From the IMG/VR virus record IMGVR_UViG_3300025913_000021, positions 85,261-149,260 of that record: a stretch of 64,000 bases of DNA; one strand, given 5' to 3'. How positions within the stretch are numbered: the first letter of the stretch is position 1; every line of letters begins with the position of its first letter. Shown in pieces: positions 1 to 64,000 of the stretch. The translations under genes and the position numbers were made by a program. The notes under the pieces are model-generated. The model made no database searches. It was not told where the DNA came from and saw nothing but the letters and a program-made list of their open reading frames with translations. Source of the stretch: a virus.

Positions 1-147
1 GGTGGTGGCTTCACTGAGGCCGAGTACGCCCGCATGCAGGCACTGTTCGACGACCCGGAAATGGCCCGGCGCACGACCGAGTACATGGAAGCTGACCCCG
101 AGACCCGACAGCGGATGCGCGACGAAATGGATGGGCGGCTGAACTGA
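1..147 (+). CDS. 3' end of a hypothetical protein (truncated by window edge)
   Basis: Frame 1 is open from base 1 to TGA at 145-147; the next ATG follows at 148. Confidence 0.6.
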   Translation, partial: GGGFTEAEYARMQALFDDPEMARRTTEYMEADPETRQRMRDEMDGRLN

Positions 148-342
148 ATGTTCTACTGCAAGGACTGCGCCGACATCACCGGCTGGCCCGAGCTCGGCTT
201 CTCGGTCGGCCGGTGCGAAATGTGCGAGCGGGGCAGCATGCTGTGCTCCGACGTGCCGAGCAAGTACCTCTCCATCCCGACCCAGGAAATGCACACGCGC
301 ATCCAAGGTCTCAACCCACATCGGATCCAGGAGGAGCCGTGA
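148..342 (+). CDS. small Cys-rich (CxxC...CxxC) hypothetical protein
   Basis: CKDC and CEMC motifs; GTGA overlap with the next gene. Confidence 0.6.
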   Translation: MFYCKDCADITGWPELGFSVGRCEMCERGSMLCSDVPSKYLSIPTQEMHTRIQGLNPHRIQEEP

Positions 343-671
343 CCGACGAACTGCTGCCAGTCAGGTCGAGAGGTAGCTATCCGAGCCACAACGGTCACGT
401 CATGGGCAGCACCCGGCACAACGCGATCTTCTGCATCACGTGCATGAACGACCTCGGTCTGGAGCAAGGCCCCGCCGAGATCCTGGACCGATGGATTCAC
501 CTGGAGATCGAGGAGGACGAGGTTCCTCGCGCTGACGTGGAGTACGTCGTCTATCGCGCGCGGGACTTCATCGAGCGAGGTCAGGAAATGGACGCGTGGC
601 GATTGCTGGATGAAATGACCCGCCGCATCGGTCGCAGCAAGGCCGGTCCCAACATGAAGCCGGGCGAGTAG
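339..671 (+). CDS. hypothetical protein
   Basis: GTG at 339 overlaps the upstream TGA and is preceded by GAGGAG; in frame with track ORF 213..671. Confidence 0.65.
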   Translation: MTDELLPVRSRGSYPSHNGHVMGSTRHNAIFCITCMNDLGLEQGPAEILDRWIHLEIEEDEVPRADVEYVVYRARDFIERGQEMDAWRLLDEMTRRIGRSKAGPNMKPGE

Positions 672-976
672 TGGACGCCTACGAGCGCGGCCTACGTGCG
701 GAGATCGCCAACGTCCAACTGGAGCGCGAGCGCGACGAGGCCCTGGCCGAGAACGAGTACATGCTGCGCATGCTGTGCGAGGCACTGGGTGAGCAGTACG
801 AGTTCCCGTCGGACAACCCGAGTGAGCCGCCCTACCGGATGGACTGGCCTCGGATTCTCGGTACGGTGCGTGGTCGAACACGGGTCTGGTCGGACCTGAT
901 GAAGCGAGCAGAGGAGGTGGATGCAGAGTGGCTACGCGAGTACCGGGGCCGGTCCTCACGGACCCGACGGGACTGA
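671..976 (+). CDS. hypothetical protein
   Basis: Coupled to the upstream stop (TAGTG); GC3-rich codons. Confidence 0.6.
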   Translation: MDAYERGLRAEIANVQLERERDEALAENEYMLRMLCEALGEQYEFPSDNPSEPPYRMDWPRILGTVRGRTRVWSDLMKRAEEVDAEWLREYRGRSSRTRRD

Positions 977-1731
977 TCATCGCTGGGGATATTCACTCCG
1001 ACCCACGGCACCTGGCGTACCTGTACGAGGTCGCCGTGCAGACGCGCTGCGAGGCGATCGTGGTGGTCGGGGACTTCGGTTACGTCGAGCACTACGACCA
1101 AGGCGCTTTCCTGGCAGTCGCCGAGGAAGGATTCCGACTGACCACGGAGCACGGGTGGCCGGTCGAATTGCTGTGGCTGGACGGGAACCACGAGAACCAT
1201 CCGCTGCTGCACGAGAAGTACGGCCCCAACTCACCCATCCACGAAGCCAGCGAAGAAGGCTTCTGGAAGATGCGAGAAGGCGTTCACTACATCCCACGGG
1301 CCACCCGCTGGAATTGGGCGGGCATCAGTTTCCTCGCCCTCGGTGGGGCGTACTCGATCGACAAGATGCACCTGTTGAAGTTGCAGCGTCAGGACGGTGG
1401 TGAACGGTGGTGGCCCACCGAGGAGATCACCGACGATGACGTGGCGAAGTGCCTGTCGGATCGGTCCCCCGTGGACGTGATGCTCACGCACGATAAACCA
1501 CGCGACGTACAAGTACCGTGGTCCCGCCGCGACATTCCGTTAGCACTGCCCAACCAGGACAAGATCCAACGGGTGGTGAATGCTCTGCACCCGAAGTTGC
1601 TGGTGCACGGGCACCTGCACATCCGCTACCAAAGCAAGGTAGACCGCACCATCGTGGAGGGATTGGGATGCAACCCGCACAAGGACTCCGACGACCCGGC
1701 GGATTCCTGGATAAGGCTGTCGCTCGTCTGA
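928..1731 (+). CDS. calcineurin-like metallophosphoesterase
   Basis: GDIH, GDFG, GNHE, THD and HGHLH motifs; start uncertain. Confidence 0.9.
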   Translation: MATRVPGPVLTDPTGLIIAGDIHSDPRHLAYLYEVAVQTRCEAIVVVGDFGYVEHYDQGAFLAVAEEGFRLTTEHGWPVELLWLDGNHENHPLLHEKYGPNSPIHEASEEGFWKMREGVHYIPRATRWNWAGISFLALGGAYSIDKMHLLKLQRQDGGERWWPTEEITDDDVAKCLSDRSPVDVMLTHDKPRDVQVPWSRRDIPLALPNQDKIQRVVNALHPKLLVHGHLHIRYQSKVDRTIVEGLGCNPHKDSDDPADSWIRLSLV

Positions 1732-1834
1732 CCCGCTGCCAGTGCGGCTGCGAGAAGGCCGAGCACGAGAACCGAGGCTCGTGCGCCACGTGCGGCCCGA
1801 AGCGCTGCCCTGAGTTCCGAGGAAGGTGGTTGCC

Positions 1835-2215
1835 ATGACACTGCCTGACAAGCTGCTCGGCCCCGAGGGCTACGACCCGATGTGGGACGACGTGCGCAAG
1901 GTCGGCGACACCGCGCTGTACTTCGACCGCCAGGGCCAGCCGATGACCCTGCGCCAGTGGGTGACCGGCATCGAAACGGACGAGTATCGCTTTCTCAAGC
2001 GCACCCGCGTGGGCGAGAGCATGATCGTCACCGCCTGGAACGGCGTCAACGACGGCTGGCCCGACCCCGAGGCGCAGATCTTCGGCACGATCGAAATCCG
2101 TGGCCAGGGCGAGAACGTGACCTATCACGACGAGGAGACCGACAGCACCGAGGCTGCGGCCCTCGCCACCCATGATCGCCGGGTGGAGGAACTGAGGAAG
2201 GAACTGAACCCGTGA
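1835..2215 (+). CDS. hypothetical protein
   Basis: ATG at 1835 after GAGGAAGG; coupled to the next gene. Confidence 0.65.
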   Translation: MTLPDKLLGPEGYDPMWDDVRKVGDTALYFDRQGQPMTLRQWVTGIETDEYRFLKRTRVGESMIVTAWNGVNDGWPDPEAQIFGTIEIRGQGENVTYHDEETDSTEAAALATHDRRVEELRKELNP

Positions 2216-2535
2216 ACGACGCGACCGAACATCCGAACTGGACCCCGCAGGACGACACCACCGCCTGCCCGTACTGCGGCAAGCCCAACAACGCCTGGTC
2301 GTCCACCGACGGCGCGGCCGTGGAGCGTCCGCAGGCTGGTTCGCTGAGCCTGTGCTTCATGTGCGGCGGGCTGTGCGTCTACGAGGAGACCGACGGCAAG
2401 CTCTCGCTGCGCAAGACCACCGCCGAGGAGGCGAAGGCATGGGAGAGCGACCCGTTGGTCGTGCGCACCCGCAAGATCATCAGCTACACGGAGAGCCCGA
2501 ACCTGGCTAGCAGCTTCCTGCTGATGGACCAGTGA
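2212..2535 (+). CDS. zinc-ribbon hypothetical protein
   Basis: CPYC...CFMC motifs; GTGA coupling. Confidence 0.65.
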   Translation: MNDATEHPNWTPQDDTTACPYCGKPNNAWSSTDGAAVERPQAGSLSLCFMCGGLCVYEETDGKLSLRKTTAEEAKAWESDPLVVRTRKIISYTESPNLASSFLLMDQ

Positions 2536-2810
2536 TCGACCCGAACATCACGACGGCCGACGGCAAGCCGGTCGCCTTCCACGACTTCAAGCCCGAGCAG
2601 TTCCCGTTCCGCGTCCAGTTCATCGACAACGACACCGAGGAACTGCTGCACGAGGTCATCGTGCGCGGGATCAGCCACATGGAGGTCCCCGGCTTCGCAC
2701 CGCGTCGGGTGCGGGTCGAGATCACCTACCCGAACGGGTTGCAGTACGTCGAGGGACCACCAGGATCGGGACTGAGCGAAATGCGCCAGGTCCCACCGCC
2801 GCGCCTGTGA
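2532..2810 (+). CDS. hypothetical protein
   Basis: GTGA coupling at both ends. Confidence 0.6.
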   Translation: MIDPNITTADGKPVAFHDFKPEQFPFRVQFIDNDTEELLHEVIVRGISHMEVPGFAPRRVRVEITYPNGLQYVEGPPGSGLSEMRQVPPPRL

Positions 2811-3034
2811 GCTATCGCGACACCGAGTGCGATGCGTGCGGCAAGCCGTGGGACATCCACCTGATCATGGGCTGTGTGCACGAGCACTCCGGTCACGTGC
2901 GGTTCTGTCGAGAGCACCGCTCTCGGTTGGTCGCCACTGCCGATCAGTACCTGTGCTGCACCCCCTGCATCAACGATCACCCGTGCCGCACGCACGTCGT
3001 GCGCGTCATTGAAGATCGGTCCCAGGCCGCGTGA
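2807..3034 (+). CDS. Cys/His-rich hypothetical protein
   Basis: CDAC, CxHxH, CxxH and CxxC motifs; coupled. Confidence 0.55.
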   Translation: MSYRDTECDACGKPWDIHLIMGCVHEHSGHVRFCREHRSRLVATADQYLCCTPCINDHPCRTHVVRVIEDRSQAA

Positions 3035-3072
3035 CCCTTGCGCTGTTCGGCTGCGCGTCTATATTCCGTGTT

Positions 3073-3852
3073 ATGGCGGTGGGAAAGCATCAGCTAACGG
3101 ACGGTGAACTCGACGAGCAGTGGGCCCTCCTCAAGGCCGGAGGACCACGCGCTTCGACCGCCAGGGACCGTCTCGTGCTGCACTGGCGTCCGTTCGTCTG
3201 CTCGATCGCCAACCACATCGGCACCCGACTCCCGGCCCACGTGGACAACGAGGACCTGATCAGCTACGGGATGATCGGGCTCCTGGACGCCATCGAGAAG
3301 TTCGACCCCGGCCGTGGCCTCCGCTTCAAGACCTACGCCGGGAAACGGATCAGCGGCCAAATCTACGACGAGCTGCGCAAGCTCGACTGGGTTCCGCGCT
3401 CGGTGCACAGCCAGGTCAAGGAGGTCACCGAGACGGTGATCGACCTGGAGCGCAGGCTCCAGCGTCCCGTCTCCGATGCCGAGGTGGCCAAGGCTGCCGG
3501 ACTGAGCCGCGAACAGGTCGCTGACGCCCGCAGCGAGCAGTCCTACATCAGCGTCATGGCGCTGGACGCCCTGCTGGACAACAACGTCGGGGACGAGACC
3601 CTCTCGCTGGCCAGCCAGCTCTACGACCGCACGCAGTCACCCGACCAGGACTTCGAGGTCGAGGGCATCAAGGCTCTGATCGCCGGGGCTATGGCCAACC
3701 TGGGTGAGCGCGAGGCGCTGGTGCTGGCGCTGTACTACATCGAGGGGCTGACGCTCTCCGACATCGGTGGGCTGCTCGGCGTCACTGAGTCTCGCGTGTG
3801 CCAGATGCATACCCGCGCGATGGTCGCAGTCCGCGAACGTCTCGCCGCCTGA
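3073..3852 (+). CDS. whiG: RNA polymerase sigma factor, FliA/WhiG (sigma-28) family
   Basis: Region 2 GLLDAIEKFDP..FKTYA..RI.G...DELRKLDWVPRS; region 4 LYYIEGLTLSDIGGLLGVTESRVCQMH. Both closely resemble Streptomyces WhiG. Alternative start at 3031. Confidence 0.93.
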   Translation: MAVGKHQLTDGELDEQWALLKAGGPRASTARDRLVLHWRPFVCSIANHIGTRLPAHVDNEDLISYGMIGLLDAIEKFDPGRGLRFKTYAGKRISGQIYDELRKLDWVPRSVHSQVKEVTETVIDLERRLQRPVSDAEVAKAAGLSREQVADARSEQSYISVMALDALLDNNVGDETLSLASQLYDRTQSPDQDFEVEGIKALIAGAMANLGEREALVLALYYIEGLTLSDIGGLLGVTESRVCQMHTRAMVAVRERLAA

Positions 3853-3976
3853 ACCGGATTTGGCTGCTCGTCCGTCCGCACTTCACGCACGCGGGCGGCA
3901 TCGCGTGGTAGGCGTCCCAGGCGTGATCGCAAGGCACGACGGTCTGCCAGAGCCGTCGCAGGGCGTGCTTGATCAC
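3782..3976 (-). CDS. small CxH...CxxC protein overlapping the 3' end of the sigma gene in antisense
   Basis: GTGA coupling with 3973..4398; CDH and CVKC motifs; 71-nt convergent overlap. Confidence 0.45.
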   Translation of the reverse strand: MIKHALRRLWQTVVPCDHAWDAYHAMPPACVKCGRTSSQIRFRRRDVRGLRPSRGYASGTRETQ

Positions 3977-4398
3977 TTCGCTTCGGGGCTGAGGTACTTC
4001 GCCAGGCGCGGATCCGGTGGCGGTAGCAGGCCGTGCTTCTTCTCGCAGTCGTAGGCGAAGTAGGAGTTGCGGAAATCGGCGATCAGATGCAAACCGACGG
4101 CCGTCGTATTCGGCGCGAGCGGGATCGTCCCCACGTCGTGATAGAGGTTGCAGTTCGCCTGGTCCCCGTGCTGCACGGTGCTCTTGACCCGGGAAGCCTC
4201 GGTGGCGTTGCGGAACACGAGGATCGCCACGATCACCACCAGCACGAGGATCGCCCCGTCGCGGACCTGGCTGCGGATGCGCTCGCGGCGCACCCTGATC
4301 TGAGCCTCCTCGCGGGCCACCTTCGAGGAGACCAGCGCGGTCGCCTCCAGGCGTGCCTTCTCGGTGACCTGGGGCACTCCGATGTCGTCCGGGCTCAT
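3973..4398 (-). CDS. bitopic membrane protein
   Basis: GAGGAGG SD before ATG at 4398; TM segment AILVLVVIVAILVF; two Cys in the C-terminal domain. Confidence 0.75.
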   Translation of the reverse strand: MSPDDIGVPQVTEKARLEATALVSSKVAREEAQIRVRRERIRSQVRDGAILVLVVIVAILVFRNATEASRVKSTVQHGDQANCNLYHDVGTIPLAPNTTAVGLHLIADFRNSYFAYDCEKKHGLLPPPDPRLAKYLSPEAK

Positions 4399-4418
4399 GG
4401 CGACCTCCTCTGGTAGTC

Positions 4419-4447
4419 CCATCGGCCGTTGCCCCTTCGCGTCTGAC
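4419..4447 (-). promoter_or_regulatory. sigma-28-type promoter
   Basis: GTCAGA-N15-GCCGATGG upstream of gene 4398. Confidence 0.65.
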
Positions 4448-4671
4448 GAGCTAATGTTCGGCTTGTGATAAGTCGCTAACCTGAACCCCAGGTGGTGCCG
4501 CGCTGAATGCCGCCGCACCCACACGCATCAGTACCCGCAGGATCGCAACCGTATCGGTGAGCGCGCCTGGTGCTACGTGATCAGCGAGGAACCCGAGACC
4601 CCCGATGAGTGGTCGGCGTTCCGAGATCAGGTCTACCGAGTCGGCTGTCGAGGCCCGCGCGAGCGTGCAGC

Positions 4672-4971
4672 ATGAGCGAGCCGACCGAGGTCGAGAAGCT
4701 CCAGCGCGAGATCGACTCACTGCGCGACCAGCTCGCCGACGCCAACGCCAGAGTGCAAACGCTGAGGTGGCAGAACCAAGCACTGGAATCGGTTCACCTC
4801 TCGCCCGAGCAGAAGGCACGCTCGCACCAGAACGCCGAGGTCTACTACTGGATCGCCAAGTGCCAGCGGCAGCGACGGGCGATCAACCACATCCAGCGCA
4901 AGGGTTGGTACCCACCGGAGTACGTGATCCGCGAGGAGGAGACTCCGTGGGAGCTGGATCAGACCGCGTAG
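4672..4971 (+). CDS. coiled-coil hypothetical protein
   Basis: MSEPTEVEKLQREIDSLRDQL heptads. Confidence 0.65.
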   Translation: MSEPTEVEKLQREIDSLRDQLADANARVQTLRWQNQALESVHLSPEQKARSHQNAEVYYWIAKCQRQRRAINHIQRKGWYPPEYVIREEETPWELDQTA

Positions 4972-5045
4972 ATCGCCACGACCAGCAGGGACATGCCGAG
5001 CACGACTAGGACGACCCCGAGCTTCTGATCATGTCCGAGCGCCAT
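4959..5045 (-). CDS. 28-aa single-TM microprotein (not in ORF track)
   Basis: MALGHDQKLGVVLVVLGMSLLVVAIYAV*, translated by hand. Confidence 0.4.
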   Translation of the reverse strand: MALGHDQKLGVVLVVLGMSLLVVAIYAV

Positions 5046-5127
5046 CGGGCGAGCCGATCACGGATTCGGCCGCTCGTCCAATCGGAACGTCTTTCGGCTC
5101 AGCTCAAGGTCGCCTAGGTTGTTCGGC

Positions 5128-5514
5128 ATGCCCGCGCCCGAGGAGCCCGATCCGCTCGACGACATCAGCACTGCTGCGCTCAGGGCGGCGCTGGAGCGTC
5201 GGGGGTATGTCACCCTCACGGCGAAGTCCTACAAGGCCGCACAGCGCCGCCAGGGGATCGCGCAGAGCCGCATGGCGTGGGCCGAACGAGAGGCCGAGAG
5301 CGCTCGGAGCTGGGCCTACGACTGCCTGGCCGAGGAGCGTCGTCTGCACGCCCGACTGAACGAGATCATCGCCCTGGCGACGCAGCACGGGATGACCACG
5401 GAGGATCTCGTCCGCTTCAACGAGCAGCTCGGACTTCGGGGCGCTCTGCCACCGACCACCGTCGTGCCCGAACTCCCAGGGGCCGTCACTCATCGCATCC
5501 CGGAGCAGCCGTGA
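5128..5514 (+). CDS. hypothetical protein
   Basis: Open frame; GTGA coupling with the next gene. Confidence 0.6.
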   Translation: MPAPEEPDPLDDISTAALRAALERRGYVTLTAKSYKAAQRRQGIAQSRMAWAEREAESARSWAYDCLAEERRLHARLNEIIALATQHGMTTEDLVRFNEQLGLRGALPPTTVVPELPGAVTHRIPEQP

Positions 5515-5768
5515 CCCTGCCACAGGACGACGCCGACCTGTCCCCGCAAGTGCTGCGGGAGTACGCGATCCAATGCCTGCGCCAGGCTGGGACCTTCTCG
5601 TACCTGCCGTACACCCCCGCAGCGCCGGTCGCGCAGCCGGGCTTCACTGCACCGCAGCCGCTCCCGACACCGGATGCGCGCCCGAGCGGCATCCTGTACG
5701 CGCTCCAGGGCCTGCTGGCCATGCAGATCGCGAACTCGATCACGCACGTCATCGAGGAGCACCCATAG
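5511..5768 (+). CDS. hypothetical protein
   Basis: GTG at 5511 after GGAG; ends just before the terminator. Confidence 0.55.
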   Translation: MTLPQDDADLSPQVLREYAIQCLRQAGTFSYLPYTPAAPVAQPGFTAPQPLPTPDARPSGILYALQGLLAMQIANSITHVIEEHP

Positions 5769-5770
5769 AT

Positions 5771-5803
5771 GAGCCCCTCCGCACGGGGGAAACGGAGGGG
5801 CTC
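5771..5803. terminator. hairpin between convergent genome arms
   Basis: Perfect 11-bp inverted repeat GAGCCCCTCCG/CGGAGGGGCTC at the strand switch. Confidence 0.7.
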
Positions 5804-5849
5804 AACGATCAGTCTGCGCCCACCGAGAAACGGACGCAAGTCCGAATAT

Positions 5850-5959
5850 TGGGGCGACAGGTGCCGGTGTAACGAGCATGTGCTAGCAAGCTCGGCCTCC
5901 ATGACTCGGCCAGGAGGAGTGCTTCCGGTTTAGAGCCGACGTTTCACCTGTCGCCGCCC
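5850..5959 (-). ncRNA. candidate structured ncRNA downstream of the tRNAs
   Basis: 11-bp closing stem GGCGACAGGTG/CACCTGTCGCC followed by CCA; three internal hairpins; TATGCT just upstream. Strand is inferred. Confidence 0.45.
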
Positions 5960-5978
5960 GAGAGCATACCGAACATCG

Positions 5979-6051
5979 TCCGGGTGGAGGGACTCGAACC
6001 CCCGATCCCTTGGTCCCAAACCAAGTGGCCTAGCCGCTGGCCTACACCCGG
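5979..6051 (-). tRNA. trnP: tRNA-Pro(TGG)
   Basis: Cloverleaf: CCGGGTG/CACCCGG acceptor stem, CTTGG-TTTGGGA-CCAAG anticodon arm, TTCGAGT T-loop, A73; CCA not encoded. Confidence 0.93.
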
Positions 6052-6067
6052 GTGCGGGTTGCGATTG

Positions 6068-6140
6068 CAGGGGCGGTAGGACTCGAACCTACGGATGCCG
6101 GGTTTGGAAGCCGGTGCTCTTGCCGCTGAGCTACACCCCC
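6068..6140 (-). tRNA. trnW: tRNA-Trp(CCA)
   Basis: GCTC/GAGC D-arm, TTCCAAA anticodon loop, GTAGG-TTCGAGT-CCTAC T-arm, G73; C31.C39 mismatch; CCA not encoded. Confidence 0.88.
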
Positions 6141-6204
6141 TTGGGAGCGCAGCCTCGCAGCGACTGCGCTCAGTAGAGCGGTCGCGGTCGCCAGCAGCGG
6201 AAGG

Positions 6205-6681
6205 TCATGACGGAGAGGCTAGCTGGTCGTCATCGAGGACATCAAGCGATTTCCGAACACCGCACTCGCATCCTGGAGCGAGGCACTGGCCTCGGTGATG
6301 GCGGGCCCGAGCATGTGGGCAGCCGCAGGGTTCCGGCATGGAAAGCAACGTCCGTCCGATTCCCTGCATCGGCTCGGCCTCGACGTGCCCATGTCGCTCG
6401 ATGGCCAGGCCGGTGGTGCCTGCACCCTCTGGACTCAGCAGGAAGTAGAGGATCTCCTGGGCGCGCTGCTTCGGAATCTGGTAGCTGTCGTGCACGTAGT
6501 CGTGATGCCGACGGCACAGCGTGATCAGGTTCTCGGGCACGTCGTGCGCATAGCCGCGCCGGTAGGTGATGTGGTGCACGTCGTAGGGCGGCTGGTTGGT
6601 CGCCCCGCACCACCGGCAGCGGTAGTTGTCCCGCTCGAAGATCGCGAGCTTGAGCTTCTTCGGCAGGCCCGTGTAGGTCAC
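6205..6681 (-). CDS. HNH endonuclease
   Basis: RDNYRCRWCG...VHHI...NLITLCRRHH; extra Cys/His-rich C-terminus; GTG at 6681 is coupled. Confidence 0.88.
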   Translation of the reverse strand: MTYTGLPKKLKLAIFERDNYRCRWCGATNQPPYDVHHITYRRGYAHDVPENLITLCRRHHDYVHDSYQIPKQRAQEILYFLLSPEGAGTTGLAIERHGHVEAEPMQGIGRTLLSMPEPCGCPHARARHHRGQCLAPGCECGVRKSLDVLDDDQLASPS

Positions 6682-6908
6682 GCCTCGGCCGCGTCCTCGT
6701 TCTCGTCCTCGACCTCGTGCTGCCCGACGAGCCACTTCTTGTTCGTGGCCAGGTGCAGCGAGATCGTGTGCTCGCCGGGCTGCTGAGCCGCACGGAAGAA
6801 CTCGATCAACATGTCCTTGTTGACCTCGGCCCAGAACACCTCCTCGCCCTTCTCGTCGAACACGCGCAACGTCGGTAGGTCACCACTGCCTCGCGGGGTG
6901 TCACTCAT
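6678..6908 (-). CDS. hypothetical protein
   Basis: ATG at 6908 after GGAGAAG; coupled. Confidence 0.6.
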   Translation of the reverse strand: MSDTPRGSGDLPTLRVFDEKGEEVFWAEVNKDMLIEFFRAAQQPGEHTISLHLATNKKWLVGQHEVEDENEDAAEA

Positions 6909-7305
6909 GCTTCTCCGACCAATCCGGTGCATCGACGCCACCATGCCGAGGCACGCCGAGTGGGTTGCGCGAGTTCGGCTCCTCGGCCGTATTCGGGATG
7001 CTGTTGGCATAGCTCATCGGCTGGATCTGGAAGTCGATGGGCTTGCTCAGTCCGCTCGACTGCTGGATCTGCAATGAGAGAGCAGTGTTCACAAGACGCA
7101 GCCGACGCATGTCGTCGCCACGACCGCCGAACATCTTCATGAAGTCGTCGTCGTCCAGGATCAGACGCACGTCGATATCCCGGTAGTCGCTCGTCCTCAG
7201 CGCCGACCCGACGAGGTACGGCGTCGAGCCGAACGCCTCGCGGATCGGCTGGCAGGCCCAGTTCAGCCGCATCAGGTCCGACGGGCTCAGGCCACTGCCT
7301 CTCAT
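6901..7305 (-). CDS. minimal nucleotidyltransferase (Pol-beta superfamily)
   Basis: YLVGS...DYRDIDV (GS + DxD) and a downstream IDFQ acidic strand. Confidence 0.75.
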   Translation of the reverse strand: MRGSGLSPSDLMRLNWACQPIREAFGSTPYLVGSALRTSDYRDIDVRLILDDDDFMKMFGGRGDDMRRLRLVNTALSLQIQQSSGLSKPIDFQIQPMSYANSIPNTAEEPNSRNPLGVPRHGGVDAPDWSEKHE

Positions 7306-7667
7306 GACGCGATGAAGAACGGGCGTCGGTAGAAGTGACCCGGGTAGCCGATGTTCATCGAGTTGAAGTTGATCATGTCGATGAACTCCTGCATCTGCTC
7401 GCGCGACAGGTGCTGGTAGTAGAACTTCCCCTCGTGCTGGCCGTCCGGGCTCTTGAGGTACGCCTTGTAGTTCTTGTCGGTCGGCGAGACCTCGTGTCCG
7501 TCACGCAGGCCCTGCATGAAGTCGTCCGGGTGCATCGAGCCGCAGTAGGAACAGCCGCGCGTCTGATTCACCAGGCCGCGACCCTCGCGCCAGTCGTCCG
7601 GCGTGCCCTGCTCGTCGCCGCCGTACGCGAACAGCTCATTGCGACGAGGGCATCGGAACTCACCCAA
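7302..7667 (-). CDS. hypothetical protein
   Basis: CSYCGS motif; coupled on both sides. Confidence 0.65.
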   Translation of the reverse strand: MGEFRCPRRNELFAYGGDEQGTPDDWREGRGLVNQTRGCSYCGSMHPDDFMQGLRDGHEVSPTDKNYKAYLKSPDGQHEGKFYYQHLSREQMQEFIDMINFNSMNIGYPGHFYRRPFFIAS

Positions 7668-8361
7668 TCTTGAGCACCTGCCCGGCCTCGATGTGGTTGA
7701 TGTCGTGGATGCCGTTGAGCCGCGCGATCGACTGCGCGGTGATCCACTTCTGCGGGTACTTGTGAGCGATCGTCGTGAGCGTGTCGCCCGGCCGGACCTT
7801 GTAGTGGTCCACGATCCCGTGACCGCTCGGGGCAGGCGGCTTCGGCGTGGGCGGGTGCGGCGTCGGCACGTTGGGGTTCACCTGCGCCCAGAGCGCCTTG
7901 CGGATCTGGATCGCCCGGGCATCGTTGCGCCGGTAGTTGCCCCCGGTTGGGTCGAACGAGCCCTGGACGGACTGCGCGGCGTCCCAGTTGGTCATGTGCA
8001 GCCAGTTGCGCTTGAACAGCTCGGTGAGGAACTTGCGCGTCGAGTAGCCCACGTCCATGCACTGCGAGGTCGTGCCCCAGTTGGCCGTCGAGTTGACCGC
8101 CCCGCCGACCTGCTGCTGGTACAGCCCGACGGAGCCGTGGTCCCAGCCCACCGCGTCGTGCGGCAGGCGCATGCTGAGCGGGTTGTTGCCGTTGGCGTAC
8201 ATCCGCAGGCCCGACTCGGTGAGCACGGTCCCCAGAGCAATGTCAGCGGCGCGCTGCGCCACGGCGGGCGACAGCTTCATCCCCTTGATGATGGCGATGA
8301 TCTTGTAGGCCCAGTTGAACTGCGACTTCGTGAGCCCGAGCGAGGCAGGAGTGGCGGTCAT
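7660..8361 (-). CDS. endolysin: lysozyme-like muramidase domain + Pro linker + LysM
   Basis: TESGL...DHGSVGLYQQ...WG lysozyme-fold motifs; C-terminal LysM YKVRPGDTL..IA...LNGI.DINHIEAGQVL; ATG at 8361. Confidence 0.82.
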   Translation of the reverse strand: MTATPASLGLTKSQFNWAYKIIAIIKGMKLSPAVAQRAADIALGTVLTESGLRMYANGNNPLSMRLPHDAVGWDHGSVGLYQQQVGGAVNSTANWGTTSQCMDVGYSTRKFLTELFKRNWLHMTNWDAAQSVQGSFDPTGGNYRRNDARAIQIRKALWAQVNPNVPTPHPPTPKPPAPSGHGIVDHYKVRPGDTLTTIAHKYPQKWITAQSIARLNGIHDINHIEAGQVLKIG

Positions 8362-8368
8362 ACCTCCT

Positions 8369-8397
8369 TGTTCGGACTCCGACCACAGCAGTATGAA
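8369..8397 (-). promoter_or_regulatory. sigma-28-type promoter of endolysin
   Basis: TTCATA-N15-TCCGAACA, 7 nt before the ATG. Confidence 0.55.
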
Positions 8398-8405
8398 CTC
8401 GGAAC

Positions 8406-8996
8406 TCACTCCCCGATCAGAAGCTGAACGATCTGCTCGTCCGTCGGCTGCTGGCCGTACCTGGATGCTGTCGCTCCGCGCTGACCCTGGTACTTCGAGT
8501 TCAGCCCCGGGTGGCCATACGGCCTCTCCGCAGGCCGGTCCAGATACGTGAAGCTCACCTGGCAGATCCGCATACCGACAGGCAGCCGAATCGGGAACGG
8601 CGAGACGTTGGATAGTTCCAACGTGATCTGACCCTCGAAGCCCGGGTCGATGAAGCCCGCCGTCGCGTGCACCAACAGACCCAGCCTGCCCAGGCTCGAC
8701 TTCCCGTCCACCTGGCCAACGAGATCCCGGGGGAGTTGCACCGACTCGATCGTCGATGCCAGGACGAAGCGTCCCGGGTACAGCACGCACCCCCCGGAGA
8801 TCACTTCGGTCATATCGGTCGGTTCCATTGGGTCGATGATCGGTGCGATCTGATCGAGCGACGGCTGCGTGAACTCGCGAAACGAATCGGCCAAACGGAG
8901 ATCGACGCTGCACGGTTGGATCGCATCCTCGTCCAGGGGGTCGATGCCCAGTCGGCCGTGGTGGATCAGCTTGCGGATGGTGCCGTCACTGAGCAC
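8406..8996 (-). CDS. dcd: dCTP deaminase
   Basis: IQPCSVDLRL, DGKSSLGRLGL, TAGFIDPGFEGQITLE, SKYQGQ; GTG at 8996. Confidence 0.95.
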   Translation of the reverse strand: MLSDGTIRKLIHHGRLGIDPLDEDAIQPCSVDLRLADSFREFTQPSLDQIAPIIDPMEPTDMTEVISGGCVLYPGRFVLASTIESVQLPRDLVGQVDGKSSLGRLGLLVHATAGFIDPGFEGQITLELSNVSPFPIRLPVGMRICQVSFTYLDRPAERPYGHPGLNSKYQGQRGATASRYGQQPTDEQIVQLLIGE

Positions 8997-9582
8997 GGTA
9001 GGGCTCGCTATCGGGGATGTCGCCGGGCGCATCGCTCGGCGTGACGAGGAACGGGTCGGCCGCGAAGCAGGTGTTGAGGTGCACCAGCTCGTGCCCGAGC
9101 TGCACGTCCCAGTGGTTGCGCGCCGTTTTCGAGACTTCCACGGCGGTCTCGATCGCGCGGCCTCGGACGATATAGGCGAGCGTCCGAAGTGGCTGCACGC
9201 AGCGAGCGGTGTTCGCACCCATCGGGATCGGCCGACGGACGTGCTCACCGCCGAGGTAGATCGACTCCCAGAACGGAGGGAGTTCGCTGATAACCCGGCT
9301 TATCACCTGCCGGAAGTTCGGCTGCACCACGGCGTCGTCCTCCAGTACGAGGACCGTCGCGCCCTTCGGGGAGCCCTCCAGCACCGCACGGTGGCTCATC
9401 ATGCAGCCGTACGCCTCGGGCGACCCGATCCAGTTCGACGGCGGGGTGAGCGTGCCACCCTCGATCGCGTCGATGATGCGGATCGGGAAGCCGAGGCGCT
9501 GGTCGAGACCGACCAGGGCAGCCCGACGATCAGTACGGCGAGCCAGCGATATGCACGCCGCGAAGTCGGGCTGCCAGGTCAT
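8986..9582 (-). CDS. glycosyltransferase family 25
   Basis: ISLARRTDRR, DAIEG, GCMMSH and LVLEDDA motifs. Confidence 0.85.
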   Translation of the reverse strand: MTWQPDFAACISLARRTDRRAALVGLDQRLGFPIRIIDAIEGGTLTPPSNWIGSPEAYGCMMSHRAVLEGSPKGATVLVLEDDAVVQPNFRQVISRVISELPPFWESIYLGGEHVRRPIPMGANTARCVQPLRTLAYIVRGRAIETAVEVSKTARNHWDVQLGHELVHLNTCFAADPFLVTPSDAPGDIPDSEPYRAQ

Positions 9583-10103
9583 CAGAAGCCGACCCCCTCC
9601 GGGATCTCGTCGAACCGATGCTCGTCGGATTCTTCCACCGGCTCGGCCGATTCGACCTGGAGGGCGCGCTTCTCGGCGTCCTTGGCCTCCACGTCGGACC
9701 AGTCCTCGTCGGGCGCAGGGGCCAGCTCGTTGACCAGCTCGGCGGGGTCCTCACCCGGCTCCTCTGCCTGGTCCTCGCGGCCCGGCTCCTCCTCGATGAC
9801 CTTGTTCTGCTTGGCCTTCTCGGCAGCCTCTGCGGCCTCGAACATGGCCTTGCGCTGCGCCGGGGTGAGCACGGACAGGATCTGCGCCTCCTCGACCACC
9901 AGCATGTGGTGCAGCGTCGAGTTGCCCTTGCGATCCTCGCCATCCGTGCGTGCCCTCACGCGCAGCGAGAGGTTGATGTTGAGGATCGTGCCCTTGGGCC
10001 AGTCCCCCTCGACCTCCAGCTTCGTGCTCGGGATCTGGGCCGTGTAGGTGACGGCCTCCTCCTGCTCCTCCGGTGGCTGTTCCACCGAATCGGGCTCGGT
10101 CAT
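9582..10103 (-). CDS. acidic hypothetical protein
   Basis: Glu/Asp-rich tail; coupled. Confidence 0.65.
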   Translation of the reverse strand: MTEPDSVEQPPEEQEEAVTYTAQIPSTKLEVEGDWPKGTILNINLSLRVRARTDGEDRKGNSTLHHMLVVEEAQILSVLTPAQRKAMFEAAEAAEKAKQNKVIEEEPGREDQAEEPGEDPAELVNELAPAPDEDWSDVEAKDAEKRALQVESAEPVEESDEHRFDEIPEGVGF

Positions 10104-10106
10104 GCG

Positions 10107-10598
10107 TCAGTCTCCGCTCTCGATGGCCGGTGGGCCGGATGCGCCACCGGGAAGTCCGGGCAGCAGGTCGATCGCCTGCCCCAGCTTGTACGCGACCTCG
10201 ATCCGCTCGCGCACCACGTCACCCACGGTGCGTCCATCAGGCAGCACGATGTGGGCCATGAACTCGTCCTCGAACGTGGTCACCCCCGTCGAGACGGCTT
10301 CGAGCTTCGCCTTGATCACCAGCACCATCGAGCGCCAGCGTCGGCGAACCTCCTGGTCGTACGCGCCCTCGGGGTTGGTGCGAGTGCGCCCGCTCGGGCC
10401 GATGTGAAACCGACGCTCGTCTGGATCGGGCAACGGCACCGTGAAGCGGACGACCCGTTCGTGTGCTCGGAACGCCACCTGGGCGAACCCGCCGTCCCAG
10501 CCGTAGGTGAAGCCGTTCGCCCCGTACTTGAGCAGGAGCTTGGCTATCTCCGCCTGCGACTTCTCCGGCGAGACCGAGGTGGACTCGGCGTACGCCAC
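10107..10598 (-). CDS. conserved phage hypothetical protein
   Basis: YAESTSVS..KSQAEI...RRWRS..LVIKAKLEAV..G...FEDEF pattern, recalled from phage proteins. Confidence 0.7.
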   Translation of the reverse strand: MAYAESTSVSPEKSQAEIAKLLLKYGANGFTYGWDGGFAQVAFRAHERVVRFTVPLPDPDERRFHIGPSGRTRTNPEGAYDQEVRRRWRSMVLVIKAKLEAVSTGVTTFEDEFMAHIVLPDGRTVGDVVRERIEVAYKLGQAIDLLPGLPGGASGPPAIESGD

Positions 10599-10602
10599 GG
10601 CA

Positions 10603-10842
10603 CTACGGCTGTCGCGCGATGGCGGCGTTGGCCCACATGAGGGCCTCCTCCAACTTCGTGATCACCAGTGCGTGCTCGCGGCCGGGCGGCAGGGCCGCGT
10701 CCAGCAGCGAGACGAACTCGATGAACAGCGCCCGCGTCTTTTCGTGCGCATCGGCACGGCCAGGTTGCGTTGGCGGGTGGTAGCTGAACCGGTTCTTGAT
10801 GTCCTCGGACGGCTCCGGTGCGTCCGCGATGATCTGACCCAT
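10603..10842 (-). CDS. Acb2/Tad1-like hairpin protein (putative immune-signal sponge)
   Basis: RFSYHPP...GREHALVITKLEEALMWANAAIAR. Confidence 0.65.
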   Translation of the reverse strand: MGQIIADAPEPSEDIKNRFSYHPPTQPGRADAHEKTRALFIEFVSLLDAALPPGREHALVITKLEEALMWANAAIARQP

Positions 10843-10878
10843 CGTCTCTCTCTCCATTCTCCGCAGGTCGAGTGCGGA

Positions 10879-11451
10879 TCAGCTCGCGATGAGCTGCTGT
10901 TCCGTGGGCAATCCAAGCATGGCGAGCAGCTCCGGTACAGCATCTGCGCGCCCGTGTCGGCGGACCACCCGCGCAGCTCGGATGAGCTGATCGGCGGTGT
11001 TCTGGTATGGATGCGTGTCGGTTTTCATCGGTGGCGGCTTGATGGCCACGGGCTCGTTCTCCTGGCGAGGCTGCTTGTACGGGATCGGGATCGCGTGGCG
11101 GTAGAAGAACCGCTCCATCGACTCCGGGCCGGTGAACCCTAGCCGGTGCGCTAGCTCCTCCGCGTCACGAAGGCCCGCCTCGACGAGGTACGCCGCCTCG
11201 TCCCGGACGATCTGCCACCGGTCCTGGTTCTCCAGCTCGCTGCTCCGTCCGAGCACGCCAGCGGGCGACATCTGGGTCACGTTCCCACTCGTCCTGTTTC
11301 CGGTCCGTCTCGGGGCCGGGCGGGAGTCGCAAGAGCCACTCCCGCTCGGCCTCGAAGTTCCGTCCAATTCCACTGCGGGGCATTGCCTCAGTCCGATCTC
11401 GATCTCGATGCCGATGATGAGGTCGAGTACCCCCCACTCCCACTCATCCAC
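10879..11451 (-). CDS. hypothetical protein, possible HTH
   Basis: EELAHRLGF..PESMERFF; start uncertain. Confidence 0.45.
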   Translation of the reverse strand: MDEWEWGVLDLIIGIEIEIGLRQCPAVELDGTSRPSGSGSCDSRPAPRRTGNRTSGNVTQMSPAGVLGRSSELENQDRWQIVRDEAAYLVEAGLRDAEELAHRLGFTGPESMERFFYRHAIPIPYKQPRQENEPVAIKPPPMKTDTHPYQNTADQLIRAARVVRRHGRADAVPELLAMLGLPTEQQLIAS

Positions 11452-11611
11452 GCCGAGCTTGCTCCTGGTGGATCAGGCCATTCAAGGTCCGCAGGCTCTC
11501 GTTGAAGCAGTCCATGCAGACCCACTTCGCCTCGGCCGCGTACGGACTGCCGATGCCCACGACGGCGGGCGGGTGCGTCGGGTCGTTGACGCACGGATCG
11601 CCGTAGCTCAT
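11444..11611 (-). CDS. small Cys-containing hypothetical protein
   Basis: ATGA overlap with the nrdJ stop. Confidence 0.5.
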   Translation of the reverse strand: MSYGDPCVNDPTHPPAVVGIGSPYAAEAKWVCMDCFNESLRTLNGLIHQEQARRG

Positions 11612-13662
11612 TGGGCGTTCAGAGCTACCGTCTTGACCTCGCAGGCATCGGTGGTGCAGTACGCCTCGCCGACGGCCTCGCTGGCGTTGAGCCCCGCGTA
11701 GATCGGCTCCAGGTCGATCTTGAACAGCCGCATACTGGCGTCCGTCCATTCGTCCTGGTCGATCTGGGTGTAGGGCTGCTGCGGGTAGACCGCGTTGCCC
11801 ATCGGGAGGAAGCTCACCGTCTTGAGCTGGCCCTCGTGCATGTGCAGCACAGTGCCGACGTGCGCCGCCTCCTTCTCCGCGTCGAAGCTCAGCGTCACCG
11901 ACACGGAATTGTCACTCCAATAGCGCTGCGCGATGACCGCGAGGTTCGCCTTCTCGAAGATCGTCACGTCCTTCTCCGCGCGCTTGGCCGGGGCGTGGAT
12001 CGGGAAGTAGCAGACCACCGTGTTGTCCGGGTCGGACACGTCGGTCTCGATCGTGTAGCCCGCCTGCCGGAGCAGCGGCACGAGCGCGTTGTCCTTGGCC
12101 AGGCGCATCGCCCGGTTGAAGAACTCGCCACCCGGAGCCCAATGGACGCCCGGCGATTCTCCGGCCAGGATGCTGACGGTGCCCGAGGGCTTCACCGTGG
12201 TGGTCTTGATGCTGGGCCGGATGCACAGCCACTCGGAGTAGATCTCGTCGTACTTCTGGACCGTGGCGTAGCCCTCGTTGAGCCACGTCCGCAGCTCGGT
12301 CATGCCACGGTTGTCGGCGAAGTTCGCGATGCCCGAGGCCGAGCAACCGATGCGCCGGTTGCGCTGCATGATCGCGTTGGTGCGCTCCCAGTGGGTCGGC
12401 AGCAGGGTCACCGTCTTGGCGTACATGTAGGCGTACTTGAGCGTGCGCTGGAAGTCCTCCAGCGACTCGTGCCGGTTGAGGTAGGTCTCGACCAGCGTGC
12501 ACATCTCGTAGGACTCCAGCGACTGCTCCGCGCATGGGTTGTAGCCCGCCACGCGCCAGTCCTTGCCGTTCGGCGGGTCGATCAGCCGCCCGTAGTCCCG
12601 CGTCACGTCCATCCAGATCAGGCCGGGCTCGCCGTTGTGGGCAATCGCATCGACCAGGTGGTCGTAGGACTCACCGACCTTGGCCTCGACGGAGTTGTTG
12701 CTCATCCAGCCCCAGCCGCGCTCGGTGGGGTCGTCCTCGTCGTTGGTCCAGAAGTTCCGCTCGGGGAACGCCTCGCGGTTCTTGAGCTGGATGAAGTCCT
12801 TGTCGTCGATGCGCCCGATCAGCAGCTCGGCCGAGCGGCGCACGTTGCCCGCCACCACGCACACGCCGATGAGGTTGCCGATGTCGGCGATGTCCACCCT
12901 GGACAGGTAGGAGCCAGCACGGCCATCGAACTTCGCCTTGATCATCCGGTGCAGGCGCTTGAGCGGTTCGGGTCCAGCGGCAGTTCCGCCGAACGTCCGA
13001 ATCGGCGCACCGGCCGGACGGATGAGCGAGTAGTCGAACTCCAGCCGGTGCTTGTCCGGCATGAGGTAACTCTCCAGCAGCATCGACATCGAGTCCACCC
13101 AGCCCTCGCGGGTGTCCGGGATGACGAACTGGCGCACGGTCTCCTTGGGCTCGTAGATCACGAACTCCTTGTCCGCGCCCTTGTCGTCGAAGCCGACGCC
13201 GACGCCGAGCATCGACGCCTCCATAAGGAAGGCGAAGGGACCGGCCGGGTCCATCTTCGTCATGTCGGCGGTGGAGACGAACGCGCAGTTCTGGAGCGCC
13301 GCGCTGTTGCGCTGGTCGTAGACGAGCGGCGTCCCGGCGACCCACAGGCCACGACCGGGCGGGGTCCACTTGAAGGTGAACATGCGCTCGAACGCGTCCT
13401 GGGCCGAGCGCTGCGCCTTGTGATCGTTCCAGGGCAGCCGGTTGCTCTTGCAGTGGTTCTTCTGCTCGGAGAACATCCACTCGATCACGCGGCGGCAGAC
13501 CTCGTACCAGCGCTCCTTGGTGCCGTCCTCCTTGATCCTGGAGTACGTGCGCAGGAACGTGATCTCACCGAGGCTGTTCCCGGCGGCGTCCTGATACCCC
13601 CAGTCCACTCGGCGTGTCGCGAAGGACTGCACGAAGTTGTCGGCGAGCTTGAAGCTCAGCAT
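11608..13662 (-). CDS. nrdJ: class II (B12-dependent) ribonucleotide reductase
   Basis: PPGRGLW, LQNC, NPCAEQ, CTLVE, TTVKPSGTVS and C-terminal YCTTDACE. Confidence 0.95.
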   Translation of the reverse strand: MLSFKLADNFVQSFATRRVDWGYQDAAGNSLGEITFLRTYSRIKEDGTKERWYEVCRRVIEWMFSEQKNHCKSNRLPWNDHKAQRSAQDAFERMFTFKWTPPGRGLWVAGTPLVYDQRNSAALQNCAFVSTADMTKMDPAGPFAFLMEASMLGVGVGFDDKGADKEFVIYEPKETVRQFVIPDTREGWVDSMSMLLESYLMPDKHRLEFDYSLIRPAGAPIRTFGGTAAGPEPLKRLHRMIKAKFDGRAGSYLSRVDIADIGNLIGVCVVAGNVRRSAELLIGRIDDKDFIQLKNREAFPERNFWTNDEDDPTERGWGWMSNNSVEAKVGESYDHLVDAIAHNGEPGLIWMDVTRDYGRLIDPPNGKDWRVAGYNPCAEQSLESYEMCTLVETYLNRHESLEDFQRTLKYAYMYAKTVTLLPTHWERTNAIMQRNRRIGCSASGIANFADNRGMTELRTWLNEGYATVQKYDEIYSEWLCIRPSIKTTTVKPSGTVSILAGESPGVHWAPGGEFFNRAMRLAKDNALVPLLRQAGYTIETDVSDPDNTVVCYFPIHAPAKRAEKDVTIFEKANLAVIAQRYWSDNSVSVTLSFDAEKEAAHVGTVLHMHEGQLKTVSFLPMGNAVYPQQPYTQIDQDEWTDASMRLFKIDLEPIYAGLNASEAVGEAYCTTDACEVKTVALNAQ

Positions 13663-13735
13663 CTATCGGCCTTCTCTCTCTAGCTCGCACGCCGTGGGTC
13701 GAGCACGGACGTGCGTCTGTTTCGGGGGACGTTCT

Positions 13736-13894
13736 CTACTTCGGCAGAACGCCCCGGCAGATACCGAGGTGGACGCCGGTGCAGAACGGGCACGGCGGTG
13801 GGTCCATCAGGACCGGGTGCTGTCCGCGCACGGGTCTCGGGTTGGGCCAGCGCACGAAGGGACTCTGCTTGGTGGTGGTGATGATCGACGACAT
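13736..13894 (-). CDS. small Cys/His hypothetical protein
   Basis: GAGGAG SD; CPFC..VH..IC. Confidence 0.4.
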   Translation of the reverse strand: MSSIITTTKQSPFVRWPNPRPVRGQHPVLMDPPPCPFCTGVHLGICRGVLPK

Positions 13895-13902
13895 GCGGCT
13901 CC

Positions 13903-14121
13903 TCAGGCGGGTGGGGTCTCCTCGACCCTGACCTGATCCATGAGTCCGGCGTCCACGACGACCCGTGCCCCGTAGTAGTAGCCGGGGTACGGATTGTCGA
14001 AGTCGGCGAAGCTCGCGATCGGGTAGCCAGGGCCGACGTGCACGACCGGGCCGGGCCACTGACACGCACGCAGGCGCGTCAGCAGCTCGGCCTCGGTCAG
14101 CCGGGCAGGTTCGTCGGTCAC
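13903..14121 (-). CDS. hypothetical protein
   Basis: GTGA coupling at 14118-14121. Confidence 0.5.
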   Translation of the reverse strand: MTDEPARLTEAELLTRLRACQWPGPVVHVGPGYPIASFADFDNPYPGYYYGARVVVDAGLMDQVRVEETPPA

Positions 14122-14570
14122 GAGCGGTGCTTCGTCACCAGCTCGACGGCCTTGGCCTCGGTGATCTTCTTGAACGCCTTGACGCCCTCGTGCTTGCCCC
14201 GTCGCTTGTAGACGAGCCAGTTCTGCGTGCACTCGCCGCAGCGCCACACGGAACCGACGAACGTCCGATCGTCGATGTGCGGCAGGATGCAGGTGTGCTC
14301 GGGCGTGATCTTGAGGATCCACCCGGCCTCGCTCGTCTCGCCGACGAACGGCTTCGGCTCGACGCTGCCCTGTGCCTCCTTGGGCGTCTCCAGCACGGCC
14401 GGGGTGCCTCGGGCCGGGTCCTCGGGCTCGGTCTCGCCCGTGGAGACGATCGTGTCGGTGTCCGCGTGCTCGCACAGCGGGTCGTGCGGCTGGCTGGGCC
14501 TCTCGGCACCACACGACGGGCACGTCGCGGCGATGGTCGGGCTCTGATCCAGTTCCTGCGTCTGCGTCAT
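14118..14570 (-). CDS. zinc-binding hypothetical protein
   Basis: CPSC, HTC and CGEC motifs; GAGGAG SD. Confidence 0.6.
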   Translation of the reverse strand: MTQTQELDQSPTIAATCPSCGAERPSQPHDPLCEHADTDTIVSTGETEPEDPARGTPAVLETPKEAQGSVEPKPFVGETSEAGWILKITPEHTCILPHIDDRTFVGSVWRCGECTQNWLVYKRRGKHEGVKAFKKITEAKAVELVTKHRS

Positions 14571-14580
14571 TCCAGCTCCT

Positions 14581-16854
14581 CTAGCTGATCGCGGAAAGCT
14601 CCGGTTGGTCGTAGCTCTCCTCCTGCTTGTCGAACGCGTACTTCCAGGTGTACGGGTCGCCCCGCTTGCCCGAGCCGACGCGCTCGAAGTCCTTGCGGGT
14701 GTCCATGATGTCGATCAAGTGCATCTTGATCCGTCCAGGCTGGCACCCGAACCTGGCCGACGCCATGTGCAGGAACTCGTCCTCGATGACCGGGACGACC
14801 TCCAGCAGCACGTTGGCGACGTTCTCCGTGGACAGCGGCAAGCGCTTGGCGTGCACGCGCCGGTACGCCGCCGTGGTGCCCTCATCCTCGTCGTCCTCGG
14901 AGGAGAACTTGAACGGGGCGATCTCCGTGTAGTTGATCGACTCCTTGCCGCGCTTGAGCAGCAGCGGGTCCGGTGCAGCCGCGTCACGGAACGCGGTGAA
15001 GGAGCAGATCACGTCGTAGGGGTTGGCGACCGAGCGCTCCTTGAAGTTCAGCAGCACCGTGCCGTTGACCCAGCCGGTCCAGAGGAACGAACCGGCGACC
15101 GAATCGACATCCGGCATTTCGTTGCGGGCGTTGCTGCCCTTCTTCTGGTGGTGCGTGAGGATGATCGAGACGCCGGTCTCGGCGATCACCTCGTCCAGCA
15201 CCGCGAACACCTTGGTCAGTGAGCGCGAGGACTCGAAGTCGCCGCCGCCGAAGAACTTGTAGGCCGTGTCCAGGATGACGACCTCGGCGCTGTTGGCCGT
15301 CACCAGGTTGATCAACTGGTTGGCCGCGTTGTCGGCGTCGAGCCGCAGCGCGAAGTCGTGGTCGATGAGCAGCTTCTCCTCGGCGAGCTGATAGCCCGGC
15401 CGTCCGTCCATGAGCGTGTTGAGCCGGTCGTAGAGACTGCGCTTGCTCAGCTCACGGTCGAGCAGCAGCACTCTATGGCCGGGCGTCGGATTGCTGTTGG
15501 CGATCCCGAACCCCGGGAAGCCACCGCCCTTGCTCGTGGCCAGGAACGGGATGCCCGCCGCGATCGAGCACGCGAGGTTCTGCGCGAAGATGCTCTTGCC
15601 GACCTTCGGGGCTCCCGTGATCAGCAGCCGTCCACCCTTCGGCAGCAGACCGTTATCGACGAGGAACACCGCCTCCTCGGGAGGTGCCTGACGGATTTGG
15701 GCGAACGTCTGAACGACGAACGGTGACACCTTCGGCTTGCCGTCCACCAGCATGTCGAAGTCCATGAAGGTCTGGCCGTCGCGCATGATGAACTCGTTGA
15801 TGTCCGTCTTGGGCGCGCCCTCGGGCAGCGGCAGCACGACGTTGCGAGCCCGGTGCCCGAAGAAGTCCAGCAGCTTCGTCGCCGCGTCCTGGCCCGGGTT
15901 GTGCCCGGCGCAGTCCGCCTTCTCGACCGTGCCGCACTTCCGGCAGTTCTCGCGCTGATGCACGGCCGGGTTGTCGTTGTCCAGGACGATCACGATGTCC
16001 TTGGCGTGCATGAAGTATTGCGCCCACTCGGGCTTGAAGTTGGCCGCGCCCGGCAGCGACACCGCCATCTTCCCGTTGCGGGCGAGCAGCATCGCCTTGA
16101 ACTCGCCCTCGCAGATGTAGACCCGGCCGCGCTCGTCACCGTTGGCGTGCCCTGGGTTGAACAGCCGCAGCGGGTCCTCGCGCACGGTGTCGTTCTGGCG
16201 CTCCCACCAATACTTCGACCCGTTGGGCCCGCCGTACATCGGCTTGCCCTTCTCGTTCACGCCGCGCTGCACCGGGTCGTAGTAGCGGAACGCGACCGGC
16301 CGACGACCCTCCAGGTAGGGGATGACGTAGTAGCCGCCGGAGTTCTTGCACTCCTCGATCTGCTCCTCCGTCATGCCCTCGGTGGGCTCCTTGACGTAGC
16401 GGTAGCCGATGCGGAAGCGGTCGATGATCTCGTCGTTGAGCCCCTTCTCGTACAGCACCTGGCGCAGGTCCGTTGTCAGACGCGCCTGGTACTTCTGGAG
16501 TTCGACGTTCTTGCTCTTGAAGCTCATCAAGAGCTGCGGGTCGTCGTTCACGCCGAAGAACTTCGAAAGGGTCTGGAGGTTGCCGCTCTCACCGCAGCTC
16601 GCCGCCTGGCAGTAATACTGCGAGGTCTTGGCGTCCAGGTAGAAGTGCGTCTTTTCGTTGCGGCCGAGCGAGCCTTCCTCCTCATGGAAGGGGCACTTGA
16701 ACTCGTACTGGCCGTTCTGCGGTGCGACGCGGCGGGAGAGGAACCCGTACTTCTCCAATAGCTGCTTGGCGGCTTCGCCCTCGTTCCTCGGCCCACTTGC
16801 CCTTTGTTCGGATTGGGCGCTACGCTGATCGGGCACCAGCATGAGACGAGCCAC
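14581..16854 (-). CDS. DNA primase-helicase (Zn finger + TOPRIM + RecA-like ATPase)
   Basis: CPFHEE...YYCQAASC, ICEGEFKA, LDND, Walker A GAPKVGKS, VVILDT, HHQKK. Confidence 0.9.
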   Translation of the reverse strand: MARLMLVPDQRSAQSEQRASGPRNEGEAAKQLLEKYGFLSRRVAPQNGQYEFKCPFHEEEGSLGRNEKTHFYLDAKTSQYYCQAASCGESGNLQTLSKFFGVNDDPQLLMSFKSKNVELQKYQARLTTDLRQVLYEKGLNDEIIDRFRIGYRYVKEPTEGMTEEQIEECKNSGGYYVIPYLEGRRPVAFRYYDPVQRGVNEKGKPMYGGPNGSKYWWERQNDTVREDPLRLFNPGHANGDERGRVYICEGEFKAMLLARNGKMAVSLPGAANFKPEWAQYFMHAKDIVIVLDNDNPAVHQRENCRKCGTVEKADCAGHNPGQDAATKLLDFFGHRARNVVLPLPEGAPKTDINEFIMRDGQTFMDFDMLVDGKPKVSPFVVQTFAQIRQAPPEEAVFLVDNGLLPKGGRLLITGAPKVGKSIFAQNLACSIAAGIPFLATSKGGGFPGFGIANSNPTPGHRVLLLDRELSKRSLYDRLNTLMDGRPGYQLAEEKLLIDHDFALRLDADNAANQLINLVTANSAEVVILDTAYKFFGGGDFESSRSLTKVFAVLDEVIAETGVSIILTHHQKKGSNARNEMPDVDSVAGSFLWTGWVNGTVLLNFKERSVANPYDVICSFTAFRDAAAPDPLLLKRGKESINYTEIAPFKFSSEDDEDEGTTAAYRRVHAKRLPLSTENVANVLLEVVPVIEDEFLHMASARFGCQPGRIKMHLIDIMDTRKDFERVGSGKRGDPYTWKYAFDKQEESYDQPELSAIS

Positions 16855-16903
16855 GGTTCAGTTCCTATCTCTCTCGGGACGGGCGAAGTGCTTATCGTGC
16901 TGG

Positions 16904-16940
16904 GAGAGGGGTCCGAGCGGTCGAGGTTCGGACCCCTCTC
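16904..16940 (-). terminator. hairpin downstream of SSB
   Basis: GAGAGGGGTCCGA/TCGGACCCCTCTC inverted repeat. Confidence 0.6.
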
Positions 16941-16952
16941 AGCATCTTCCGC

Positions 16953-17543
16953 CTAGAACGGCGGGTCGTCGTCCGCCACCGCCCAGGCCGGGACCTGAGT
17001 AGACGGTGCCGGGACCTGCGGCTGGGATTGGACGGCCGTCTGAACGCTCGTCGGCTGCTGGCTCGGGGCGTCGTCCTTGAACAGCCCGGCCGGGATGTTG
17101 GCCGTGCCGCCGAGCGGACCTGCCGGGAGCATGTCGTCGATCTGGTGCCGACGGCTGCCGTCGTTGCGGACGTAGGAGCCGGTGACCGCCTTGGCCTGGC
17201 GACCGATGAGCAGGTCGGTGTCCAGCTCGAAGCCCGCGTCCAGCTCGCCCATGTTGAGCAGGGCCTCGCTCCAGCGACGGAGCTTGTTGTCCGGGTGCGT
17301 GGTGAAGCGGTTGCTGGTCGAGCCCCAGATGTTCGAGCCGATCAGCTCCATGTACTCCTCGTCGCCCTTGAAGCGGTCGGGGATGTCACGGATGACGCAC
17401 TTGAACTCCAGCTTGGTCCAGCCCTCGCCGCCGCCCTTCGGGGTGACGTTGCGCTCGCGGATGTCCTGGACCTCGATGAGGATCAGCGTCTCGTCCGGCA
17501 GGACGCCGAACTCCTTCGCTTCCTCCAACATCATCTTCGGCAT
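16953..17543 (-). CDS. single-stranded DNA-binding protein-like
   Basis: Beta-rich N-terminal domain, low-complexity linker, acidic C-terminus DDDPPF; adjacent to the Sak4-like gene. Confidence 0.7.
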   Translation of the reverse strand: MPKMMLEEAKEFGVLPDETLILIEVQDIRERNVTPKGGGEGWTKLEFKCVIRDIPDRFKGDEEYMELIGSNIWGSTSNRFTTHPDNKLRRWSEALLNMGELDAGFELDTDLLIGRQAKAVTGSYVRNDGSRRHQIDDMLPAGPLGGTANIPAGLFKDDAPSQQPTSVQTAVQSQPQVPAPSTQVPAWAVADDDPPF

Positions 17544-17594
17544 TGCTGTACTCGCTCTCTGGTATCGGCGTTATCGCTGGGATCTGCTGGCGTC

Positions 17595-19136
17595 TCAGAC
17601 CGACGCCTTGGTCTTGCTCTCGGCCTTGTAGTCCTTCACGCACAAGGGCTTCTGGAAGCGGGTCATGGCGAGGTTGGCGATGTCCACGTCGTCCACCACC
17701 TCCCCACACGTCGCGCACTTGGTGCCTGGCACGACCTCGCGTCCAATCTCCACGCCGCCTAGCTGGTCCTTCACGAGCGCCACGGCCTCGTCCATCTGGG
17801 CCTGCTCGGAAGTCCCCGTTTCGGGAGGCGTAGGAGTTGCATCGGCCGAGGGAGCCGGGGTTGTCACCTCCTCTGCGGGCTCCACGGGAGGCTTCGGCGG
17901 GGTCTCGACGTTTCCGACGCCCGTCTGAACGCCGGGCAGGTCCCCGGCGTAGGCGTCGTACGCCTTGAGGTAGTCGATGATCGTCCCCCGGTCGGTGACC
18001 TGACCGGCCAGAGCGTCGGCCTTCACCGCGACGAACCACTTCGCGATCATGCGGGCCTTGCCCAGAGTCCAGGTCTGGATGTCGGCCGGAAGCGCCAGAG
18101 AATGGGCCATGTAGTGCTTCGTGAGGACCTGGAGACCGCCCGCGTTGATCGGCTTGTCGTCGTCCGACAGGGGCACGCCGGGGGTCGTCGCCTCGGTCGG
18201 CTGCGGCGCGGGAGCCGGTGCTGCGGCGGGAGCAGGTTCGGGCGCGCTGGGCGCTTGTGCCGTGCTCACGTTTTGAGCGCCAGTTGGAGCCTGCTCGGGC
18301 TCCGGGAGGTTGGCGATCTTGATGCCCTCGGTCGCCTGCGGCTGAGCCACCGGCTTCGGCGCATCCACCGTGATCTCGGTCGGGTTCTGGCTCGGCACGT
18401 CGCGCTTGATGCCCTTGAACACCGCATCGAACAGCGTCGAGAACTTCGGCTCGCTGATCTCCGGCACCCGGCCCGCCGCCCGGTTGCCCAGACTCGGGTT
18501 CTTGAGGTCGCCCTCGTTCTTGAGGAAGTACGCGATCTTCGGGTTGCCCTGCGCGTCCACCTGCCGGTCGCGGAACGCGAGCAGCGAGAAGTCCACGAAG
18601 CCCGCCACCTCGTCCTTGATCCCGCCCTGGAGCGCGGGAGCGTAAATGAGCCTCGACTCGTCGTCCTGCGTGGTGCTCGTGTGCACCGTGAAGATCACGT
18701 TCATCGGCAGCGCGACGAACGCCTTGAGGATCGTCGCCATGCGCTCCTTGAGCGTGCCCCAGTCGGCCTGCTGCATGGACGTGCGTCGGTTTTCCTTGAG
18801 GATCTCCTTCTTGAGCATCTCCTGCCAGGCGTCGAGCGTGTCGATCGCCACCGTGTCGATCTGCGGCAGGCCGAGCTGCTTCGCCGCCTTCGAGCGCATC
18901 GTGTCGTCCTGGAGGACGGTGTGCAGCGTCTGGAGCTTGTCCGTGCCGTCGATCTCGACGTACGGGATGTCCATGTGCGCGATGGACATCAGGCCCGCCT
19001 CCACGGCCGCGACGACGATGTTCGGCGCGGTCGCCAGGAAGGTGGTCTTGCCGGACTTCGGTGGACCCTGCAACAGGATCTTGAGGTAGCGCGGGTAGTC
19101 GGCATCACCCGTGCGCTTGAACGCGAACTGAGCCAT
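17595..19136 (-). CDS. Sak4-like (AAA_24) recombination ATPase with long C-terminal extension
   Basis: GPPKSGKT, VAIDTLD, DWG, VIFTVH, PALQG. Confidence 0.82.
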   Translation of the reverse strand: MAQFAFKRTGDADYPRYLKILLQGPPKSGKTTFLATAPNIVVAAVEAGLMSIAHMDIPYVEIDGTDKLQTLHTVLQDDTMRSKAAKQLGLPQIDTVAIDTLDAWQEMLKKEILKENRRTSMQQADWGTLKERMATILKAFVALPMNVIFTVHTSTTQDDESRLIYAPALQGGIKDEVAGFVDFSLLAFRDRQVDAQGNPKIAYFLKNEGDLKNPSLGNRAAGRVPEISEPKFSTLFDAVFKGIKRDVPSQNPTEITVDAPKPVAQPQATEGIKIANLPEPEQAPTGAQNVSTAQAPSAPEPAPAAAPAPAPQPTEATTPGVPLSDDDKPINAGGLQVLTKHYMAHSLALPADIQTWTLGKARMIAKWFVAVKADALAGQVTDRGTIIDYLKAYDAYAGDLPGVQTGVGNVETPPKPPVEPAEEVTTPAPSADATPTPPETGTSEQAQMDEAVALVKDQLGGVEIGREVVPGTKCATCGEVVDDVDIANLAMTRFQKPLCVKDYKAESKTKASV

Positions 19137-19160
19137 TCCAATCTCTCTCTCTGTTGGGGA

Positions 19161-19193
19161 CCGCGCGGGGTCGGCCGAGGTAACCCCGCGCGG
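19161..19193 (-). terminator. intergenic hairpin
   Basis: CCGCGCGGGG/CCCCGCGCGG inverted repeat. Confidence 0.45.
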
Positions 19194-19205
19194 CCGGTCC
19201 TGTTC

Positions 19206-19595
19206 CTACGTCGCCCGCCACACGGTCTGTGGCGACTGATGAGAACTCATCCGCGTCTGGCCGGTGTCCACGACGAAGCCGTCGCGCACCAGCTCCCGCA
19301 CTCGCGGGCCGACGTGGCTGTACTCCATGCCGAGCCTGGTGCCCAGCTCCTCGTAGGTCAGTCCGTTCGTACCGGCAGCGGTGATCGCGTCCAGGCACAA
19401 GCGGCGGTTGGTTCCGGCCTTCGGTGCTCCTGCTCGGGCACCGGCCTTCTGCACGGCGTTGTCGGTCGAGGCGCTCAACGTCGGCGGGTTGCGTGGGATC
19501 GACTTGCCCGCGTTCGAGGGGCACGTCGGGTCGGTGCACTGCATGGTCGCCGTGTCCTTGCTGACCTGCATGCACTGGAGGCAACGGACCTTCAT
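19206..19595 (-). CDS. Zn-ribbon + winged-HTH DNA-binding protein
   Basis: CLQC...CTDPTC; GLTYEELGTRLGM....VGPRVRELVRDGFVVDTG.TR...VW. Confidence 0.7.
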   Translation of the reverse strand: MKVRCLQCMQVSKDTATMQCTDPTCPSNAGKSIPRNPPTLSASTDNAVQKAGARAGAPKAGTNRRLCLDAITAAGTNGLTYEELGTRLGMEYSHVGPRVRELVRDGFVVDTGQTRMSSHQSPQTVWRAT

Positions 19596-20086
19596 CAGTG
19601 CCCCACGTACCCGATCCCCACGTGATCGGTGTAAGCGTCCATGCTGATCAACTCGACGCCTCGGTTGACCGAACCGACGATGCCGGTCGCGTTGACGACG
19701 GCGCGGGAGAGCTTGCCCTGCTTGCCGACGAACACCGCGACGTGGCTGACGCTGTTCGGGTGCGTGATCGAGCCGTAGTAGAACACCAGATCGCCGGGCT
19801 TGATCCAGAACATCGGCCAGTGCAGAGCACCGTGACCGGCGTCGTGCAGCGTCTTGCCGTGCTCGTCGATGCGGATGCCTCGGGCCACCGTGCGCACGCC
19901 GGGCGCGGTGATGAGCGCACCGGAGTTGTGCGGCAGCTCGATGAACGGCTTCCAGGCAGCGAGCACCGAGCCGGAGCAGTCGTAGCTGTTCGGGCCCGCC
20001 GCGCCCCACTGGTAGGGCTTGCCGAGCTGACTCAGCGCACGCTGTACGACCTCGGTGCGCTGCAAGTCGGTGAATCGGACGCTCAT
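19595..20086 (-). CDS. NlpC/P60 peptidoglycan endopeptidase
   Basis: LGKPYQWGAAGPNSYDCSG, KPGDLVF, HVAVFVG. Confidence 0.9.
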   Translation of the reverse strand: MSVRFTDLQRTEVVQRALSQLGKPYQWGAAGPNSYDCSGSVLAAWKPFIELPHNSGALITAPGVRTVARGIRIDEHGKTLHDAGHGALHWPMFWIKPGDLVFYYGSITHPNSVSHVAVFVGKQGKLSRAVVNATGIVGSVNRGVELISMDAYTDHVGIGYVGH

Positions 20087-20370
20087 CCGATCTGCACCTC
20101 CACCCATCCATCCTCGGGATCGGTCATCTTGACCATCGTGAGCTTGTAGTGCATGGCGATGAGATCGACCTGGGCCAGCGAGTCCTCGCGGACCATGCCC
20201 TTCCACCAGGGCCGGTACCTCAGCGTCGCCATGATCTCGCCGCAGGCCCATCCGGCGACGAACGCCTCGTCGTCGTACGGCCCGCCTCGCGAAGTGACGA
20301 CGGTGAACGGCATGACCAGGCTGAACTCCTGGCCACCCTCGTCGGTGAAGTGCTGATCGTCGTCGGTCAC
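20083..20370 (-). CDS. hypothetical protein
   Basis: GTG at 20370; GGPYDDEAFVAGW; coupled. Confidence 0.6.
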   Translation of the reverse strand: MTDDDQHFTDEGGQEFSLVMPFTVVTSRGGPYDDEAFVAGWACGEIMATLRYRPWWKGMVREDSLAQVDLIAMHYKLTMVKMTDPEDGWVEVQIG

Positions 20371-20498
20371 AACGCCCACTCCGTTCCGCAGGAGCACTTC
20401 ACGAGCAGTCCCTTCGCACTGATGTCCCAGAGCGGCGCGGAGACGCGGCGCTCCTCCTGCTTGTGCTTGAGCACCTTGCGGTGCCACCAGCGGTTCAC
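20367..20498 (-). CDS. 43-aa hypothetical protein (not in ORF track)
   Basis: MNRWWHRKVLKHKQ...KCSCGTEWAL; GTGA overlaps at both ends. Confidence 0.5.
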   Translation of the reverse strand: MNRWWHRKVLKHKQEERRVSAPLWDISAKGLLVKCSCGTEWAL

Positions 20499-20725
20499 GG
20501 GATCAACTGGATCGCTCGGGCGGTGTTCTCGCCGCGCTTGATCCATCCCTGCATTTCCAGTCGGCGCAGTCGGCTCTGCACGGTGGACGTGCTCGACAAC
20601 CCGACGGCCTTGCCGATCTCACGCACCGTCGGAGCCCAGCCGGTCTCCTCGATGTGCTTTTGGATGAACGTCAGAATCTTCTTGTCGTGGGCGGTGGGCT
20701 TGGGTCGCTCGATGACGGCCTTCAC
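20495..20725 (-). CDS. stand-alone LexA N-terminal DNA-binding domain
   Basis: ILTFIQKHIEETGWAPTVREIGKAVGLSSTSTVQSRLRRLE.QGWIKR...ARAI; no peptidase domain. Confidence 0.85.
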   Translation of the reverse strand: MKAVIERPKPTAHDKKILTFIQKHIEETGWAPTVREIGKAVGLSSTSTVQSRLRRLEMQGWIKRGENTARAIQLIP

Positions 20726-21528
20726 TCCAGTCCCTCCTCGGCTCGTGATGGCAACCCGCAGACCTTCCGGAACTCGCAGAACTCGCACTTCTCGCCGGAC
20801 AGGTCCGGCACGAAGATCCCGAGAGCGATGCTCTGCTCGATCTGGTCGCACGCGTAGCGCAGACGGTTGTAGTGCATCTGGGTGCGTTGCCCGGCGGTGA
20901 TCCGCTTCGGTGCACGAAGCTGCACCCACTCGCCCTCGCGGGGCGCGTTGGCCAGCTCGGTGAACAGTCGCGGGCCGTCGGGGATGTTGGCCCAGAACTC
21001 CTGCTGGGTGGTCGCGTAGCAGTAGGCGGAGAACTGCACGTCGTGTGCGAGGTAGTCCCTCGTCGGCTGCTTGCTGCCGGTCTTGTAGTCGCTGATCAGG
21101 ACGCTGTACGAGCCGTCCTTCTGGGTTCGCAGGCACACCTTGTCGGCCGTGCCCGCGAGGGTGCTGCCGTCACCGATGGGGACCTCGAACTGGTACTCAC
21201 GGGCGAGCACGATGTCGGTGTCCCACTGGATCAAGGACCACCAGTCGCGCAGGATGCGGTAGCCCAGGTCGGTGTAGGTCGAGTGGTCGTATCGGGGGAT
21301 CAGGTAGTCGTAGTCGAGATCGAAGTCCGCGAGGTGTTGCCAGATCGCGGTGAAACGATCTATGCCGACCTGCGGGTCGTAGGCCAGCTCCATCTGCATC
21401 ACGGCATCGTGGATCGCCGTGCCGAAGCTCATCGCGCTGGACTGTTCGCGCGGTGCTCCCTGATCTTGGAAGCGATACCGCAGCGAGCACTCCGTGAACA
21501 ACTTGATGGTGGACTGGCGGAACTGCAT
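20722..21528 (-). CDS. PD-(D/E)XK (RecB/Cas4-like) exonuclease
   Basis: GTAIH, GTADKV, ISDYKTG, QFSAY and C-terminal CEFCEFRKVC. Confidence 0.88.
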   Translation of the reverse strand: MQFRQSTIKLFTECSLRYRFQDQGAPREQSSAMSFGTAIHDAVMQMELAYDPQVGIDRFTAIWQHLADFDLDYDYLIPRYDHSTYTDLGYRILRDWWSLIQWDTDIVLAREYQFEVPIGDGSTLAGTADKVCLRTQKDGSYSVLISDYKTGSKQPTRDYLAHDVQFSAYCYATTQQEFWANIPDGPRLFTELANAPREGEWVQLRAPKRITAGQRTQMHYNRLRYACDQIEQSIALGIFVPDLSGEKCEFCEFRKVCGLPSRAEEGLE

Positions 21529-21698
21529 GCCAGTCACCCTCCCACCCACCACTGACAAGAACGGCCCGTCGAATCCGAACATCGGACCCGTTTGTTCGAG
21601 TCGTTCGAGGCGGTGTCGAGGAAGTTAGCACCCTCTACAGAGGGTCACCAAGACCCAGTTTTTGCCCGTCTTTGTTCGGATTGGCAGGCTGTTCGGAC

Positions 21699-21710
21699 GA
21701 ACGTCCGTTC
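21699..21710. promoter_or_regulatory. LexA/SOS-box-like operator
   Basis: GAAC-GTCC-GTTC among several other GTTC half-sites at 21575-21720. Confidence 0.4.
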
Positions 21711-21733
21711 CTGCTCGTTCACAGAGAGTACGC

Positions 21734-22204
21734 CTAGTTTCCTGGCGTCGCCGGGCCTGCTGGGGACTCGCCTGTGGACTGCACCGACCCGATCTTCCCG
21801 ACGCTCATCGAGTGCCGACTCACGTAGCTCATCGGCTGGTCGGACACGTCGGTCCTGGGTGGGAGGCCGAGCTTCTCGTCGGTGACGCCCTTGCGCTGGA
21901 GCTTGTCGCTGATGCCGCTGGGCTTCCATACCCGCAGGTACGAACCCTCGGCCAGCAGCCACGTCGTGACCGCGCTGATCACGCTGGCCTGCCACACGAA
22001 GTGCTGGTTCGCCTTGATCGCGTCGAGCCACTGAGTGAGCACGGCCGAGACGCCGGATAGACCCGCGAGGATCGCAGCCTTGAGCCCCTTGTTCATGGAC
22101 TCGTTGGTGAAGTAGCCAACCGCGTTCGGCAGGACGATGCCGATGATCAGCGAGATCACGCCCGCCGTGTTGAAGGCGACCGCGACTGGGGCGTTGGAGG
22201 ACAT
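21734..22204 (-). CDS. holin-like membrane protein
   Basis: Three hydrophobic segments; YLRVWKPSGI pattern resembling actinophage holins. Confidence 0.65.
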   Translation of the reverse strand: MSSNAPVAVAFNTAGVISLIIGIVLPNAVGYFTNESMNKGLKAAILAGLSGVSAVLTQWLDAIKANQHFVWQASVISAVTTWLLAEGSYLRVWKPSGISDKLQRKGVTDEKLGLPPRTDVSDQPMSYVSRHSMSVGKIGSVQSTGESPAGPATPGN

Positions 22205-22261
22205 GGATTCCCTTCCGATGAGCGTCAGTACCTCATCGGGATCATGCCTCCTGGGACGGAG

Positions 22262-22507
22262 CTACGCGCGGTGGCGGGCTCGCTGGTTCGCCGCCATCAT
22301 GGCCTCGGCCAGGCTCTCGCGGTCGTGCTCGTTGACGGCGTGGATTGCGTCCAGCGTGACGTTGCTGATCTCCAGGGTCACGGTCGTCTTGCGGTGCTTC
22401 GGGGAGAAGTGCCACGTCACGGCCGTGACATCACGAACTTCCTCGCCGTCGAGGGTCACCTGCGTTCCTTCGACCGTCCCGTCGCTGACGATGCGCAACC
22501 CGTCCAT
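22262..22507 (-). CDS. hypothetical protein
   Basis: Open frame with GC3-rich codons. Confidence 0.55.
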   Translation of the reverse strand: MDGLRIVSDGTVEGTQVTLDGEEVRDVTAVTWHFSPKHRKTTVTLEISNVTLDAIHAVNEHDRESLAEAMMAANQRARHRA

Positions 22508-22509
22508 GA

Positions 22510-23325
22510 CTATCCCGTCCCCGAATCCGCTGCCGACGCCACGGGTCGCGGCTTGTCGATCAGCGGGACTAGCACTGCCAGGAAGAACACCGCTGCCAGC
22601 AACGATGCGATGTCAGTCCACAGGAACAGCTTCCCGCTTCCGGGCCCAATGTGATAGGCCCCACCGGCTATTTCGATGGCCTGGGCAAGGCGGCGGAACG
22701 CCATCGTGACGAACACGAGCCCGAGACTGACGCCAAGTACCGACCACTCCCGGGTGCGCCGATGCACCCGAAGTTGATAACTCAGCCATATAGCGCTCAA
22801 CATCAAGTAGAGCCCGGTCAAGATCAGGTTATAGCTGGAGTCGAAGTGCCACCAGCGAAAGTGCGTATGTCTGAACCGAGCTACGTCCACGGTTCGCATT
22901 ATGAATGCCCCGATGTAAGCCCCGAGTGCAAGAACGACTCCAAGGAGCCACGCGGGGGTGGTTCTCACGATCCTCTGAGGCAAACTCCGGGCAAGTCGGA
23001 CACGCTCCCACCCGAAGATCAGTAGTGGCGGGAAGCACACGATCAACGAACCGATGTCCAGCGCGCGAATTCCGCGCGGGCCGGTCAGGTGCATGTTGAG
23101 CGTGTAGACACCGTGAACGATCGCGTACAACCCCGAGGTGAGCGATACCGTCACCATGCCTAGGCCAAAAACCGCCGCCCGTCCTTTTCGCTGTCGCAAA
23201 TACGGCAGCGCTTCGTAGGCGAAAAAGATGCCGAGGATGACGAAGTTCAATAAGCCGAGAATGATCTGCGTCCACCCCCAGAAGTGACTCGCGCTCGTCG
23301 GCGTATTCAGCACCGGCCAGCTCAT
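22510..23325 (-). CDS. polytopic (~7 TM) membrane protein
   Basis: About seven hydrophobic segments; visibly more AT-rich codons than its neighbours. Confidence 0.75.
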   Translation of the reverse strand: MSWPVLNTPTSASHFWGWTQIILGLLNFVILGIFFAYEALPYLRQRKGRAAVFGLGMVTVSLTSGLYAIVHGVYTLNMHLTGPRGIRALDIGSLIVCFPPLLIFGWERVRLARSLPQRIVRTTPAWLLGVVLALGAYIGAFIMRTVDVARFRHTHFRWWHFDSSYNLILTGLYLMLSAIWLSYQLRVHRRTREWSVLGVSLGLVFVTMAFRRLAQAIEIAGGAYHIGPGSGKLFLWTDIASLLAAVFFLAVLVPLIDKPRPVASAADSGTG

Positions 23326-23633
23326 TCGTCGTCCTTCCCTGCCGACGCACCCATTTGCCGCATGGCCTCGGCGATGATGCTCTTGGTCGCAGCTCGGCCC
23401 AGGATCGCGAAGTCGTCGTCGCTGTCCGAGTTCTTCGTCAGGTCTCGTCCGGTGATCTTCGTAGCCAGCGCACCGACCGCCGCCGAAGCGATGGCGACCA
23501 ACGGCTGCGCGTCGATTTTCACGACCGCCAGGACCACGATGCCGACGATGCAGACCATCGCCGTAGCACCGAGGAACGTCAGGATCAGGCGGTCGTTACT
23601 CCCTTCCTCCTGGTGCTGCTGCTTCCGCGCCAT
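23322..23633 (-). CDS. two-TM membrane protein
   Basis: GAGGAG SD; LILTFLGATAMVCIVGIVVLAVV. Confidence 0.65.
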   Translation of the reverse strand: MARKQQHQEEGSNDRLILTFLGATAMVCIVGIVVLAVVKIDAQPLVAIASAAVGALATKITGRDLTKNSDSDDDFAILGRAATKSIIAEAMRQMGASAGKDDE

Positions 23634-23684
23634 TGCCCTCGACTCCTCTGTTGCCCGTTCCCGCACGGAAAAGGCGTCACTAGG

Positions 23685-23713
23685 CCATCGGTCCTTCGCG
23701 GCTACGGCTTCAC
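23685..23713 (-). promoter_or_regulatory. sigma-28-type promoter
   Basis: GTGAAG-N15-ACCGATGG upstream of the membrane-protein/holin operon. Confidence 0.55.
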
Positions 23714-23724
23714 CATGAAAGGGG

Positions 23725-25446
23725 TCAGAACCACAACGACACGTTTACGTCGGCTGCCGCCGTCGGCCCGCCGTCCACCAATGCGGTGGCCGTGAGCAGA
23801 CCAGCACTGAGCGTCGGCACCGAGGTCTCGAAGCGCACGTCCTGCACCTCGTAGGTCTGCGCCACGCCGGTCACCTTCGACACCCGGATGACGATGGGCA
23901 CGCCGCCCGGCGCGGTGAAGCTCAGCGGCCCGATCTCGGCGAAACCGATCGTGGTCGTGACCGTGTAGTTGGCCCCCGCGATCTGGGTGTTCGTGTCCAG
24001 GCGGATGACCTGGAGACCGATGTCGTTGGTCGCGGTGGTCAGCTCGTTCGTGCGCAGCGAGGCGTACGCGCGGTAGGTCCCCGGATCGAGCGAGCCCATG
24101 TTCCCCTGTGCCCACTCGCCGTTGAGCTGCAACAGCATCGACTGGCCGGTGTCGCTGATGTCATCGGTGATCAACCCGACCAGCGCCGGGTCGGACACGT
24201 CCACCGCCGACGGGTCGCTCATGTAGATCTCCAGCGCCTCCACCAGCGGCCACTCCACGTGGTAGTAACCCAGCGGATCGACCGGCGTTGCTCCTGGCGG
24301 ATCGCAGACCAGATCCACGTAGCTCGGCGTCGCCGCGTTGTCGCTGATCCGGATCGTCACCTCAGAGGTGCCGTCCGGGGGCGTCTTGAAGAACGCCGTC
24401 AGTCGAGCGGGCTTCACCGGGGCCGGACTCTCGGTGATGTCGAGAACCTGCGTGTCGGTGACCACGCCCGGCGTGAAGAAGTTCAAGATCCGCACACCGC
24501 GCGGGATCGACGCCAGCTCCAGCGAACCGGCCAGCTCGTTGAGCGTGACCAGCACGCCGCTGCCGATGGTCGTCCCGGTCTCCTGCGGGAAACCCGGCAG
24601 CAGCGAGTCGCCCGTGTCCACCCACATGGTGCGCGGCACAATGCTGGTGTCGGTGACGCCCTCGGTGACCTCGTGCACCAGGGAGTTGCCGTCGTACTCG
24701 CCGGAGGCGGTGGCCCGGTAGATGCGCCACGCCTGGCAGCCGTCCGGGATGAACGCCCCCGGGATGGTGACCTCGATCGAGTTCGCGGCGTTGGTGGTGT
24801 TCACGGTGTTGACCGTGATCGTCTGGTCCTCGGCGATGCCGTCGTCGTAGAAGCTGCCGCTGGTCAGCGAGCCGATGAAGTAGAACTGGCTCTGCCCCGG
24901 CCGCGAGCGGTAGATGCGGATGCCCGCCGCGCCGGTCCCCAGCGTGCCGAAGTCGAGCTTGATGCGGTTGGTCGTGCCCGAGACCACCTGGACGTTGTTG
25001 ATGCTGCTCGGCGTCGTCTCACCGCCGTACGGGTCGTAGTAGGTGATCAGGTACGAGTACGTGCCGGGCAGCAGTCCACCGGACGAGGGCTCCACGGTGG
25101 CGCTCGGTGCAGCCGGTGGTCCGATCGGGTTCGGCGTGGTCACCGATGCCTCGGGGCTCGCGGCGGTCTCCAGCCCGAAGCGGTCGATGAAGGAAGCCCG
25201 GTAGTAGAACGTTGTCGCGGCAGGCAAATGGCCGCCCGTCGAAACGGCGACGAACGTGCACGGGTCGGTCGGGTCGCCCAGCGGCGGCTCGCCCGTGTGC
25301 TGGTGGTTGGCCAGCGCGTACAGCAGGTCGTCCAGCCGCACCCGGTCGGCGTCCGAGAAGGCCCAGCCGTCCTTGCTGAACGCCTCGCCCGCGTTGATGC
25401 GCGTCAAGCCGAAGTGCGAAGTCGGCGTGGTGACGGATTCGGTCAT
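23725..25446 (-). CDS. minor tail/structural protein with Ig/FN3-like and carbohydrate-binding-like domains
   Basis: Repeated YYR.SF.D..G.ET..SP and RIYRS motifs; beta-rich; last gene of the tail block. Confidence 0.65.
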   Translation of the reverse strand: MTESVTTPTSHFGLTRINAGEAFSKDGWAFSDADRVRLDDLLYALANHQHTGEPPLGDPTDPCTFVAVSTGGHLPAATTFYYRASFIDRFGLETAASPEASVTTPNPIGPPAAPSATVEPSSGGLLPGTYSYLITYYDPYGGETTPSSINNVQVVSGTTNRIKLDFGTLGTGAAGIRIYRSRPGQSQFYFIGSLTSGSFYDDGIAEDQTITVNTVNTTNAANSIEVTIPGAFIPDGCQAWRIYRATASGEYDGNSLVHEVTEGVTDTSIVPRTMWVDTGDSLLPGFPQETGTTIGSGVLVTLNELAGSLELASIPRGVRILNFFTPGVVTDTQVLDITESPAPVKPARLTAFFKTPPDGTSEVTIRISDNAATPSYVDLVCDPPGATPVDPLGYYHVEWPLVEALEIYMSDPSAVDVSDPALVGLITDDISDTGQSMLLQLNGEWAQGNMGSLDPGTYRAYASLRTNELTTATNDIGLQVIRLDTNTQIAGANYTVTTTIGFAEIGPLSFTAPGGVPIVIRVSKVTGVAQTYEVQDVRFETSVPTLSAGLLTATALVDGGPTAAADVNVSLWF

Positions 25447-25453
25447 CGAGTCC

Positions 25454-25918
25454 TCACACGTAGTAGGGGACGGGCTGTGGCTCGTCCTGGAACGGGACAG
25501 GCTTCACGACACCGGTACCACTGAGCACCTGGCCGTGGAGGAGCAGGGAGCGCGAGACTGCTGCGCCGACCGAGCCCTGGAAGTCGAACTGAGCCTCGTG
25601 ACTCAGACGGGCATCCAATTGCGTGTGACCGATGATCGTAGCGGTGAACTGGGGGCGTTCGACCACGACGAGCGTGCCGGACAGGATGGTGCTGCCGACG
25701 ATCGTCCCGGCTAGCGGCGCGCGCTGACCGAGCGTGGCGGTGAACCGGGTGCGCCCGACGATGGTGCCGCTCAGGTGTGCCGGGAGCGAGAGCCTCGGGC
25801 TGACGAAGCGGGTCTTGCCGACGATATGCGCGTGCAGCCCGCTCGTGACCTCATCGGGGTCACCCCCGAGCATGGTCGAGCCAGTGAAGAAGTCGCCGAG
25901 GAGGTTGCTCACTGCCAC
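25454..25918 (-). CDS. minor structural protein with internal repeats
   Basis: Repeated L.GTIVG.T.F motif. Confidence 0.55.
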   Translation of the reverse strand: MAVSNLLGDFFTGSTMLGGDPDEVTSGLHAHIVGKTRFVSPRLSLPAHLSGTIVGRTRFTATLGQRAPLAGTIVGSTILSGTLVVVERPQFTATIIGHTQLDARLSHEAQFDFQGSVGAAVSRSLLLHGQVLSGTGVVKPVPFQDEPQPVPYYV

Positions 25919-28900
25919 CTCGGGATGCTTGCGCCGTCCAGGTGGATCGTGTCGGTGGTCAGCGAGTCCACGATGTCGATCGTGTTGTAGTACGAGTGCA
26001 GCGTCCGTGTGACGTACGCGCCAGCCACGCCGTCGTAGGCGGTGATGGGCATGTAGCAGTGCTGCGTGTCGGGACGCATGTCGCTGTCGAGTTCGCAGAT
26101 CACGGCCCCGGCCGTCCCTCCGGTGATCGACCCGTGCAACCGGATCCGGTCACCCTCGATAGACCATGAGGGAGCGTCGAGGGCCGTCCAGCCGTTCAGG
26201 AGCATGAGCGGCACGCGGGTCTCGCGCAGGTAGTTGGTTCGGATGCGCGTCCATTGCTGCGCCTCGTAGATCGCGAGGTTGCTGATCTGCACCGGACCAG
26301 TGGTGCCACTGTCCCCCGTGGAGCCGCCCAGGAAGAAGTAGCCGCCCTCGTACGAGGTGCTGTCCAGGTAGGCGTAGCTGGTGAACAGCTTCGTGCCGTC
26401 CATGTAGATCGACAACTGGAAGCTGCCCGGCTGCTGGAGGCTGTCCAGTGAGAGGCGGATGTCCCAGTGGTGACTGCCGGTCGTGTACGCCGAGCCGGGC
26501 TGCGGACTGGCCCCGAAGAAGCCACTGCTGCCGACGTGCGACATCCCGACCGTCGGCTCGAAGGCGAAGAAGTTGCCGGTCTCGTTGCCCGCGCCATACG
26601 CACCGCTCGCTCCGCGCGCCAGCGGCAGCGACCCGGCCCATGCCTTGTACGGCGGCGTACCGATGTCACTCAGGAGCGAGGCCGAACTGAACCAGCCGAA
26701 CGAGAAGCCGCTGGCTGCATCGGGAACGTCCGCATCGAAGCTGATGTGCAGCCCATCCATCGCGAGCCGATTGATGTGCACCATGAGGCCCGCGCTCGCA
26801 TCCGAGCTGGTGGTCAGTGAGGCCACACCGGAGCTGTCGAGAGTGGCGTCCTGGACGTGGAGCCAGAAGCTGTCGTCGGAGCCGTCGGTGGGCCAGTGCT
26901 GCATCGCTGCGGTCCCCGGCTGCCACTGTCCGCCGCCGTCGTCCCATACCGCTCGCAGCAGACCGCCCTGGTGATGCACGAAGTCGCTCTTGAAGATCGA
27001 GCCGGTGATGGTGCCGTAGAAGCCCATGTCCACAAGACCGCGAGCGGTACCGCCGCCACCGCCGCCGCTGTCCGTGCCGTCGGTGATCATGTTCCACACG
27101 CCGCCGACGCTCACGTAGAGCGCGTAGTTCGCCAGGTCGATGGCCAGTACCCGGTCGGGCACGGTGACCGAGGGGGCACCGTAGGAGACGATCGGCGTCA
27201 GCGGCTGCCACTGACCGTCCCCGAACGAGCCGTAGAGCAGGCTCGCGTTGAGGTCGAGCCAGACGCTGCCGACCGGCGCAATGCCAATCGGAGGGCCACT
27301 GCTGACGTGCGTGGTCGGCTTCTGTTGCCAGCCGCTCGGCGCGATCGAGTCGGCCAAGATCACATGAGAGAGACCGAGCGAGGCGTCGGCACAGGCAGAG
27401 CCATTGCCCATGTGCCACCCGATGCACCCGCCACCGAAGTCCTGGGTCATCGGCGGGAGGTGGAACACGCCCAGCGGGATCGGGTTGCCGGGATCGCCCG
27501 CGTCGTAGAGGCACATCGTGTTGCCGGAGCAGATCACTCGCAGGTTCCGGAGACCGCCAGTCGTGCCCGGCATCGAGGTGGTGCCGTAACCGATGACCGA
27601 GTGCACGCCGCCCACGAGCAAACGGATGGTCATCTGTTCCGTGTTCGGATTCATCTCCAGGTAGATGCCGTTGAGCCCATCGTCGCTGGTGCGCAGCAAC
27701 GGCCCGTGCATGGAGCCGAGGTCGGTGACGTTCTGCCAGGCGAACGTCACGTCGATGTCGTGAGCACGAATGTCGCTGATGATCGACGCCAGCCCCCCGG
27801 TGTCCCCGGACTCGAAGCGCAGTAGCGGAGGTCCGAGGGTGAGCGTCGTACCCCACACCGACGAACCGACCGGCGTCCACGGCTCGGCACCGCGCCAGGC
27901 ACTGAGATCCACGACGCTCGGCGATTCAGCCGGTACGCCACCGCTGATCGCAGCAAAGACGAGCTGCGTCGTCACGCCACGCATGACACCCATGCCGACC
28001 GGAGCCGAGGAGCCGATCGAGGTCCAGTACAGGTTGGTGTCGCTGGCACAGCTCGCGCTGTTGGCCATGAAGCCCGAGTTGTTGCCCCGTGCAATCCCTG
28101 GAGTGAGCGAGAAGCTCTCGTAGGCGACCGTGTAGGGCGCACCGCCCGGATCGGGGCGCACCCAGACGCGCAGCACGTCCTCGTACAGGCTGACCCATGC
28201 GTCCGGCGTCGTGTTGGCGACGAGAGGGTCACCGAACGTGCCAAGCGAAGTGAGAGCACCGCTCTCGATTCGGTACATCGTCGGCGAGGCACCGGGTGTG
28301 AGTGACAGGTACCAACCGTTCTTGCCGTCGGCGGTCGCGCCGATCACCGCACCCGCGTCCACCCCGTCAGCTCCGAGGTGCATCGCGAACACGAGCTGAT
28401 GCTCGATGCCACCGAAGGGCCGCAGCACCTGGGCCTGATTGGTGAGCGGGTCGGTCGAGGTGACCATCGCGGCCGACACGGGTCGCCCGTCGTAGTGGCT
28501 CGGGGTGCCGAAGCCACCTTGGACGGTCGTCCACTGCGTGACCCCGAGCGCCAGGGCCTGCGCATCGCTGGTGGTCTCGGTCGAGGGTCCGATAATCGAC
28601 GCTCCACTGGCACCTGCGGAATCGTCGCCCGTGAAGTCGGTCTGCTGGAAGTAGCTGCTACCGGTGAAGGTGAACTCACCGCGCGTGCGCACGTACACCT
28701 GATCGCCGGGCACGAACACGTCGCCGTCGGGCGGGGGCAGGCGGTCCATCGACGCCAGTGCGGCCCGGAAGCGCCGCACGATGTCGGCCGTGAGTGCACC
28801 CTTGATCATCGTTCCCGAGAGGTGCGCCTGTGCCGTGGTCCCCAGCTCGCCACGAACCACCGCGAGGGTCAGTGTCGTGAAATCGACGCTCGTCAGTTTC

Positions 28901-29196
28901 ACTATCTCGAACGTCGCCGGGTGCACGAGATCCGACTCGATGGTCAGGTACAGCGGAGCCTTCGCCAGCTCCGCATCGGTCGGGAACGTGCTCACGTCGT
29001 CCACGACGATCGAGGTCACCGCGTCGTCGATGTCACCGTCCAAGGTGGCGAACACGAAGTCGCGCACCAGCGGCACGGTCGGCGTCGGCACCACCTGTGC
29101 TGGGGTCGTGTCCAGCGGTGGGCCCGGCGCAGTCGAGAACGTGATCGTGCCACCCGTGACGGTGGCACTAGCCGGGACGAGGGTGAGCGTGGCCAT
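25909..29196 (-). CDS. tail fibre / receptor-binding protein
   Basis: N-terminal EIVK.T...LAVVRG..GTTAQAH anchor, lectin-like beta domains, C-terminal LLNGW...I.LHGSI.GG fibre tip. Confidence 0.75.
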   Translation of the reverse strand: MATLTLVPASATVTGGTITFSTAPGPPLDTTPAQVVPTPTVPLVRDFVFATLDGDIDDAVTSIVVDDVSTFPTDAELAKAPLYLTIESDLVHPATFEIVKLTSVDFTTLTLAVVRGELGTTAQAHLSGTMIKGALTADIVRRFRAALASMDRLPPPDGDVFVPGDQVYVRTRGEFTFTGSSYFQQTDFTGDDSAGASGASIIGPSTETTSDAQALALGVTQWTTVQGGFGTPSHYDGRPVSAAMVTSTDPLTNQAQVLRPFGGIEHQLVFAMHLGADGVDAGAVIGATADGKNGWYLSLTPGASPTMYRIESGALTSLGTFGDPLVANTTPDAWVSLYEDVLRVWVRPDPGGAPYTVAYESFSLTPGIARGNNSGFMANSASCASDTNLYWTSIGSSAPVGMGVMRGVTTQLVFAAISGGVPAESPSVVDLSAWRGAEPWTPVGSSVWGTTLTLGPPLLRFESGDTGGLASIISDIRAHDIDVTFAWQNVTDLGSMHGPLLRTSDDGLNGIYLEMNPNTEQMTIRLLVGGVHSVIGYGTTSMPGTTGGLRNLRVICSGNTMCLYDAGDPGNPIPLGVFHLPPMTQDFGGGCIGWHMGNGSACADASLGLSHVILADSIAPSGWQQKPTTHVSSGPPIGIAPVGSVWLDLNASLLYGSFGDGQWQPLTPIVSYGAPSVTVPDRVLAIDLANYALYVSVGGVWNMITDGTDSGGGGGGTARGLVDMGFYGTITGSIFKSDFVHHQGGLLRAVWDDGGGQWQPGTAAMQHWPTDGSDDSFWLHVQDATLDSSGVASLTTSSDASAGLMVHINRLAMDGLHISFDADVPDAASGFSFGWFSSASLLSDIGTPPYKAWAGSLPLARGASGAYGAGNETGNFFAFEPTVGMSHVGSSGFFGASPQPGSAYTTGSHHWDIRLSLDSLQQPGSFQLSIYMDGTKLFTSYAYLDSTSYEGGYFFLGGSTGDSGTTGPVQISNLAIYEAQQWTRIRTNYLRETRVPLMLLNGWTALDAPSWSIEGDRIRLHGSITGGTAGAVICELDSDMRPDTQHCYMPITAYDGVAGAYVTRTLHSYYNTIDIVDSLTTDTIHLDGASIPRWQ

Positions 29197-29588
29197 CAGA
29201 CCCCCGTGATCGTGAACGCCTGGCCGTTAGCGGTGAGCACCTCGGCGCTCAGCGTTTGGGTGGACCCGGCATCGACGCAGAACAGCGGTCGGCCGCTGTT
29301 GTCCAGTGCGATGGCGAAGCGCCAGTTCGCCACGCTCATCGCCGGGAAGGACAGCCCCTTGCTGCCCAGACCGTAGTTGCCGGTGTTGCCGGTGCCCGAG
29401 CTGTCGTTGGCGATCTCGCCAGTGCCGCGCGAGTACGAGGCGTCGGTGCACTCGGACGGCGTGATGTCGCTCAGCGCATGCGTCGCGCTGAACACGTAGG
29501 TGTCCACGGCCAGCAGCATCGAGATCGAGCCCCAGTCGCTCGCCGGGTTCGACTGGAAGAAGCTGTCATACAGGGAGACGTTGGTCAT
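29196..29588 (-). CDS. minor tail protein
   Basis: ATG at 29588 is coupled; EC...SYSRG motif resembles the neighbouring gene. Confidence 0.6.
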   Translation of the reverse strand: MTNVSLYDSFFQSNPASDWGSISMLLAVDTYVFSATHALSDITPSECTDASYSRGTGEIANDSSGTGNTGNYGLGSKGLSFPAMSVANWRFAIALDNSGRPLFCVDAGSTQTLSAEVLTANGQAFTITGV

Positions 29589-30025
29589 CAGGTCTCCTTC
29601 GCCACGAGCGATCCGGCCGAGAAGGATGGTCCTGGACCGGCGACGACGACCGTCGGGGTCAGGTCCGAGCCGTAGAGCACGTTGTCGGCGCTGGTCTTGG
29701 CGTTGCCGTCGCACAGGTAGAAGCTGCGCACCGTGCCGTAGCCCGAGCCGGTGACCGTCGGCCAGTTCGCGTCGAGCAGGTTGGCCTTCTGTCCCGTGCT
29801 GTCGGCCAGCGGCCAGAAGGTGCCGTCGTTGGGGACCTCGATGCGGTCGTAGGCGGTGCCGGTCCCGCTGACCTCGTTGGTGAGGATCGACGTGCCATCC
29901 GTACTGGCCGCGAACACCGCCGTGGACAGCGCGATCCACAGGTTGGTCGGCGGTGTCCAGATCGTCTGCCCGAGCGCGTGGTCGAGCAACGCCTTCTGGA
30001 GGTAGATGCACTTGCCGCTGGCCAT
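29588..30025 (-). CDS. minor tail protein
   Basis: LLDHALG...LWIALST...EVSG...YDR...WP....GTV family typical of tail proteins. Confidence 0.7.
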   Translation of the reverse strand: MASGKCIYLQKALLDHALGQTIWTPPTNLWIALSTAVFAASTDGTSILTNEVSGTGTAYDRIEVPNDGTFWPLADSTGQKANLLDANWPTVTGSGYGTVRSFYLCDGNAKTSADNVLYGSDLTPTVVVAGPGPSFSAGSLVAKET

Positions 30026-30032
30026 GTACGCC

Positions 30033-30554
30033 TCAGCTCTCGTTCCAGCCGAAGTGATAGTGGATCATCGTTGGGACGATCACTTCGGTACCTGTCTGCC
30101 CCAGTAGTGGCCCTTGCTCAACGAGACCGAAGTCGGTGACGTGAGCCTGGATCACGACCCACGGTGCGCGGTTCGTTCCCGGTTCCAGTAGCGCGGCGGA
30201 CACGTTCGCCCCGCTAGGTGAACTCGTCGGCACCGGGAGCGTGGCGATGGAGCTGGCGACGTTCACCGGCCGGTGGTAGGTATCGCTGATCCCGAAGCGC
30301 ACGTCCCACCCTGGCGGCAGCGCGAGGTTGTCCGCCCAGAACCGGATCGACTGGACCTCGCGGTCGCTCACGAACACGGCACGGATCCACCGCTCGAAGG
30401 AGTAGGGATGCCGCGCGGTCAGGATTCCGGCCTTGTATCCCTCGGCTGCCTGAATTGAATGCACGTCCAAACTCAGAAGGTGCACGAAATAGTCGGCCGG
30501 GGCGATCTTCATCTCCGACCCGATGGCCTCCTCGATGCTCACGTACGTGCTCAC
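30033..30554 (-). CDS. minor structural protein (paralogue of 30551..31069)
   Basis: YSFERWIR..IRFWADNL..PGW..F.WNES. Confidence 0.65.
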   Translation of the reverse strand: MSTYVSIEEAIGSEMKIAPADYFVHLLSLDVHSIQAAEGYKAGILTARHPYSFERWIRAVFVSDREVQSIRFWADNLALPPGWDVRFGISDTYHRPVNVASSIATLPVPTSSPSGANVSAALLEPGTNRAPWVVIQAHVTDFGLVEQGPLLGQTGTEVIVPTMIHYHFGWNES

Positions 30555-31069
30555 GACTCCTCCCAGGCGAACCGGAAGTCGAGATCACCGAACTGGAACA
30601 CCGTGTCGTCGTCGGCCGTCCACACCGCCTGGAGGACGAGCCAGGGCGTGTACTGCGTCGAGCTTCCGTCCAGGAGGTCGTCGAGCGGAGTGGTGCCGCT
30701 CAGCAGTGGGTAGAGGTTCGGCGCGTCCACCCCGGGGTCCTCGGTCGGCACCAAGGCGACCGCGATCTCACTTCGGCTGGTCGTCGGTTTCCGCCAGGTG
30801 AGGCTCGTACCCATCAGGAGCTGCCATCCCGGGTTGGGCGCGAGGTTGTCGATCCAGAAGCGCACGAGATGCGCCGAGCCTCCGGTCAGCCGCAGCCGCA
30901 GCCAGCGCTCGCAGGAGTAGGCGGGCAGCCCATTGAGGTTGCGTCGCAGCGGCGAGAGCGTCCCGGAGTGCTGGTCGGTGGCCATGATCTGAATGCTGGA
31001 CGTGACGACCTCGGAGTCGGGCCCTAGGCCGACCGCCTCCAGCACGTCCACCTGGGCGTCGTCGCTCAC
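30551..31069 (-). CDS. minor structural protein (paralogue of 30033..30554)
   Basis: YSCERWLR..VRFWIDNL..PGW..FAWEES. Confidence 0.65.
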   Translation of the reverse strand: MSDDAQVDVLEAVGLGPDSEVVTSSIQIMATDQHSGTLSPLRRNLNGLPAYSCERWLRLRLTGGSAHLVRFWIDNLAPNPGWQLLMGTSLTWRKPTTSRSEIAVALVPTEDPGVDAPNLYPLLSGTTPLDDLLDGSSTQYTPWLVLQAVWTADDDTVFQFGDLDFRFAWEES

Positions 31070-31734
31070 CAGAACCTCACCATCGGATCGCTGACGGCCC
31101 CGCCGATCTGACCGGTCGGCACGGCGTACACGTCGCGGTTGCTGAACTGCCCCTGCCCGGCGAGAGCCAGCCCAGACCGCACCGTGGCGAGCTTGAGCGC
31201 CGCACCGAAGCGCTGGAAGGTCGTGGCGAGGTGTAGGTACCCCATCGGCTCCGTGAGCGTCGGCAGACCCGCCAAGGCCCCGTCGTGGACGTAGTAGGAC
31301 TCGGCGCTGTAGATCGGGTTCGGGTCGGTGTAGGCCACCGTCGAGAACAGCTCCGGGACACGGGCGATGAAACGCACCAGTGGGCCCATGTCGGGGCCCC
31401 CGGCCTTCGCGTCCTCCGTGCTCACGTCGATGGCGTTGCCCGCCTGGTGCTCCGCGTGGTCCTTGAAGATCTCCCGCTCCACGTCGTAGACGTAGCCGCT
31501 CTCGTAGAGGAACTCCTTGAGCAGGCCACTGGCTCCCGGGGAGCTGCTCTTGAGCAGGCTCGGCCGGGCGCAGACCTGGGCGAGGTACTCGATGTCGATC
31601 TGCGGAACGATCGGGGTGTCACGGCCGCTGAGGTCGGTGACCGGCGTGGCGACGAACCCGGTCGTGTGTCCGAGCGTGAGCAGCGGCGGACTCGGCGGGG
31701 CATCGCCGATCGGGGTCACGAAGTTGTCGGTCAC
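31066..31734 (-). CDS. tail-associated protein with M15 peptidase-like motif
   Basis: EHQAGNAIDV (HxxGxAxD) plus downstream YLHL. Confidence 0.5.
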   Translation of the reverse strand: MTDNFVTPIGDAPPSPPLLTLGHTTGFVATPVTDLSGRDTPIVPQIDIEYLAQVCARPSLLKSSSPGASGLLKEFLYESGYVYDVEREIFKDHAEHQAGNAIDVSTEDAKAGGPDMGPLVRFIARVPELFSTVAYTDPNPIYSAESYYVHDGALAGLPTLTEPMGYLHLATTFQRFGAALKLATVRSGLALAGQGQFSNRDVYAVPTGQIGGAVSDPMVRFW

Positions 31735-32066
31735 AGCAGGTCCGCCTTGTGACGCCGGAAGATGACCGAGCCCTCGTCGGGCTGCGCGGTGCTGGTGACG
31801 TGGTAGTTCATGACCACGAGGCTCGCACGAGCACCCGCGTCCGGCGTGGTCCAGAAGTGGCTTGCGGCTGCGATCTTGTGCTCGATTCCGACGATCGTCA
31901 GATTGTCCGGCGTGCGAATGACCGGCACCCCGGCGGAGTACGGGGCCACGGGCGTGATCTCCAGCGGCAGGTTCGGCACCTCGGAGGCGTAGCGCCAGGT
32001 CTTGCCGTCGTCGCCACTGCTGGCCATCCAGATCGACCGCAGGCTCAGATCCTCGAAGTAGCTCAT
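31731..32066 (-). CDS. hypothetical tail protein
   Basis: ATG at 32066 is coupled. Confidence 0.55.
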   Translation of the reverse strand: MSYFEDLSLRSIWMASSGDDGKTWRYASEVPNLPLEITPVAPYSAGVPVIRTPDNLTIVGIEHKIAAASHFWTTPDAGARASLVVMNYHVTSTAQPDEGSVIFRRHKADLL

Positions 32067-33571
32067 GTCAACCGAGGCCCGTTGTTGGTCACGACGAAGT
32101 GCATCTGGCCGACCCGGTTGCAGTCGCGCAGCACCCGGAACCCTGCGTAACGCACCAGGCCCGACTGAGCTGGCTCCTCGCGCTGGTTCCAGATGTCGGT
32201 AGTGAACGGCCCGATCGAGCTGATCTTGTTGGCCGGTCGGTACCAGTCGTGATCGAAGGCGTAGCCCTCGGGGTTGAGCGACGGGAAGCGCCGCTGGCCC
32301 GACTCGAAGAACGGATCGTCGTCGAAGATCAGGTTCGGCACCGGCTGGTACTGGTGACGACCCCACTTCGCGGCGTAGATGTCGAACCGTGTTTTCGCCC
32401 CGAAGCCGTGCATGACGAAGTACCACAGCTCGGGCGCGCCGTAGTTCCCGCATCGCCACGGGTGCACGAGCACCGGCCCGAAGGCGTAGATGCCGTCAGG
32501 CAACGAGGTGGTCTGGTAGTAGGCGGCGAGCTGGCCGGTGACCTTGCGGTCTCCCGTGACCTGGTTCTGGAACATCGAGCCGAAGGTGCCGCTGCCGTCG
32601 TCGGCGAAGCCGAAGTAGCCACAGTCCGCGCCGTTGTCGGACACGTCGCCGAAGGTGGTCCAGATGAACGGCGTCGCATCGTCGGAAACGAAGAACTGGT
32701 GCTGCGATCCATTGTGGAAGCCCAGGTGCGGGATCATCACGCGCCAGTCGTCGGTCTCGTCGGTCGTGTCGAAGCTCTCCGAGATCCTGGTGACGGGAAC
32801 GCCGTCAGGACCGATGCGACGCACGGTGAGGCTCCCCGCCGAGTCGAGCCGGATCGGGAGGGTGCCTGACGAGTCGTACGTCGTGACGACGGTCTTGCGA
32901 TGCGAGCTGAACACGTAGACGTAATCGCCGAGCCGCTGTGATGCGAGGTCGGCCACGAGGTCCGCACTCCAGGCCCACGCGTCGGGAGGGATCGTCTCGA
33001 TCGGATCGAGCTGGACCTCCCACTGGGTCACGTAGTCGCGGATCGAACGCGACTGTGGGTGGAAGGCGAGCCGAATCGCCGGGAAGCCACCAGCGCTCTG
33101 GTCGCTCGTGAACACCGTCGCCCACATGCCGTTGTGCGGCCCCTTGCCATGACCAGCGGGTGTGAGGGCCAGTGCACTGATGCCGCCCGCGTCCGGGGCG
33201 TAGCGGTGGTTCAGGTTGATCGTGGGCGGAAAGGTTCCCGGGTCCGTCCTGTAGTGACGGAGCGGGTTGCTCAGGTTCGTGAACACGTCGGTCGTGCCGA
33301 ACGCTCCTGGCTGGGTGAAGATGCCATCGGTGATGTCGTCGGTCGGGTTGAGAGTGCTCAGTGACGGGTTCAACGCCCGCAGCTCGGTGACGGTGCTGCT
33401 GTAGCGCGTCGCCACCTCGGTCCAGGTCACCGGCTGCACGCCGAGGTAGGTGTCGGTGGTCAGGTAGGTGTGCGCGGGCAGGCCGTACACCCGGCGCGTG
33501 TAGAAGTTCTCGTTCGTCGGGACGATGGTGTCGATCAGTGGCGGCTTCGCCAGCCGGTAGTCCGAGCCCAT
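32063..33571 (-). CDS. tail protein with LysM-like domain
   Basis: TWTEVATRYSSTVTELRALNP; ATG at 33571. Confidence 0.65.
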   Translation of the reverse strand: MGSDYRLAKPPLIDTIVPTNENFYTRRVYGLPAHTYLTTDTYLGVQPVTWTEVATRYSSTVTELRALNPSLSTLNPTDDITDGIFTQPGAFGTTDVFTNLSNPLRHYRTDPGTFPPTINLNHRYAPDAGGISALALTPAGHGKGPHNGMWATVFTSDQSAGGFPAIRLAFHPQSRSIRDYVTQWEVQLDPIETIPPDAWAWSADLVADLASQRLGDYVYVFSSHRKTVVTTYDSSGTLPIRLDSAGSLTVRRIGPDGVPVTRISESFDTTDETDDWRVMIPHLGFHNGSQHQFFVSDDATPFIWTTFGDVSDNGADCGYFGFADDGSGTFGSMFQNQVTGDRKVTGQLAAYYQTTSLPDGIYAFGPVLVHPWRCGNYGAPELWYFVMHGFGAKTRFDIYAAKWGRHQYQPVPNLIFDDDPFFESGQRRFPSLNPEGYAFDHDWYRPANKISSIGPFTTDIWNQREEPAQSGLVRYAGFRVLRDCNRVGQMHFVVTNNGPRLT

Positions 33572-34032
33572 CAGAGATCGTCCGATGTGTAGGTGGTCAC
33601 GCCTCGGTAGGTGTTCGTCGTCGCCTGCACCTTGGTGTCCGTGCCCTGCCCGGCCGTGGTGCGCATCGTGGAACCCTCGAAGGTGAGCGTGAACTTGAGC
33701 CGGATCGTGTAGAGCATCGACTCGACCTTGAAGCCGACCTCCGCACCCGACCAGAGCCCAGCGGCAGTGCGCTGCCAGTTCAGCACGGTCGCCGTGGCCA
33801 GTGGCAGCTCGCCGACCTTGAGCGGGGTGATCGTCACGACGCCGAAGGAGAACGTCGGCTCGTCGATCATGTACGCCCCGAAGGCGATGGCCTGCTTGCC
33901 GGTGAGACGGCTCTCGCCGATGCCTGAGGTCTTGACGGTGAAACGGACGCGCGCCGGTCTCGGCACGGCCTGGTTCGTCTCCCGGGCTCGCGCCGCCTGG
34001 CGATTGAGGTGGTGGTGGATCGCGGAGGTCAT
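33571..34032 (-). CDS. minor tail protein
   Basis: ATG at 34032 is coupled to the upstream stop. Confidence 0.6.
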   Translation of the reverse strand: MTSAIHHHLNRQAARARETNQAVPRPARVRFTVKTSGIGESRLTGKQAIAFGAYMIDEPTFSFGVVTITPLKVGELPLATATVLNWQRTAAGLWSGAEVGFKVESMLYTIRLKFTLTFEGSTMRTTAGQGTDTKVQATTNTYRGVTTYTSDDL

Positions 34033-36698
34033 GTGCCATACACCGGCTGCTCGAAGGGACCGCCAGCCGCTTCCTTGCCGACCCGCTTGAGGATCGCGGG
34101 CAGCGTGGTCACCGCTGGGGTGAGGGTCTGCTTGTTGACGAACCACTCCGTGTTCGGGTCGCCGCCGAGCCAGTGGCACGTCACGTCCATCGTGTACTCG
34201 CCGCTCTCCAGGTTGTGCGTGGAGGTGACGCCCGAGACGTAGTGGATGTTGGTCTCGTAGCTGGTCCGCTCGAAGATGCGCACCTGATCGTCGATCTGGA
34301 GTCCTGGATGAGCGACGATCTTCGCGCTGCCCGTGCGGTAGGTGAACAGGATGAACAGCGCGGTCAGCTCGGCCATCCGCTGACACTCGCGCTCGGTGTA
34401 GAACAGGTTGGTCGATTCGCCGGGGACGATCATCAGCCGGTACTGCCCGGCCAGCACGTCCGTGAAGTCGATCGCGCTGGTCTGGCCGGTCTCGCTGTTG
34501 TAGCCGAGCACGTAACCACCGGCCACCGGAGCCGGGGCGCTGGTGGACTTCGGGTAGCCACCGACGACCAGCACCTCCGAGCGCACGTCCGCGTCGCTGA
34601 TCGTCATCTGGTAGCTGATCAGGTTCACGTCCTCGTGGAACTCGATCGGGTGTCCAGCGACCCGCGCCTTGAGAGCAGTGCTCGCGCCGATGTCGTCGAT
34701 GAAATTACCGGCCGTCCAAATGTTGGGCAGCCGGAACTGCGCACCGCCGGTCTCGTCGATGAAGAAGATCCCGCCGATGAAGTCGCGGATCAGGCCGATG
34801 CCGTCCATGAACGACTTGCTCATGAAGTAGTCGCCCGGCGTGCACACGATCGGGCCCGCACCGAGGATCTCGAAGTCGCCCCACACGCGCAGGTTGACCA
34901 CCGGCCTCGCCCGGAGCGTGGTGATCCTGGCATTGAGATCGTTGATCTGGTTGATGATCGCCGCCTTCTGACCGGCGTTCCACCACGTCTGGCTATGCAA
35001 CTGCTTGCGCAGCACCATGATCTTCTTCTGGTACGCGGCGATCGTGGCGGCGGGCGAGGTCGAACCGATCACCGGGTCGGCCGTCGGTGCGTCCTCCCAG
35101 GTCAGCCCAGCCCAGGCGCACATCTCCTTGATGGGCTCGGTCCAGTCGTTGATCGAACCGCCCTTGCCCTCGGTCGAGGCGAGGAAGGTGTTCGGGATGT
35201 GGTTGCGCACGACCATCTCGCGTACGCCTGCACGGTACGGCGAGCCCTCGCCCAGGCTGGGGTTGAGGTTGGTGAACACCACCCGCACGAAGTTGGCCTT
35301 GTACGTCTTGGGCAGCGTGATCGTCGCCTTGCCGTTGCTCGGCACCGTCGCGGTGATCACGTACGGGATGTCCACGTGCGTGCCACCGGTCGCAGTGCCA
35401 CCGGTCGGCGGCGGCGTCAAGGTGCCCTTGACGTACGGGATCTTGATCCGCTGGCCGGGGTAGATCCAGTGCGGATCCTTGATGATGTTGTTGTTGGCCC
35501 GCGCGATGATCGGCCACTTGAAGTTGTCGCCGTAGTAGTGCCCGGCCAGGTCCCACAACGTGTCGCCCGAGGTGATGACGTACATGAAGCCAGCGCCGTC
35601 ACCGGGGGAGTCGTAGTAGTCCAGGTTCTCCGAGTTGCCCGCGACCGTGCTGGTGCCCTGCCACTTCCCTCCCGAGTGCACGCAGACGTACACGAGGTAG
35701 TTACCGCCGTAGCAGTTGAGCACGATCTCGTTGATCTCGCCGTGCACCTTCGCCTGGAGCCACTCCAGGTTGCTGCCGACGGTGTTCGCGCCCGAGAGCC
35801 AGAACGTGTGCTTCCTGCCGTCGAAGGCATCGCGCGCCCGGTGGCCGAGCACCTTGCCGTTCTTGCCGTAGCGCCGATCGGTGCTGGCCGAGTGGTAGGT
35901 GGCGACGTTCTTGCCGATCACCTCCTTGTGGCCCATGTCCTTGTGCGCCGGGCAGTAGATCAATGGGAAGCGGTCGATGGGCAGCAGTGGCGGGTAGATG
36001 AACTGCTCGATCAGCAGCTTGGCCAGGTCGCGGCACTCCAACTGCATCGTGCCGTCGTTGTGGATCGTCACCTGGTCGATGAGCCACGTGCCGGTCTGGT
36101 AGAGCTTCGTGTCCGCCTCGGGCGGGACGTAGCCCTCGCTGCTCGGGTCGTGCATGTAGATCTCGTTGCCGAGCGAGTCGAAATTGTCGCTGCCGTAGCC
36201 CTGGTAGGTGCGGATCACCGTGTTGGGGATGAACACGTCGCGGTACGGATTCTCGGGATAACCCCAGCTCGTCGGCAGCACGAGCTGCGCGTCGCTGTCG
36301 GTCATGCCGAGATCGGTGTCCGTGCCGGTATAGACGCTCGTCAGATTCTGGATCGCCGCACCGCGCCCCGGCGTGAGGTAGCCCTTGCGTCCCTCGGTGT
36401 CGATGCCCTCCGGCTGGCTCGTCTTGTTGTGCGTGTTCCACAGCGTGATCGTGCACGTCGCTGCGTCCTGGCCGATCGAGCGCTGGATCTCGACGCTGGC
36501 GATGCCGGTGAACTCGAACTGGGTCGGGTTCTTGTCCAGGTAGCGAACAGCGCCCATGCCGTCCTTGGTGCTGTGGATCTGGCGGATGCTCTGCTTGCAC
36601 CACGTCGCACGCGTGACCGGCCGGTCACGGCCGACCATCATCCCGGAACGCTGGATTTCCTGGATGTGCTGGAACTTCGCCGTCGTGTAGTCGCGCAC
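34029..36698 (-). CDS. tail tip / baseplate hub protein with discoidin-like and LysM domains
   Basis: Hub-like TG.W.IDQV...MQLECRD.AK; AFDG..HTFW (F5/8-like); canonical LysM SGDTLWDLA..YYGD..KW..I..AN...I.DP.WIYPGQ; GTG at 36698. Confidence 0.78.
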   Translation of the reverse strand: MRDYTTAKFQHIQEIQRSGMMVGRDRPVTRATWCKQSIRQIHSTKDGMGAVRYLDKNPTQFEFTGIASVEIQRSIGQDAATCTITLWNTHNKTSQPEGIDTEGRKGYLTPGRGAAIQNLTSVYTGTDTDLGMTDSDAQLVLPTSWGYPENPYRDVFIPNTVIRTYQGYGSDNFDSLGNEIYMHDPSSEGYVPPEADTKLYQTGTWLIDQVTIHNDGTMQLECRDLAKLLIEQFIYPPLLPIDRFPLIYCPAHKDMGHKEVIGKNVATYHSASTDRRYGKNGKVLGHRARDAFDGRKHTFWLSGANTVGSNLEWLQAKVHGEINEIVLNCYGGNYLVYVCVHSGGKWQGTSTVAGNSENLDYYDSPGDGAGFMYVITSGDTLWDLAGHYYGDNFKWPIIARANNNIIKDPHWIYPGQRIKIPYVKGTLTPPPTGGTATGGTHVDIPYVITATVPSNGKATITLPKTYKANFVRVVFTNLNPSLGEGSPYRAGVREMVVRNHIPNTFLASTEGKGGSINDWTEPIKEMCAWAGLTWEDAPTADPVIGSTSPAATIAAYQKKIMVLRKQLHSQTWWNAGQKAAIINQINDLNARITTLRARPVVNLRVWGDFEILGAGPIVCTPGDYFMSKSFMDGIGLIRDFIGGIFFIDETGGAQFRLPNIWTAGNFIDDIGASTALKARVAGHPIEFHEDVNLISYQMTISDADVRSEVLVVGGYPKSTSAPAPVAGGYVLGYNSETGQTSAIDFTDVLAGQYRLMIVPGESTNLFYTERECQRMAELTALFILFTYRTGSAKIVAHPGLQIDDQVRIFERTSYETNIHYVSGVTSTHNLESGEYTMDVTCHWLGGDPNTEWFVNKQTLTPAVTTLPAILKRVGKEAAGGPFEQPVYGT

Positions 36699-37120
36699 TA
36701 GAGGATCCGTCCGTAGACGCGCTGGCCCGAGGCGTTGACGTAGGCGGTGACGGTGAACTCGGCGTCGTACGTGTGGTACCAGGGGTTGTTCGGTCGCCGG
36801 ATGCGCTTGGGCGCGAACTTGCTGAACACCCCGTAGAAGGTCCGGTTGAGGTCGTCCACGAGCTTGATCAGCACGCGCTTGTCGAACCAATACTCCAGGT
36901 TCTCGTAGTGCCCCTGCTCCAAGATCACGCCCGAGAAGTTGATCGTGGGCGTCGTCGAATTGCCTTCCTGCACGAGGTTCATGCGGTTGGGGCCGCTGCT
37001 CTGCAAGATGGCCATCTGCTTGGTGATCTCGGGCGAGCCACCGTCGTTCGGGTTGATCTCCATCTGGTAGGTGACTGGGGTTGCGGCCCAGTAGTCCTGC
37101 ATGGACCAACGGACGACCAT
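36698..37120 (-). CDS. distal tail (Dit-like) protein
   Basis: Immediately follows the tape measure gene; INP, TINFSG and L.DD motifs. Confidence 0.6.
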   Translation of the reverse strand: MVVRWSMQDYWAATPVTYQMEINPNDGGSPEITKQMAILQSSGPNRMNLVQEGNSTTPTINFSGVILEQGHYENLEYWFDKRVLIKLVDDLNRTFYGVFSKFAPKRIRRPNNPWYHTYDAEFTVTAYVNASGQRVYGRIL

Positions 37121-37123
37121 CTG

Positions 37124-40100
37124 TTATCGCCTCCCCACCGGGACGTTGCGCGGGCTCGCCGAGTTGGCTCGCACCTGCTGCCCGGTCTGCTGGTTGATCA
37201 GCGAGATCACCTGCGCCGCGACCGCCTTGGCCATCGCACTCGTCGGCAGCGTCTGGTTCACCGTGATCGACGCCTGCTGGTTGTTGTTCACGATGTTGGC
37301 CTGCGTGCCGGTGCCACCGAAGCCCGCACCGAGCGAGCGCCGCACGTCGTACGCGGTCGGCAGCTTGATGTCGCTCGGGATGTTCAGACCGCCCTGCGTG
37401 AGCTGCTCGCGGATGCCACTCTGCAAGCTCTTGATCTTGAGGGTGATCGAGCGCTGCTCGGCCAGGGTGAGCTGCTTGTTCTTCAAGATCTGCTGGAGCG
37501 CGGCGATCTCCTGCGCACCCGTGATCTGGTACGTCTCCTTTTGGAAGTCCAGCGTGTCGAGCTGCGCCTGCAACGCCACGTCGAACTGGTTGCGCTGCGC
37601 CGCGATCACCGCACCGTAGAGCTTGTCGTACTCGCTGGTGCCCTTCTTGCCACCCTTCTTGAGGTAGCGGTTGAGATCGACCTGCGCCTTCTGGAGCGAG
37701 ACGCCCGCCGCAGCCTGACCGAGGTCCGAGCCCTGGCCGACACCGCGAGCGTTGAGCTGCTGGATCTGGAGGTCCAACCCCGCCTCGATCTGCTGCGTCA
37801 CCGCGTCGTACTGCGCCGACTTCGACGTGATCACGCTGGTGTACGCGTCACGTGCCTCCTTGCTGTTCTTGCCGTACTGCTCCACGGCGTAGCGGTAGGC
37901 GTCCTCGGCCTTGCTCAGGTCCAGCGTTGCAGCCCGCACGTCGTCACCGTGGAATCGTGCAACCGCCGCCCTCGCGGCGAGCGCCGACTCCTTCTGGGCC
38001 TCGATCGCGTCGGCGATCTGCTGCCGGATCGCGATCTCCTGCTGCTGCGCCTGGAGCAACGTGGCCTGGTCGGCGAGGGTGCCACCACGAGCCGACGCCT
38101 CAGCCTGGAGCACTTGGTTGAGCTGCGCCTGACCCTTCGCGATGGCGTTGCGGTTCTGTGCGACGGCGATGCCGTACCGCGCTTGCGTCACCTGCTGGTT
38201 CGCCTGCGCGACGCCGAGATTGCCCGCCCCGACAGCGGCCTTGTCCTGTCCGATCTGATCGGCCGACGCGCCACTGGCCAGATCCTGCTTGAGCTTCAAC
38301 TGGGCATTGGCCAGCGTGGCGTTCGCCTTGGTCAGGGCGTCGTTCGAACTGGCGATGATCAGGTTGTTCGCGTTGTAGGCAGCCTGGTTCTGCAACTGGG
38401 CGATCTGCTGCTTGTTCTGCTCGATCTGCGCGATGTTGGCCCAGTATTGCGGGTCGTCGTGGGTCAGCGTCTTGTTGTACTTCTCGATCGCCGTGTTGGC
38501 TCGCCGCAGGTCGGCAACCGCACCGCCCGTCCCGGCACCGAAGTGGACGCCGCCGACATCGCCACCGGTCCCCGACAGGCTCGCGCGCAGGCCCGCGCGG
38601 TTGGTGAACTCCTGGATCGGGTTCTGGTAGATCTGCTGGTTGACACCCTGGAGACCTTCGAGCCCCGCCTTGAGCTGCGCCTGCGCCTTGTCGAACGCCG
38701 CCTGCGACTTCTGATCGGGCTTGCCGATCGACTCCAGGATCGTGTTGGCCTGCTTGATCGACTCGTTGTAGCCGTCCCGCAACGCCTTGAGCAGACGCTG
38801 CTGGCTCAGCGCGCCCGGCGAGCGCTCGCCCTTCGGGTTGTAGATCGTCGGCGCACCGGCCGGTGCCTGGCCAGGGAGGGTGGACTGGATGCCGGAGGAC
38901 TGCGTGTTGTTGTCGCGCGTCGAACCAGCAACGGCCGGGCCGGTCTGCGTCGCCTGACGCAGCATCGAGTGGAAGTTGCCACCCGCGTCGTAGTAGCCGT
39001 ACTTCCCGTCGGTGGTGCGACCGACCTGACCTGCCTGGCCCTGGTCGATGCCAGCCGCCGCGAGCACGTCCTTGTACGCCTTGCTGCCCGGCGAGAGCGT
39101 GCCCGCCTTGAGCAGGTTCTGGATCGCTTCGCGCTGGGTGGTCAACGTCTCCGGGTTGAGCTGGCCGACCGTACCGAGCGCCGACTGGAGATCGTCGATC
39201 TGCTGACTGTTCAGCACGTCGATCTTGTTGAAGCCCTTGATCGCCGCGATGCGGTGCTGCGCGGCCGTCTGGAGCGTCGTCTCCAGCCGGTCGATGTCGG
39301 CCGAGATCTTGGCCTGAGCCTCCTTGCTGTTTCCACCGGCCGTCTGAATCTTGTCGCGCTCGGACTCGATCTGCTTGCGGACCTTGGTCTGGAACGCCTC
39401 CACGGCCTCGGCACTGCCGAGCTTCGGGAGCTGGTCCTTGAAGCCCTGACCGCGCGACGCCTTGTCACCGGCCGAGCCCTTGGCGAAGCCGCCGACCACC
39501 TGATCGAACAGCTTGTAGTAGGCGTTGTTCGACGCGACCGAGGTCTGCGCGTTGTTGAACTTCCGTGCATCGAGGACCGCACTGACCCCGCCGAACGCGG
39601 TGCCGCCGATCGCACCGAGAGCCGCACCGAGCGGACCACCGACCAAGCCGCCGATGCCCGCACCCATCGTGATGCTCTCGGCCAGGCTGCCCGCAAATCC
39701 ACGAGCACCAGAACCAGCCGACTGACCACCGGAGATCGCCTGGCCGAGAACGGGTGCACCGAAGATGGCCAGGAGCGGAGCTGCCGCACCGAGCTTGCCG
39801 AACTTGCCGAGCCGTGCACCGAAGCCAGCACCGGCACCCGTGGCCAGCGCCTCCTCCTCGGCCGCACCCGCCGGGAACGGCAGCAAGCCGCCGGAGCGAC
39901 CAGCGTTCATCGCTTGCAGCTCCGCCCGGGTCATCCCCGGCAGAGCGCCCTCAGCGGATGCGATGCGCTGAGCGTCGGCCGAGGCCACCTGACCTGGCGT
40001 GGCGAAACGGCCGGTCGTCGGATTCCGGAACGCGAGCGGGAGGAGCATCTGCCCCTCGGTCTGCGCCGCGACCTGAGCCGCCTCGCGCTCGGCAGCCTGC

Positions 40101-43100
40101 GTCCCAGCTCCGACCGCGCCGCCACCGAACAAGGTCGGCTGGTAGGCACCGGCACGCGAGATCGGGAACAGCGCACCCTGCTCGGCGGCACCGATCGCAC
40201 CGCCCGTAGTCGCCACCCGATTGGCGACGACCACCTCCTCCTCGCTGGCTGCGGCCGTGCGTGCCGCACCGGACAGGACGTTCAGCGTCTCGGCAGCCGT
40301 GCGGGCTGCCGTGTCCATCACACCGAGCGTCTCGGTGGTGGAGACGATCTGGCGCTCCTCGGCGCTGCGCACCGTGTTGGTGGCCGCTGCCTGGTCCTCC
40401 ACGACCCCGACCGGGCGACGGAGGCCGAAGCGCGAGGTCCCCGCGCCGCGAGCGATGTCACGGAAGCGGTAGCGAGCAGCGGGCACGTTCTCGGATCCGG
40501 CTGCCTGCGCGGCGGCGATCTCGTCGGCGTTGCGCGGCGTGATGTTGCCGAACAGCCGACGACCGACGCCACTGCCGAGCACGAGGCGCGACCCGGCACC
40601 GGCACCGACGAACTTCCAGACGGCCGCGACCTCACCGAGCGCGATGGCCAGGTGCAGCGCCTCGCGCGTCGGGATGCCGAAGTAGTCGTGGTCGGCGAAG
40701 TTGCTCAGTGCACCGCTGACCTTGTTGATGATCTTGAGGATGTCGTCCAGCGTCATGGCCAGCGCGCCGAGAGCGTCGAAGGCACCGATGCGCTGGAGTT
40801 CCGAACCGAGGTTCTGGAAGTCCTCGTCGAGCTGCTTGATCCGACCCGAGATCGTCTGGAGGTAGCGCTGGTTCTGGTTGCTCAGCGCGTTGTTGCTGTC
40901 CAGCTCGCCGTTGAGCGCCTTCACCGCGTTCGCGCCGCCACCGATCAGGGCGGCGAAGGCCCGCGCCTGGATGCCGGTGCCCATCAGGCCCGCGATGGCC
41001 TGCTTGCTCGCGTCGTTGAGGTGACCGTACTGACCGATCAGCTCCTGCAACACGCCGCCGATGTCGCCGCTCTGGAACTGCTGCGCGATCGACAGCCCAG
41101 CCGAGTTGGTCGGCTTGAGCACGCGCTGGAGAGTCTCCTGCGTGCGCGTGTTGTAGAGGCTCGACAGCAGACGCGAGGTCTGCGACGCCGACTGCTCACC
41201 GCTCTGGCCGGTGCCCTGGGCGACATACGCGGCGATGGTGGACGCCTGCCGCTGGCTCAGGCCGAAGTCGCGCGCCTCCTGCGCGATCTGCGTGGTGCCC
41301 TCGGTGATGTCCTTGACGTTCACGCCCGTGAGCTGACTCAGGCGTGCGATGTCGTCGCCGGTCTGCTTGATGCCCTGCTGCATCGTGAGACCGGACTGCT
41401 GCCAGGTGTCGCCGTACGCGGCCACCACGTCCCGCAGGCCGACCGCCGCGTCCTTCGCCGTCAGCGTGCCCTGGCTGATGTTGGCGAGCTGGGCAGCGAC
41501 CTCAGCACCGAACCGGATGTCGGCAGTGGTCTTGAGCGTGCCCGACAGCTCGGACGCGGCCTCGATGACGTGCTCCAGCGGAGTCGCCGTCTCGGCCGAG
41601 ATGTTCTGGAAGTCCTGGCGCAGATTGCCCGCCGAAATGCCGTTCGCATCGAGGCTGGCCTGGAGACGAGCGAACGCGGCCTGCGCTTCGAGGCCGTCGT
41701 GCACCAGCTCCTTGAGCTTGTCGAAGCCCTCGAACACCAGCGAGAACCCGACCATGTTCTCCAGGCCGAGCCCGATGTGGCGAAGCTGGCCAGCACCGAA
41801 GCCCTGCTGGCCGAACACCTGGGTACCGAGCGAGCGCGGCTGCTCGGCACGAGTCACCCGCTCGACACCGGCCTGCGCGGCGATCAGCTCCCGCTGAGCC
41901 GTGGCCAGCTTGATCACGTCGGTGGTCTCGGCCTCGGTCAGCGCCCGCACGCGCTCCTCGGCCTGGAACAGCGCGAGCTGGGCCCGCTGCATCTCCGCGC
42001 TCGCCCCGGCTGTCTGCTCCAGGACCGAGCGGTAGCGCTCCATCGCCGCCGAGGACTGGTTGGTGGCCGTCGTCGTGCGCTCAACGGGCGCTACGGCCCC
42101 CAGGCCAGCCAGGGCCGAGCTACCACCGCCTCGGGCGTACACCTGGCCCAGAGCGGTGTTCGTGGCCCCGCCACGGGGCAACTGGAGCAGCGTGCCGAGC
42201 GTCTGCCGCTGGAGGCTGAGGTTGCCACCGAGCGAGGCGAACGCCGGGTCGTTGCGCAGCGCCGTCCCGGCACGCTCGATCGCATTGGTCCGAGCCGAGC
42301 CGGTGAGGCCGGGCAGAGCCGCACGGGTCGCCTCGATGATCTCGCGCGTGCCCTGCTGGAGAGAATCGGCGAACGTCCGAATGTTGTCCGTCAGCTCGAA
42401 CGGCGTGCCACGCACTCGCCCCGAGGATCGCCGAGCCGATCCGGTGATGCTCGACTCTGCGACGGTGGCCTGTTCCTCGGTCGCAGCAGCGAGCTTGTTC
42501 TCGGCCGCTTCGAGCCGCCGCATGGCGTTGGCCAGCTTGCTCGTCAGGCCCGAGACATCCTCGCCCGCGCCGTACGCCTGCTCGTACTGGTTGCGAAGTC
42601 GATCGACCTTCTGCCTGCGATTGGCGACCGTCTGCTCCAAGGACGGCCGCTGCTCGGGCTCCTCCTCGGGCTGCTCAGAGTTTGAGCCCGTAGTTGGCGG
42701 CTTCGGCGGCTTCGGTGGGCGACCACCGCCGCCCCCGGCCGGGAGGCCAGCGGCTTCGCGAGCGGCCCGCGCCTCGGCCTTGGCCTGCTCGACCATCGCG
42801 TCGTACTCGGCAGCGGTGTCCTTGACGCGCGCCTCGCGGCCGGTGTCGCCGATGACCGGGCCAGCCTCAGGGCGCACCGAGCGCGAAGGGTCCAGGTCGC
42901 GGTAGGCCCCGATGATGTCCTGGCGAGCCTGACGGCCAGCGGCGACGATCGACTCCGCCTGGGCCCGGTAACCCGCGCCGGGGCCCTGCGTCTCCTCGTC
43001 GTAGCGAGCGACCTGCTTGCGGTAGTCGCCGACGGTGCCGAACACGTCCGCTCGACGCGCCTCGGGCGCGAAGGCGAACGTCTCCATCGGGTTCTCGGAG

Positions 43101-44407
43101 ATCCGCCGCGCCACGTCGCCGCGCGAGAACTTGGCGAAGTCCTCCTGCATGCGCTGGAACTCGGCCAGCGCCTGCGGCACCTGCTCGTACTGCTCCGGGG
43201 TGAGCGACTTCCCCGGGGCCAGCACGGAACCGACGGACGCCCGAATCGTCTCGGCCCGCACCGTGCCAGGCAGTCGCTCCAGGTCACGGAAGCGCGGGTC
43301 ACCGGCCAGCTCCTCCAGGCCGCGCCGACCGATGAGCTGCTGTACGCGCTGGAGATCACGGCTGCCCTGGATGCCGACGCGCTGCTCGGACGCGGTGACG
43401 ACATCCTGGCGAACCTGGTTCAGGCCACGGCTGTTGCTGACGACCCGCTCGAAGTAGCCCTCGAAGGTCTCGCCGGGGTTGATCCGGTTGCTGACGATGC
43501 GCGGCTGCGTCTCGCCGGGCACGAGGTACGAGCCGGGCCGAGCCGGGGCGCTGAACTGCGAGCGCTCCAGCGTGGTCGCCTTGGCCTTGGCCTCGGCCGC
43601 GTCGCGCTGCGCCTGGTGTGCCGCGTCGCGCACCGGGGCCTGTGCAGCCTCCTGGACACCGGCAGCGGCCAGGATCGTCTGGATCTGCGCCGGGTTGATC
43701 CCGATGCCGCCCGTGCCGCCACCCGGGATGATGATGTTGTTCTGCTGGAAGCGGCCTTCCTCCATGCCCTTGGTGGTGGTCCGCGTCTGCACCGTGAGGG
43801 TGCGGATCACCTGCCCGAGGTTCTTGAGGGCGTCGGCGCTGTCCGTCGCGTTGCGCGCCAGCGTGGCGTTGATGTCCGCGACGCGCTTGACCGCGTTGCG
43901 CGCCGCGTCGCCGTCTGCGGTGGCCTTGGCCAGCGTGCTCTGCGTCTGGCGTACCTTGGCCGGGCTCAGCTCCTCGTCGCGGACCTGCGGGATGTTGCGC
44001 CGCTGGGCGTCGATGACGCGCTGCTGCTCGGGGGTGTAGCCCTGCGCATTGACCTGCTGCTTCTGGCGCTGCGCGGCCGAGCGACTGGCCGCAGCCGAGC
44101 GGGTGACGACATCGAGCGCTTCGGTGAGGTCGCGGCTCAGTGTGCCGAGCGAGTTGACGATCTTCGAGAACTGACCGGAGATCTGGTCGCCGATCGTTTC
44201 GAGCTTGCCCGCCGCCTGATCGAGCTGGCTGAACATGCCACCGAGCGGGTTGCCCGCTCGCATGTTGCCGACGGTCTCGTCGTACTTGAGCAGCGCCTCG
44301 GTGAGCGCGTTGATCTGCCGAACACCGGGGGCCAGTTCGCCCGAGAGGGACTTGGAGAAGGACTCGGCGTTGCTGCCGAACTCAAGGAAGAAGTCGTTGT
44401 TCGGCAT
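37124..44407 (-). CDS. tape measure protein (2427 aa)
   Basis: Very long Ala/Gln/Gly-rich helical protein after the tail chaperones, with a TMP core and hydrophobic segments. Confidence 0.92.
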   Translation of the reverse strand: MPNNDFFLEFGSNAESFSKSLSGELAPGVRQINALTEALLKYDETVGNMRAGNPLGGMFSQLDQAAGKLETIGDQISGQFSKIVNSLGTLSRDLTEALDVVTRSAAASRSAAQRQKQQVNAQGYTPEQQRVIDAQRRNIPQVRDEELSPAKVRQTQSTLAKATADGDAARNAVKRVADINATLARNATDSADALKNLGQVIRTLTVQTRTTTKGMEEGRFQQNNIIIPGGGTGGIGINPAQIQTILAAAGVQEAAQAPVRDAAHQAQRDAAEAKAKATTLERSQFSAPARPGSYLVPGETQPRIVSNRINPGETFEGYFERVVSNSRGLNQVRQDVVTASEQRVGIQGSRDLQRVQQLIGRRGLEELAGDPRFRDLERLPGTVRAETIRASVGSVLAPGKSLTPEQYEQVPQALAEFQRMQEDFAKFSRGDVARRISENPMETFAFAPEARRADVFGTVGDYRKQVARYDEETQGPGAGYRAQAESIVAAGRQARQDIIGAYRDLDPSRSVRPEAGPVIGDTGREARVKDTAAEYDAMVEQAKAEARAAREAAGLPAGGGGGRPPKPPKPPTTGSNSEQPEEEPEQRPSLEQTVANRRQKVDRLRNQYEQAYGAGEDVSGLTSKLANAMRRLEAAENKLAAATEEQATVAESSITGSARRSSGRVRGTPFELTDNIRTFADSLQQGTREIIEATRAALPGLTGSARTNAIERAGTALRNDPAFASLGGNLSLQRQTLGTLLQLPRGGATNTALGQVYARGGGSSALAGLGAVAPVERTTTATNQSSAAMERYRSVLEQTAGASAEMQRAQLALFQAEERVRALTEAETTDVIKLATAQRELIAAQAGVERVTRAEQPRSLGTQVFGQQGFGAGQLRHIGLGLENMVGFSLVFEGFDKLKELVHDGLEAQAAFARLQASLDANGISAGNLRQDFQNISAETATPLEHVIEAASELSGTLKTTADIRFGAEVAAQLANISQGTLTAKDAAVGLRDVVAAYGDTWQQSGLTMQQGIKQTGDDIARLSQLTGVNVKDITEGTTQIAQEARDFGLSQRQASTIAAYVAQGTGQSGEQSASQTSRLLSSLYNTRTQETLQRVLKPTNSAGLSIAQQFQSGDIGGVLQELIGQYGHLNDASKQAIAGLMGTGIQARAFAALIGGGANAVKALNGELDSNNALSNQNQRYLQTISGRIKQLDEDFQNLGSELQRIGAFDALGALAMTLDDILKIINKVSGALSNFADHDYFGIPTREALHLAIALGEVAAVWKFVGAGAGSRLVLGSGVGRRLFGNITPRNADEIAAAQAAGSENVPAARYRFRDIARGAGTSRFGLRRPVGVVEDQAAATNTVRSAEERQIVSTTETLGVMDTAARTAAETLNVLSGAARTAAASEEEVVVANRVATTGGAIGAAEQGALFPISRAGAYQPTLFGGGAVGAGTQAAEREAAQVAAQTEGQMLLPLAFRNPTTGRFATPGQVASADAQRIASAEGALPGMTRAELQAMNAGRSGGLLPFPAGAAEEEALATGAGAGFGARLGKFGKLGAAAPLLAIFGAPVLGQAISGGQSAGSGARGFAGSLAESITMGAGIGGLVGGPLGAALGAIGGTAFGGVSAVLDARKFNNAQTSVASNNAYYKLFDQVVGGFAKGSAGDKASRGQGFKDQLPKLGSAEAVEAFQTKVRKQIESERDKIQTAGGNSKEAQAKISADIDRLETTLQTAAQHRIAAIKGFNKIDVLNSQQIDDLQSALGTVGQLNPETLTTQREAIQNLLKAGTLSPGSKAYKDVLAAAGIDQGQAGQVGRTTDGKYGYYDAGGNFHSMLRQATQTGPAVAGSTRDNNTQSSGIQSTLPGQAPAGAPTIYNPKGERSPGALSQQRLLKALRDGYNESIKQANTILESIGKPDQKSQAAFDKAQAQLKAGLEGLQGVNQQIYQNPIQEFTNRAGLRASLSGTGGDVGGVHFGAGTGGAVADLRRANTAIEKYNKTLTHDDPQYWANIAQIEQNKQQIAQLQNQAAYNANNLIIASSNDALTKANATLANAQLKLKQDLASGASADQIGQDKAAVGAGNLGVAQANQQVTQARYGIAVAQNRNAIAKGQAQLNQVLQAEASARGGTLADQATLLQAQQQEIAIRQQIADAIEAQKESALAARAAVARFHGDDVRAATLDLSKAEDAYRYAVEQYGKNSKEARDAYTSVITSKSAQYDAVTQQIEAGLDLQIQQLNARGVGQGSDLGQAAAGVSLQKAQVDLNRYLKKGGKKGTSEYDKLYGAVIAAQRNQFDVALQAQLDTLDFQKETYQITGAQEIAALQQILKNKQLTLAEQRSITLKIKSLQSGIREQLTQGGLNIPSDIKLPTAYDVRRSLGAGFGGTGTQANIVNNNQQASITVNQTLPTSAMAKAVAAQVISLINQQTGQQVRANSASPRNVPVGRR

Positions 44408-44481
44408 CGACCCGCCCTGCTCCTATCTCCGTTCGCCCACTGTTCCTGAGTCCATGCCGTGCAGTTCCAGTTCCTCGTACT

Positions 44482-44510
44482 CCTTCGGCAACGATCACTT
44501 TCGGAAGTAG
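44482..44510 (-). promoter_or_regulatory. candidate sigma-28-type promoter of tape measure gene
   Basis: CTACTT-N15-GCCGAAGG. Confidence 0.45.
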
Positions 44511-44851
44511 TCGGCCAGCTCGTTGCCCATCATCGAGTTGTCCGTGCCGTCCTCGTCGTCGTCACTGCCCGGCGAGTCGAACTTCATCTTGTCCTCGTGC
44601 CGCTTCTTGATCACCTTGAACCATTCGTTCACGGCCTCGGTGTCATCCCACAGCGCCTCGGGCGGGATCTCGTCCTCGACGTAGTTCTCGAACCAGTTCA
44701 GCACCGCGAGGCCGTGGTTGATCGCCTCCTGGAGAGGCCAGGGCACGTCCTCTATTCGATCGACTCCACGGGGGTAGAGGATTCGGAAATCTCCGGCTCT
44801 GCGGGCGGCTCCGATGAGTCCGAGGAAGGTGCCGCCCCCTGCGAGTTTTTT
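44495..44851 (-). CDS. tail assembly chaperone, -1 frameshift extension (gpT-like)
   Basis: The -1 frame is open from the slippery site A AAA AAC (44851-44845) into ORF 44495..44746. Confidence 0.75.
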   Translation of the reverse strand, partial: KKLAGGGTFLGLIGAARRAGDFRILYPRGVDRIEDVPWPLQEAINHGLAVLNWFENYVEDEIPPEALWDDTEAVNEWFKVIKKRHEDKMKFDSPGSDDDEDGTDNSMMGNELADYFRK

Positions 44852-45636
44852 GCTTCACCGGAGTCCGTGACGAAGGTCGCGAGCTTGTCGCTCAGCGCAT
44901 CTTGCAGCTCCTGCGGCTGCCTGCGCATGTCCTCGGTGTCCTCGAAGTACAGCTCGTTGTGGTCCTCGTCGTCGCGGCAGGCGTAGAACAGCATCCACAG
45001 CTCGTAGGCGTCCATGAACGCCGCCGTGCCCGCCTGGTCGGCACGCTTCTCGTAGGCGCGCTTCTCCAGCTCCGAACGCGGCATGAGCTTCATCGCCTCG
45101 TTGGCGCTCTCCCGCAGCTCGCGGGCCCGCTCGGTGACCTGGCGACCGAACTCCTCGTCGCGCTTCATCAGCGGCTGCCACTCCGGGTCGTCCTTCGGAG
45201 CACCCGCCTCCTGGAACTGCCGCATGGCGTCCCGCAGTGCGTTGAAGTCCTCCCACTCGGGCTCCTTGAGCACGTCGCGACGCGCCTCGGACAGCCGGTC
45301 GGACTCGTCGAGGTCGATCACGTAATCGACGAGACCGTCCATCGAAAGCTGCGCGACGAAGGCACGGACGTTGATCCATTCCTTCGACTCGGTGTCCTTG
45401 CTGGCCACGAGGGTGCGGGCCCGAGCTGCCTGGGCCTCACGCACGACCTGCTCGCGCTGCAAGGGGTTGGCCGGACAGACCCAGATCTTCATGTCGTCCG
45501 GCTGGGCCTCGGCCTCGGACTCCCGGATGATCGGGACGCCATCAGGCCCGGCTGTGAAGTAGACGTAGGAGCCCCTGTCGAACAGAGCCTCCAGGCGACG
45601 GCGCTTTTCGATGCGCGTCAGTTTGTTCCTGCTCAT
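44752..45636 (-). CDS. tail assembly chaperone (gpG-like)
   Basis: Lies between the tail tube and TMP genes; ends ...EAKN at the slippery site. Confidence 0.8.
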   Translation of the reverse strand: MSRNKLTRIEKRRRLEALFDRGSYVYFTAGPDGVPIIRESEAEAQPDDMKIWVCPANPLQREQVVREAQAARARTLVASKDTESKEWINVRAFVAQLSMDGLVDYVIDLDESDRLSEARRDVLKEPEWEDFNALRDAMRQFQEAGAPKDDPEWQPLMKRDEEFGRQVTERARELRESANEAMKLMPRSELEKRAYEKRADQAGTAAFMDAYELWMLFYACRDDEDHNELYFEDTEDMRRQPQELQDALSDKLATFVTDSGEAKNSQGAAPSSDSSEPPAEPEISESSTPVESIE

Positions 45637-45682
45637 GGCCAGACTCCATCCATCAGATCCGCTTCCAGTTCCTCACCACGTC

Positions 45683-45710
45683 GCGGGGGCCAGCCGAAGC
45701 CAGCCCCCGC
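45683..45710 (-). terminator. hairpin after major tail gene
   Basis: GCGGGGGC/GCCCCCGC inverted repeat. Confidence 0.55.
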
Positions 45711-45730
45711 GCGCAGTGTCGAGCGAGTCG

Positions 45731-47065
45731 TCAGTTCGGGACGACGGTGTTGCTGGAGCCCGGGAGGCCCTGGAGCTGAGCCAGGGTCGCCGCGCCCTTG
45801 ATGATGTAGATCAGGCCCTTGTCGGACGTGTAGGTCACGTCCGACGTGAGCTTCTGGCTGACCCGACCCTCGTAGCCCGGGATGGTGAAGCGCGCATCCG
45901 GGATGAAGATCGTCTTGAGCACCGCGCCCTGGGCAACGTGCGAGGTGCCGCCCGAGGCCGGGTTGAGCAGCTCGACGATGATCGGGACGGTCACCGAGGA
46001 CTGCGGGCCGATGATGTCGGTCGTCGGCACGCCGGTGATCTGGTACAGCTTGTCGAACAGCGCCTGCACCGTGATGGCCTTGAGGCCGATCGTGCCCGTC
46101 ACGTCCGGCGGGTCGATGTAGTCACGGTTGACGGCGTGGGCGTCGCCGAACTCGTAGTCGTTGTCGAGCGTGACACGCCAGTTCGCCTCGAAGGACTGCA
46201 CGTCGTGCCACTTGTGGCTGATGTTCAAGCCACCGACCTTGACCCGGATGTCACGGCCACGGATCGCCGCAGGCTTCACCGAGAGGTCCGAGTGGACCAC
46301 CTGCGGATAGGTCACCGAGATGGGCGTGTCCGTCGCCGTCTCGTTGGCACCGAACGTGATCCGGATGACCGAACCGTTCGCCGGAGCCGACGTGAAGGTG
46401 ACACCCGTCTCGGTGTCGGTGAAGTCCACGTCCCGGCGCTGACGCTTGCCGTCCACCGAGACGTTCAGGGCGAACTGCGACTGCCCCTGCTCGGTGTAGA
46501 GCAACGCCTTGAGCGCGACCGGAGTCGCGTCAGCCGTCTGGAACTGGAACGTGGTGGTGGTGCCGTCGCCGTCGTACACCGCCAGGAACGGCACGCCGGG
46601 GACGTAGTAGATCGAGTCCCCGCGCAGGGTGTAGTTCTCCCCTGCGTTGGCCTGGAGACCGTACTGGTACTGCACGGACTCCAGGCTGAGCTGCGGAACG
46701 GCCACGCCTCGGACGACGCTGTACTGCCCTTGCGCCGTCTTGAAGGGCGAGATGATGTCGGCGGGGATCGCATCCGCGAGGGAATAGACCGCGCCGGGGG
46801 TGGTGCCGTCACCGAGTGGATGATCGGTGTCGTTGTCGGGCCGGACTGCACCCGTCAGGAGAGCTTCCACCTGCGTGCCCACGTCCAGCACGTCGAGAGT
46901 GAAGCTCAGGTCCGGAACATCCCGGACGATGCCGACGCTCTGGTAGTTCCCCAGCTCGTAGACACGATCCTGCGGGATGTTCAGGTTGCCCGCGCCACCC
47001 GTCTGGATCCGATCGACGATGAACTGGTTCATCGCGTGAAGGATCTGACCTGCCCTGATAGCCAT
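45731..47065 (-). CDS. major tail (tube) protein
   Basis: Position upstream of the chaperones and TMP; strong SD GAGGAGG; duplicated YELG/YEFG tube motifs. Confidence 0.78.
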   Translation of the reverse strand: MAIRAGQILHAMNQFIVDRIQTGGAGNLNIPQDRVYELGNYQSVGIVRDVPDLSFTLDVLDVGTQVEALLTGAVRPDNDTDHPLGDGTTPGAVYSLADAIPADIISPFKTAQGQYSVVRGVAVPQLSLESVQYQYGLQANAGENYTLRGDSIYYVPGVPFLAVYDGDGTTTTFQFQTADATPVALKALLYTEQGQSQFALNVSVDGKRQRRDVDFTDTETGVTFTSAPANGSVIRITFGANETATDTPISVTYPQVVHSDLSVKPAAIRGRDIRVKVGGLNISHKWHDVQSFEANWRVTLDNDYEFGDAHAVNRDYIDPPDVTGTIGLKAITVQALFDKLYQITGVPTTDIIGPQSSVTVPIIVELLNPASGGTSHVAQGAVLKTIFIPDARFTIPGYEGRVSQKLTSDVTYTSDKGLIYIIKGAATLAQLQGLPGSSNTVVPN

Positions 47066-47086
47066 GTCTCTGCCTCCTCTCTTGGG

Positions 47087-47115
47087 CCATCGGTAGACCG
47101 GTTAGGCGGATTCCC
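47087..47115 (-). promoter_or_regulatory. candidate sigma-28-type promoter (weak -35)
   Basis: GGGAAT-N15-ACCGATGG. Confidence 0.4.
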
Positions 47116-47135
47116 CTTGCGGGCCCCTCAGCACC

Positions 47136-47753
47136 TCAACGGAAGATCCGTCTAGCTTCATCGGTCAGCCGAGTGCGCAGTTCGACGTAGCCCGCCGCGC
47201 CGCCGTCGCCGATGAAGTGCTTGCCCTTGATCTCGCGCCGGATGCGCTTGCGCCGACGCCGTGCCGCAGCGACCGCCTGCGCGTTCAACTCGCTGGCGTA
47301 GTAGAGCTGCTCGCTGTGCACGCCGCGCTGCGCACGCGACGGGGCAGCACCCGGGCCGCTGGCCCAGTAGAGGTTCGCACTGATCGTGCGGCCCACCTGG
47401 GAGCGCACGGTGATGGAGCCGCGCGGGTTGAGGATCGCCGCGCTCTGACCGGTCCCGATCTCCTGGATGAGCGCGTAGAACGGCAGCCGAGCCAGCTCGA
47501 ACTCGATGCCGCCACCGGTCGCGGTGCGGATCCAGGAGATCTCCGAGGCGAAGGCCCCGCTGGTGCTCAGTCGTCCAGGACGCGTGGGCGCTGGCGGTCG
47601 GCCGGACAGGCGCGAGACGAAGCGCTGTCGGGACACGGCCGTCGCGGTCGCGGCAGCCGCTTGTTCGGCGGCTGGGATCGCGGAGCGGAACTTCTGCGCC
47701 TGTGCGTAGGCGTTCAGGAACCGTTTGGCCTTCGCGCTGAGGACGACCGGCAT
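47136..47753 (-). CDS. tail completion/neck protein (HK97 gp10-like)
   Basis: YALIQEIGTG and IKGKHFI motifs; basic. Confidence 0.55.
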   Translation of the reverse strand: MPVVLSAKAKRFLNAYAQAQKFRSAIPAAEQAAAATATAVSRQRFVSRLSGRPPAPTRPGRLSTSGAFASEISWIRTATGGGIEFELARLPFYALIQEIGTGQSAAILNPRGSITVRSQVGRTISANLYWASGPGAAPSRAQRGVHSEQLYYASELNAQAVAAARRRRKRIRREIKGKHFIGDGGAAGYVELRTRLTDEARRIFR

Positions 47754-47926
47754 CAGTTGTTGAAGGTGTCGGCCACGTGCACCAGTGGCACCAGGATCCA
47801 GAACAGCAGACCGAGGGCCACGAAGTTCATGGGGGTGGGCCGACCCTGCGGTCGGCGGCTGATGATGACCTCGACCAGGAAGCTGAGCGCCCCGAGGATG
47901 AGCATGATGAGCGTGAACAGACGCAT
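47753..47926 (-). CDS. 57-aa two-TM membrane protein (not in ORF track)
   Basis: MRLFTLIMLILGALSFLVEVII...NFVALGLLFWILVPLV; AAGGGAG SD. Confidence 0.6.
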   Translation of the reverse strand: MRLFTLIMLILGALSFLVEVIISRRPQGRPTPMNFVALGLLFWILVPLVHVADTFNN

Positions 47927-47944
47927 GTCCGTTTCTCCCTTGGA

Positions 47945-48205
47945 CTAGACGCTCTGGTCGAGCCGCTCGTTCACGGCCTTGAGCAGCGTGATCAGCTCGT
48001 CGTTGTGGAGCGACCCAACGTCGCTCTTGAACAGGTCCAGTGCCGAGTCGTGGTAGCTGTTCAGCGCATCGAGCACGAGCTGACGAAACTTGCGCTGCTG
48101 TTCCTGGTCCAGCTTCGGGAAGATCTCACGCTCGGCATACCCGAGAATCGAGCCCAAAGCACGGTCCCGACGTGCCTTGAGGAACTGCTTCACCGGGATG
48201 CTCAT
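47945..48205 (-). CDS. hypothetical protein
   Basis: Coupled; helical. Confidence 0.6.
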   Translation of the reverse strand: MSIPVKQFLKARRDRALGSILGYAEREIFPKLDQEQQRKFRQLVLDALNSYHDSALDLFKSDVGSLHNDELITLLKAVNERLDQSV

Positions 48206-48753
48206 GGCTGCATGACCGTCCTGCCTCCGTCTACGAAGTCCCGCACGATCAACTCACCGAAGAACAGGTGATGCTCGTACGGCACCGCGTCCTGTGGTGC
48301 ACGCGCCCACTGCCACGAATCGACCTCCATCATGCGAACCAGGGGCGGGGTTGCGTGGTTGTAGTCGTACAGCGCCACGTAGGGCGCGTTGGTGAGCCCG
48401 TCGTAGCGGTCGGACAGGTCGCTGAACACGGCCAGTCCGGTGTCGTCGTCCTGGGCGTAGAAGCCGAAGTTGAACCGGTGCTGACGCGTCAGGTCGCCGC
48501 CCAGCTCCCACTCGCCGATCGCGCTCGGGTCACCGTTGTCGATGACCAGCGTGTTCACGTGCACCTCGTCCTGCACGTAGATCTGGAACTCCGGGAAGAA
48601 CTCCTTGACCGTGAAGGGGAACTCCAGGTCGGCGCTCGTCCAGCCGGTCGCCTGGAGCGTGGCCCGCAGGTCGTTGAACACGCTGGAACGCACCATGCGC
48701 GAGCGCCAGCGGACGAAGCCGCCGACGCCACCGTCGATCACCGTGTCGGTCAT
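48202..48753 (-). CDS. putative tail terminator
   Basis: Synteny; ATG at 48753. Confidence 0.55.
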   Translation of the reverse strand: MTDTVIDGGVGGFVRWRSRMVRSSVFNDLRATLQATGWTSADLEFPFTVKEFFPEFQIYVQDEVHVNTLVIDNGDPSAIGEWELGGDLTRQHRFNFGFYAQDDDTGLAVFSDLSDRYDGLTNAPYVALYDYNHATPPLVRMMEVDSWQWARAPQDAVPYEHHLFFGELIVRDFVDGGRTVMQP

Positions 48754-49214
48754 GCCGTGGTCACCTCGACGCCCTTGCGGAAGCAGACCAGCGTGTAGAC
48801 CGTCACCGGCCCGAGCCCGACGCTCTGCATCTCCTGGATGAGATACCGACGCCCGGCCAAATTCACTTCGATGGCTTCTCGGACCTGGGCGTACTGCTCG
48901 TCGAGGAGGGTGAGGGTTGCTCGGGTCTGCCAGAGAGTGCCGACGAGCCCCGTCTCGTTCGTGGTATCCGTCGCGAACTCCACGGCACACGGGACCTGTA
49001 CTGGCTCCGGCGCGGAGCGGGTTGGCTTGATCCGTACGTCAATGGGCTTCCCTTCGGAGTCCAGCAACGTGCCTTCGGGGTAGGCGAGCGTCTCGGGGAA
49101 GAAGAACGTCGGCCGCTCCTCCACCGGCACCGGCAGCCCCATGATCATCGTGTTGAGGATGTTGGTGCGGAAGGTGTCGGCGTCGAAGCCGCTCAGGATG
49201 GGGGAATCTGCCAT
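48750..49214 (-). CDS. putative head-closure protein
   Basis: Synteny; VPCAVE and GRRYLI beta strands. Confidence 0.55.
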   Translation of the reverse strand: MADSPILSGFDADTFRTNILNTMIMGLPVPVEERPTFFFPETLAYPEGTLLDSEGKPIDVRIKPTRSAPEPVQVPCAVEFATDTTNETGLVGTLWQTRATLTLLDEQYAQVREAIEVNLAGRRYLIQEMQSVGLGPVTVYTLVCFRKGVEVTTA

Positions 49215-49810
49215 CAGACGATCCCCGATGGGTCAATCGCGTCGAGCACGTTCGAGCCGATGGCCGAGAGGTACCAGTCGTAGAGGTAGCCCGAGTAGCT
49301 CGACGGGCTGGCCGAGCGCACCGAGAAGGCGTCGATGACGTGCACGTCCTGGTTGTAGGTGCGCAGGAACAGCAGCCGCTGACGCACCGCTTGCAGCTCC
49401 TTGAGCATCTCGACCAGGAGGTTGGCCGAGAAGTCCTGCTCGAACTCGACCGGCCCGGCCTTCGCGCGCAACCGGCTCGACTGCACCATGAGCTGATTGC
49501 GAATGATCTTGATGCCCGCGTAGAGGATCACCAGCGCGATCTCGGGCCGCGAGATGTCCATCGTCGGGTCGAAGGGGGTCGGCGTGTAGTCGGTCTCGCC
49601 CGCCACCACCTCTGGGTCGTTGACGGGCAGGATGATGCCGTTCGCGTCGCACGAGAACGGCTCCATGAAGCCGTCGAGACGCACCTCCCAGAAGGCGTCG
49701 GCCAGGTAGCCGACCATCACGTCGTCACTGACCGTGCTGAACATCGTCGAGCCCGGGGGCGCGACCTCGCGCCGCAGCGCATCCACGTAGTCGGACAGGT
49801 CAACGGCCAT
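49214..49810 (-). CDS. putative head-tail adaptor
   Basis: LRREV...FS...D...YL and KAGPVEFE motifs. Confidence 0.6.
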   Translation of the reverse strand: MAVDLSDYVDALRREVAPPGSTMFSTVSDDVMVGYLADAFWEVRLDGFMEPFSCDANGIILPVNDPEVVAGETDYTPTPFDPTMDISRPEIALVILYAGIKIIRNQLMVQSSRLRAKAGPVEFEQDFSANLLVEMLKELQAVRQRLLFLRTYNQDVHVIDAFSVRSASPSSYSGYLYDWYLSAIGSNVLDAIDPSGIV

Positions 49811-49816
49811 GCTTGA

Positions 49817-49845
49817 CCATCGGCGTGGTTCGACCGCCGCTTGAG
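49817..49845 (-). promoter_or_regulatory. sigma-28-type promoter, leaderless
   Basis: CTCAAG-N15-GCCGATGG, then 6 nt, then ATG; best match in the window. Confidence 0.8.
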
Positions 49846-49853
49846 GATCGACG

Positions 49854-51236
49854 CTACGGCTTCGCGACCTCGCCGTAGCCGATCATGACGTTGCCCGCCG
49901 CGCTGGTGCCCGTGGCCGTGAAGCAGAGGCTCAGGAACAACTGGGCCGTCGTGTCCACGGTAGCGACGCCGCCGTTGACGATGGACTTCGGCACGATCGA
50001 GTCACCGAAGATGCCGATCTCGCCCAGGATCGAGCCCGACGCGCCGATCGCACGACAGGTGACGGTCGCCTCGATGCGCCAGTTCGCCGTGGAGGCCACC
50101 GCTGCGCTGGTGCCGGACAGCATCGAGGTATCCGCTGTCGTCCCAGCCGTGCCCGCACGGACGCGCGCCGTGATGGTGGGCGTCGTACCGGCCGTAAAGA
50201 CACCGGCCGCAGCCAGGCGCAGCACTGACCCGACCTTCAACGTGTTCGCCGGAACCGCCCACTGGATGCAGATGACCTCCGCCGTGGTGTAGGCCAGGTT
50301 CGCCACGCGTGAAGCGGGGGGCGACAGCACGAGGCCCGTGCCCGCATCGACGTAGTTCTTGGTCGCAGCGTCCTGAGCGGCAGCCGGGTCCACGAACTGG
50401 GTTCGGCCGCTGGGGTCGCGACGCACGATCGTGCCGGTGTTCTGAATGGCTTGCGACCACAGGGAGGACACCGTGTACCACTTGGTGTTGGCGGCACGAT
50501 AGACCAGTCGCATCGACTCCTGGGCGAACAGGGCGATCGACGAGGTGCCCGCCCCGATGTCGTGAGTGTCGGTGCCGCCCCGCACGATACTGACCGAGAG
50601 GGTCGGGTTGGTCGCAGCGTTGAACACCTCGACGACCGTTCCATCGGGCGGTGCCGTCGGGAGCGTGCAGTTGAAGCTGGACGAAGGTACGCATCGGTTG
50701 TAGGTGCCCGGCGTAGCCGTGAAAGCGCTCGTCTGGAGTACGACCGTGAGCGTGCGGCCATCTACATAGCCCTTGGTGGTGATGTGGTTCGTGCTGGTCG
50801 GCAGGGCGACCTCGGCGTTGCCGTTGCCATCGCGAGCCATGAGCGACGGCGTGCTGAACGTGTCGAGCGCCCAGTTCGGCCCCGAGAAGCCGGTAGCGAA
50901 AGTGCTTGCTCCCCAGGCGAAGCCGACCCACGCCGAATTTTGGTAGACGAACAGGACCGAGCTGTAGATGCCCAGCGTCCAGGTACTGCCTGCACTGACG
51001 CCGAGGAAGGTGCCGCTCACCTTCACGAGGTACGGCTGAATGTTCGATGTGTTGTCACTACGAGTGAGGAGCACGCAAGCGCCCGGCGACGGGGAAGTTG
51101 GCAGCGTGACCACGATGTCGGCGAGCTGAGCGCCGTTGTTGACCTCATACGCATAACCGACCTGGGCGGTGAATGAGCTGAACTGGACACCGCCGTCCTC
51201 GAACGCCATCCCAGCCGGGGGACCGATGTTGGGCAC
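49854..51236 (-). CDS. fibre/spike protein with repeated beta modules
   Basis: TLPT.P..G modules; TKGYVD and DAATKNYVD neck motifs. Confidence 0.7.
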   Translation of the reverse strand: MPNIGPPAGMAFEDGGVQFSSFTAQVGYAYEVNNGAQLADIVVTLPTSPSPGACVLLTRSDNTSNIQPYLVKVSGTFLGVSAGSTWTLGIYSSVLFVYQNSAWVGFAWGASTFATGFSGPNWALDTFSTPSLMARDGNGNAEVALPTSTNHITTKGYVDGRTLTVVLQTSAFTATPGTYNRCVPSSSFNCTLPTAPPDGTVVEVFNAATNPTLSVSIVRGGTDTHDIGAGTSSIALFAQESMRLVYRAANTKWYTVSSLWSQAIQNTGTIVRRDPSGRTQFVDPAAAQDAATKNYVDAGTGLVLSPPASRVANLAYTTAEVICIQWAVPANTLKVGSVLRLAAAGVFTAGTTPTITARVRAGTAGTTADTSMLSGTSAAVASTANWRIEATVTCRAIGASGSILGEIGIFGDSIVPKSIVNGGVATVDTTAQLFLSLCFTATGTSAAGNVMIGYGEVAKP

Positions 51237-51245
51237 CGTTACTCC

Positions 51246-53087
51246 TCAGTTCGCGGCGATGTAGGAGCCGCCGCACGAGACCGACGAGCCCGCCGTGACG
51301 TTGGCGTGGCCCGGCGGAAACGCCGTGATCTGAATGATTCCGCTGCTCGTGATGATGAATGCGGCGATGTCTCCAGTCGCGCCCGACGCGAGCGCAGTGT
51401 TCATCGACGGAACGAAGCGCGTGTCGGTGATCGTCGCCAGTGACGTGTTCGTGATGTTGCCGCTCGTCCCGACGGTGATCGCCGGAGTGGTCAAGACCGC
51501 GTAGATCTGAACCAACTTCCCGATGCGACGCAGCGTGTAGGAGCTGACGCCAGCACCGCTGGCCGCCGACAGTGCACCCGACGTGATCGTGCCCGTGTCG
51601 TCGTAGATCCGCTTCCAGCTCCGCCACCCGCCCGAGGACGACCACTGGCGCATCCACTGTTCGGGAACGTCGCTAGTGGAAAGCCGGTAGACGACCTGGA
51701 CGAGCGAGGTGTCACCACTGGCCCCCTGGTACACCGTGCCGACGTAGGTCGCCGTCGCAGGCCCATTGCTGGCGCTCGCGCCGTAGTAGTCACCCGGCGC
51801 ATTGGCCGAGTTCCAGTCGGTGATCACGGTCGGAGCGACGGAAGCGACCGCTGGGGATACCTCGTAGACCGACTCGACGTAGGCGTTCGTGCCGTCGCCG
51901 ATGAACACCGCCGAGGTGTCCTGGCCCGTGATCACCGCGCTGGCATCGCCGTCGATGGTGCCGCTGGCCGGGACGACGGTGACCGCGTTGGTCGAGCTGT
52001 CGATCTTCTTGACCGTGACCTGCGTTCCGGCCGTGATCGGGATCGTGACCGTGATCGCACCGCTGGCGGCGTTGGCCAGCACGATGTCGCGGTTGACGGC
52101 CGTGTAGTTCGCGGTGATGCTGCGGACCACGCCATCGACGTAGTTCTTCGTGGCCGCATCCTGAGCAGCAGCCGGGTCGGTGAACTGCGAGCGGCCCGAG
52201 GAGTCGCGCGCAACGATCGACGGTGGCAGCGCGTTGGAGGCGGTCGGTCCGAGCATCCCGGACAGGTTGTTGATCACCTGGCCGATCTGGTGCCAGGTCG
52301 TCGTGCTGTTGCGATAGATCAGCGCAAGGCCCATGCCCGGCTTGAGCGTGAACGGGCTCGCTCCAGCGAGAGTGTTCGTCCCGCCCGGCTGGATGGTGAC
52401 GGCGTTGCTGAACGCAGAGTCGATCCGCGTCAGCTCGATGATCGTGCGGTTTGTCGGACTCGTCGGCAAGGTGAGCGTCATTGCGCCACTGGTGGCGTCC
52501 ACGAGATAGGTGGTGTCGGCCGACAGCGTGCCGGAACCGACGACGGCCGCGAAGCTGTGCGGTGCAACCAGGGCATCCACGTAGGTCTTGTTGGCGGCAT
52601 GCCCACCGGCCGTGGCCGTACCGACCTGGAGGTTCGCGTTGCCGTCACGCTGGGCGATGGCACCGCCGACCGCGCTCGAACTCGCGCGCGGGGTGAGTCC
52701 GCTGATGCCACCAATGATCGGGATCGCGTACCAGACGGTGCCGATGTAGATGAACATGACGCCGCCTGCGCCACGGTAGAGCTGCCAGACGCCGCCCGTC
52801 GATTCGGCCAGGGTGTCCGAACCGCCTGGCGAGACGTTGACGAGGTTGGTCGTGCTGTCCGTGCGCCACAGCATGATCTGCGTGCCGAGGGCGGGCGTCG
52901 TCGGCAACGTGAGCGCGATACTCGCACTCGTGGCATCGACCGTGTAGAAGGTGTTCGCCGCGAGAGTGGCCGCGCCCGTCAGGTTCGAGCCGTTGGCCAG
53001 GAGCTTCTGAGCGACCGAATCGACGTACCCCTTGGTGGCAGCGTCCTGGGATGCCGATTCCGCCGCGCCTAGCTGCTTGCGTGCCAT
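51246..53087 (-). CDS. fibre/spike protein with three repeated modules
   Basis: VDATS...TLPT.P repeats; three xTKxYVD-like necks; C-terminal RRIGKLV fibre tip. Confidence 0.72.
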   Translation of the reverse strand: MARKQLGAAESASQDAATKGYVDSVAQKLLANGSNLTGAATLAANTFYTVDATSASIALTLPTTPALGTQIMLWRTDSTTNLVNVSPGGSDTLAESTGGVWQLYRGAGGVMFIYIGTVWYAIPIIGGISGLTPRASSSAVGGAIAQRDGNANLQVGTATAGGHAANKTYVDALVAPHSFAAVVGSGTLSADTTYLVDATSGAMTLTLPTSPTNRTIIELTRIDSAFSNAVTIQPGGTNTLAGASPFTLKPGMGLALIYRNSTTTWHQIGQVINNLSGMLGPTASNALPPSIVARDSSGRSQFTDPAAAQDAATKNYVDGVVRSITANYTAVNRDIVLANAASGAITVTIPITAGTQVTVKKIDSSTNAVTVVPASGTIDGDASAVITGQDTSAVFIGDGTNAYVESVYEVSPAVASVAPTVITDWNSANAPGDYYGASASNGPATATYVGTVYQGASGDTSLVQVVYRLSTSDVPEQWMRQWSSSGGWRSWKRIYDDTGTITSGALSAASGAGVSSYTLRRIGKLVQIYAVLTTPAITVGTSGNITNTSLATITDTRFVPSMNTALASGATGDIAAFIITSSGIIQITAFPPGHANVTAGSSVSCGGSYIAAN

Positions 53088-53090
53088 CCG

Positions 53091-53912
53091 CTAGGCATGC
53101 ACGACCACGCGGTACGCACCGGACGCCGGGGCGGCGGCGAAGTTCAGCGTGATCGTGGTGGTCGAGGTGTGCACCACGTCCGTCTCGACCTCGTTGAAGG
53201 CGGTCGCGTCGTACAGCGCGACCACCACGTCCCGAGTGTTCAGGTTGTGGGTGACGACGATGGCCGTCGAGGAGCCGTCACCGATCGCCGCCGCGTACTT
53301 CTTGACGACGATCGTCGAGTCCACGTAGAGGCCGGTGCCGTCCACGACCAGGCCGGAGCTGCTGGCCAGCTTGATCGAGAAGGTGCCCGAGGACAGGTTC
53401 AGGCCGTTGCCGTTGGTGTAGGTGTTGCTGCCGCCGAAGGCCGCGAAGGTCAGCGCGGTGGTGCCGACGGTGATCGGGTCGTCGGTGGTGAGCACGTACG
53501 CCGTGTCGGCGTTGACGGTGCCCTTCTCGACGTAGACCGCCATGCCGCCGTTGAGCGTCTGCACGCCGTCGGCGCTGCCCGCCGCATCGGTGGCGTCGTT
53601 CGCCCGGCTGGCCGCACCGCTGGCCGGGACGACGTAGATGCCGTTCTCCGAGGCGGTGGTCTGGTTCTTGAGTAGCACCCGCTGCCCGGTGGCCAGCGTG
53701 ACGCCATCGAGGGTCTGGCCGTTGGCCAGGCCCGAGGCGATGGTGACGTTCGCCGTCGAGGCAGCGATGACCGCCTGCTTCCAGCTCAGACCCCGGACGT
53801 ACGCCTGGAGCTGCTGGAGAGTGACGGCATCGGTCGCCGACGTGCCGTCAGCCAGGTTGATGATCTTCTGGTTCTTGTTGTCGATACCAGAGAGGAACTG
53901 CTTAGCGGCCAT
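53091..53912 (-). CDS. head fibre/decoration-like protein
   Basis: KIINLADGTSATDAVTLQQL; DGVTLATGQRVLLKNQT..SENGIY; THNLNT. Confidence 0.72.
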   Translation of the reverse strand: MAAKQFLSGIDNKNQKIINLADGTSATDAVTLQQLQAYVRGLSWKQAVIAASTANVTIASGLANGQTLDGVTLATGQRVLLKNQTTASENGIYVVPASGAASRANDATDAAGSADGVQTLNGGMAVYVEKGTVNADTAYVLTTDDPITVGTTALTFAAFGGSNTYTNGNGLNLSSGTFSIKLASSSGLVVDGTGLYVDSTIVVKKYAAAIGDGSSTAIVVTHNLNTRDVVVALYDATAFNEVETDVVHTSTTTITLNFAAAPASGAYRVVVHA

Positions 53913-53919
53913 GCCTTCT

Positions 53920-53948
53920 TCGTCGGCCGAGATCTAGCTCAGAATGAC
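53920..53948 (-). promoter_or_regulatory. sigma-28-type promoter, leaderless
   Basis: GTCATT-N15-GCCGACGA, then 7 nt, then ATG. Confidence 0.65.
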
Positions 53949-54332
53949 CGTGCCCGTGAACGGAGTTGGGAACTCGATGTAGACCGTATGGAGGTCGGGG
54001 TACTCGACCTCCGTCTCGACCTCGTTGCCGAACTCGTCGATCAGCCGGACGGCCGGGTAGTACGGCAGGTCGTGAGGCTGCGACCAGGAACTGACGGCCG
54101 TCAGAACGTAGCTGATGGCGAAGGCCGTGCCCGGCGGACCCTGGAGACCACGCGGTCCGACGATCCCAAGCTCCTGGACATCGACACGCTGCTGGCTCTG
54201 GGTCTGGACGTTGGTGGCGACCGGCGTGCTGACCGTGACCTGGTTCGGAGCCTGCGTGCTGACGACGACCTGCTGCACCGGCCCCTGCTGGACGGTGACG
54301 TTCGGGCCCTCCTGCGTCTGGACCTCGGTCAC
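53934..54332 (-). CDS. small structural protein with short collagen motif
   Basis: GPRGLQGPPG; W..PHDLPYYPAV. Confidence 0.65.
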   Translation of the reverse strand: MTEVQTQEGPNVTVQQGPVQQVVVSTQAPNQVTVSTPVATNVQTQSQQRVDVQELGIVGPRGLQGPPGTAFAISYVLTAVSSWSQPHDLPYYPAVRLIDEFGNEVETEVEYPDLHTVYIEFPTPFTGTVILS

Positions 54333-54724
54333 GTATTCACCGAGGCCGACTGGGAGATGTTCATCGCGCCGTAGACCAGCCGGTACGCCTCGGTCGGGTC
54401 GTCCGTCTTGATCACGAACACGTCGTAGAAGCCGCCCTTCTTGAAGCCAGCCGTGGTCAGCGCCGAGACCTTCACGTCGATCACGCCGATCAGTCCCTCG
54501 GGCTCCAGCGTCATCGAACCGTCGGTGCCCGTCACGTCCGAGGCGAGGTTGGCCATCAGTACACCCGCCCCGCCGCGCTTCGAGCGGATCTGCATGTGCG
54601 CACGCCAGCCGGTCAGTGGGATCGGCTGCGGCGTGGCCTGATCGTCGTTCCAGGTGATCCGCATCTTGTACGTCGCGCCCTGGATGACGGTGATGTCCTC
54701 GGAGACGGGCCCGGGCGTGGTCAT
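54329..54724 (-). CDS. BppU-like fibre adaptor
   Basis: IQGATY...PLTGW.A.MQIR...YDV...RLV.G. Confidence 0.65.
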   Translation of the reverse strand: MTTPGPVSEDITVIQGATYKMRITWNDDQATPQPIPLTGWRAHMQIRSKRGGAGVLMANLASDVTGTDGSMTLEPEGLIGVIDVKVSALTTAGFKKGGFYDVFVIKTDDPTEAYRLVYGAMNISQSASVNT

Positions 54725-54731
54725 GCCTTCT

Positions 54732-54760
54732 TCGTCGGCCGCTGAACCGTTCCGATTCAG
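54732..54760 (-). promoter_or_regulatory. sigma-28-type promoter, leaderless
   Basis: CTGAAT-N15-GCCGACGA, then 7 nt, then ATG. Confidence 0.65.
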
Positions 54761-55461
54761 AAGCCGACGCGCTCGTCGATGACGCCCAGCATCCCCGGGC
54801 TCATCACGTGCTTGGCCTTCACGTCGAGGTTGATGGCCATCTGGAGCCCGCGCTCCCACGCGTTCTTGGCCCAGCCGATGTCCTCGCCCTGCCGGTGCAC
54901 GGCGTAATCGACGCCCCGGACCATCTCCGGTGACATGAGGACGGCCCCGAACACCGCATACGCCCTATGGACGCCCGTCCAAATCTGGCTCAGCCTCCAG
55001 CGGTTGCCGGTGAGATCGAAGGCGTTCGGGCACTGACCGGTCGGCGTCATGTGCGTCAGCGGGGCGACCGCCTGGTAATGGACGCCGAGCGTGTCCACAA
55101 GGTTCTCCACGGCTGTGGACGGCAGCAGGATGTCCGTGTCGAGGCTCAGGTAGAGGCACGGCGGCTGCTCGCGCACGAACTCCAGCAGCCGATTGCGCAG
55201 CCGGACCATCGTGGCGTAGCGGTCCTCGTTCCAGCGCCGGTCGGGCCGGTGGTCATCTGACTCATCGGTCAGAACCGATACCCGGCCGAATCCGTGCTCG
55301 GCCTGTGCACCCTGGATGATCTCCAAGGTGTCGTCCGTGGAGTGGCCGTAGTTCAGCACGACGTGCAGCCGCTGCGGCTCGATCGTCTGCTTGCCTAGGT
55401 GCTCGAACCAGTCTCTGAGGATCCACCCGCGCTGGTGGACCGGTGCCCCAACGACGATCAT
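54757..55461 (-). CDS. GT-A glycosyltransferase
   Basis: STDDT, LRNRLL, LSLDTD, GEDIGW. Confidence 0.82.
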   Translation of the reverse strand: MIVVGAPVHQRGWILRDWFEHLGKQTIEPQRLHVVLNYGHSTDDTLEIIQGAQAEHGFGRVSVLTDESDDHRPDRRWNEDRYATMVRLRNRLLEFVREQPPCLYLSLDTDILLPSTAVENLVDTLGVHYQAVAPLTHMTPTGQCPNAFDLTGNRWRLSQIWTGVHRAYAVFGAVLMSPEMVRGVDYAVHRQGEDIGWAKNAWERGLQMAINLDVKAKHVMSPGMLGVIDERVGF

Positions 55462-56162
55462 GACAGCCCTGCGTACCTCTCCAGTCTCGGCTGCTGGATG
55501 ATCGAGGCGATGTGCCGGTCGTTGTGGCCGTGCCCGCCGAGCCGCTCGCTGTAGAGCGCGTGCTTGCGCTGCCGATCGGCGATGCGCAGGTACCCCCAGT
55601 GCAGCAGGTGCGCCTCGTTCTGCGGGAACCAGTCGCCGCGATGGACCGCCGCCTGGACGTAGGTGGGCTCGGAGCCGCAGGCCATCTCCTTGTCGGCGAT
55701 GCGCGCACCCTCCTGCCAGCGGAACAGACGCGTGGCCGAAGTGCCGAACCAGAAGCCATCGGTGCGGTACTGGTCGGGGCTCCAGAACTCGTAGAGCGGC
55801 AGTCCGATCGCCACGTCGTTCGGTCGGACCCGCTCGGTCGCCCGGACCAGCTTCTCGGCGTCGTTGATCGTCTCGTCGGCGTCCAGGCTGAGCACCCAGT
55901 CACCCGGCTCGACCCACTGCGCCACGTAGTTGAGGTGCCGCTGCCGCGCCTGGCCCTCGTTCTTCCAGAACAACGGCTCGTCGGTGCGCTGCACGCGCCG
56001 GGTCCAGCGCTTGCAGATCTCCACCGTGTCGTCGTCGCTGGCGTCGTCGGTGACGATGATCGACCCGCCCGCGAGGTTCTGGATCTGCCACGCGGTGCGC
56101 AGCGCGTTCTCCAGGTAACGGCCGGACTCGTTACGCACCATCATGATCGTATGGATGGTCAT
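55458..56162 (-). CDS. GT2-family glycosyltransferase
   Basis: VRNE, DDASDDDT, WVLSLDADE, RLFR, LLHWGY. Confidence 0.88.
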   Translation of the reverse strand: MTIHTIMMVRNESGRYLENALRTAWQIQNLAGGSIIVTDDASDDDTVEICKRWTRRVQRTDEPLFWKNEGQARQRHLNYVAQWVEPGDWVLSLDADETINDAEKLVRATERVRPNDVAIGLPLYEFWSPDQYRTDGFWFGTSATRLFRWQEGARIADKEMACGSEPTYVQAAVHRGDWFPQNEAHLLHWGYLRIADRQRKHALYSERLGGHGHNDRHIASIIQQPRLERYAGLS

Positions 56163-56776
56163 CGCTTCGCCCTTGCTACGAAGATCCCGTTGTGATTCCG
56201 GAACATGCGGTAGCGACGGAAGTCGCGCACCCGCTCCTCCTCCAGGAAGAACCCGGCCTCCATCAGTCGATGGCCCCACCACTGCCGCGACTTGATCGTC
56301 ACGTGCGTCGGGTCGGACTCCCAGCCCGGCACGCTGTCCAGGCAGATGCTCAACAGCAGCGTGCCTCCTGGCCGAGCCATCGCCAGGCGCAGGTTCTCCA
56401 GCGCCACGCCGACGTGCTCCTCCGGGATGTGCTCCATCGTCTCGAAGCACGTCACCAACTGGAACACGAGCCCCGGCTTGCCGACCATGCTGTTCGGCAC
56501 GGTGAGGTCGATGAAGTTCACGAAGGGCTTGATGATGCTCGGCGCGAGCCCGAGCGCGTAGTCCGAGTAGTCGAGTCCGAAGGTCTCCACGCCGCGTCGC
56601 CGCATGTGGTGCACGAGGTAGCCCGCTGCGCAGCCCACGTCGAGCATCCGCGCTGGTTGCAGCTCCTCGACCAGGATGTGCGCCAAGTCCTCCCAGATCG
56701 GCGAGTCGCGGTAGCCTGCCCCACCGTCGAGCGACTCCCAGTAGTCCTCGCCGTAGTCGAGATCCTCGGTCCTCAC
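56159..56776 (-). CDS. class I SAM-dependent methyltransferase
   Basis: MLDVGCAAG, GLDYS, CFETMEHI, DPTHV. Confidence 0.88.
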   Translation of the reverse strand: MRTEDLDYGEDYWESLDGGAGYRDSPIWEDLAHILVEELQPARMLDVGCAAGYLVHHMRRRGVETFGLDYSDYALGLAPSIIKPFVNFIDLTVPNSMVGKPGLVFQLVTCFETMEHIPEEHVGVALENLRLAMARPGGTLLLSICLDSVPGWESDPTHVTIKSRQWWGHRLMEAGFFLEEERVRDFRRYRMFRNHNGIFVARAKR

Positions 56777-57591
56777 TCGACCTCCCCGGCCATGTCGATG
56801 CCGCACATGATGCAGGCCCTGGCGAACTGCGCCTGCGGTACGAGGAAGGACTGCGAGCCCGGCTTCGAGCTGCGATGCCACTCGTGGATCATGGCGACGC
56901 TGCCCATGTAGACGACGCGCCACCCGTGCTGGCGCGCGTGGTAGGAGCAGAACGTCTCCTCGAAGAAGTGCTTGGTCGGCAGGAACGCACCGGTCGCTTC
57001 GACCTCGCACGCGGCCTTCGCAGCGCGCTGGTAGTCAGCGCACTCGGTCAGCTCCAGCCACATCTTCGTGCGCACGAAGTACGTCGCGCCGGAGACGGTG
57101 TTGACCTCCAGGGCGTCCTTGTACTGACCGAGGTCCGGCTCCATCCAGCCGCGATGGTGGTTCCTCGGCTCGGCGTCCGTGGTGACGATTCCGGCGTGCG
57201 TCAGTTTCCCGTTGCTGGTCCGCGTCCTGGGACCGATCACGCCGATGTCGGGGAACGTCTCGAAGGCGTCGATGATCTGTTGGATCTTCTCGCCCTCGAT
57301 GAACTGCACGTCGCAGTTGAGGATCGCCGCGTACGGCGCGGGGTGCGCCCAGAAGCTCATGCCCTGGTTCACCGCACGGGCGTAGCCCACGTTCTCGGTG
57401 TTGGTGATGATGTGCGCGTCGTCCGGGATGTTCTTGCGGATCGCGTCGAGCGTCGCCATGCCGGGCGAGTAGTTCTCGATGACCAGGAGCCGGTAGGGCA
57501 CGTCCAGATGCGCCAGGCTCCGGAGGAACGCAGCCGTCTCCTCCGGAGCCTCGTACGCGACCGCCACCAGATCCAGCAGCGGCGCGCCCAC
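56773..57591 (-). CDS. GT2-family glycosyltransferase
   Basis: IENYS, NVGYARAVNQG, ILNCDV, VSGA, FFEETF. Confidence 0.88.
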   Translation of the reverse strand: MGAPLLDLVAVAYEAPEETAAFLRSLAHLDVPYRLLVIENYSPGMATLDAIRKNIPDDAHIITNTENVGYARAVNQGMSFWAHPAPYAAILNCDVQFIEGEKIQQIIDAFETFPDIGVIGPRTRTSNGKLTHAGIVTTDAEPRNHHRGWMEPDLGQYKDALEVNTVSGATYFVRTKMWLELTECADYQRAAKAACEVEATGAFLPTKHFFEETFCSYHARQHGWRVVYMGSVAMIHEWHRSSKPGSQSFLVPQAQFARACIMCGIDMAGEVE

Positions 57592-58203
57592 CTACGACGC
57601 CGCTTGGGTGTGCGAGGTCGCCTTGATCGCCGAGCGCGCACTGCGCGCCGGGTTGCCACCGCCGACCGGCTCACCGCTGCCGATCGAGTCGATCTGCTTC
57701 TGGATCTCGGGGTCCTTGTGCGTGACCCGCTTGCCGATGTTGCTGAACTTCTCGTGGCGGCGCTCCAGCTCGCGGTAGCGCTTGAGCGAGAGGTTCGAGT
57801 TCTCGGCCAGTTCGAGCATCCGACCGAGCGTGGCCGGGGAGTCGATCACGGCCATGTACTCGTCCCAGGCCACGTCCGAGGCCGTGAACAGCCGGTTGAT
57901 GTCGGCGTCGCTCATGGCGTTCGGGTTGGACTCGATGTTCACCCCCTCCGGCACGGTGATCGGCCGGAAGGTGCCGTTCTTGAAGGGGTTGTTGCGCGGA
58001 TCGAGGCACCGCTCCTCGGTGATCATCCGCTCGTACGTGGAGAGCCGGAAGGTGCGTCGCCCGGTGATCTGGACGTGCACCTCGTCCCCGCGCCGGTTCT
58101 CCTGGATGACGTACGTCGTCCCCGCGCCGACGTTCTCCCACGTCTCGATGAAGGTCTTTTCCTCGGCGGTGATGGAACCGTGCAGCTCCAGTGGACTAAC
58201 CAT
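57592..58203 (-). CDS. hypothetical (virion-associated?) protein
   Basis: GGGAGAGAG SD; preceded by a sigma-28-type promoter. Confidence 0.65.
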   Translation of the reverse strand: MVSPLELHGSITAEEKTFIETWENVGAGTTYVIQENRRGDEVHVQITGRRTFRLSTYERMITEERCLDPRNNPFKNGTFRPITVPEGVNIESNPNAMSDADINRLFTASDVAWDEYMAVIDSPATLGRMLELAENSNLSLKRYRELERRHEKFSNIGKRVTHKDPEIQKQIDSIGSGEPVGGGNPARSARSAIKATSHTQAAS

Positions 58204-58247
58204 GCTTCTCTCTCCCAGGTCCATGAGCGCGGTCGAGGCGCTTCGGC

Positions 58248-58276
58248 TGTTCGGACTATAGACGTTCGTTCGTTAG
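58248..58276 (-). promoter_or_regulatory. sigma-28-type promoter of the glycosyltransferase operon
   Basis: CTAACG-N15-TCCGAACA. Confidence 0.55.
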
Positions 58277-58593
58277 GTGCGGAACCTATGCAGCAAGCCG
58301 CCTGAGCCGCTGGACGGGTCCACGGGACGATCTTCCCCATCGAGACGACCGTCGAGCCGCCGCCTATGCAGCAGCTCCTCCAGGCACTCACTGGTGCAGG
58401 TCACCACGAACGGAGTGCCTTGCTCCTCGGCCGCTTCGCGAGCGCCGGGCGGGTAGAACACGAAGTCCCCGCAGGCGTTGGCGCACCAATCGACATCCCA
58501 GTCATCGGGCACGCCAACGCGCTTGCGGGACTCCTCGATCGCCTCATCGCTGACACCGAACAGCTTCGCCACGATGGTGAACATACGGCTCAC
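58273..58593 (-). CDS. Cys-containing hypothetical protein
   Basis: CANAC...CTSEC; coupled. Confidence 0.55.
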   Translation of the reverse strand: MSRMFTIVAKLFGVSDEAIEESRKRVGVPDDWDVDWCANACGDFVFYPPGAREAAEEQGTPFVVTCTSECLEELLHRRRLDGRLDGEDRPVDPSSGSGGLLHRFRT

Positions 58594-58835
58594 CAGTTGG
58601 ACAGGTCCAGCTCACGCATCGACTCGACGGCATCGCGTAGCTCGCCCTGGTGATGCAAGCCCACGTGAAGGAGGGCTCGCATCACCAGGCGCGGCTCAGT
58701 CCCCAGCCGCGCGGCAAGATCTCCGACGACCTGCGTCCCCAGCAACGAGAGCCGAGGGGTCATCACGAGGATCTTGCCGTCATGCTCGTGAGCAGGGCCG
58801 GGCACGATCGGGAGGCGGGTCACGGTAGAAGTCAT
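58590..58835 (-). CDS. hypothetical protein
   Basis: Coupled ORF. Confidence 0.5.
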   Translation of the reverse strand: MTSTVTRLPIVPGPAHEHDGKILVMTPRLSLLGTQVVGDLAARLGTEPRLVMRALLHVGLHHQGELRDAVESMRELDLSNW

Positions 58836-58838
58836 GAC

Positions 58839-59486
58839 TCATCCGACCTTGATCGGAGGCAGCTCGATGCCACCCACGCGGATCGGAGGAACGTCGATGA
58901 TCGGCGTGTGCGACGGCTTCGGAGTCGGGCTCGGCGTCGGCGTCGGCGTCGGAGTGGGCGTCGGATTTGGACGCCCGGCCGAACCGCTGGACGACGGATT
59001 CGAGACCGGAGGCCGCGAGGGACCGCCTGCCGCGCGGCCACCCGAAGTCGGAGCCCCAGAGGTGAACCCCGGGAAGGTCGTGACCGTGGGTATGGCTGGC
59101 AGGGCCGGGATCGACTTCGGGTTCACGCCGAGCTTGATGAGCTTGCGCCGAAGCTGGTTGATCAGCTTGAGCTGGGCCCGGCTCTCCTGCTGCTCCTGGA
59201 GAAGGAGGCCCTGCTCGACGCGGAGCTGGTCGCTGAACGTCTTGATGGTCTCGCGGTCGGCGGCACGCTGGTCACGCAGCTCCTGCCGAGCGTGATCGTT
59301 CTGCGCGTTGAACCACAGCACGACGAGCACGAGGGCCACGGCGAAGATCGCGATGATGGCCAGCTCGCGCCGAGTGATGCGGTGCATCGCAGCGCGGAGG
59401 TGGAGCCGAGAGACGCGCGAGGCGACGACCGCGCTGGCCTCCAGGCGCTTCTGCTCGACCTGTCGGTCGAGGACGGTGCGGGTCAC
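58839..59486 (-). CDS. bitopic membrane protein with coiled coil and Pro/Thr tail
   Basis: TM segment LAIIAIFAVALVLVVLWF; heptads; (PT)n repeat. Confidence 0.7.
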   Translation of the reverse strand: MTRTVLDRQVEQKRLEASAVVASRVSRLHLRAAMHRITRRELAIIAIFAVALVLVVLWFNAQNDHARQELRDQRAADRETIKTFSDQLRVEQGLLLQEQQESRAQLKLINQLRRKLIKLGVNPKSIPALPAIPTVTTFPGFTSGAPTSGGRAAGGPSRPPVSNPSSSGSAGRPNPTPTPTPTPTPSPTPKPSHTPIIDVPPIRVGGIELPPIKVG

Positions 59487-59703
59487 GGGAACTCCCCATT
59501 CCGGTGGGTGAGATGGATGGCTTTCAGTTCCCGTTCCAGCTACCGAGAGTGACCGCGCGCCTGCTTCCTGGCGGCTTGTACCTGGCAGTCATACCAGTTT
59601 CCCTTACCTCGAACTAACAGCCGTAGGGCCAAAAGCCACCTTCTCAACGACTTTCTCCTGATCTGTGACAGACCGAACAGCCGATCATGTGTACCCAAAC
59701 GGA

Positions 59704-59735
59704 AGCGGCCCCCCACCCGAAGGTGAGGGGCCGCT
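59704..59735 (-). terminator. hairpin after major capsid gene
   Basis: AGCGGCCCC..CACC-CGAA-GGTG.GGGGCCGCT. Confidence 0.65.
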
Positions 59736-59758
59736 CCGACTGAGCCGTCCCGGGCAGC

Positions 59759-60697
59759 TTACGCCGCCTGGTTGCTGTCCACGATCCGGCGCGCACGCTC
59801 GGGGTGGTACACCAGCAGGCCGCTGTCGCGGCGAGCGATGTAGTGCCAGTACCAGTTGTCCAGGTCCTCGAACTCCTTGGACTTGAGCCCGCCGAAGAAT
59901 GCGAACTTGCCCGTGTCGCGGGCCATGATCCACATCTCGTTGCCGGGGAGGTACGGCAAGCCGTCCTCGTCCTTGTAGTTGCGGAGCCGGACGATGGTCG
60001 CGCCCCGGTACGTGCCCAGGACGCCCTTCTGGCGGATCTCCTCCAGGGTCTCGACGCCGTAGCCCTCGAAGTCCACGATCTGGTCCACCATCGTGGGGCG
60101 ACCCACGATGACGACCTCGCCCGTGCGAGAAGCGTCGGAGACCGCGCGGATCGCGTTGTCCACCGCTGCCTTGGACAGGCCCGGCGCGGTCACCTCGTAC
60201 GGGGAACCCGTCGGGATGGCCTCGGACAGCACGGTGTGGATGCGGCGATTGATCTCCGCGTCCATCCGCTGGATGGCGAGATCACGGAGGGTCGAGGCCG
60301 ACTCCGTGAAGTTGTTCTGGAACTTGTCCTCGAAGTCCGAGACGTGGACACCGATCATGTCGCGAGGGATCTCGGACACCTCGGCGCTCATCTGGCTGGC
60401 CTCGATGTAACCACCGCGAGCCATCCAGAACGCCTTGAGACCGGTCGCCTCACGGATGAAGATGCGACCGTTGAAGTCGGTCGTCTCCGTCTCGATCCAG
60501 CGATCGACCAGCGTCTCGTACTCGAAGCCGAGGAGGATGGATTCCGTCAGCTCCGCAGCGAACTCCGCGCGCCACTGCGGGTTGCTCCAGTGCTGCTTCG
60601 CCTCCTCGTTCGCCCGCTCGGTGATCTCGCGCTTCGCGCGCTTGTCCTCGGCAGTGCGCCCGAAGGCGTCCACCATCTTCTTGGTGATGTCAGACAT
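59759..60697 (-). CDS. major capsid protein
   Basis: 312 aa; follows protease, scaffold and decoration genes; LGTYRGATIV motif; followed by a terminator. Confidence 0.8.
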   Translation of the reverse strand: MSDITKKMVDAFGRTAEDKRAKREITERANEEAKQHWSNPQWRAEFAAELTESILLGFEYETLVDRWIETETTDFNGRIFIREATGLKAFWMARGGYIEASQMSAEVSEIPRDMIGVHVSDFEDKFQNNFTESASTLRDLAIQRMDAEINRRIHTVLSEAIPTGSPYEVTAPGLSKAAVDNAIRAVSDASRTGEVVIVGRPTMVDQIVDFEGYGVETLEEIRQKGVLGTYRGATIVRLRNYKDEDGLPYLPGNEMWIMARDTGKFAFFGGLKSKEFEDLDNWYWHYIARRDSGLLVYHPERARRIVDSNQAA

Positions 60698-60715
60698 TGG
60701 CTAATCCACCCCCTC

Positions 60716-61267
60716 TCAGAAGGTGAAGCGGGCTTCGCAGAGCCCGGTGACGTTGTTGACGAACTCCACCTGGAGCCAGCCGTTGGAGGCGTTGCCCTCG
60801 ACCCAGAGGCCGTTGGCACCGGGAGTCAGGTAGTCGCCGACCGCGATGCTCGGGGTAGCGCCCCCGAGGCCGGTGACCATGCTGACGCCCGCCTGGACGC
60901 GGCCGTCGTACAACGGCTTGTCCTGCGTGTTCCGGAACCAGACCTTGACGCCCGGTCCGTGGACCATCTGCGCCATGCGACCCAGCGGAGCCACCTGGAA
61001 GGGCGGGTCGTACTGGGTGGTGAGGAACGGGTCCACACCCTGGAACTGGATGTGCTCGTACACGACGATCCCCGAAAGGGCGGTCGGCGCGGCAGAGCTG
61101 GACGGCCGGACGAGCTGGCCGGGGTTGCTCGGGTCCACCGCGACGGCGGTGCCGATGCGGAAACCGCTGGCATCCGCGCCGGACAGACCGCTCGCCGGGA
61201 CCTTGTTGCGGCCGTCCCGGATGATGCCGGTGAAGTCGCGGAACCCGAAGTTACGGGTGTAGCTCAT
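60716..61267 (-). CDS. capsid decoration/cement protein
   Basis: Between scaffold and MCP; IGTAV.VD and AVGDYLTPG beta-tulip-like motifs. Confidence 0.65.
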   Translation of the reverse strand: MSYTRNFGFRDFTGIIRDGRNKVPASGLSGADASGFRIGTAVAVDPSNPGQLVRPSSSAAPTALSGIVVYEHIQFQGVDPFLTTQYDPPFQVAPLGRMAQMVHGPGVKVWFRNTQDKPLYDGRVQAGVSMVTGLGGATPSIAVGDYLTPGANGLWVEGNASNGWLQVEFVNNVTGLCEARFTF

Positions 61268-61285
61268 GTCTCGTGCCTCCTTTCC

Positions 61286-62377
61286 CTACTCGGCGGGACC
61301 GAGCCCGAGCGCGGCGCGGCGAGCCGAAGGCTGCTGACCGGTCTGGCTGTCCCGGGTACCCGTGACGGCGGATGCCGTCTCGGTGGTCGTGACGGTGGAG
61401 GTGCCGCCCTTGGCGACCTTCCACTCGTCGAGGCGTTCCGCCCAAGCGGCCTCGTCGGCCTCGGCCCACTTGCTGGCCCGCTCGGTGATGAACTCCTCGG
61501 TGAACAGGCCCAGGTTCCGAACCTGCGTCGCGCGAGCGCTGGCGAGTTCCGCCTTGGCGGCGGCAGCGGCCTTCTCCTCGGCCTCGGCCTTGAGAGCGGT
61601 CGCCTCGTCCTGCGCAGCCTTGAGAGCCACCTGCGCGGTGTCGAGTTCGCCGTTGATGCGCTCGTTCTCCTTGCTCGCCGCTTCGAGCGCGCTCGACTTC
61701 TCGGTGAGCTGCTCGGTGAGGGTCGCGACCTGCTTGGCCAGATCGTCGCGCTCGGTGGTCAGAGATGCGGTCGCGTCACTGACGGCCTTGGCGAGGAGGG
61801 CCTCGTGGGTCTCCGTGGAGATGGACTTCACGTCGTCGGTTTCCATGTGCTTGGTTCCTCCTCTCGCTGCTGCGTCAGGGCGGTTGCCGGTCGCGTCCCG
61901 CTTCCCAGGAGTGACATCGGAGCCACTCGCGGGTGAATCAACTTCCGCCTTCTCGGACGACTTCTTGGCGGCAGGCTTGGCAGCCGGGGCGTTGGCCTCG
62001 GCAGCCTTCTTTTCCGCCTCGACGCCGAACTTCTTGAGTGCGGCGGCGATCTTCGTTCGGATGGTCGAGAGCTGATCCGCCGAGTAGTTGGCGGCGTTCG
62101 CCTCTTGGTGGATGTAGGACCACGCAGCTCGTGCGTGGGCCTCGGTGTCGATGGGGTAGCGCTTCTTCCCGTCCTTCTGGTAGCCGGGGTCCGCGTACTG
62201 CACATCGCCGTACGGCTTCTTGGCATCGGCGAGTTCGAGGCGGTCGTAACCGGAGGGGATCCCGTCGCCCGTCATTGCCCAGTCCGCACAGAAGGGACAC
62301 ACGTCAGAGTCGTGCCGGGCATCTTCCGGAGCCCGAAGAAGGAGCGCGTCATGGATATCCAGCGCGGTCTCCAACAT
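61286..62377 (-). CDS. capsid scaffold protein with N-terminal DUF6582-like domain
   Basis: KRYPIDTEAHARAAWSYI...KFGV, then a long coiled coil; GGAGG before ATG at 62377; second SD and ATG at 61846. Confidence 0.7.
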   Translation of the reverse strand: MLETALDIHDALLLRAPEDARHDSDVCPFCADWAMTGDGIPSGYDRLELADAKKPYGDVQYADPGYQKDGKKRYPIDTEAHARAAWSYIHQEANAANYSADQLSTIRTKIAAALKKFGVEAEKKAAEANAPAAKPAAKKSSEKAEVDSPASGSDVTPGKRDATGNRPDAAARGGTKHMETDDVKSISTETHEALLAKAVSDATASLTTERDDLAKQVATLTEQLTEKSSALEAASKENERINGELDTAQVALKAAQDEATALKAEAEEKAAAAAKAELASARATQVRNLGLFTEEFITERASKWAEADEAAWAERLDEWKVAKGGTSTVTTTETASAVTGTRDSQTGQQPSARRAALGLGPAE

Positions 62378-62396
62378 GAGTACCTCCACGCTTATT

Positions 62397-62425
62397 CGCT
62401 CGGAACCGACGTACGTCCGTTTGAA
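62397..62425 (-). promoter_or_regulatory. sigma-28-type promoter
   Basis: TTCAAA-N15-TCCGAGCG. Confidence 0.6.
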
Positions 62426-63214
62426 CTAACGGCGTCCGAGGGTCACCACAGCGGCCATCAGGTGCTCCCATTCGCGGGCCGAGATGTCGCCGACCGACGC
62501 GGCCTGGCGGAAGGCGTCCTCGGTCATCTCGGCGTAGCGAGCGGCTTCCTCGCGCACCGCGTCCTCGAACACGTGCGCGCTCGCGCCCTGCCAGCCGGGC
62601 CGGGTCGGCGGGATGATCAGCGCGCCGCCACGGAAGATCGGGTTGACGATGTGCCGGATGCTGGAGCGCTCCATCAGGTGCGCGCAGTGCGTCTCGGTGG
62701 CCATGTACTCGAAGGTCTGGTCGCAGCCGTTCGGGCCCGCGCAGTGCAGGTGCGAGCCCCGACACTCCATCGAGTAGAACAACTGGCCCGCCTCGTCGGC
62801 CTGATCGACCAGCGCGGCCTCGAACGGGAACACGTGGCTCCACATCCCGGCCAGCGCCTCGATCTTCGCCGTGCCCTGCGCCGCCGCACCGTCGGAGTGG
62901 GTCAGCGGGATCGTCTGGGTCGAGGAGAAGAAACCGACGGGCGTCTGTTGCTTGTGCAGCATGTTCAGCGGGCTGTACTTGATGCTGTACTCGCCGATCG
63001 CGAGGTCGTCCTTCGTCCAGAACTGCGTGTTCGAGTTCGGGTTGTCGGCCTCCACGAAGTCGCCGACGATCCACTTGATGAAGGGGTTGGCCTTCTCGAC
63101 GGCGAAGTTGCTGGCAGCGGCCAAGTCCTCGCTGACCTCGACGCCCTGGCGCACCACGCGGGCGGCGTTGGTGAACATGAGCCGCCCACCGGTCTCGATC
63201 ACGAGCGTGTCCAT
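62426..63214 (-). CDS. prohead (capsid maturation) protease
   Basis: PNSN..F, PLNMLH, YSMEC, F.GGALI..P. Confidence 0.7.
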   Translation of the reverse strand: MDTLVIETGGRLMFTNAARVVRQGVEVSEDLAAASNFAVEKANPFIKWIVGDFVEADNPNSNTQFWTKDDLAIGEYSIKYSPLNMLHKQQTPVGFFSSTQTIPLTHSDGAAAQGTAKIEALAGMWSHVFPFEAALVDQADEAGQLFYSMECRGSHLHCAGPNGCDQTFEYMATETHCAHLMERSSIRHIVNPIFRGGALIIPPTRPGWQGASAHVFEDAVREEAARYAEMTEDAFRQAASVGDISAREWEHLMAAVVTLGRR

Positions 63215-63221
63215 ACGTGCT

Positions 63222-63250
63222 GGATCGGTCGTGATCGAGCCCGGACTTAG
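63222..63250 (-). promoter_or_regulatory. sigma-28-type promoter, leaderless
   Basis: CTAAGT-N15-ACCGATCC, then 7 nt, then ATG. Confidence 0.65.
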
Positions 63251-63627
63251 GACGGCGTGACCGCCTGCGACGCGCTCTTGGCCGACTCGACGCCCGCCTC
63301 GTCCACGTAGCTGACCGAGAGGTTGACCTGCTGGCCGGTCGTGAGCCCGCTGACCGTGGCCGTGCTGTTCCTGGTCGAACCCAGCTTGGTCGAGCCGTTG
63401 TAGATGTTGTAGCTGCCGCTGTCCCCGGCCTTGTCGTCCCAGGCCAGGCTGACCGTGGTGGCCGTGTGGCCAGTGACCTTGAGGCCGCTCGGCGGGGTCG
63501 GCGCGTTGAGGTCGGTCACCTCGTTGCCCTCGCCGTACGCGAAGCCGAACGGCAGCGAGTTGACGTTCTGCTTGTGCGGGTCGGGATAACCGCTCGGCAC
63601 CATGAAGGTGCCCTCACCGCCTGCCAT
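63247..63627 (-). CDS. fibronectin type III domain protein
   Basis: APTPPSGLKVTG.TATTVSLAWD...YNIY...ATVSGL...ESAKS. Confidence 0.85.
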   Translation of the reverse strand: MAGGEGTFMVPSGYPDPHKQNVNSLPFGFAYGEGNEVTDLNAPTPPSGLKVTGHTATTVSLAWDDKAGDSGSYNIYNGSTKLGSTRNSTATVSGLTTGQQVNLSVSYVDEAGVESAKSASQAVTPS

Positions 63628-64000
63628 CAGCTACCTGCCTTCATCGCGGTGGCCCGCGCCTTGACCGGGTTCATGTTGTGCGCGACCTGGAGGTGGTTGA
63701 TGAGGCCCTGCTGTGTGGAGAAGGTCCGCTTGTCCACGGCGCACTCGTAGACCGTCTTGTTCGGTCCCGGTGCGGCAGCGGCCGTCTGGACCGTCTTGCC
63801 GAACGTTCCCGTGGGGAACGGGCCGACGCCTTCGCCCGCGCCGGACATGAGGTCCGAGACGACCTTGAGCGCGGTCGCCGCCTGGTCCTTGTCCTCGTCG
63901 TCGCACGTGGCCAGGTACATCGCCAGTGCCTGCCAGGCCGACATGAGCAACTGCTGCTGCCCCGGGGTGTCGTCCTGGTCGGCAGCGTCGGCCACCAACG
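63627..64000 (-). CDS. 3' part of a protein with a C2H2-like zinc finger (truncated by window edge)
   Basis: YECAVDKRTFSTQQGLINHLQVAH. Confidence 0.55.
   Translation of the reverse strand, partial: LVADAADQDDTPGQQQLLMSAWQALAMYLATCDDEDKDQAATALKVVSDLMSGAGEGVGPFPTGTFGKTVQTAAAAPGPNKTVYECAVDKRTFSTQQGLINHLQVAHNMNPVKARATAMKAGS

Follow-up and report, generated by a model that had tools for sequence, protein, structure and literature searches.

The window analysed here is a stretch of 64,000 nucleotides from an uncultured, high-GC phage of 149 kb, whose hosts are presumably Actinomycetota. Near its left end, the plus-strand ORF at 3073–3852 encodes P0001, a protein of 259 amino acids. The suggestion that this gene is WhiG-like has been borne out by a profile search, in which P0001 scores 226 bits against TIGR02479 (cut-off 189.6), and by the presence of the Pfam Sigma70 r2 and r4 domains. 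The ORF is a genuine sigma factor of the FliA/WhiG (sigma-28) subfamily. Related phage contigs keep the sigma gene and its gene neighbourhood at 85, 80, and 65% identity, and both are present in every relative whose contig spans the region. Among GenBank phages, the top matches come from Bacillus and gut phages and do not exceed 37% identity.

P0001 resembles the actinobacterial WhiG and FliA proteins (WhiG of S. venezuelae and R. radiotolerans, and FliA/'WhiG1' of A. missouriensis). It shares 45–49% identity with actinobacterial WhiG, and the closest solved structure is that of S. venezuelae WhiG (6PFJ, E = 5e-53). The phage clade and bacterial WhiG share invariant residues in region 2.4 (RI.G.I.DELR..DW.PRSV) and region 4.2 (GVTESR.CQMHT). 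On the other hand, P0001 is phage-borne, it scores 253 against the WhiG equivalog profile, below the cut-off of 343, and the WhiG residues Lys57, Gly61, and Arg62, contacts by which RsiG/c-di-GMP inhibits WhiG, are replaced with Cys43, Asn47, and His48. Since these three residues are missing, the phage sigma should escape that host brake.

The sigma gene lies where the plus-strand block ends, and a scan for TANNNT places a putative housekeeping-sigma-like promoter directly ahead of it (3038–3072, plus strand). This promoter consists of TTGCGC (3038–3043), N16, and TATATT (3060–3065), followed by 7 nt and the ATG of the sigma gene. The relative L055 also has TATATT, 7 nt, and ATG at this position, while the -10 of L054 is degenerate (TGTATC).

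The published consensus for actinobacterial WhiG promoters is T(A/C)AA-N16-GCCGATAA or CTCA-N16-17-GCCGAACT, with CGA invariant. All eleven hexamer and octamer pairs with a 15-nt spacer that the original prediction proposed as late promoters are present on the minus strand at the coordinates given there. However, they do not form a clean set, since about three are strong, three moderate, two intermediate, and three weak. The first strong candidate precedes the DUF6582 'scaffold' gene (62397–62425, TTCAAA-N15-TCCGAGCG); it has one mismatch to the literature WhiG rule, and a leader carrying a GGAGG ribosome-binding site comes after its box. In nine phages this site reads TT[CA]AA[AT]-N17/18-CGA[AGT], with divergent spacer sequences and fixed spacing. 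The second (49817–49845, CTCAAG-N15-GCCGATGG, with ATG 6 nt on) precedes a 198-aa gene, previously called an adaptor, and has no mismatches to either T(A/C)AA-N16-GCCGA or CTCA-N17; its counterpart in the relative G001 is CTATAG-N15-GCCGATGG-N7-ATG. The third (8369–8397, TTCATA-N15-TCCGAACA-N7-ATG) precedes a LysM gene called an endolysin from its LysM and PHROG matches, and the lysin of L054 is preceded by GTAATA-N15-GCCGAACA-N7-ATG.

Among the moderate candidates, the site at 53920–53948 (GTCATT-N15-GCCGACGA-N7-ATG) precedes a head-decoration-like gene that matches PHROG 2647. At its ortholog, G001 keeps GTCATT-N15-TCCGAAGA with a 30-nt insertion ahead of the ATG, so conservation of this box does not depend on the start codon. 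The site of an LtfC-like gene (54732–54760, CTGAAT-N15-GCCGACGA-N7-ATG) includes the TGA stop codon of the preceding gene in its -35, and G001 keeps GCCGATCA-N7-ATG without the -35 segment, so that only the box is conserved. The third moderate site (23685–23713, GTGAAG-N15-ACCGATGG) is followed by a 51-nt leader and corresponds to GTTCAG-N15-ACCGATGG in G001. Orthologous conservation has been observed for these six strong and moderate sites, in several cases in relatives at 65–80% nucleotide identity.

The intermediate candidates lie ahead of a glycosyltransferase operon with GT2 domains at 56773–57591 and 55458–56162 (58248–58276, CTAACG-N15-TCCGAACA) and ahead of a conserved 141/183-aa gene oriented convergently with the sigma gene (4419–4447, GTCAGA-N15-GCCGATGG). 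The -35 of the former includes the TAA stop codon of the preceding gene, and G001 carries a differently arranged TCCGAAC box in the corresponding interval between genes. The latter has one mismatch to the literature rule, and its L054 ortholog has another box, TCCGAAAG-N8-ATG. The weak site at 63222–63250 (CTAAGT-N15-ACCGATCC-N7-ATG), previously assigned to a protease gene, takes its -35 from the TAA stop codon of the preceding gene, and neither the intergenic gap nor the box is found in G001, G002, or G004. The weak site before a 444-aa tail gene (47087–47115, GGGAAT-N15-ACCGATGG) has a poor -35 and three mismatches to the literature rule; G003 keeps CGATGG there but not the -35. At the weak site before the 2427-aa tape-measure ORF (44482–44510, CTACTT-N15-GCCGAAGG), the -35 is poor and lies inside the coding sequence of the preceding gene, and G001 keeps GCCGA. 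The proposed -35 rule, with T at the second position and A at the third or fourth, is loose, and three of its boxes contain upstream stop codons. The conserved core is CGA/CCGA and its position, rather than that rule.

The motif can be refined to T(A/C)A(A/T)TC-N14-(G/T)CCGA(A/T)(C/A)A, which equals T(A/C)AA-N16-nCCGA. The phage boxes (kCCGAwmA, with TmAw at N16) fit the actinobacterial WhiG geometry of T(A/C)AA or CTCA, N16-17, and GCCGA, and the box TCCGAACA is nearest to the -10 of A. missouriensis WhiG1, GCCGAACT. They differ from actinobacterial WhiG promoters in the last three -10 bases, compared with GCCGATAA, in having virion and lysis genes as candidate targets, and in a box that often lies exactly 7 nt from the ATG. 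We infer that the boxes act as promoters and are read by this sigma, and the phage sigma probably drives late, often leaderless, transcription.

If the promoters are genuine, they could instead be read by the WhiG/FliA of the host, with the phage sigma mainly reprogramming host development, motility, or pili. The motif fits a host-type consensus, and the identical DNA-reading residues mean that phage sigma and bacterial WhiG cannot be told apart by promoter. There is also a precedent, as sporulation-sigma homologs of Bacillus phages have been suggested to act on the host (10.1101/2021.11.12.468384). However, this dependence would be risky for the phage if the host sigma is active only in particular developmental states, the sigma gene and its neighbourhood are kept in every relative covering the region, and the lost RsiG/c-di-GMP contacts fit a need for constitutive activity. 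Reading by the host sigma is therefore considered unlikely.

The position of the box relative to the gene raises a different question. In roughly half of the sites, exactly 7 nt separate the 8-nt box from the ATG, and at six sites the expected transcription start, 6–8 nt past the box, coincides with the ATG. At many box-N7-ATG sites the -35, which there falls in upstream coding sequence, is weak or absent. The putative large terminase gene keeps box, N7, and ATG in four phages (TCCGAACA, TCCGAACA, CCCGATAA, and TCCGATAC), and in this genome, and in G001 at this site, the 7 nt between box and ATG form a purine-rich stretch similar to a ribosome-binding site (AAGGAGGT), which would not be expected ahead of a leaderless start. 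This stretch, the fixed spacing, and the location of many sites in very short intra-operon gaps would suit a translation-start signal (a 'start-associated sequence') acting at the RNA level on long polycistronic late mRNAs, with no promoter involved. On the other hand, the purine-rich stretch lies 1 nt from the ATG, too near to work, and is absent in G003 and G002 although box and spacing are kept. The same box also occurs 20–75 nt upstream of genes with a normal GGAGG (62397 and 23685), its distance to the ATG shifts by 30 nt in the G001 ortholog of the 53920 site, and a T(A/C)A(A/T)TC element lies upstream at exactly N16. A translation signal is thus a quite improbable reading of the box.

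Much of the pattern could also arise from chance and composition, through a frequent CCGA, 'T..A' -35 boxes supplied by stop codons and AT-richer gaps, and conservation imposed by neighbouring coding sequence. CCGA is found ~9.5 times per kb per strand with no enrichment between genes, where GCCGA is depleted (0.7x); besides the three -35 boxes formed by stop codons, several others lie in upstream coding sequence. The canonical sigma-28 consensus named in the original prediction, TAAA-N15-GCCGATAA, has 28 matches at a threshold of at least 9 of 12, only two of which fall in upstream windows, as expected by chance. The published WhiG rule (at most one mismatch) has 97 matches, whose intergenic share equals that of the genome. 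The regular expression of the original prediction, by contrast, gives six sense matches within the 50 nt ahead of 70 late-block genes, where ~0.75 are expected, and none for 130 plus-strand genes; this test is post hoc on this genome, and the single-genome statistics are modest and partly post hoc. Intergenic sense matches to the literature rule are likewise biased toward the late block (five, compared with one in the left block and none in the plus block). In a set of 541 genes from seven related phage contigs, the distance from the end of CCGA to the start codon is exactly 10 nt in 17 cases, compared with 5.4 per bin (permutation P = 0.0016); 16 of these 17 starts are ATG, whereas the overall share is 65%. 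The 17 sites carry the T(A/C)A(A/T)TC element at N16, with T at -31 in 11 and C at -30 in 12, recurring across non-orthologous loci. No sites of this kind were found in the more distant relative G005, in which a sigma homolog is present. This peak, its base preferences, and the scaffold-gene site conserved in nine phages with variable spacers argue against chance, which we regard as a quite unlikely source of the pattern.

Additional CCGAAC(A) boxes have been identified without a -35. A TCCGAACA box in the context CAATCCGAACAA (16805–16812, minus strand) either precedes the primase-helicase ORF or falls within its 5' end. G001 shares this box, but since it may sit within the longest ORF (14581–16854), this conservation could reflect coding. 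Two more TCCGAACA boxes (21673–21697, minus strand) lie upstream of a PD-(D/E)XK nuclease gene; the upstream one is fused to a GGACGTTCGTCC palindrome, and G001 keeps AATCCGAACAAA at these boxes. The original observation that replication genes lack a comparable match therefore stands for the bipartite motif but not for the box. Because boxes of this kind are found in the plus-strand block as well as before replication genes, the motif is not restricted to late genes. The CCGAAC(A) word could instead be bound by some other regulatory protein, a LexA-like repressor or one from the phage, and not serve as a -10 element. This reading would fit the 15 intergenic sense occurrences of TCCGAAC (1.55 expected), which are spread over the three gene blocks and mostly lack a -35, and the reverse complement of the word in the spacer of the sigma-gene promoter and adjoining TAATGT -10 hexamers. 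It is very improbable, however, as no Cheo/SOS box emerged (CGAAC-N4-GTTCG zero times, GAAC-N4-GTTC three times), the 23:8 co-orientation of CCGAAC(A) with transcription is unexpected for a symmetric operator, and the word matches the published WhiG1 -10.

Transcription of the late genes by the phage sigma would proceed as follows. Because the sigma gene lies behind a putative housekeeping-type promoter, host polymerase would initially produce the sigma, which would afterwards turn on the late genes. The phage protein would replace the housekeeping sigma on the host core RNA polymerase and send the polymerase to sigma-28/WhiG-type promoters ahead of packaging, head, tail, and lysis genes. Where the box lies 7 nt from the ATG, transcription would start at or beside the start codon and yield a leaderless mRNA, while at the remaining sites the box is followed by a short leader that contains a GGAGG ribosome-binding site. 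Leaderless translation is common in mycobacteria, and actinobacteria translate leaderless mRNAs well. The proposal of a captured late sigma is favoured by the kept region 2.4 and 4.2 residues, the consensus match, and the sites in relatives, but it does not extend to all eleven sites. A phage-borne WhiG/FliA sigma paired with sigma-28-type promoters ahead of virion and lysis genes is supported indirectly by the sequence comparisons.

Phage sigma factors that time middle or late transcription include gp28 and gp33/34 of Bacillus phage SPO1, gp55 of T4, and the sigma of phiEco32/7-11. As in these phages, the system described here would supply a specificity subunit for the host core polymerase, together with a phage-specific motif before later genes. 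Unlike them, its sigma has diverged little from the cellular sigma-28/WhiG factor of which it is a copy, and the cellular promoter type appears to be kept. A phage sigma of this kind with its own late promoters would be a fresh example of a known phage strategy.

The 259-aa protein P0001, encoded on the plus strand at window 3073–3852, is a real sigma factor of the FliA/WhiG (sigma-28) subfamily, as the original prediction had it (TIGR02479, 226.2 bits against a cut-off of 189.6). It contains the sigma2, sigma3, and sigma4 domains without a region 1.1 (Pfam r2 2.7e-16, r4 5.4e-16, and a weak r3 at 1.5e-3) and aligns over its full length with the WhiG structure 6PFJ and the FliA structure 6PMI. 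The nearest homologs are proteins of metagenomic contigs, unnamed or named FliA, with 85, 80, and 65% identity; the last of these lies on an 83.8-kb contig from the same sample as the related phage contig G001 and has the same local gene order. Sigma homologs are located in the same neighbourhood in the related contigs L054 and L055, and in G005 at 40% identity; the named bacterial homologs are WhiG proteins of Actinomycetota and Acidimicrobiales (45–49% identity). Among 16 phage and bacterial sequences, invariant residues are found in region 2.4 (R92, I93, G95, D99, E100, L101, R102, D105, W106, P108, R109, S110, and V111) and in region 4.2 (V237, T238, E239, S240, R241, Q244, H246, and T247). 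Because these DNA-reading segments are the same in the phage clade and in bacterial WhiG, it is a reasonable expectation that the promoter preference of P0001 is of the unchanged sigma-28/WhiG type.

P0001 differs from WhiG proper (“WhiG2”, which is controlled by RsiG and c-di-GMP) in two respects. It misses the cut-off of the WhiG equivalog NF004935 (253.4 bits against 343), and it does not have the c-di-GMP contact residues. Its best solved relative is Streptomyces venezuelae WhiG in the RsiG/c-di-GMP complex (6PFJ), the inhibitor complex that holds bacterial WhiG inactive. In that complex, Lys57, Gly61, and Arg62 of WhiG contact c-di-GMP, and any side chain at position 61 would, according to the same paper, clash with the ligand (PMC7005675). 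The aligned residues of P0001 are Cys43, Asn47, and His48. The lysine and the glycine are missing in 8/8 phage-clade sequences, whereas the bacterial ones have K..GR.

The sigma gene is the last gene of a plus-strand block that occupies 28–91 kb of the parent virus contig, which is 149,260 bp long and of which the window is the final 64 kb (GC content 65%). A direct terminal repeat of 166 bp with one mismatch is present at genome 1–166 and window 63835–64000, and G001, which is colinear with this genome at 67–81% nucleotide identity and spans the contig ends, runs across the junction; the assembly is therefore circular or terminally redundant and essentially complete. The contig is flagged “linear, 88% complete” despite the repeat. 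Across the whole contig, ~265 genes in three groups have been called with a codon-usage caller, whose start calls were blind to the promoter motif discussed below. Besides the plus-strand block, there is a minus-strand block of small genes running from genome 27.3 kb down to 8 kb, and a minus-strand late block which continues through the contig ends in the order packaging/head, tail, replication, and lysis. Packaging and head genes run from genome 7.7 kb to 0.7 kb and then from window 64000 to ~49000, followed by the tail genes, including a 2427-aa tape-measure ORF (window 47000 to 23700), the replication genes (23600 to 9000, with the primase-helicase at 14581–16758 and a PD-(D/E)XK nuclease at 20722–21528, both on the minus strand), and the lysis genes (8900 to 6200). 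The labels protease, adaptor, and tail tube, given earlier to three of the late genes, found no family support in family searches, and the large terminase label has only a weak PHROG match (5e-5). GenBank contains no close phage, and megablast with the window gave no match among its phages. IMG/VR contains a clade of relatives, five of which were fetched whole; an IMG/VR peptide-pattern search based on the sigma returned no loci.

Two further features of the genome have been observed. A shared 3' end, ...ATC(C/G)AGGAGGA(A/G)CC, is found in dozens of small unrelated genes directly before the next start codon (for example at genome 17029, 17752, 19431, 55589, 62555, and 84871); the tag encodes a C-terminal peptide like YVIQEEP followed by the stop, and its DNA is also the ribosome-binding site of the next gene. 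A tRNA-like sequence (..GGTTCAAATCC..) is found in G001 at ~5129–5200; the corresponding place in this genome is an unrelated gap in front of a 197-aa gene.

Eleven minus-strand promoter candidates had been proposed for the phage sigma, and they are named here by their window minus-strand ends: 63222, 62397, 58248, 54732, 53920, 49817, 47087, 44482, 23685, 8369, and 4419. All 11 are present in the sequence, and all have CCGA in the -10 box (11/11). CCGA itself has one copy per ~105 nt of each strand, and intergenic DNA shows no excess of it. The actinobacterial consensus is T(A/C)AA-N16-GCCGATAA for WhiG2 and CTCA-N16-17-GCCGAACT for WhiG1, with an invariant central CGA (2026 preprint). A -35 of T(A/C)AA or CTCA at N16-17 is exact at 49817 and 62397, is matched in 3/4 positions at seven sites and in 2/4 at two, and at three of the 11 sites the -35 hexamers (cTAAgt, cTAAcg, and cTGAat) are the stop codons of upstream genes.

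With the regular expression of the original prediction, six matches are found in late-block upstream windows against ~0.75 expected, and none in 130 plus-strand genes, but this comparison is circular, since the rule had been derived from the same sites. A scan for the canonical TAAA-N15-GCCGATAA gave no excess in upstream regions. The published WhiG rule gives 97 matches with up to one mismatch and no intergenic excess; with an exact -35, it is matched among late genes only at 62397 and 49817, again without intergenic enrichment. Of the six intergenic co-oriented matches to the published rule (up to one mismatch), the late block has five, the left block has the sixth, and the plus block has none; a hand estimate from relative intergenic lengths gives P ~0.004 for this distribution. 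A position weight matrix from the relatives placed 13 of its top 40 matches in intergenic DNA and recovered eight of the proposed sites, which is not independent evidence because their orthologs were in the training set. Among the relatives, the consensus is enriched in intergenic DNA of G004 (P = 0.011), and G005, which has a sigma homolog, shows no enrichment of the motif. Two individual candidates have been rejected: CTAAGG-N15-GCCGATAC-N7-ATG in G005 (41% GC) lies inside a 187-aa ORF with its own ribosome-binding site, and CTCA-N16-TCCGATGA at genome 7779 is not conserved in the relatives G003, G002, and G004.

The distance from CCGA to the start codon was also plotted for all genes (541 genes in seven related contigs). 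A single sharp peak is observed, in which CCGA ends exactly 10 nt before the start in 17 cases, compared with a mean of 5.4 per bin (permutation family-wise P = 0.0016). The 17 cases represent ~11 distinct loci, as some are mutual orthologs. The geometry is an 8-nt box, nCCGAnnn, followed by 7 nt and the start codon, which is ATG in 16/17 cases vs 65% overall. The box consensus at the 17 sites is (G/T)CCGA(A/T)(C/A)A, and when the sites are aligned on the box, T, A/C, A, and A/T appear at -35 to -32, with T at -31 in 11/17 and C at -30 in 12/17. This -35 is the literature -35 at exactly N16. In this genome, the box-N7-start arrangement precedes the minus-strand genes starting at window 49810 (6 nt), 53912, 54724, and 63214, the gene of the LysM endolysin (window 8361) and, beyond the window at genome 4877, that of the putative large terminase. 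Transcription usually starts 6–9 nt after the -10 element, and leaderless mRNA is common in actinobacteria. Given this offset, transcription from the box-N7-ATG sites would begin at the A of the ATG and is predicted to yield leaderless mRNA.

Conservation differs from site to site. At 62397, before the DUF6582 “scaffold” gene, TT(C/A)AA(A/T)-N17/18-CGA(A/G/T) is found in nine phages with a diverging spacer; the orthologs keep CGA only, not CCGA, and in three of the nine phages exactly 7 nt separate the box from a GTG. Site 49817 has zero mismatches to the literature rule, and its G001 counterpart is CTATAG-N15-GCCGATGG-N7-ATG, while the lysin site 8369 has the L054 counterpart GTAATA-N15-GCCGAACA-N7-ATG. 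At the putative large terminase, the box-N7-ATG is seen in four phages, with near-canonical CCCGATAA in G003 and TCCGATAC in G002. Both halves of 23685 are kept in G001. At 54732, conservation is limited to the box and its distance from the ATG; at 47087 and 44482, CGA/CCGA is kept and the -35 boxes are poor; 58248 and 4419 are intermediate; and 63222 has no counterpart in the relatives. The 7 nt that separate box and ATG look like a ribosome-binding site in this genome and, at the putative large terminase, in G001. This stretch is separated from the ATG by only 1 nt, and G003 and G002 do not share it. At 53920, the G001 box keeps its distance from GTCATT with 30 nt inserted before the ATG, so the box is not merely part of a ribosome-binding site. 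Overall, about half of the listed sites are credible as promoters of the sigma-28/WhiG type; the others are weak candidates.

The best-supported mechanism, which we regard as fairly probable, is that a phage-encoded WhiG-type sigma without the RsiG/c-di-GMP contacts, and presumably insensitive to RsiG, would drive the late genes, whose mRNAs would frequently be leaderless and start at the A of the ATG.

A single-block motif, CAWTCCGAACAW, shows ~tenfold enrichment between the genes of all three blocks (15 TCCGAAC vs 1.55 expected). It is co-oriented with transcription 23:8 and has no fixed -35, and copies are found upstream of the primase-helicase and the nuclease. The motif may serve the same sigma as a middle class of promoters that need no -35, or it may have another role. 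A LexA/SOS (Cheo) box was rejected as an explanation of CCGAACA, as CGAAC-N4-GTTCG has 0 matches and GAAC-N4-GTTC occurs three times in 149 kb. The small palindrome AATCCGAACATCGGAC (TCCGA-ACA-TCGGA) is present in two unrelated gaps, at genome 56707–56719 and window 21574–21586.

A dispersed 22-bp palindrome, ~G-R-W-W-Y-S-GACG-NN-CGTC-S-R-W-W-Y-C, has been observed genome-wide, with examples at window 7164, 10412, 28885, 54093, and 62408 (genome 92424, 95672, 114145, 139353, and 147668). Its core GACGnnCGTC has 49 copies, 40 of them inside genes, at a median spacing of ~2.4 kb, and is the most frequent of the 256 4-nn-4 palindromes (5–16 copies for same-composition controls). It also ranks first in G001 (32 copies, observed/expected 6.8), L054 (13 in 17.7 kb), and G003. 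Twelve copies can be aligned with G001, and 7 of them retain the core, in some cases with a different NN. The palindrome may be bound by a genome-wide DNA-binding protein or be a target of modification. Copies of it fill the spacers at 62397 and at the terminase site. It accounts for part of the TCCGAA excess, and it is absent from more distant orthologs that still keep TTCAAW-N17-CGA.

The sigma gene itself is preceded by a housekeeping-type TTGCGC-N16-TATATT-N7-ATG (window 3038–3065), partly kept in L054 and L055, and this putative promoter carries GTTCGG in its spacer. A generic sigma-70 and terminator scan of window 1–9000 found nothing above shuffles and missed it because its -35 matches only 3/6. 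Similar housekeeping-sigma-like promoters, T(T/G)G(C/A)C(C/A)-N16-19-TA(A/T)(T/C)GT, often then TCGG, are present at genome 5926, 6186, 8869, 10228, 13402, 15771, and 27625, and at window 3038–3065 and 4430–4458; they cluster near the sigma gene and in the block of small genes, which is presumed to be early. Intergenic DNA makes up 10.3% of the genome and contains 53/147 copies of TANNNT, a 3.5-fold enrichment. In a family of housekeeping-type promoters exemplified by TTGCCC-N17-TAATGT, the -10 hexamer is followed by TGTTCGG, the reverse complement of the single-block motif; the members of this family are found mainly among the small genes and beside the sigma gene.

The gap 4399–4671 separates a 141-aa gene on the minus strand from the plus-strand gene at 4672 and contains a sequence that can be read in both directions, as TTGCCC-N17-TAATGTTCGG on the plus strand and as GCCGAACATTA on the minus strand. 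The CCGAAC(A/G)TTA of this gap is kept in L054 and L055, and the gap may hold overlapping divergent promoters of two sigma classes. A protein of 141–183 aa without a family match is encoded at window 3973–4524 on the minus strand, directly after the sigma gene and convergent to it. Its position is kept in L054 (181 aa) and L055 (171 aa), and it could be a candidate sigma partner or regulator. L054, which comes from the same sample as G001, has a further gene at 3618–4109 that is absent from this genome. The 163-aa product contains an RNA polymerase alpha C-terminal domain (PF03118, 61.7 bits), and the gene lies ~6 kb upstream of the L054 sigma gene.

A more far-reaching proposal, which we consider improbable as a whole, combines two elements. 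Overlapping opposite-strand promoters, housekeeping-type TAATGTTCGG against CCGAACATTA as in the gap 4399–4671, could act as mutually exclusive early/late switches, and the sigma, free of RsiG/c-di-GMP control, would run the leaderless late genes and also fire the host WhiG/FliA regulon (sporulation, pili or motility, and c-di-GMP enzymes) in infection. If true, a developmental switch of actinobacteria would come under direct phage control.

The principle that a phage supplies its own sigma for late genes has long been established, and phage sigma cascades are known; a literature search found no paper on such a system in actinobacterial phages. If confirmed, late transcription by the phage WhiG-type sigma would exemplify clearly, for uncultured actinobacterial phages, how a late switch is made from a barely altered host developmental/flagellar sigma, with a directly readable promoter code, late mRNAs that are often leaderless, and the anti-sigma/c-di-GMP brake shed. 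It would help to annotate temporal classes in this ~150-kb phage family, could be a source of orthogonal sigma/promoter pairs for use in Actinomycetota, and would make phage interference with WhiG-controlled host programmes testable.
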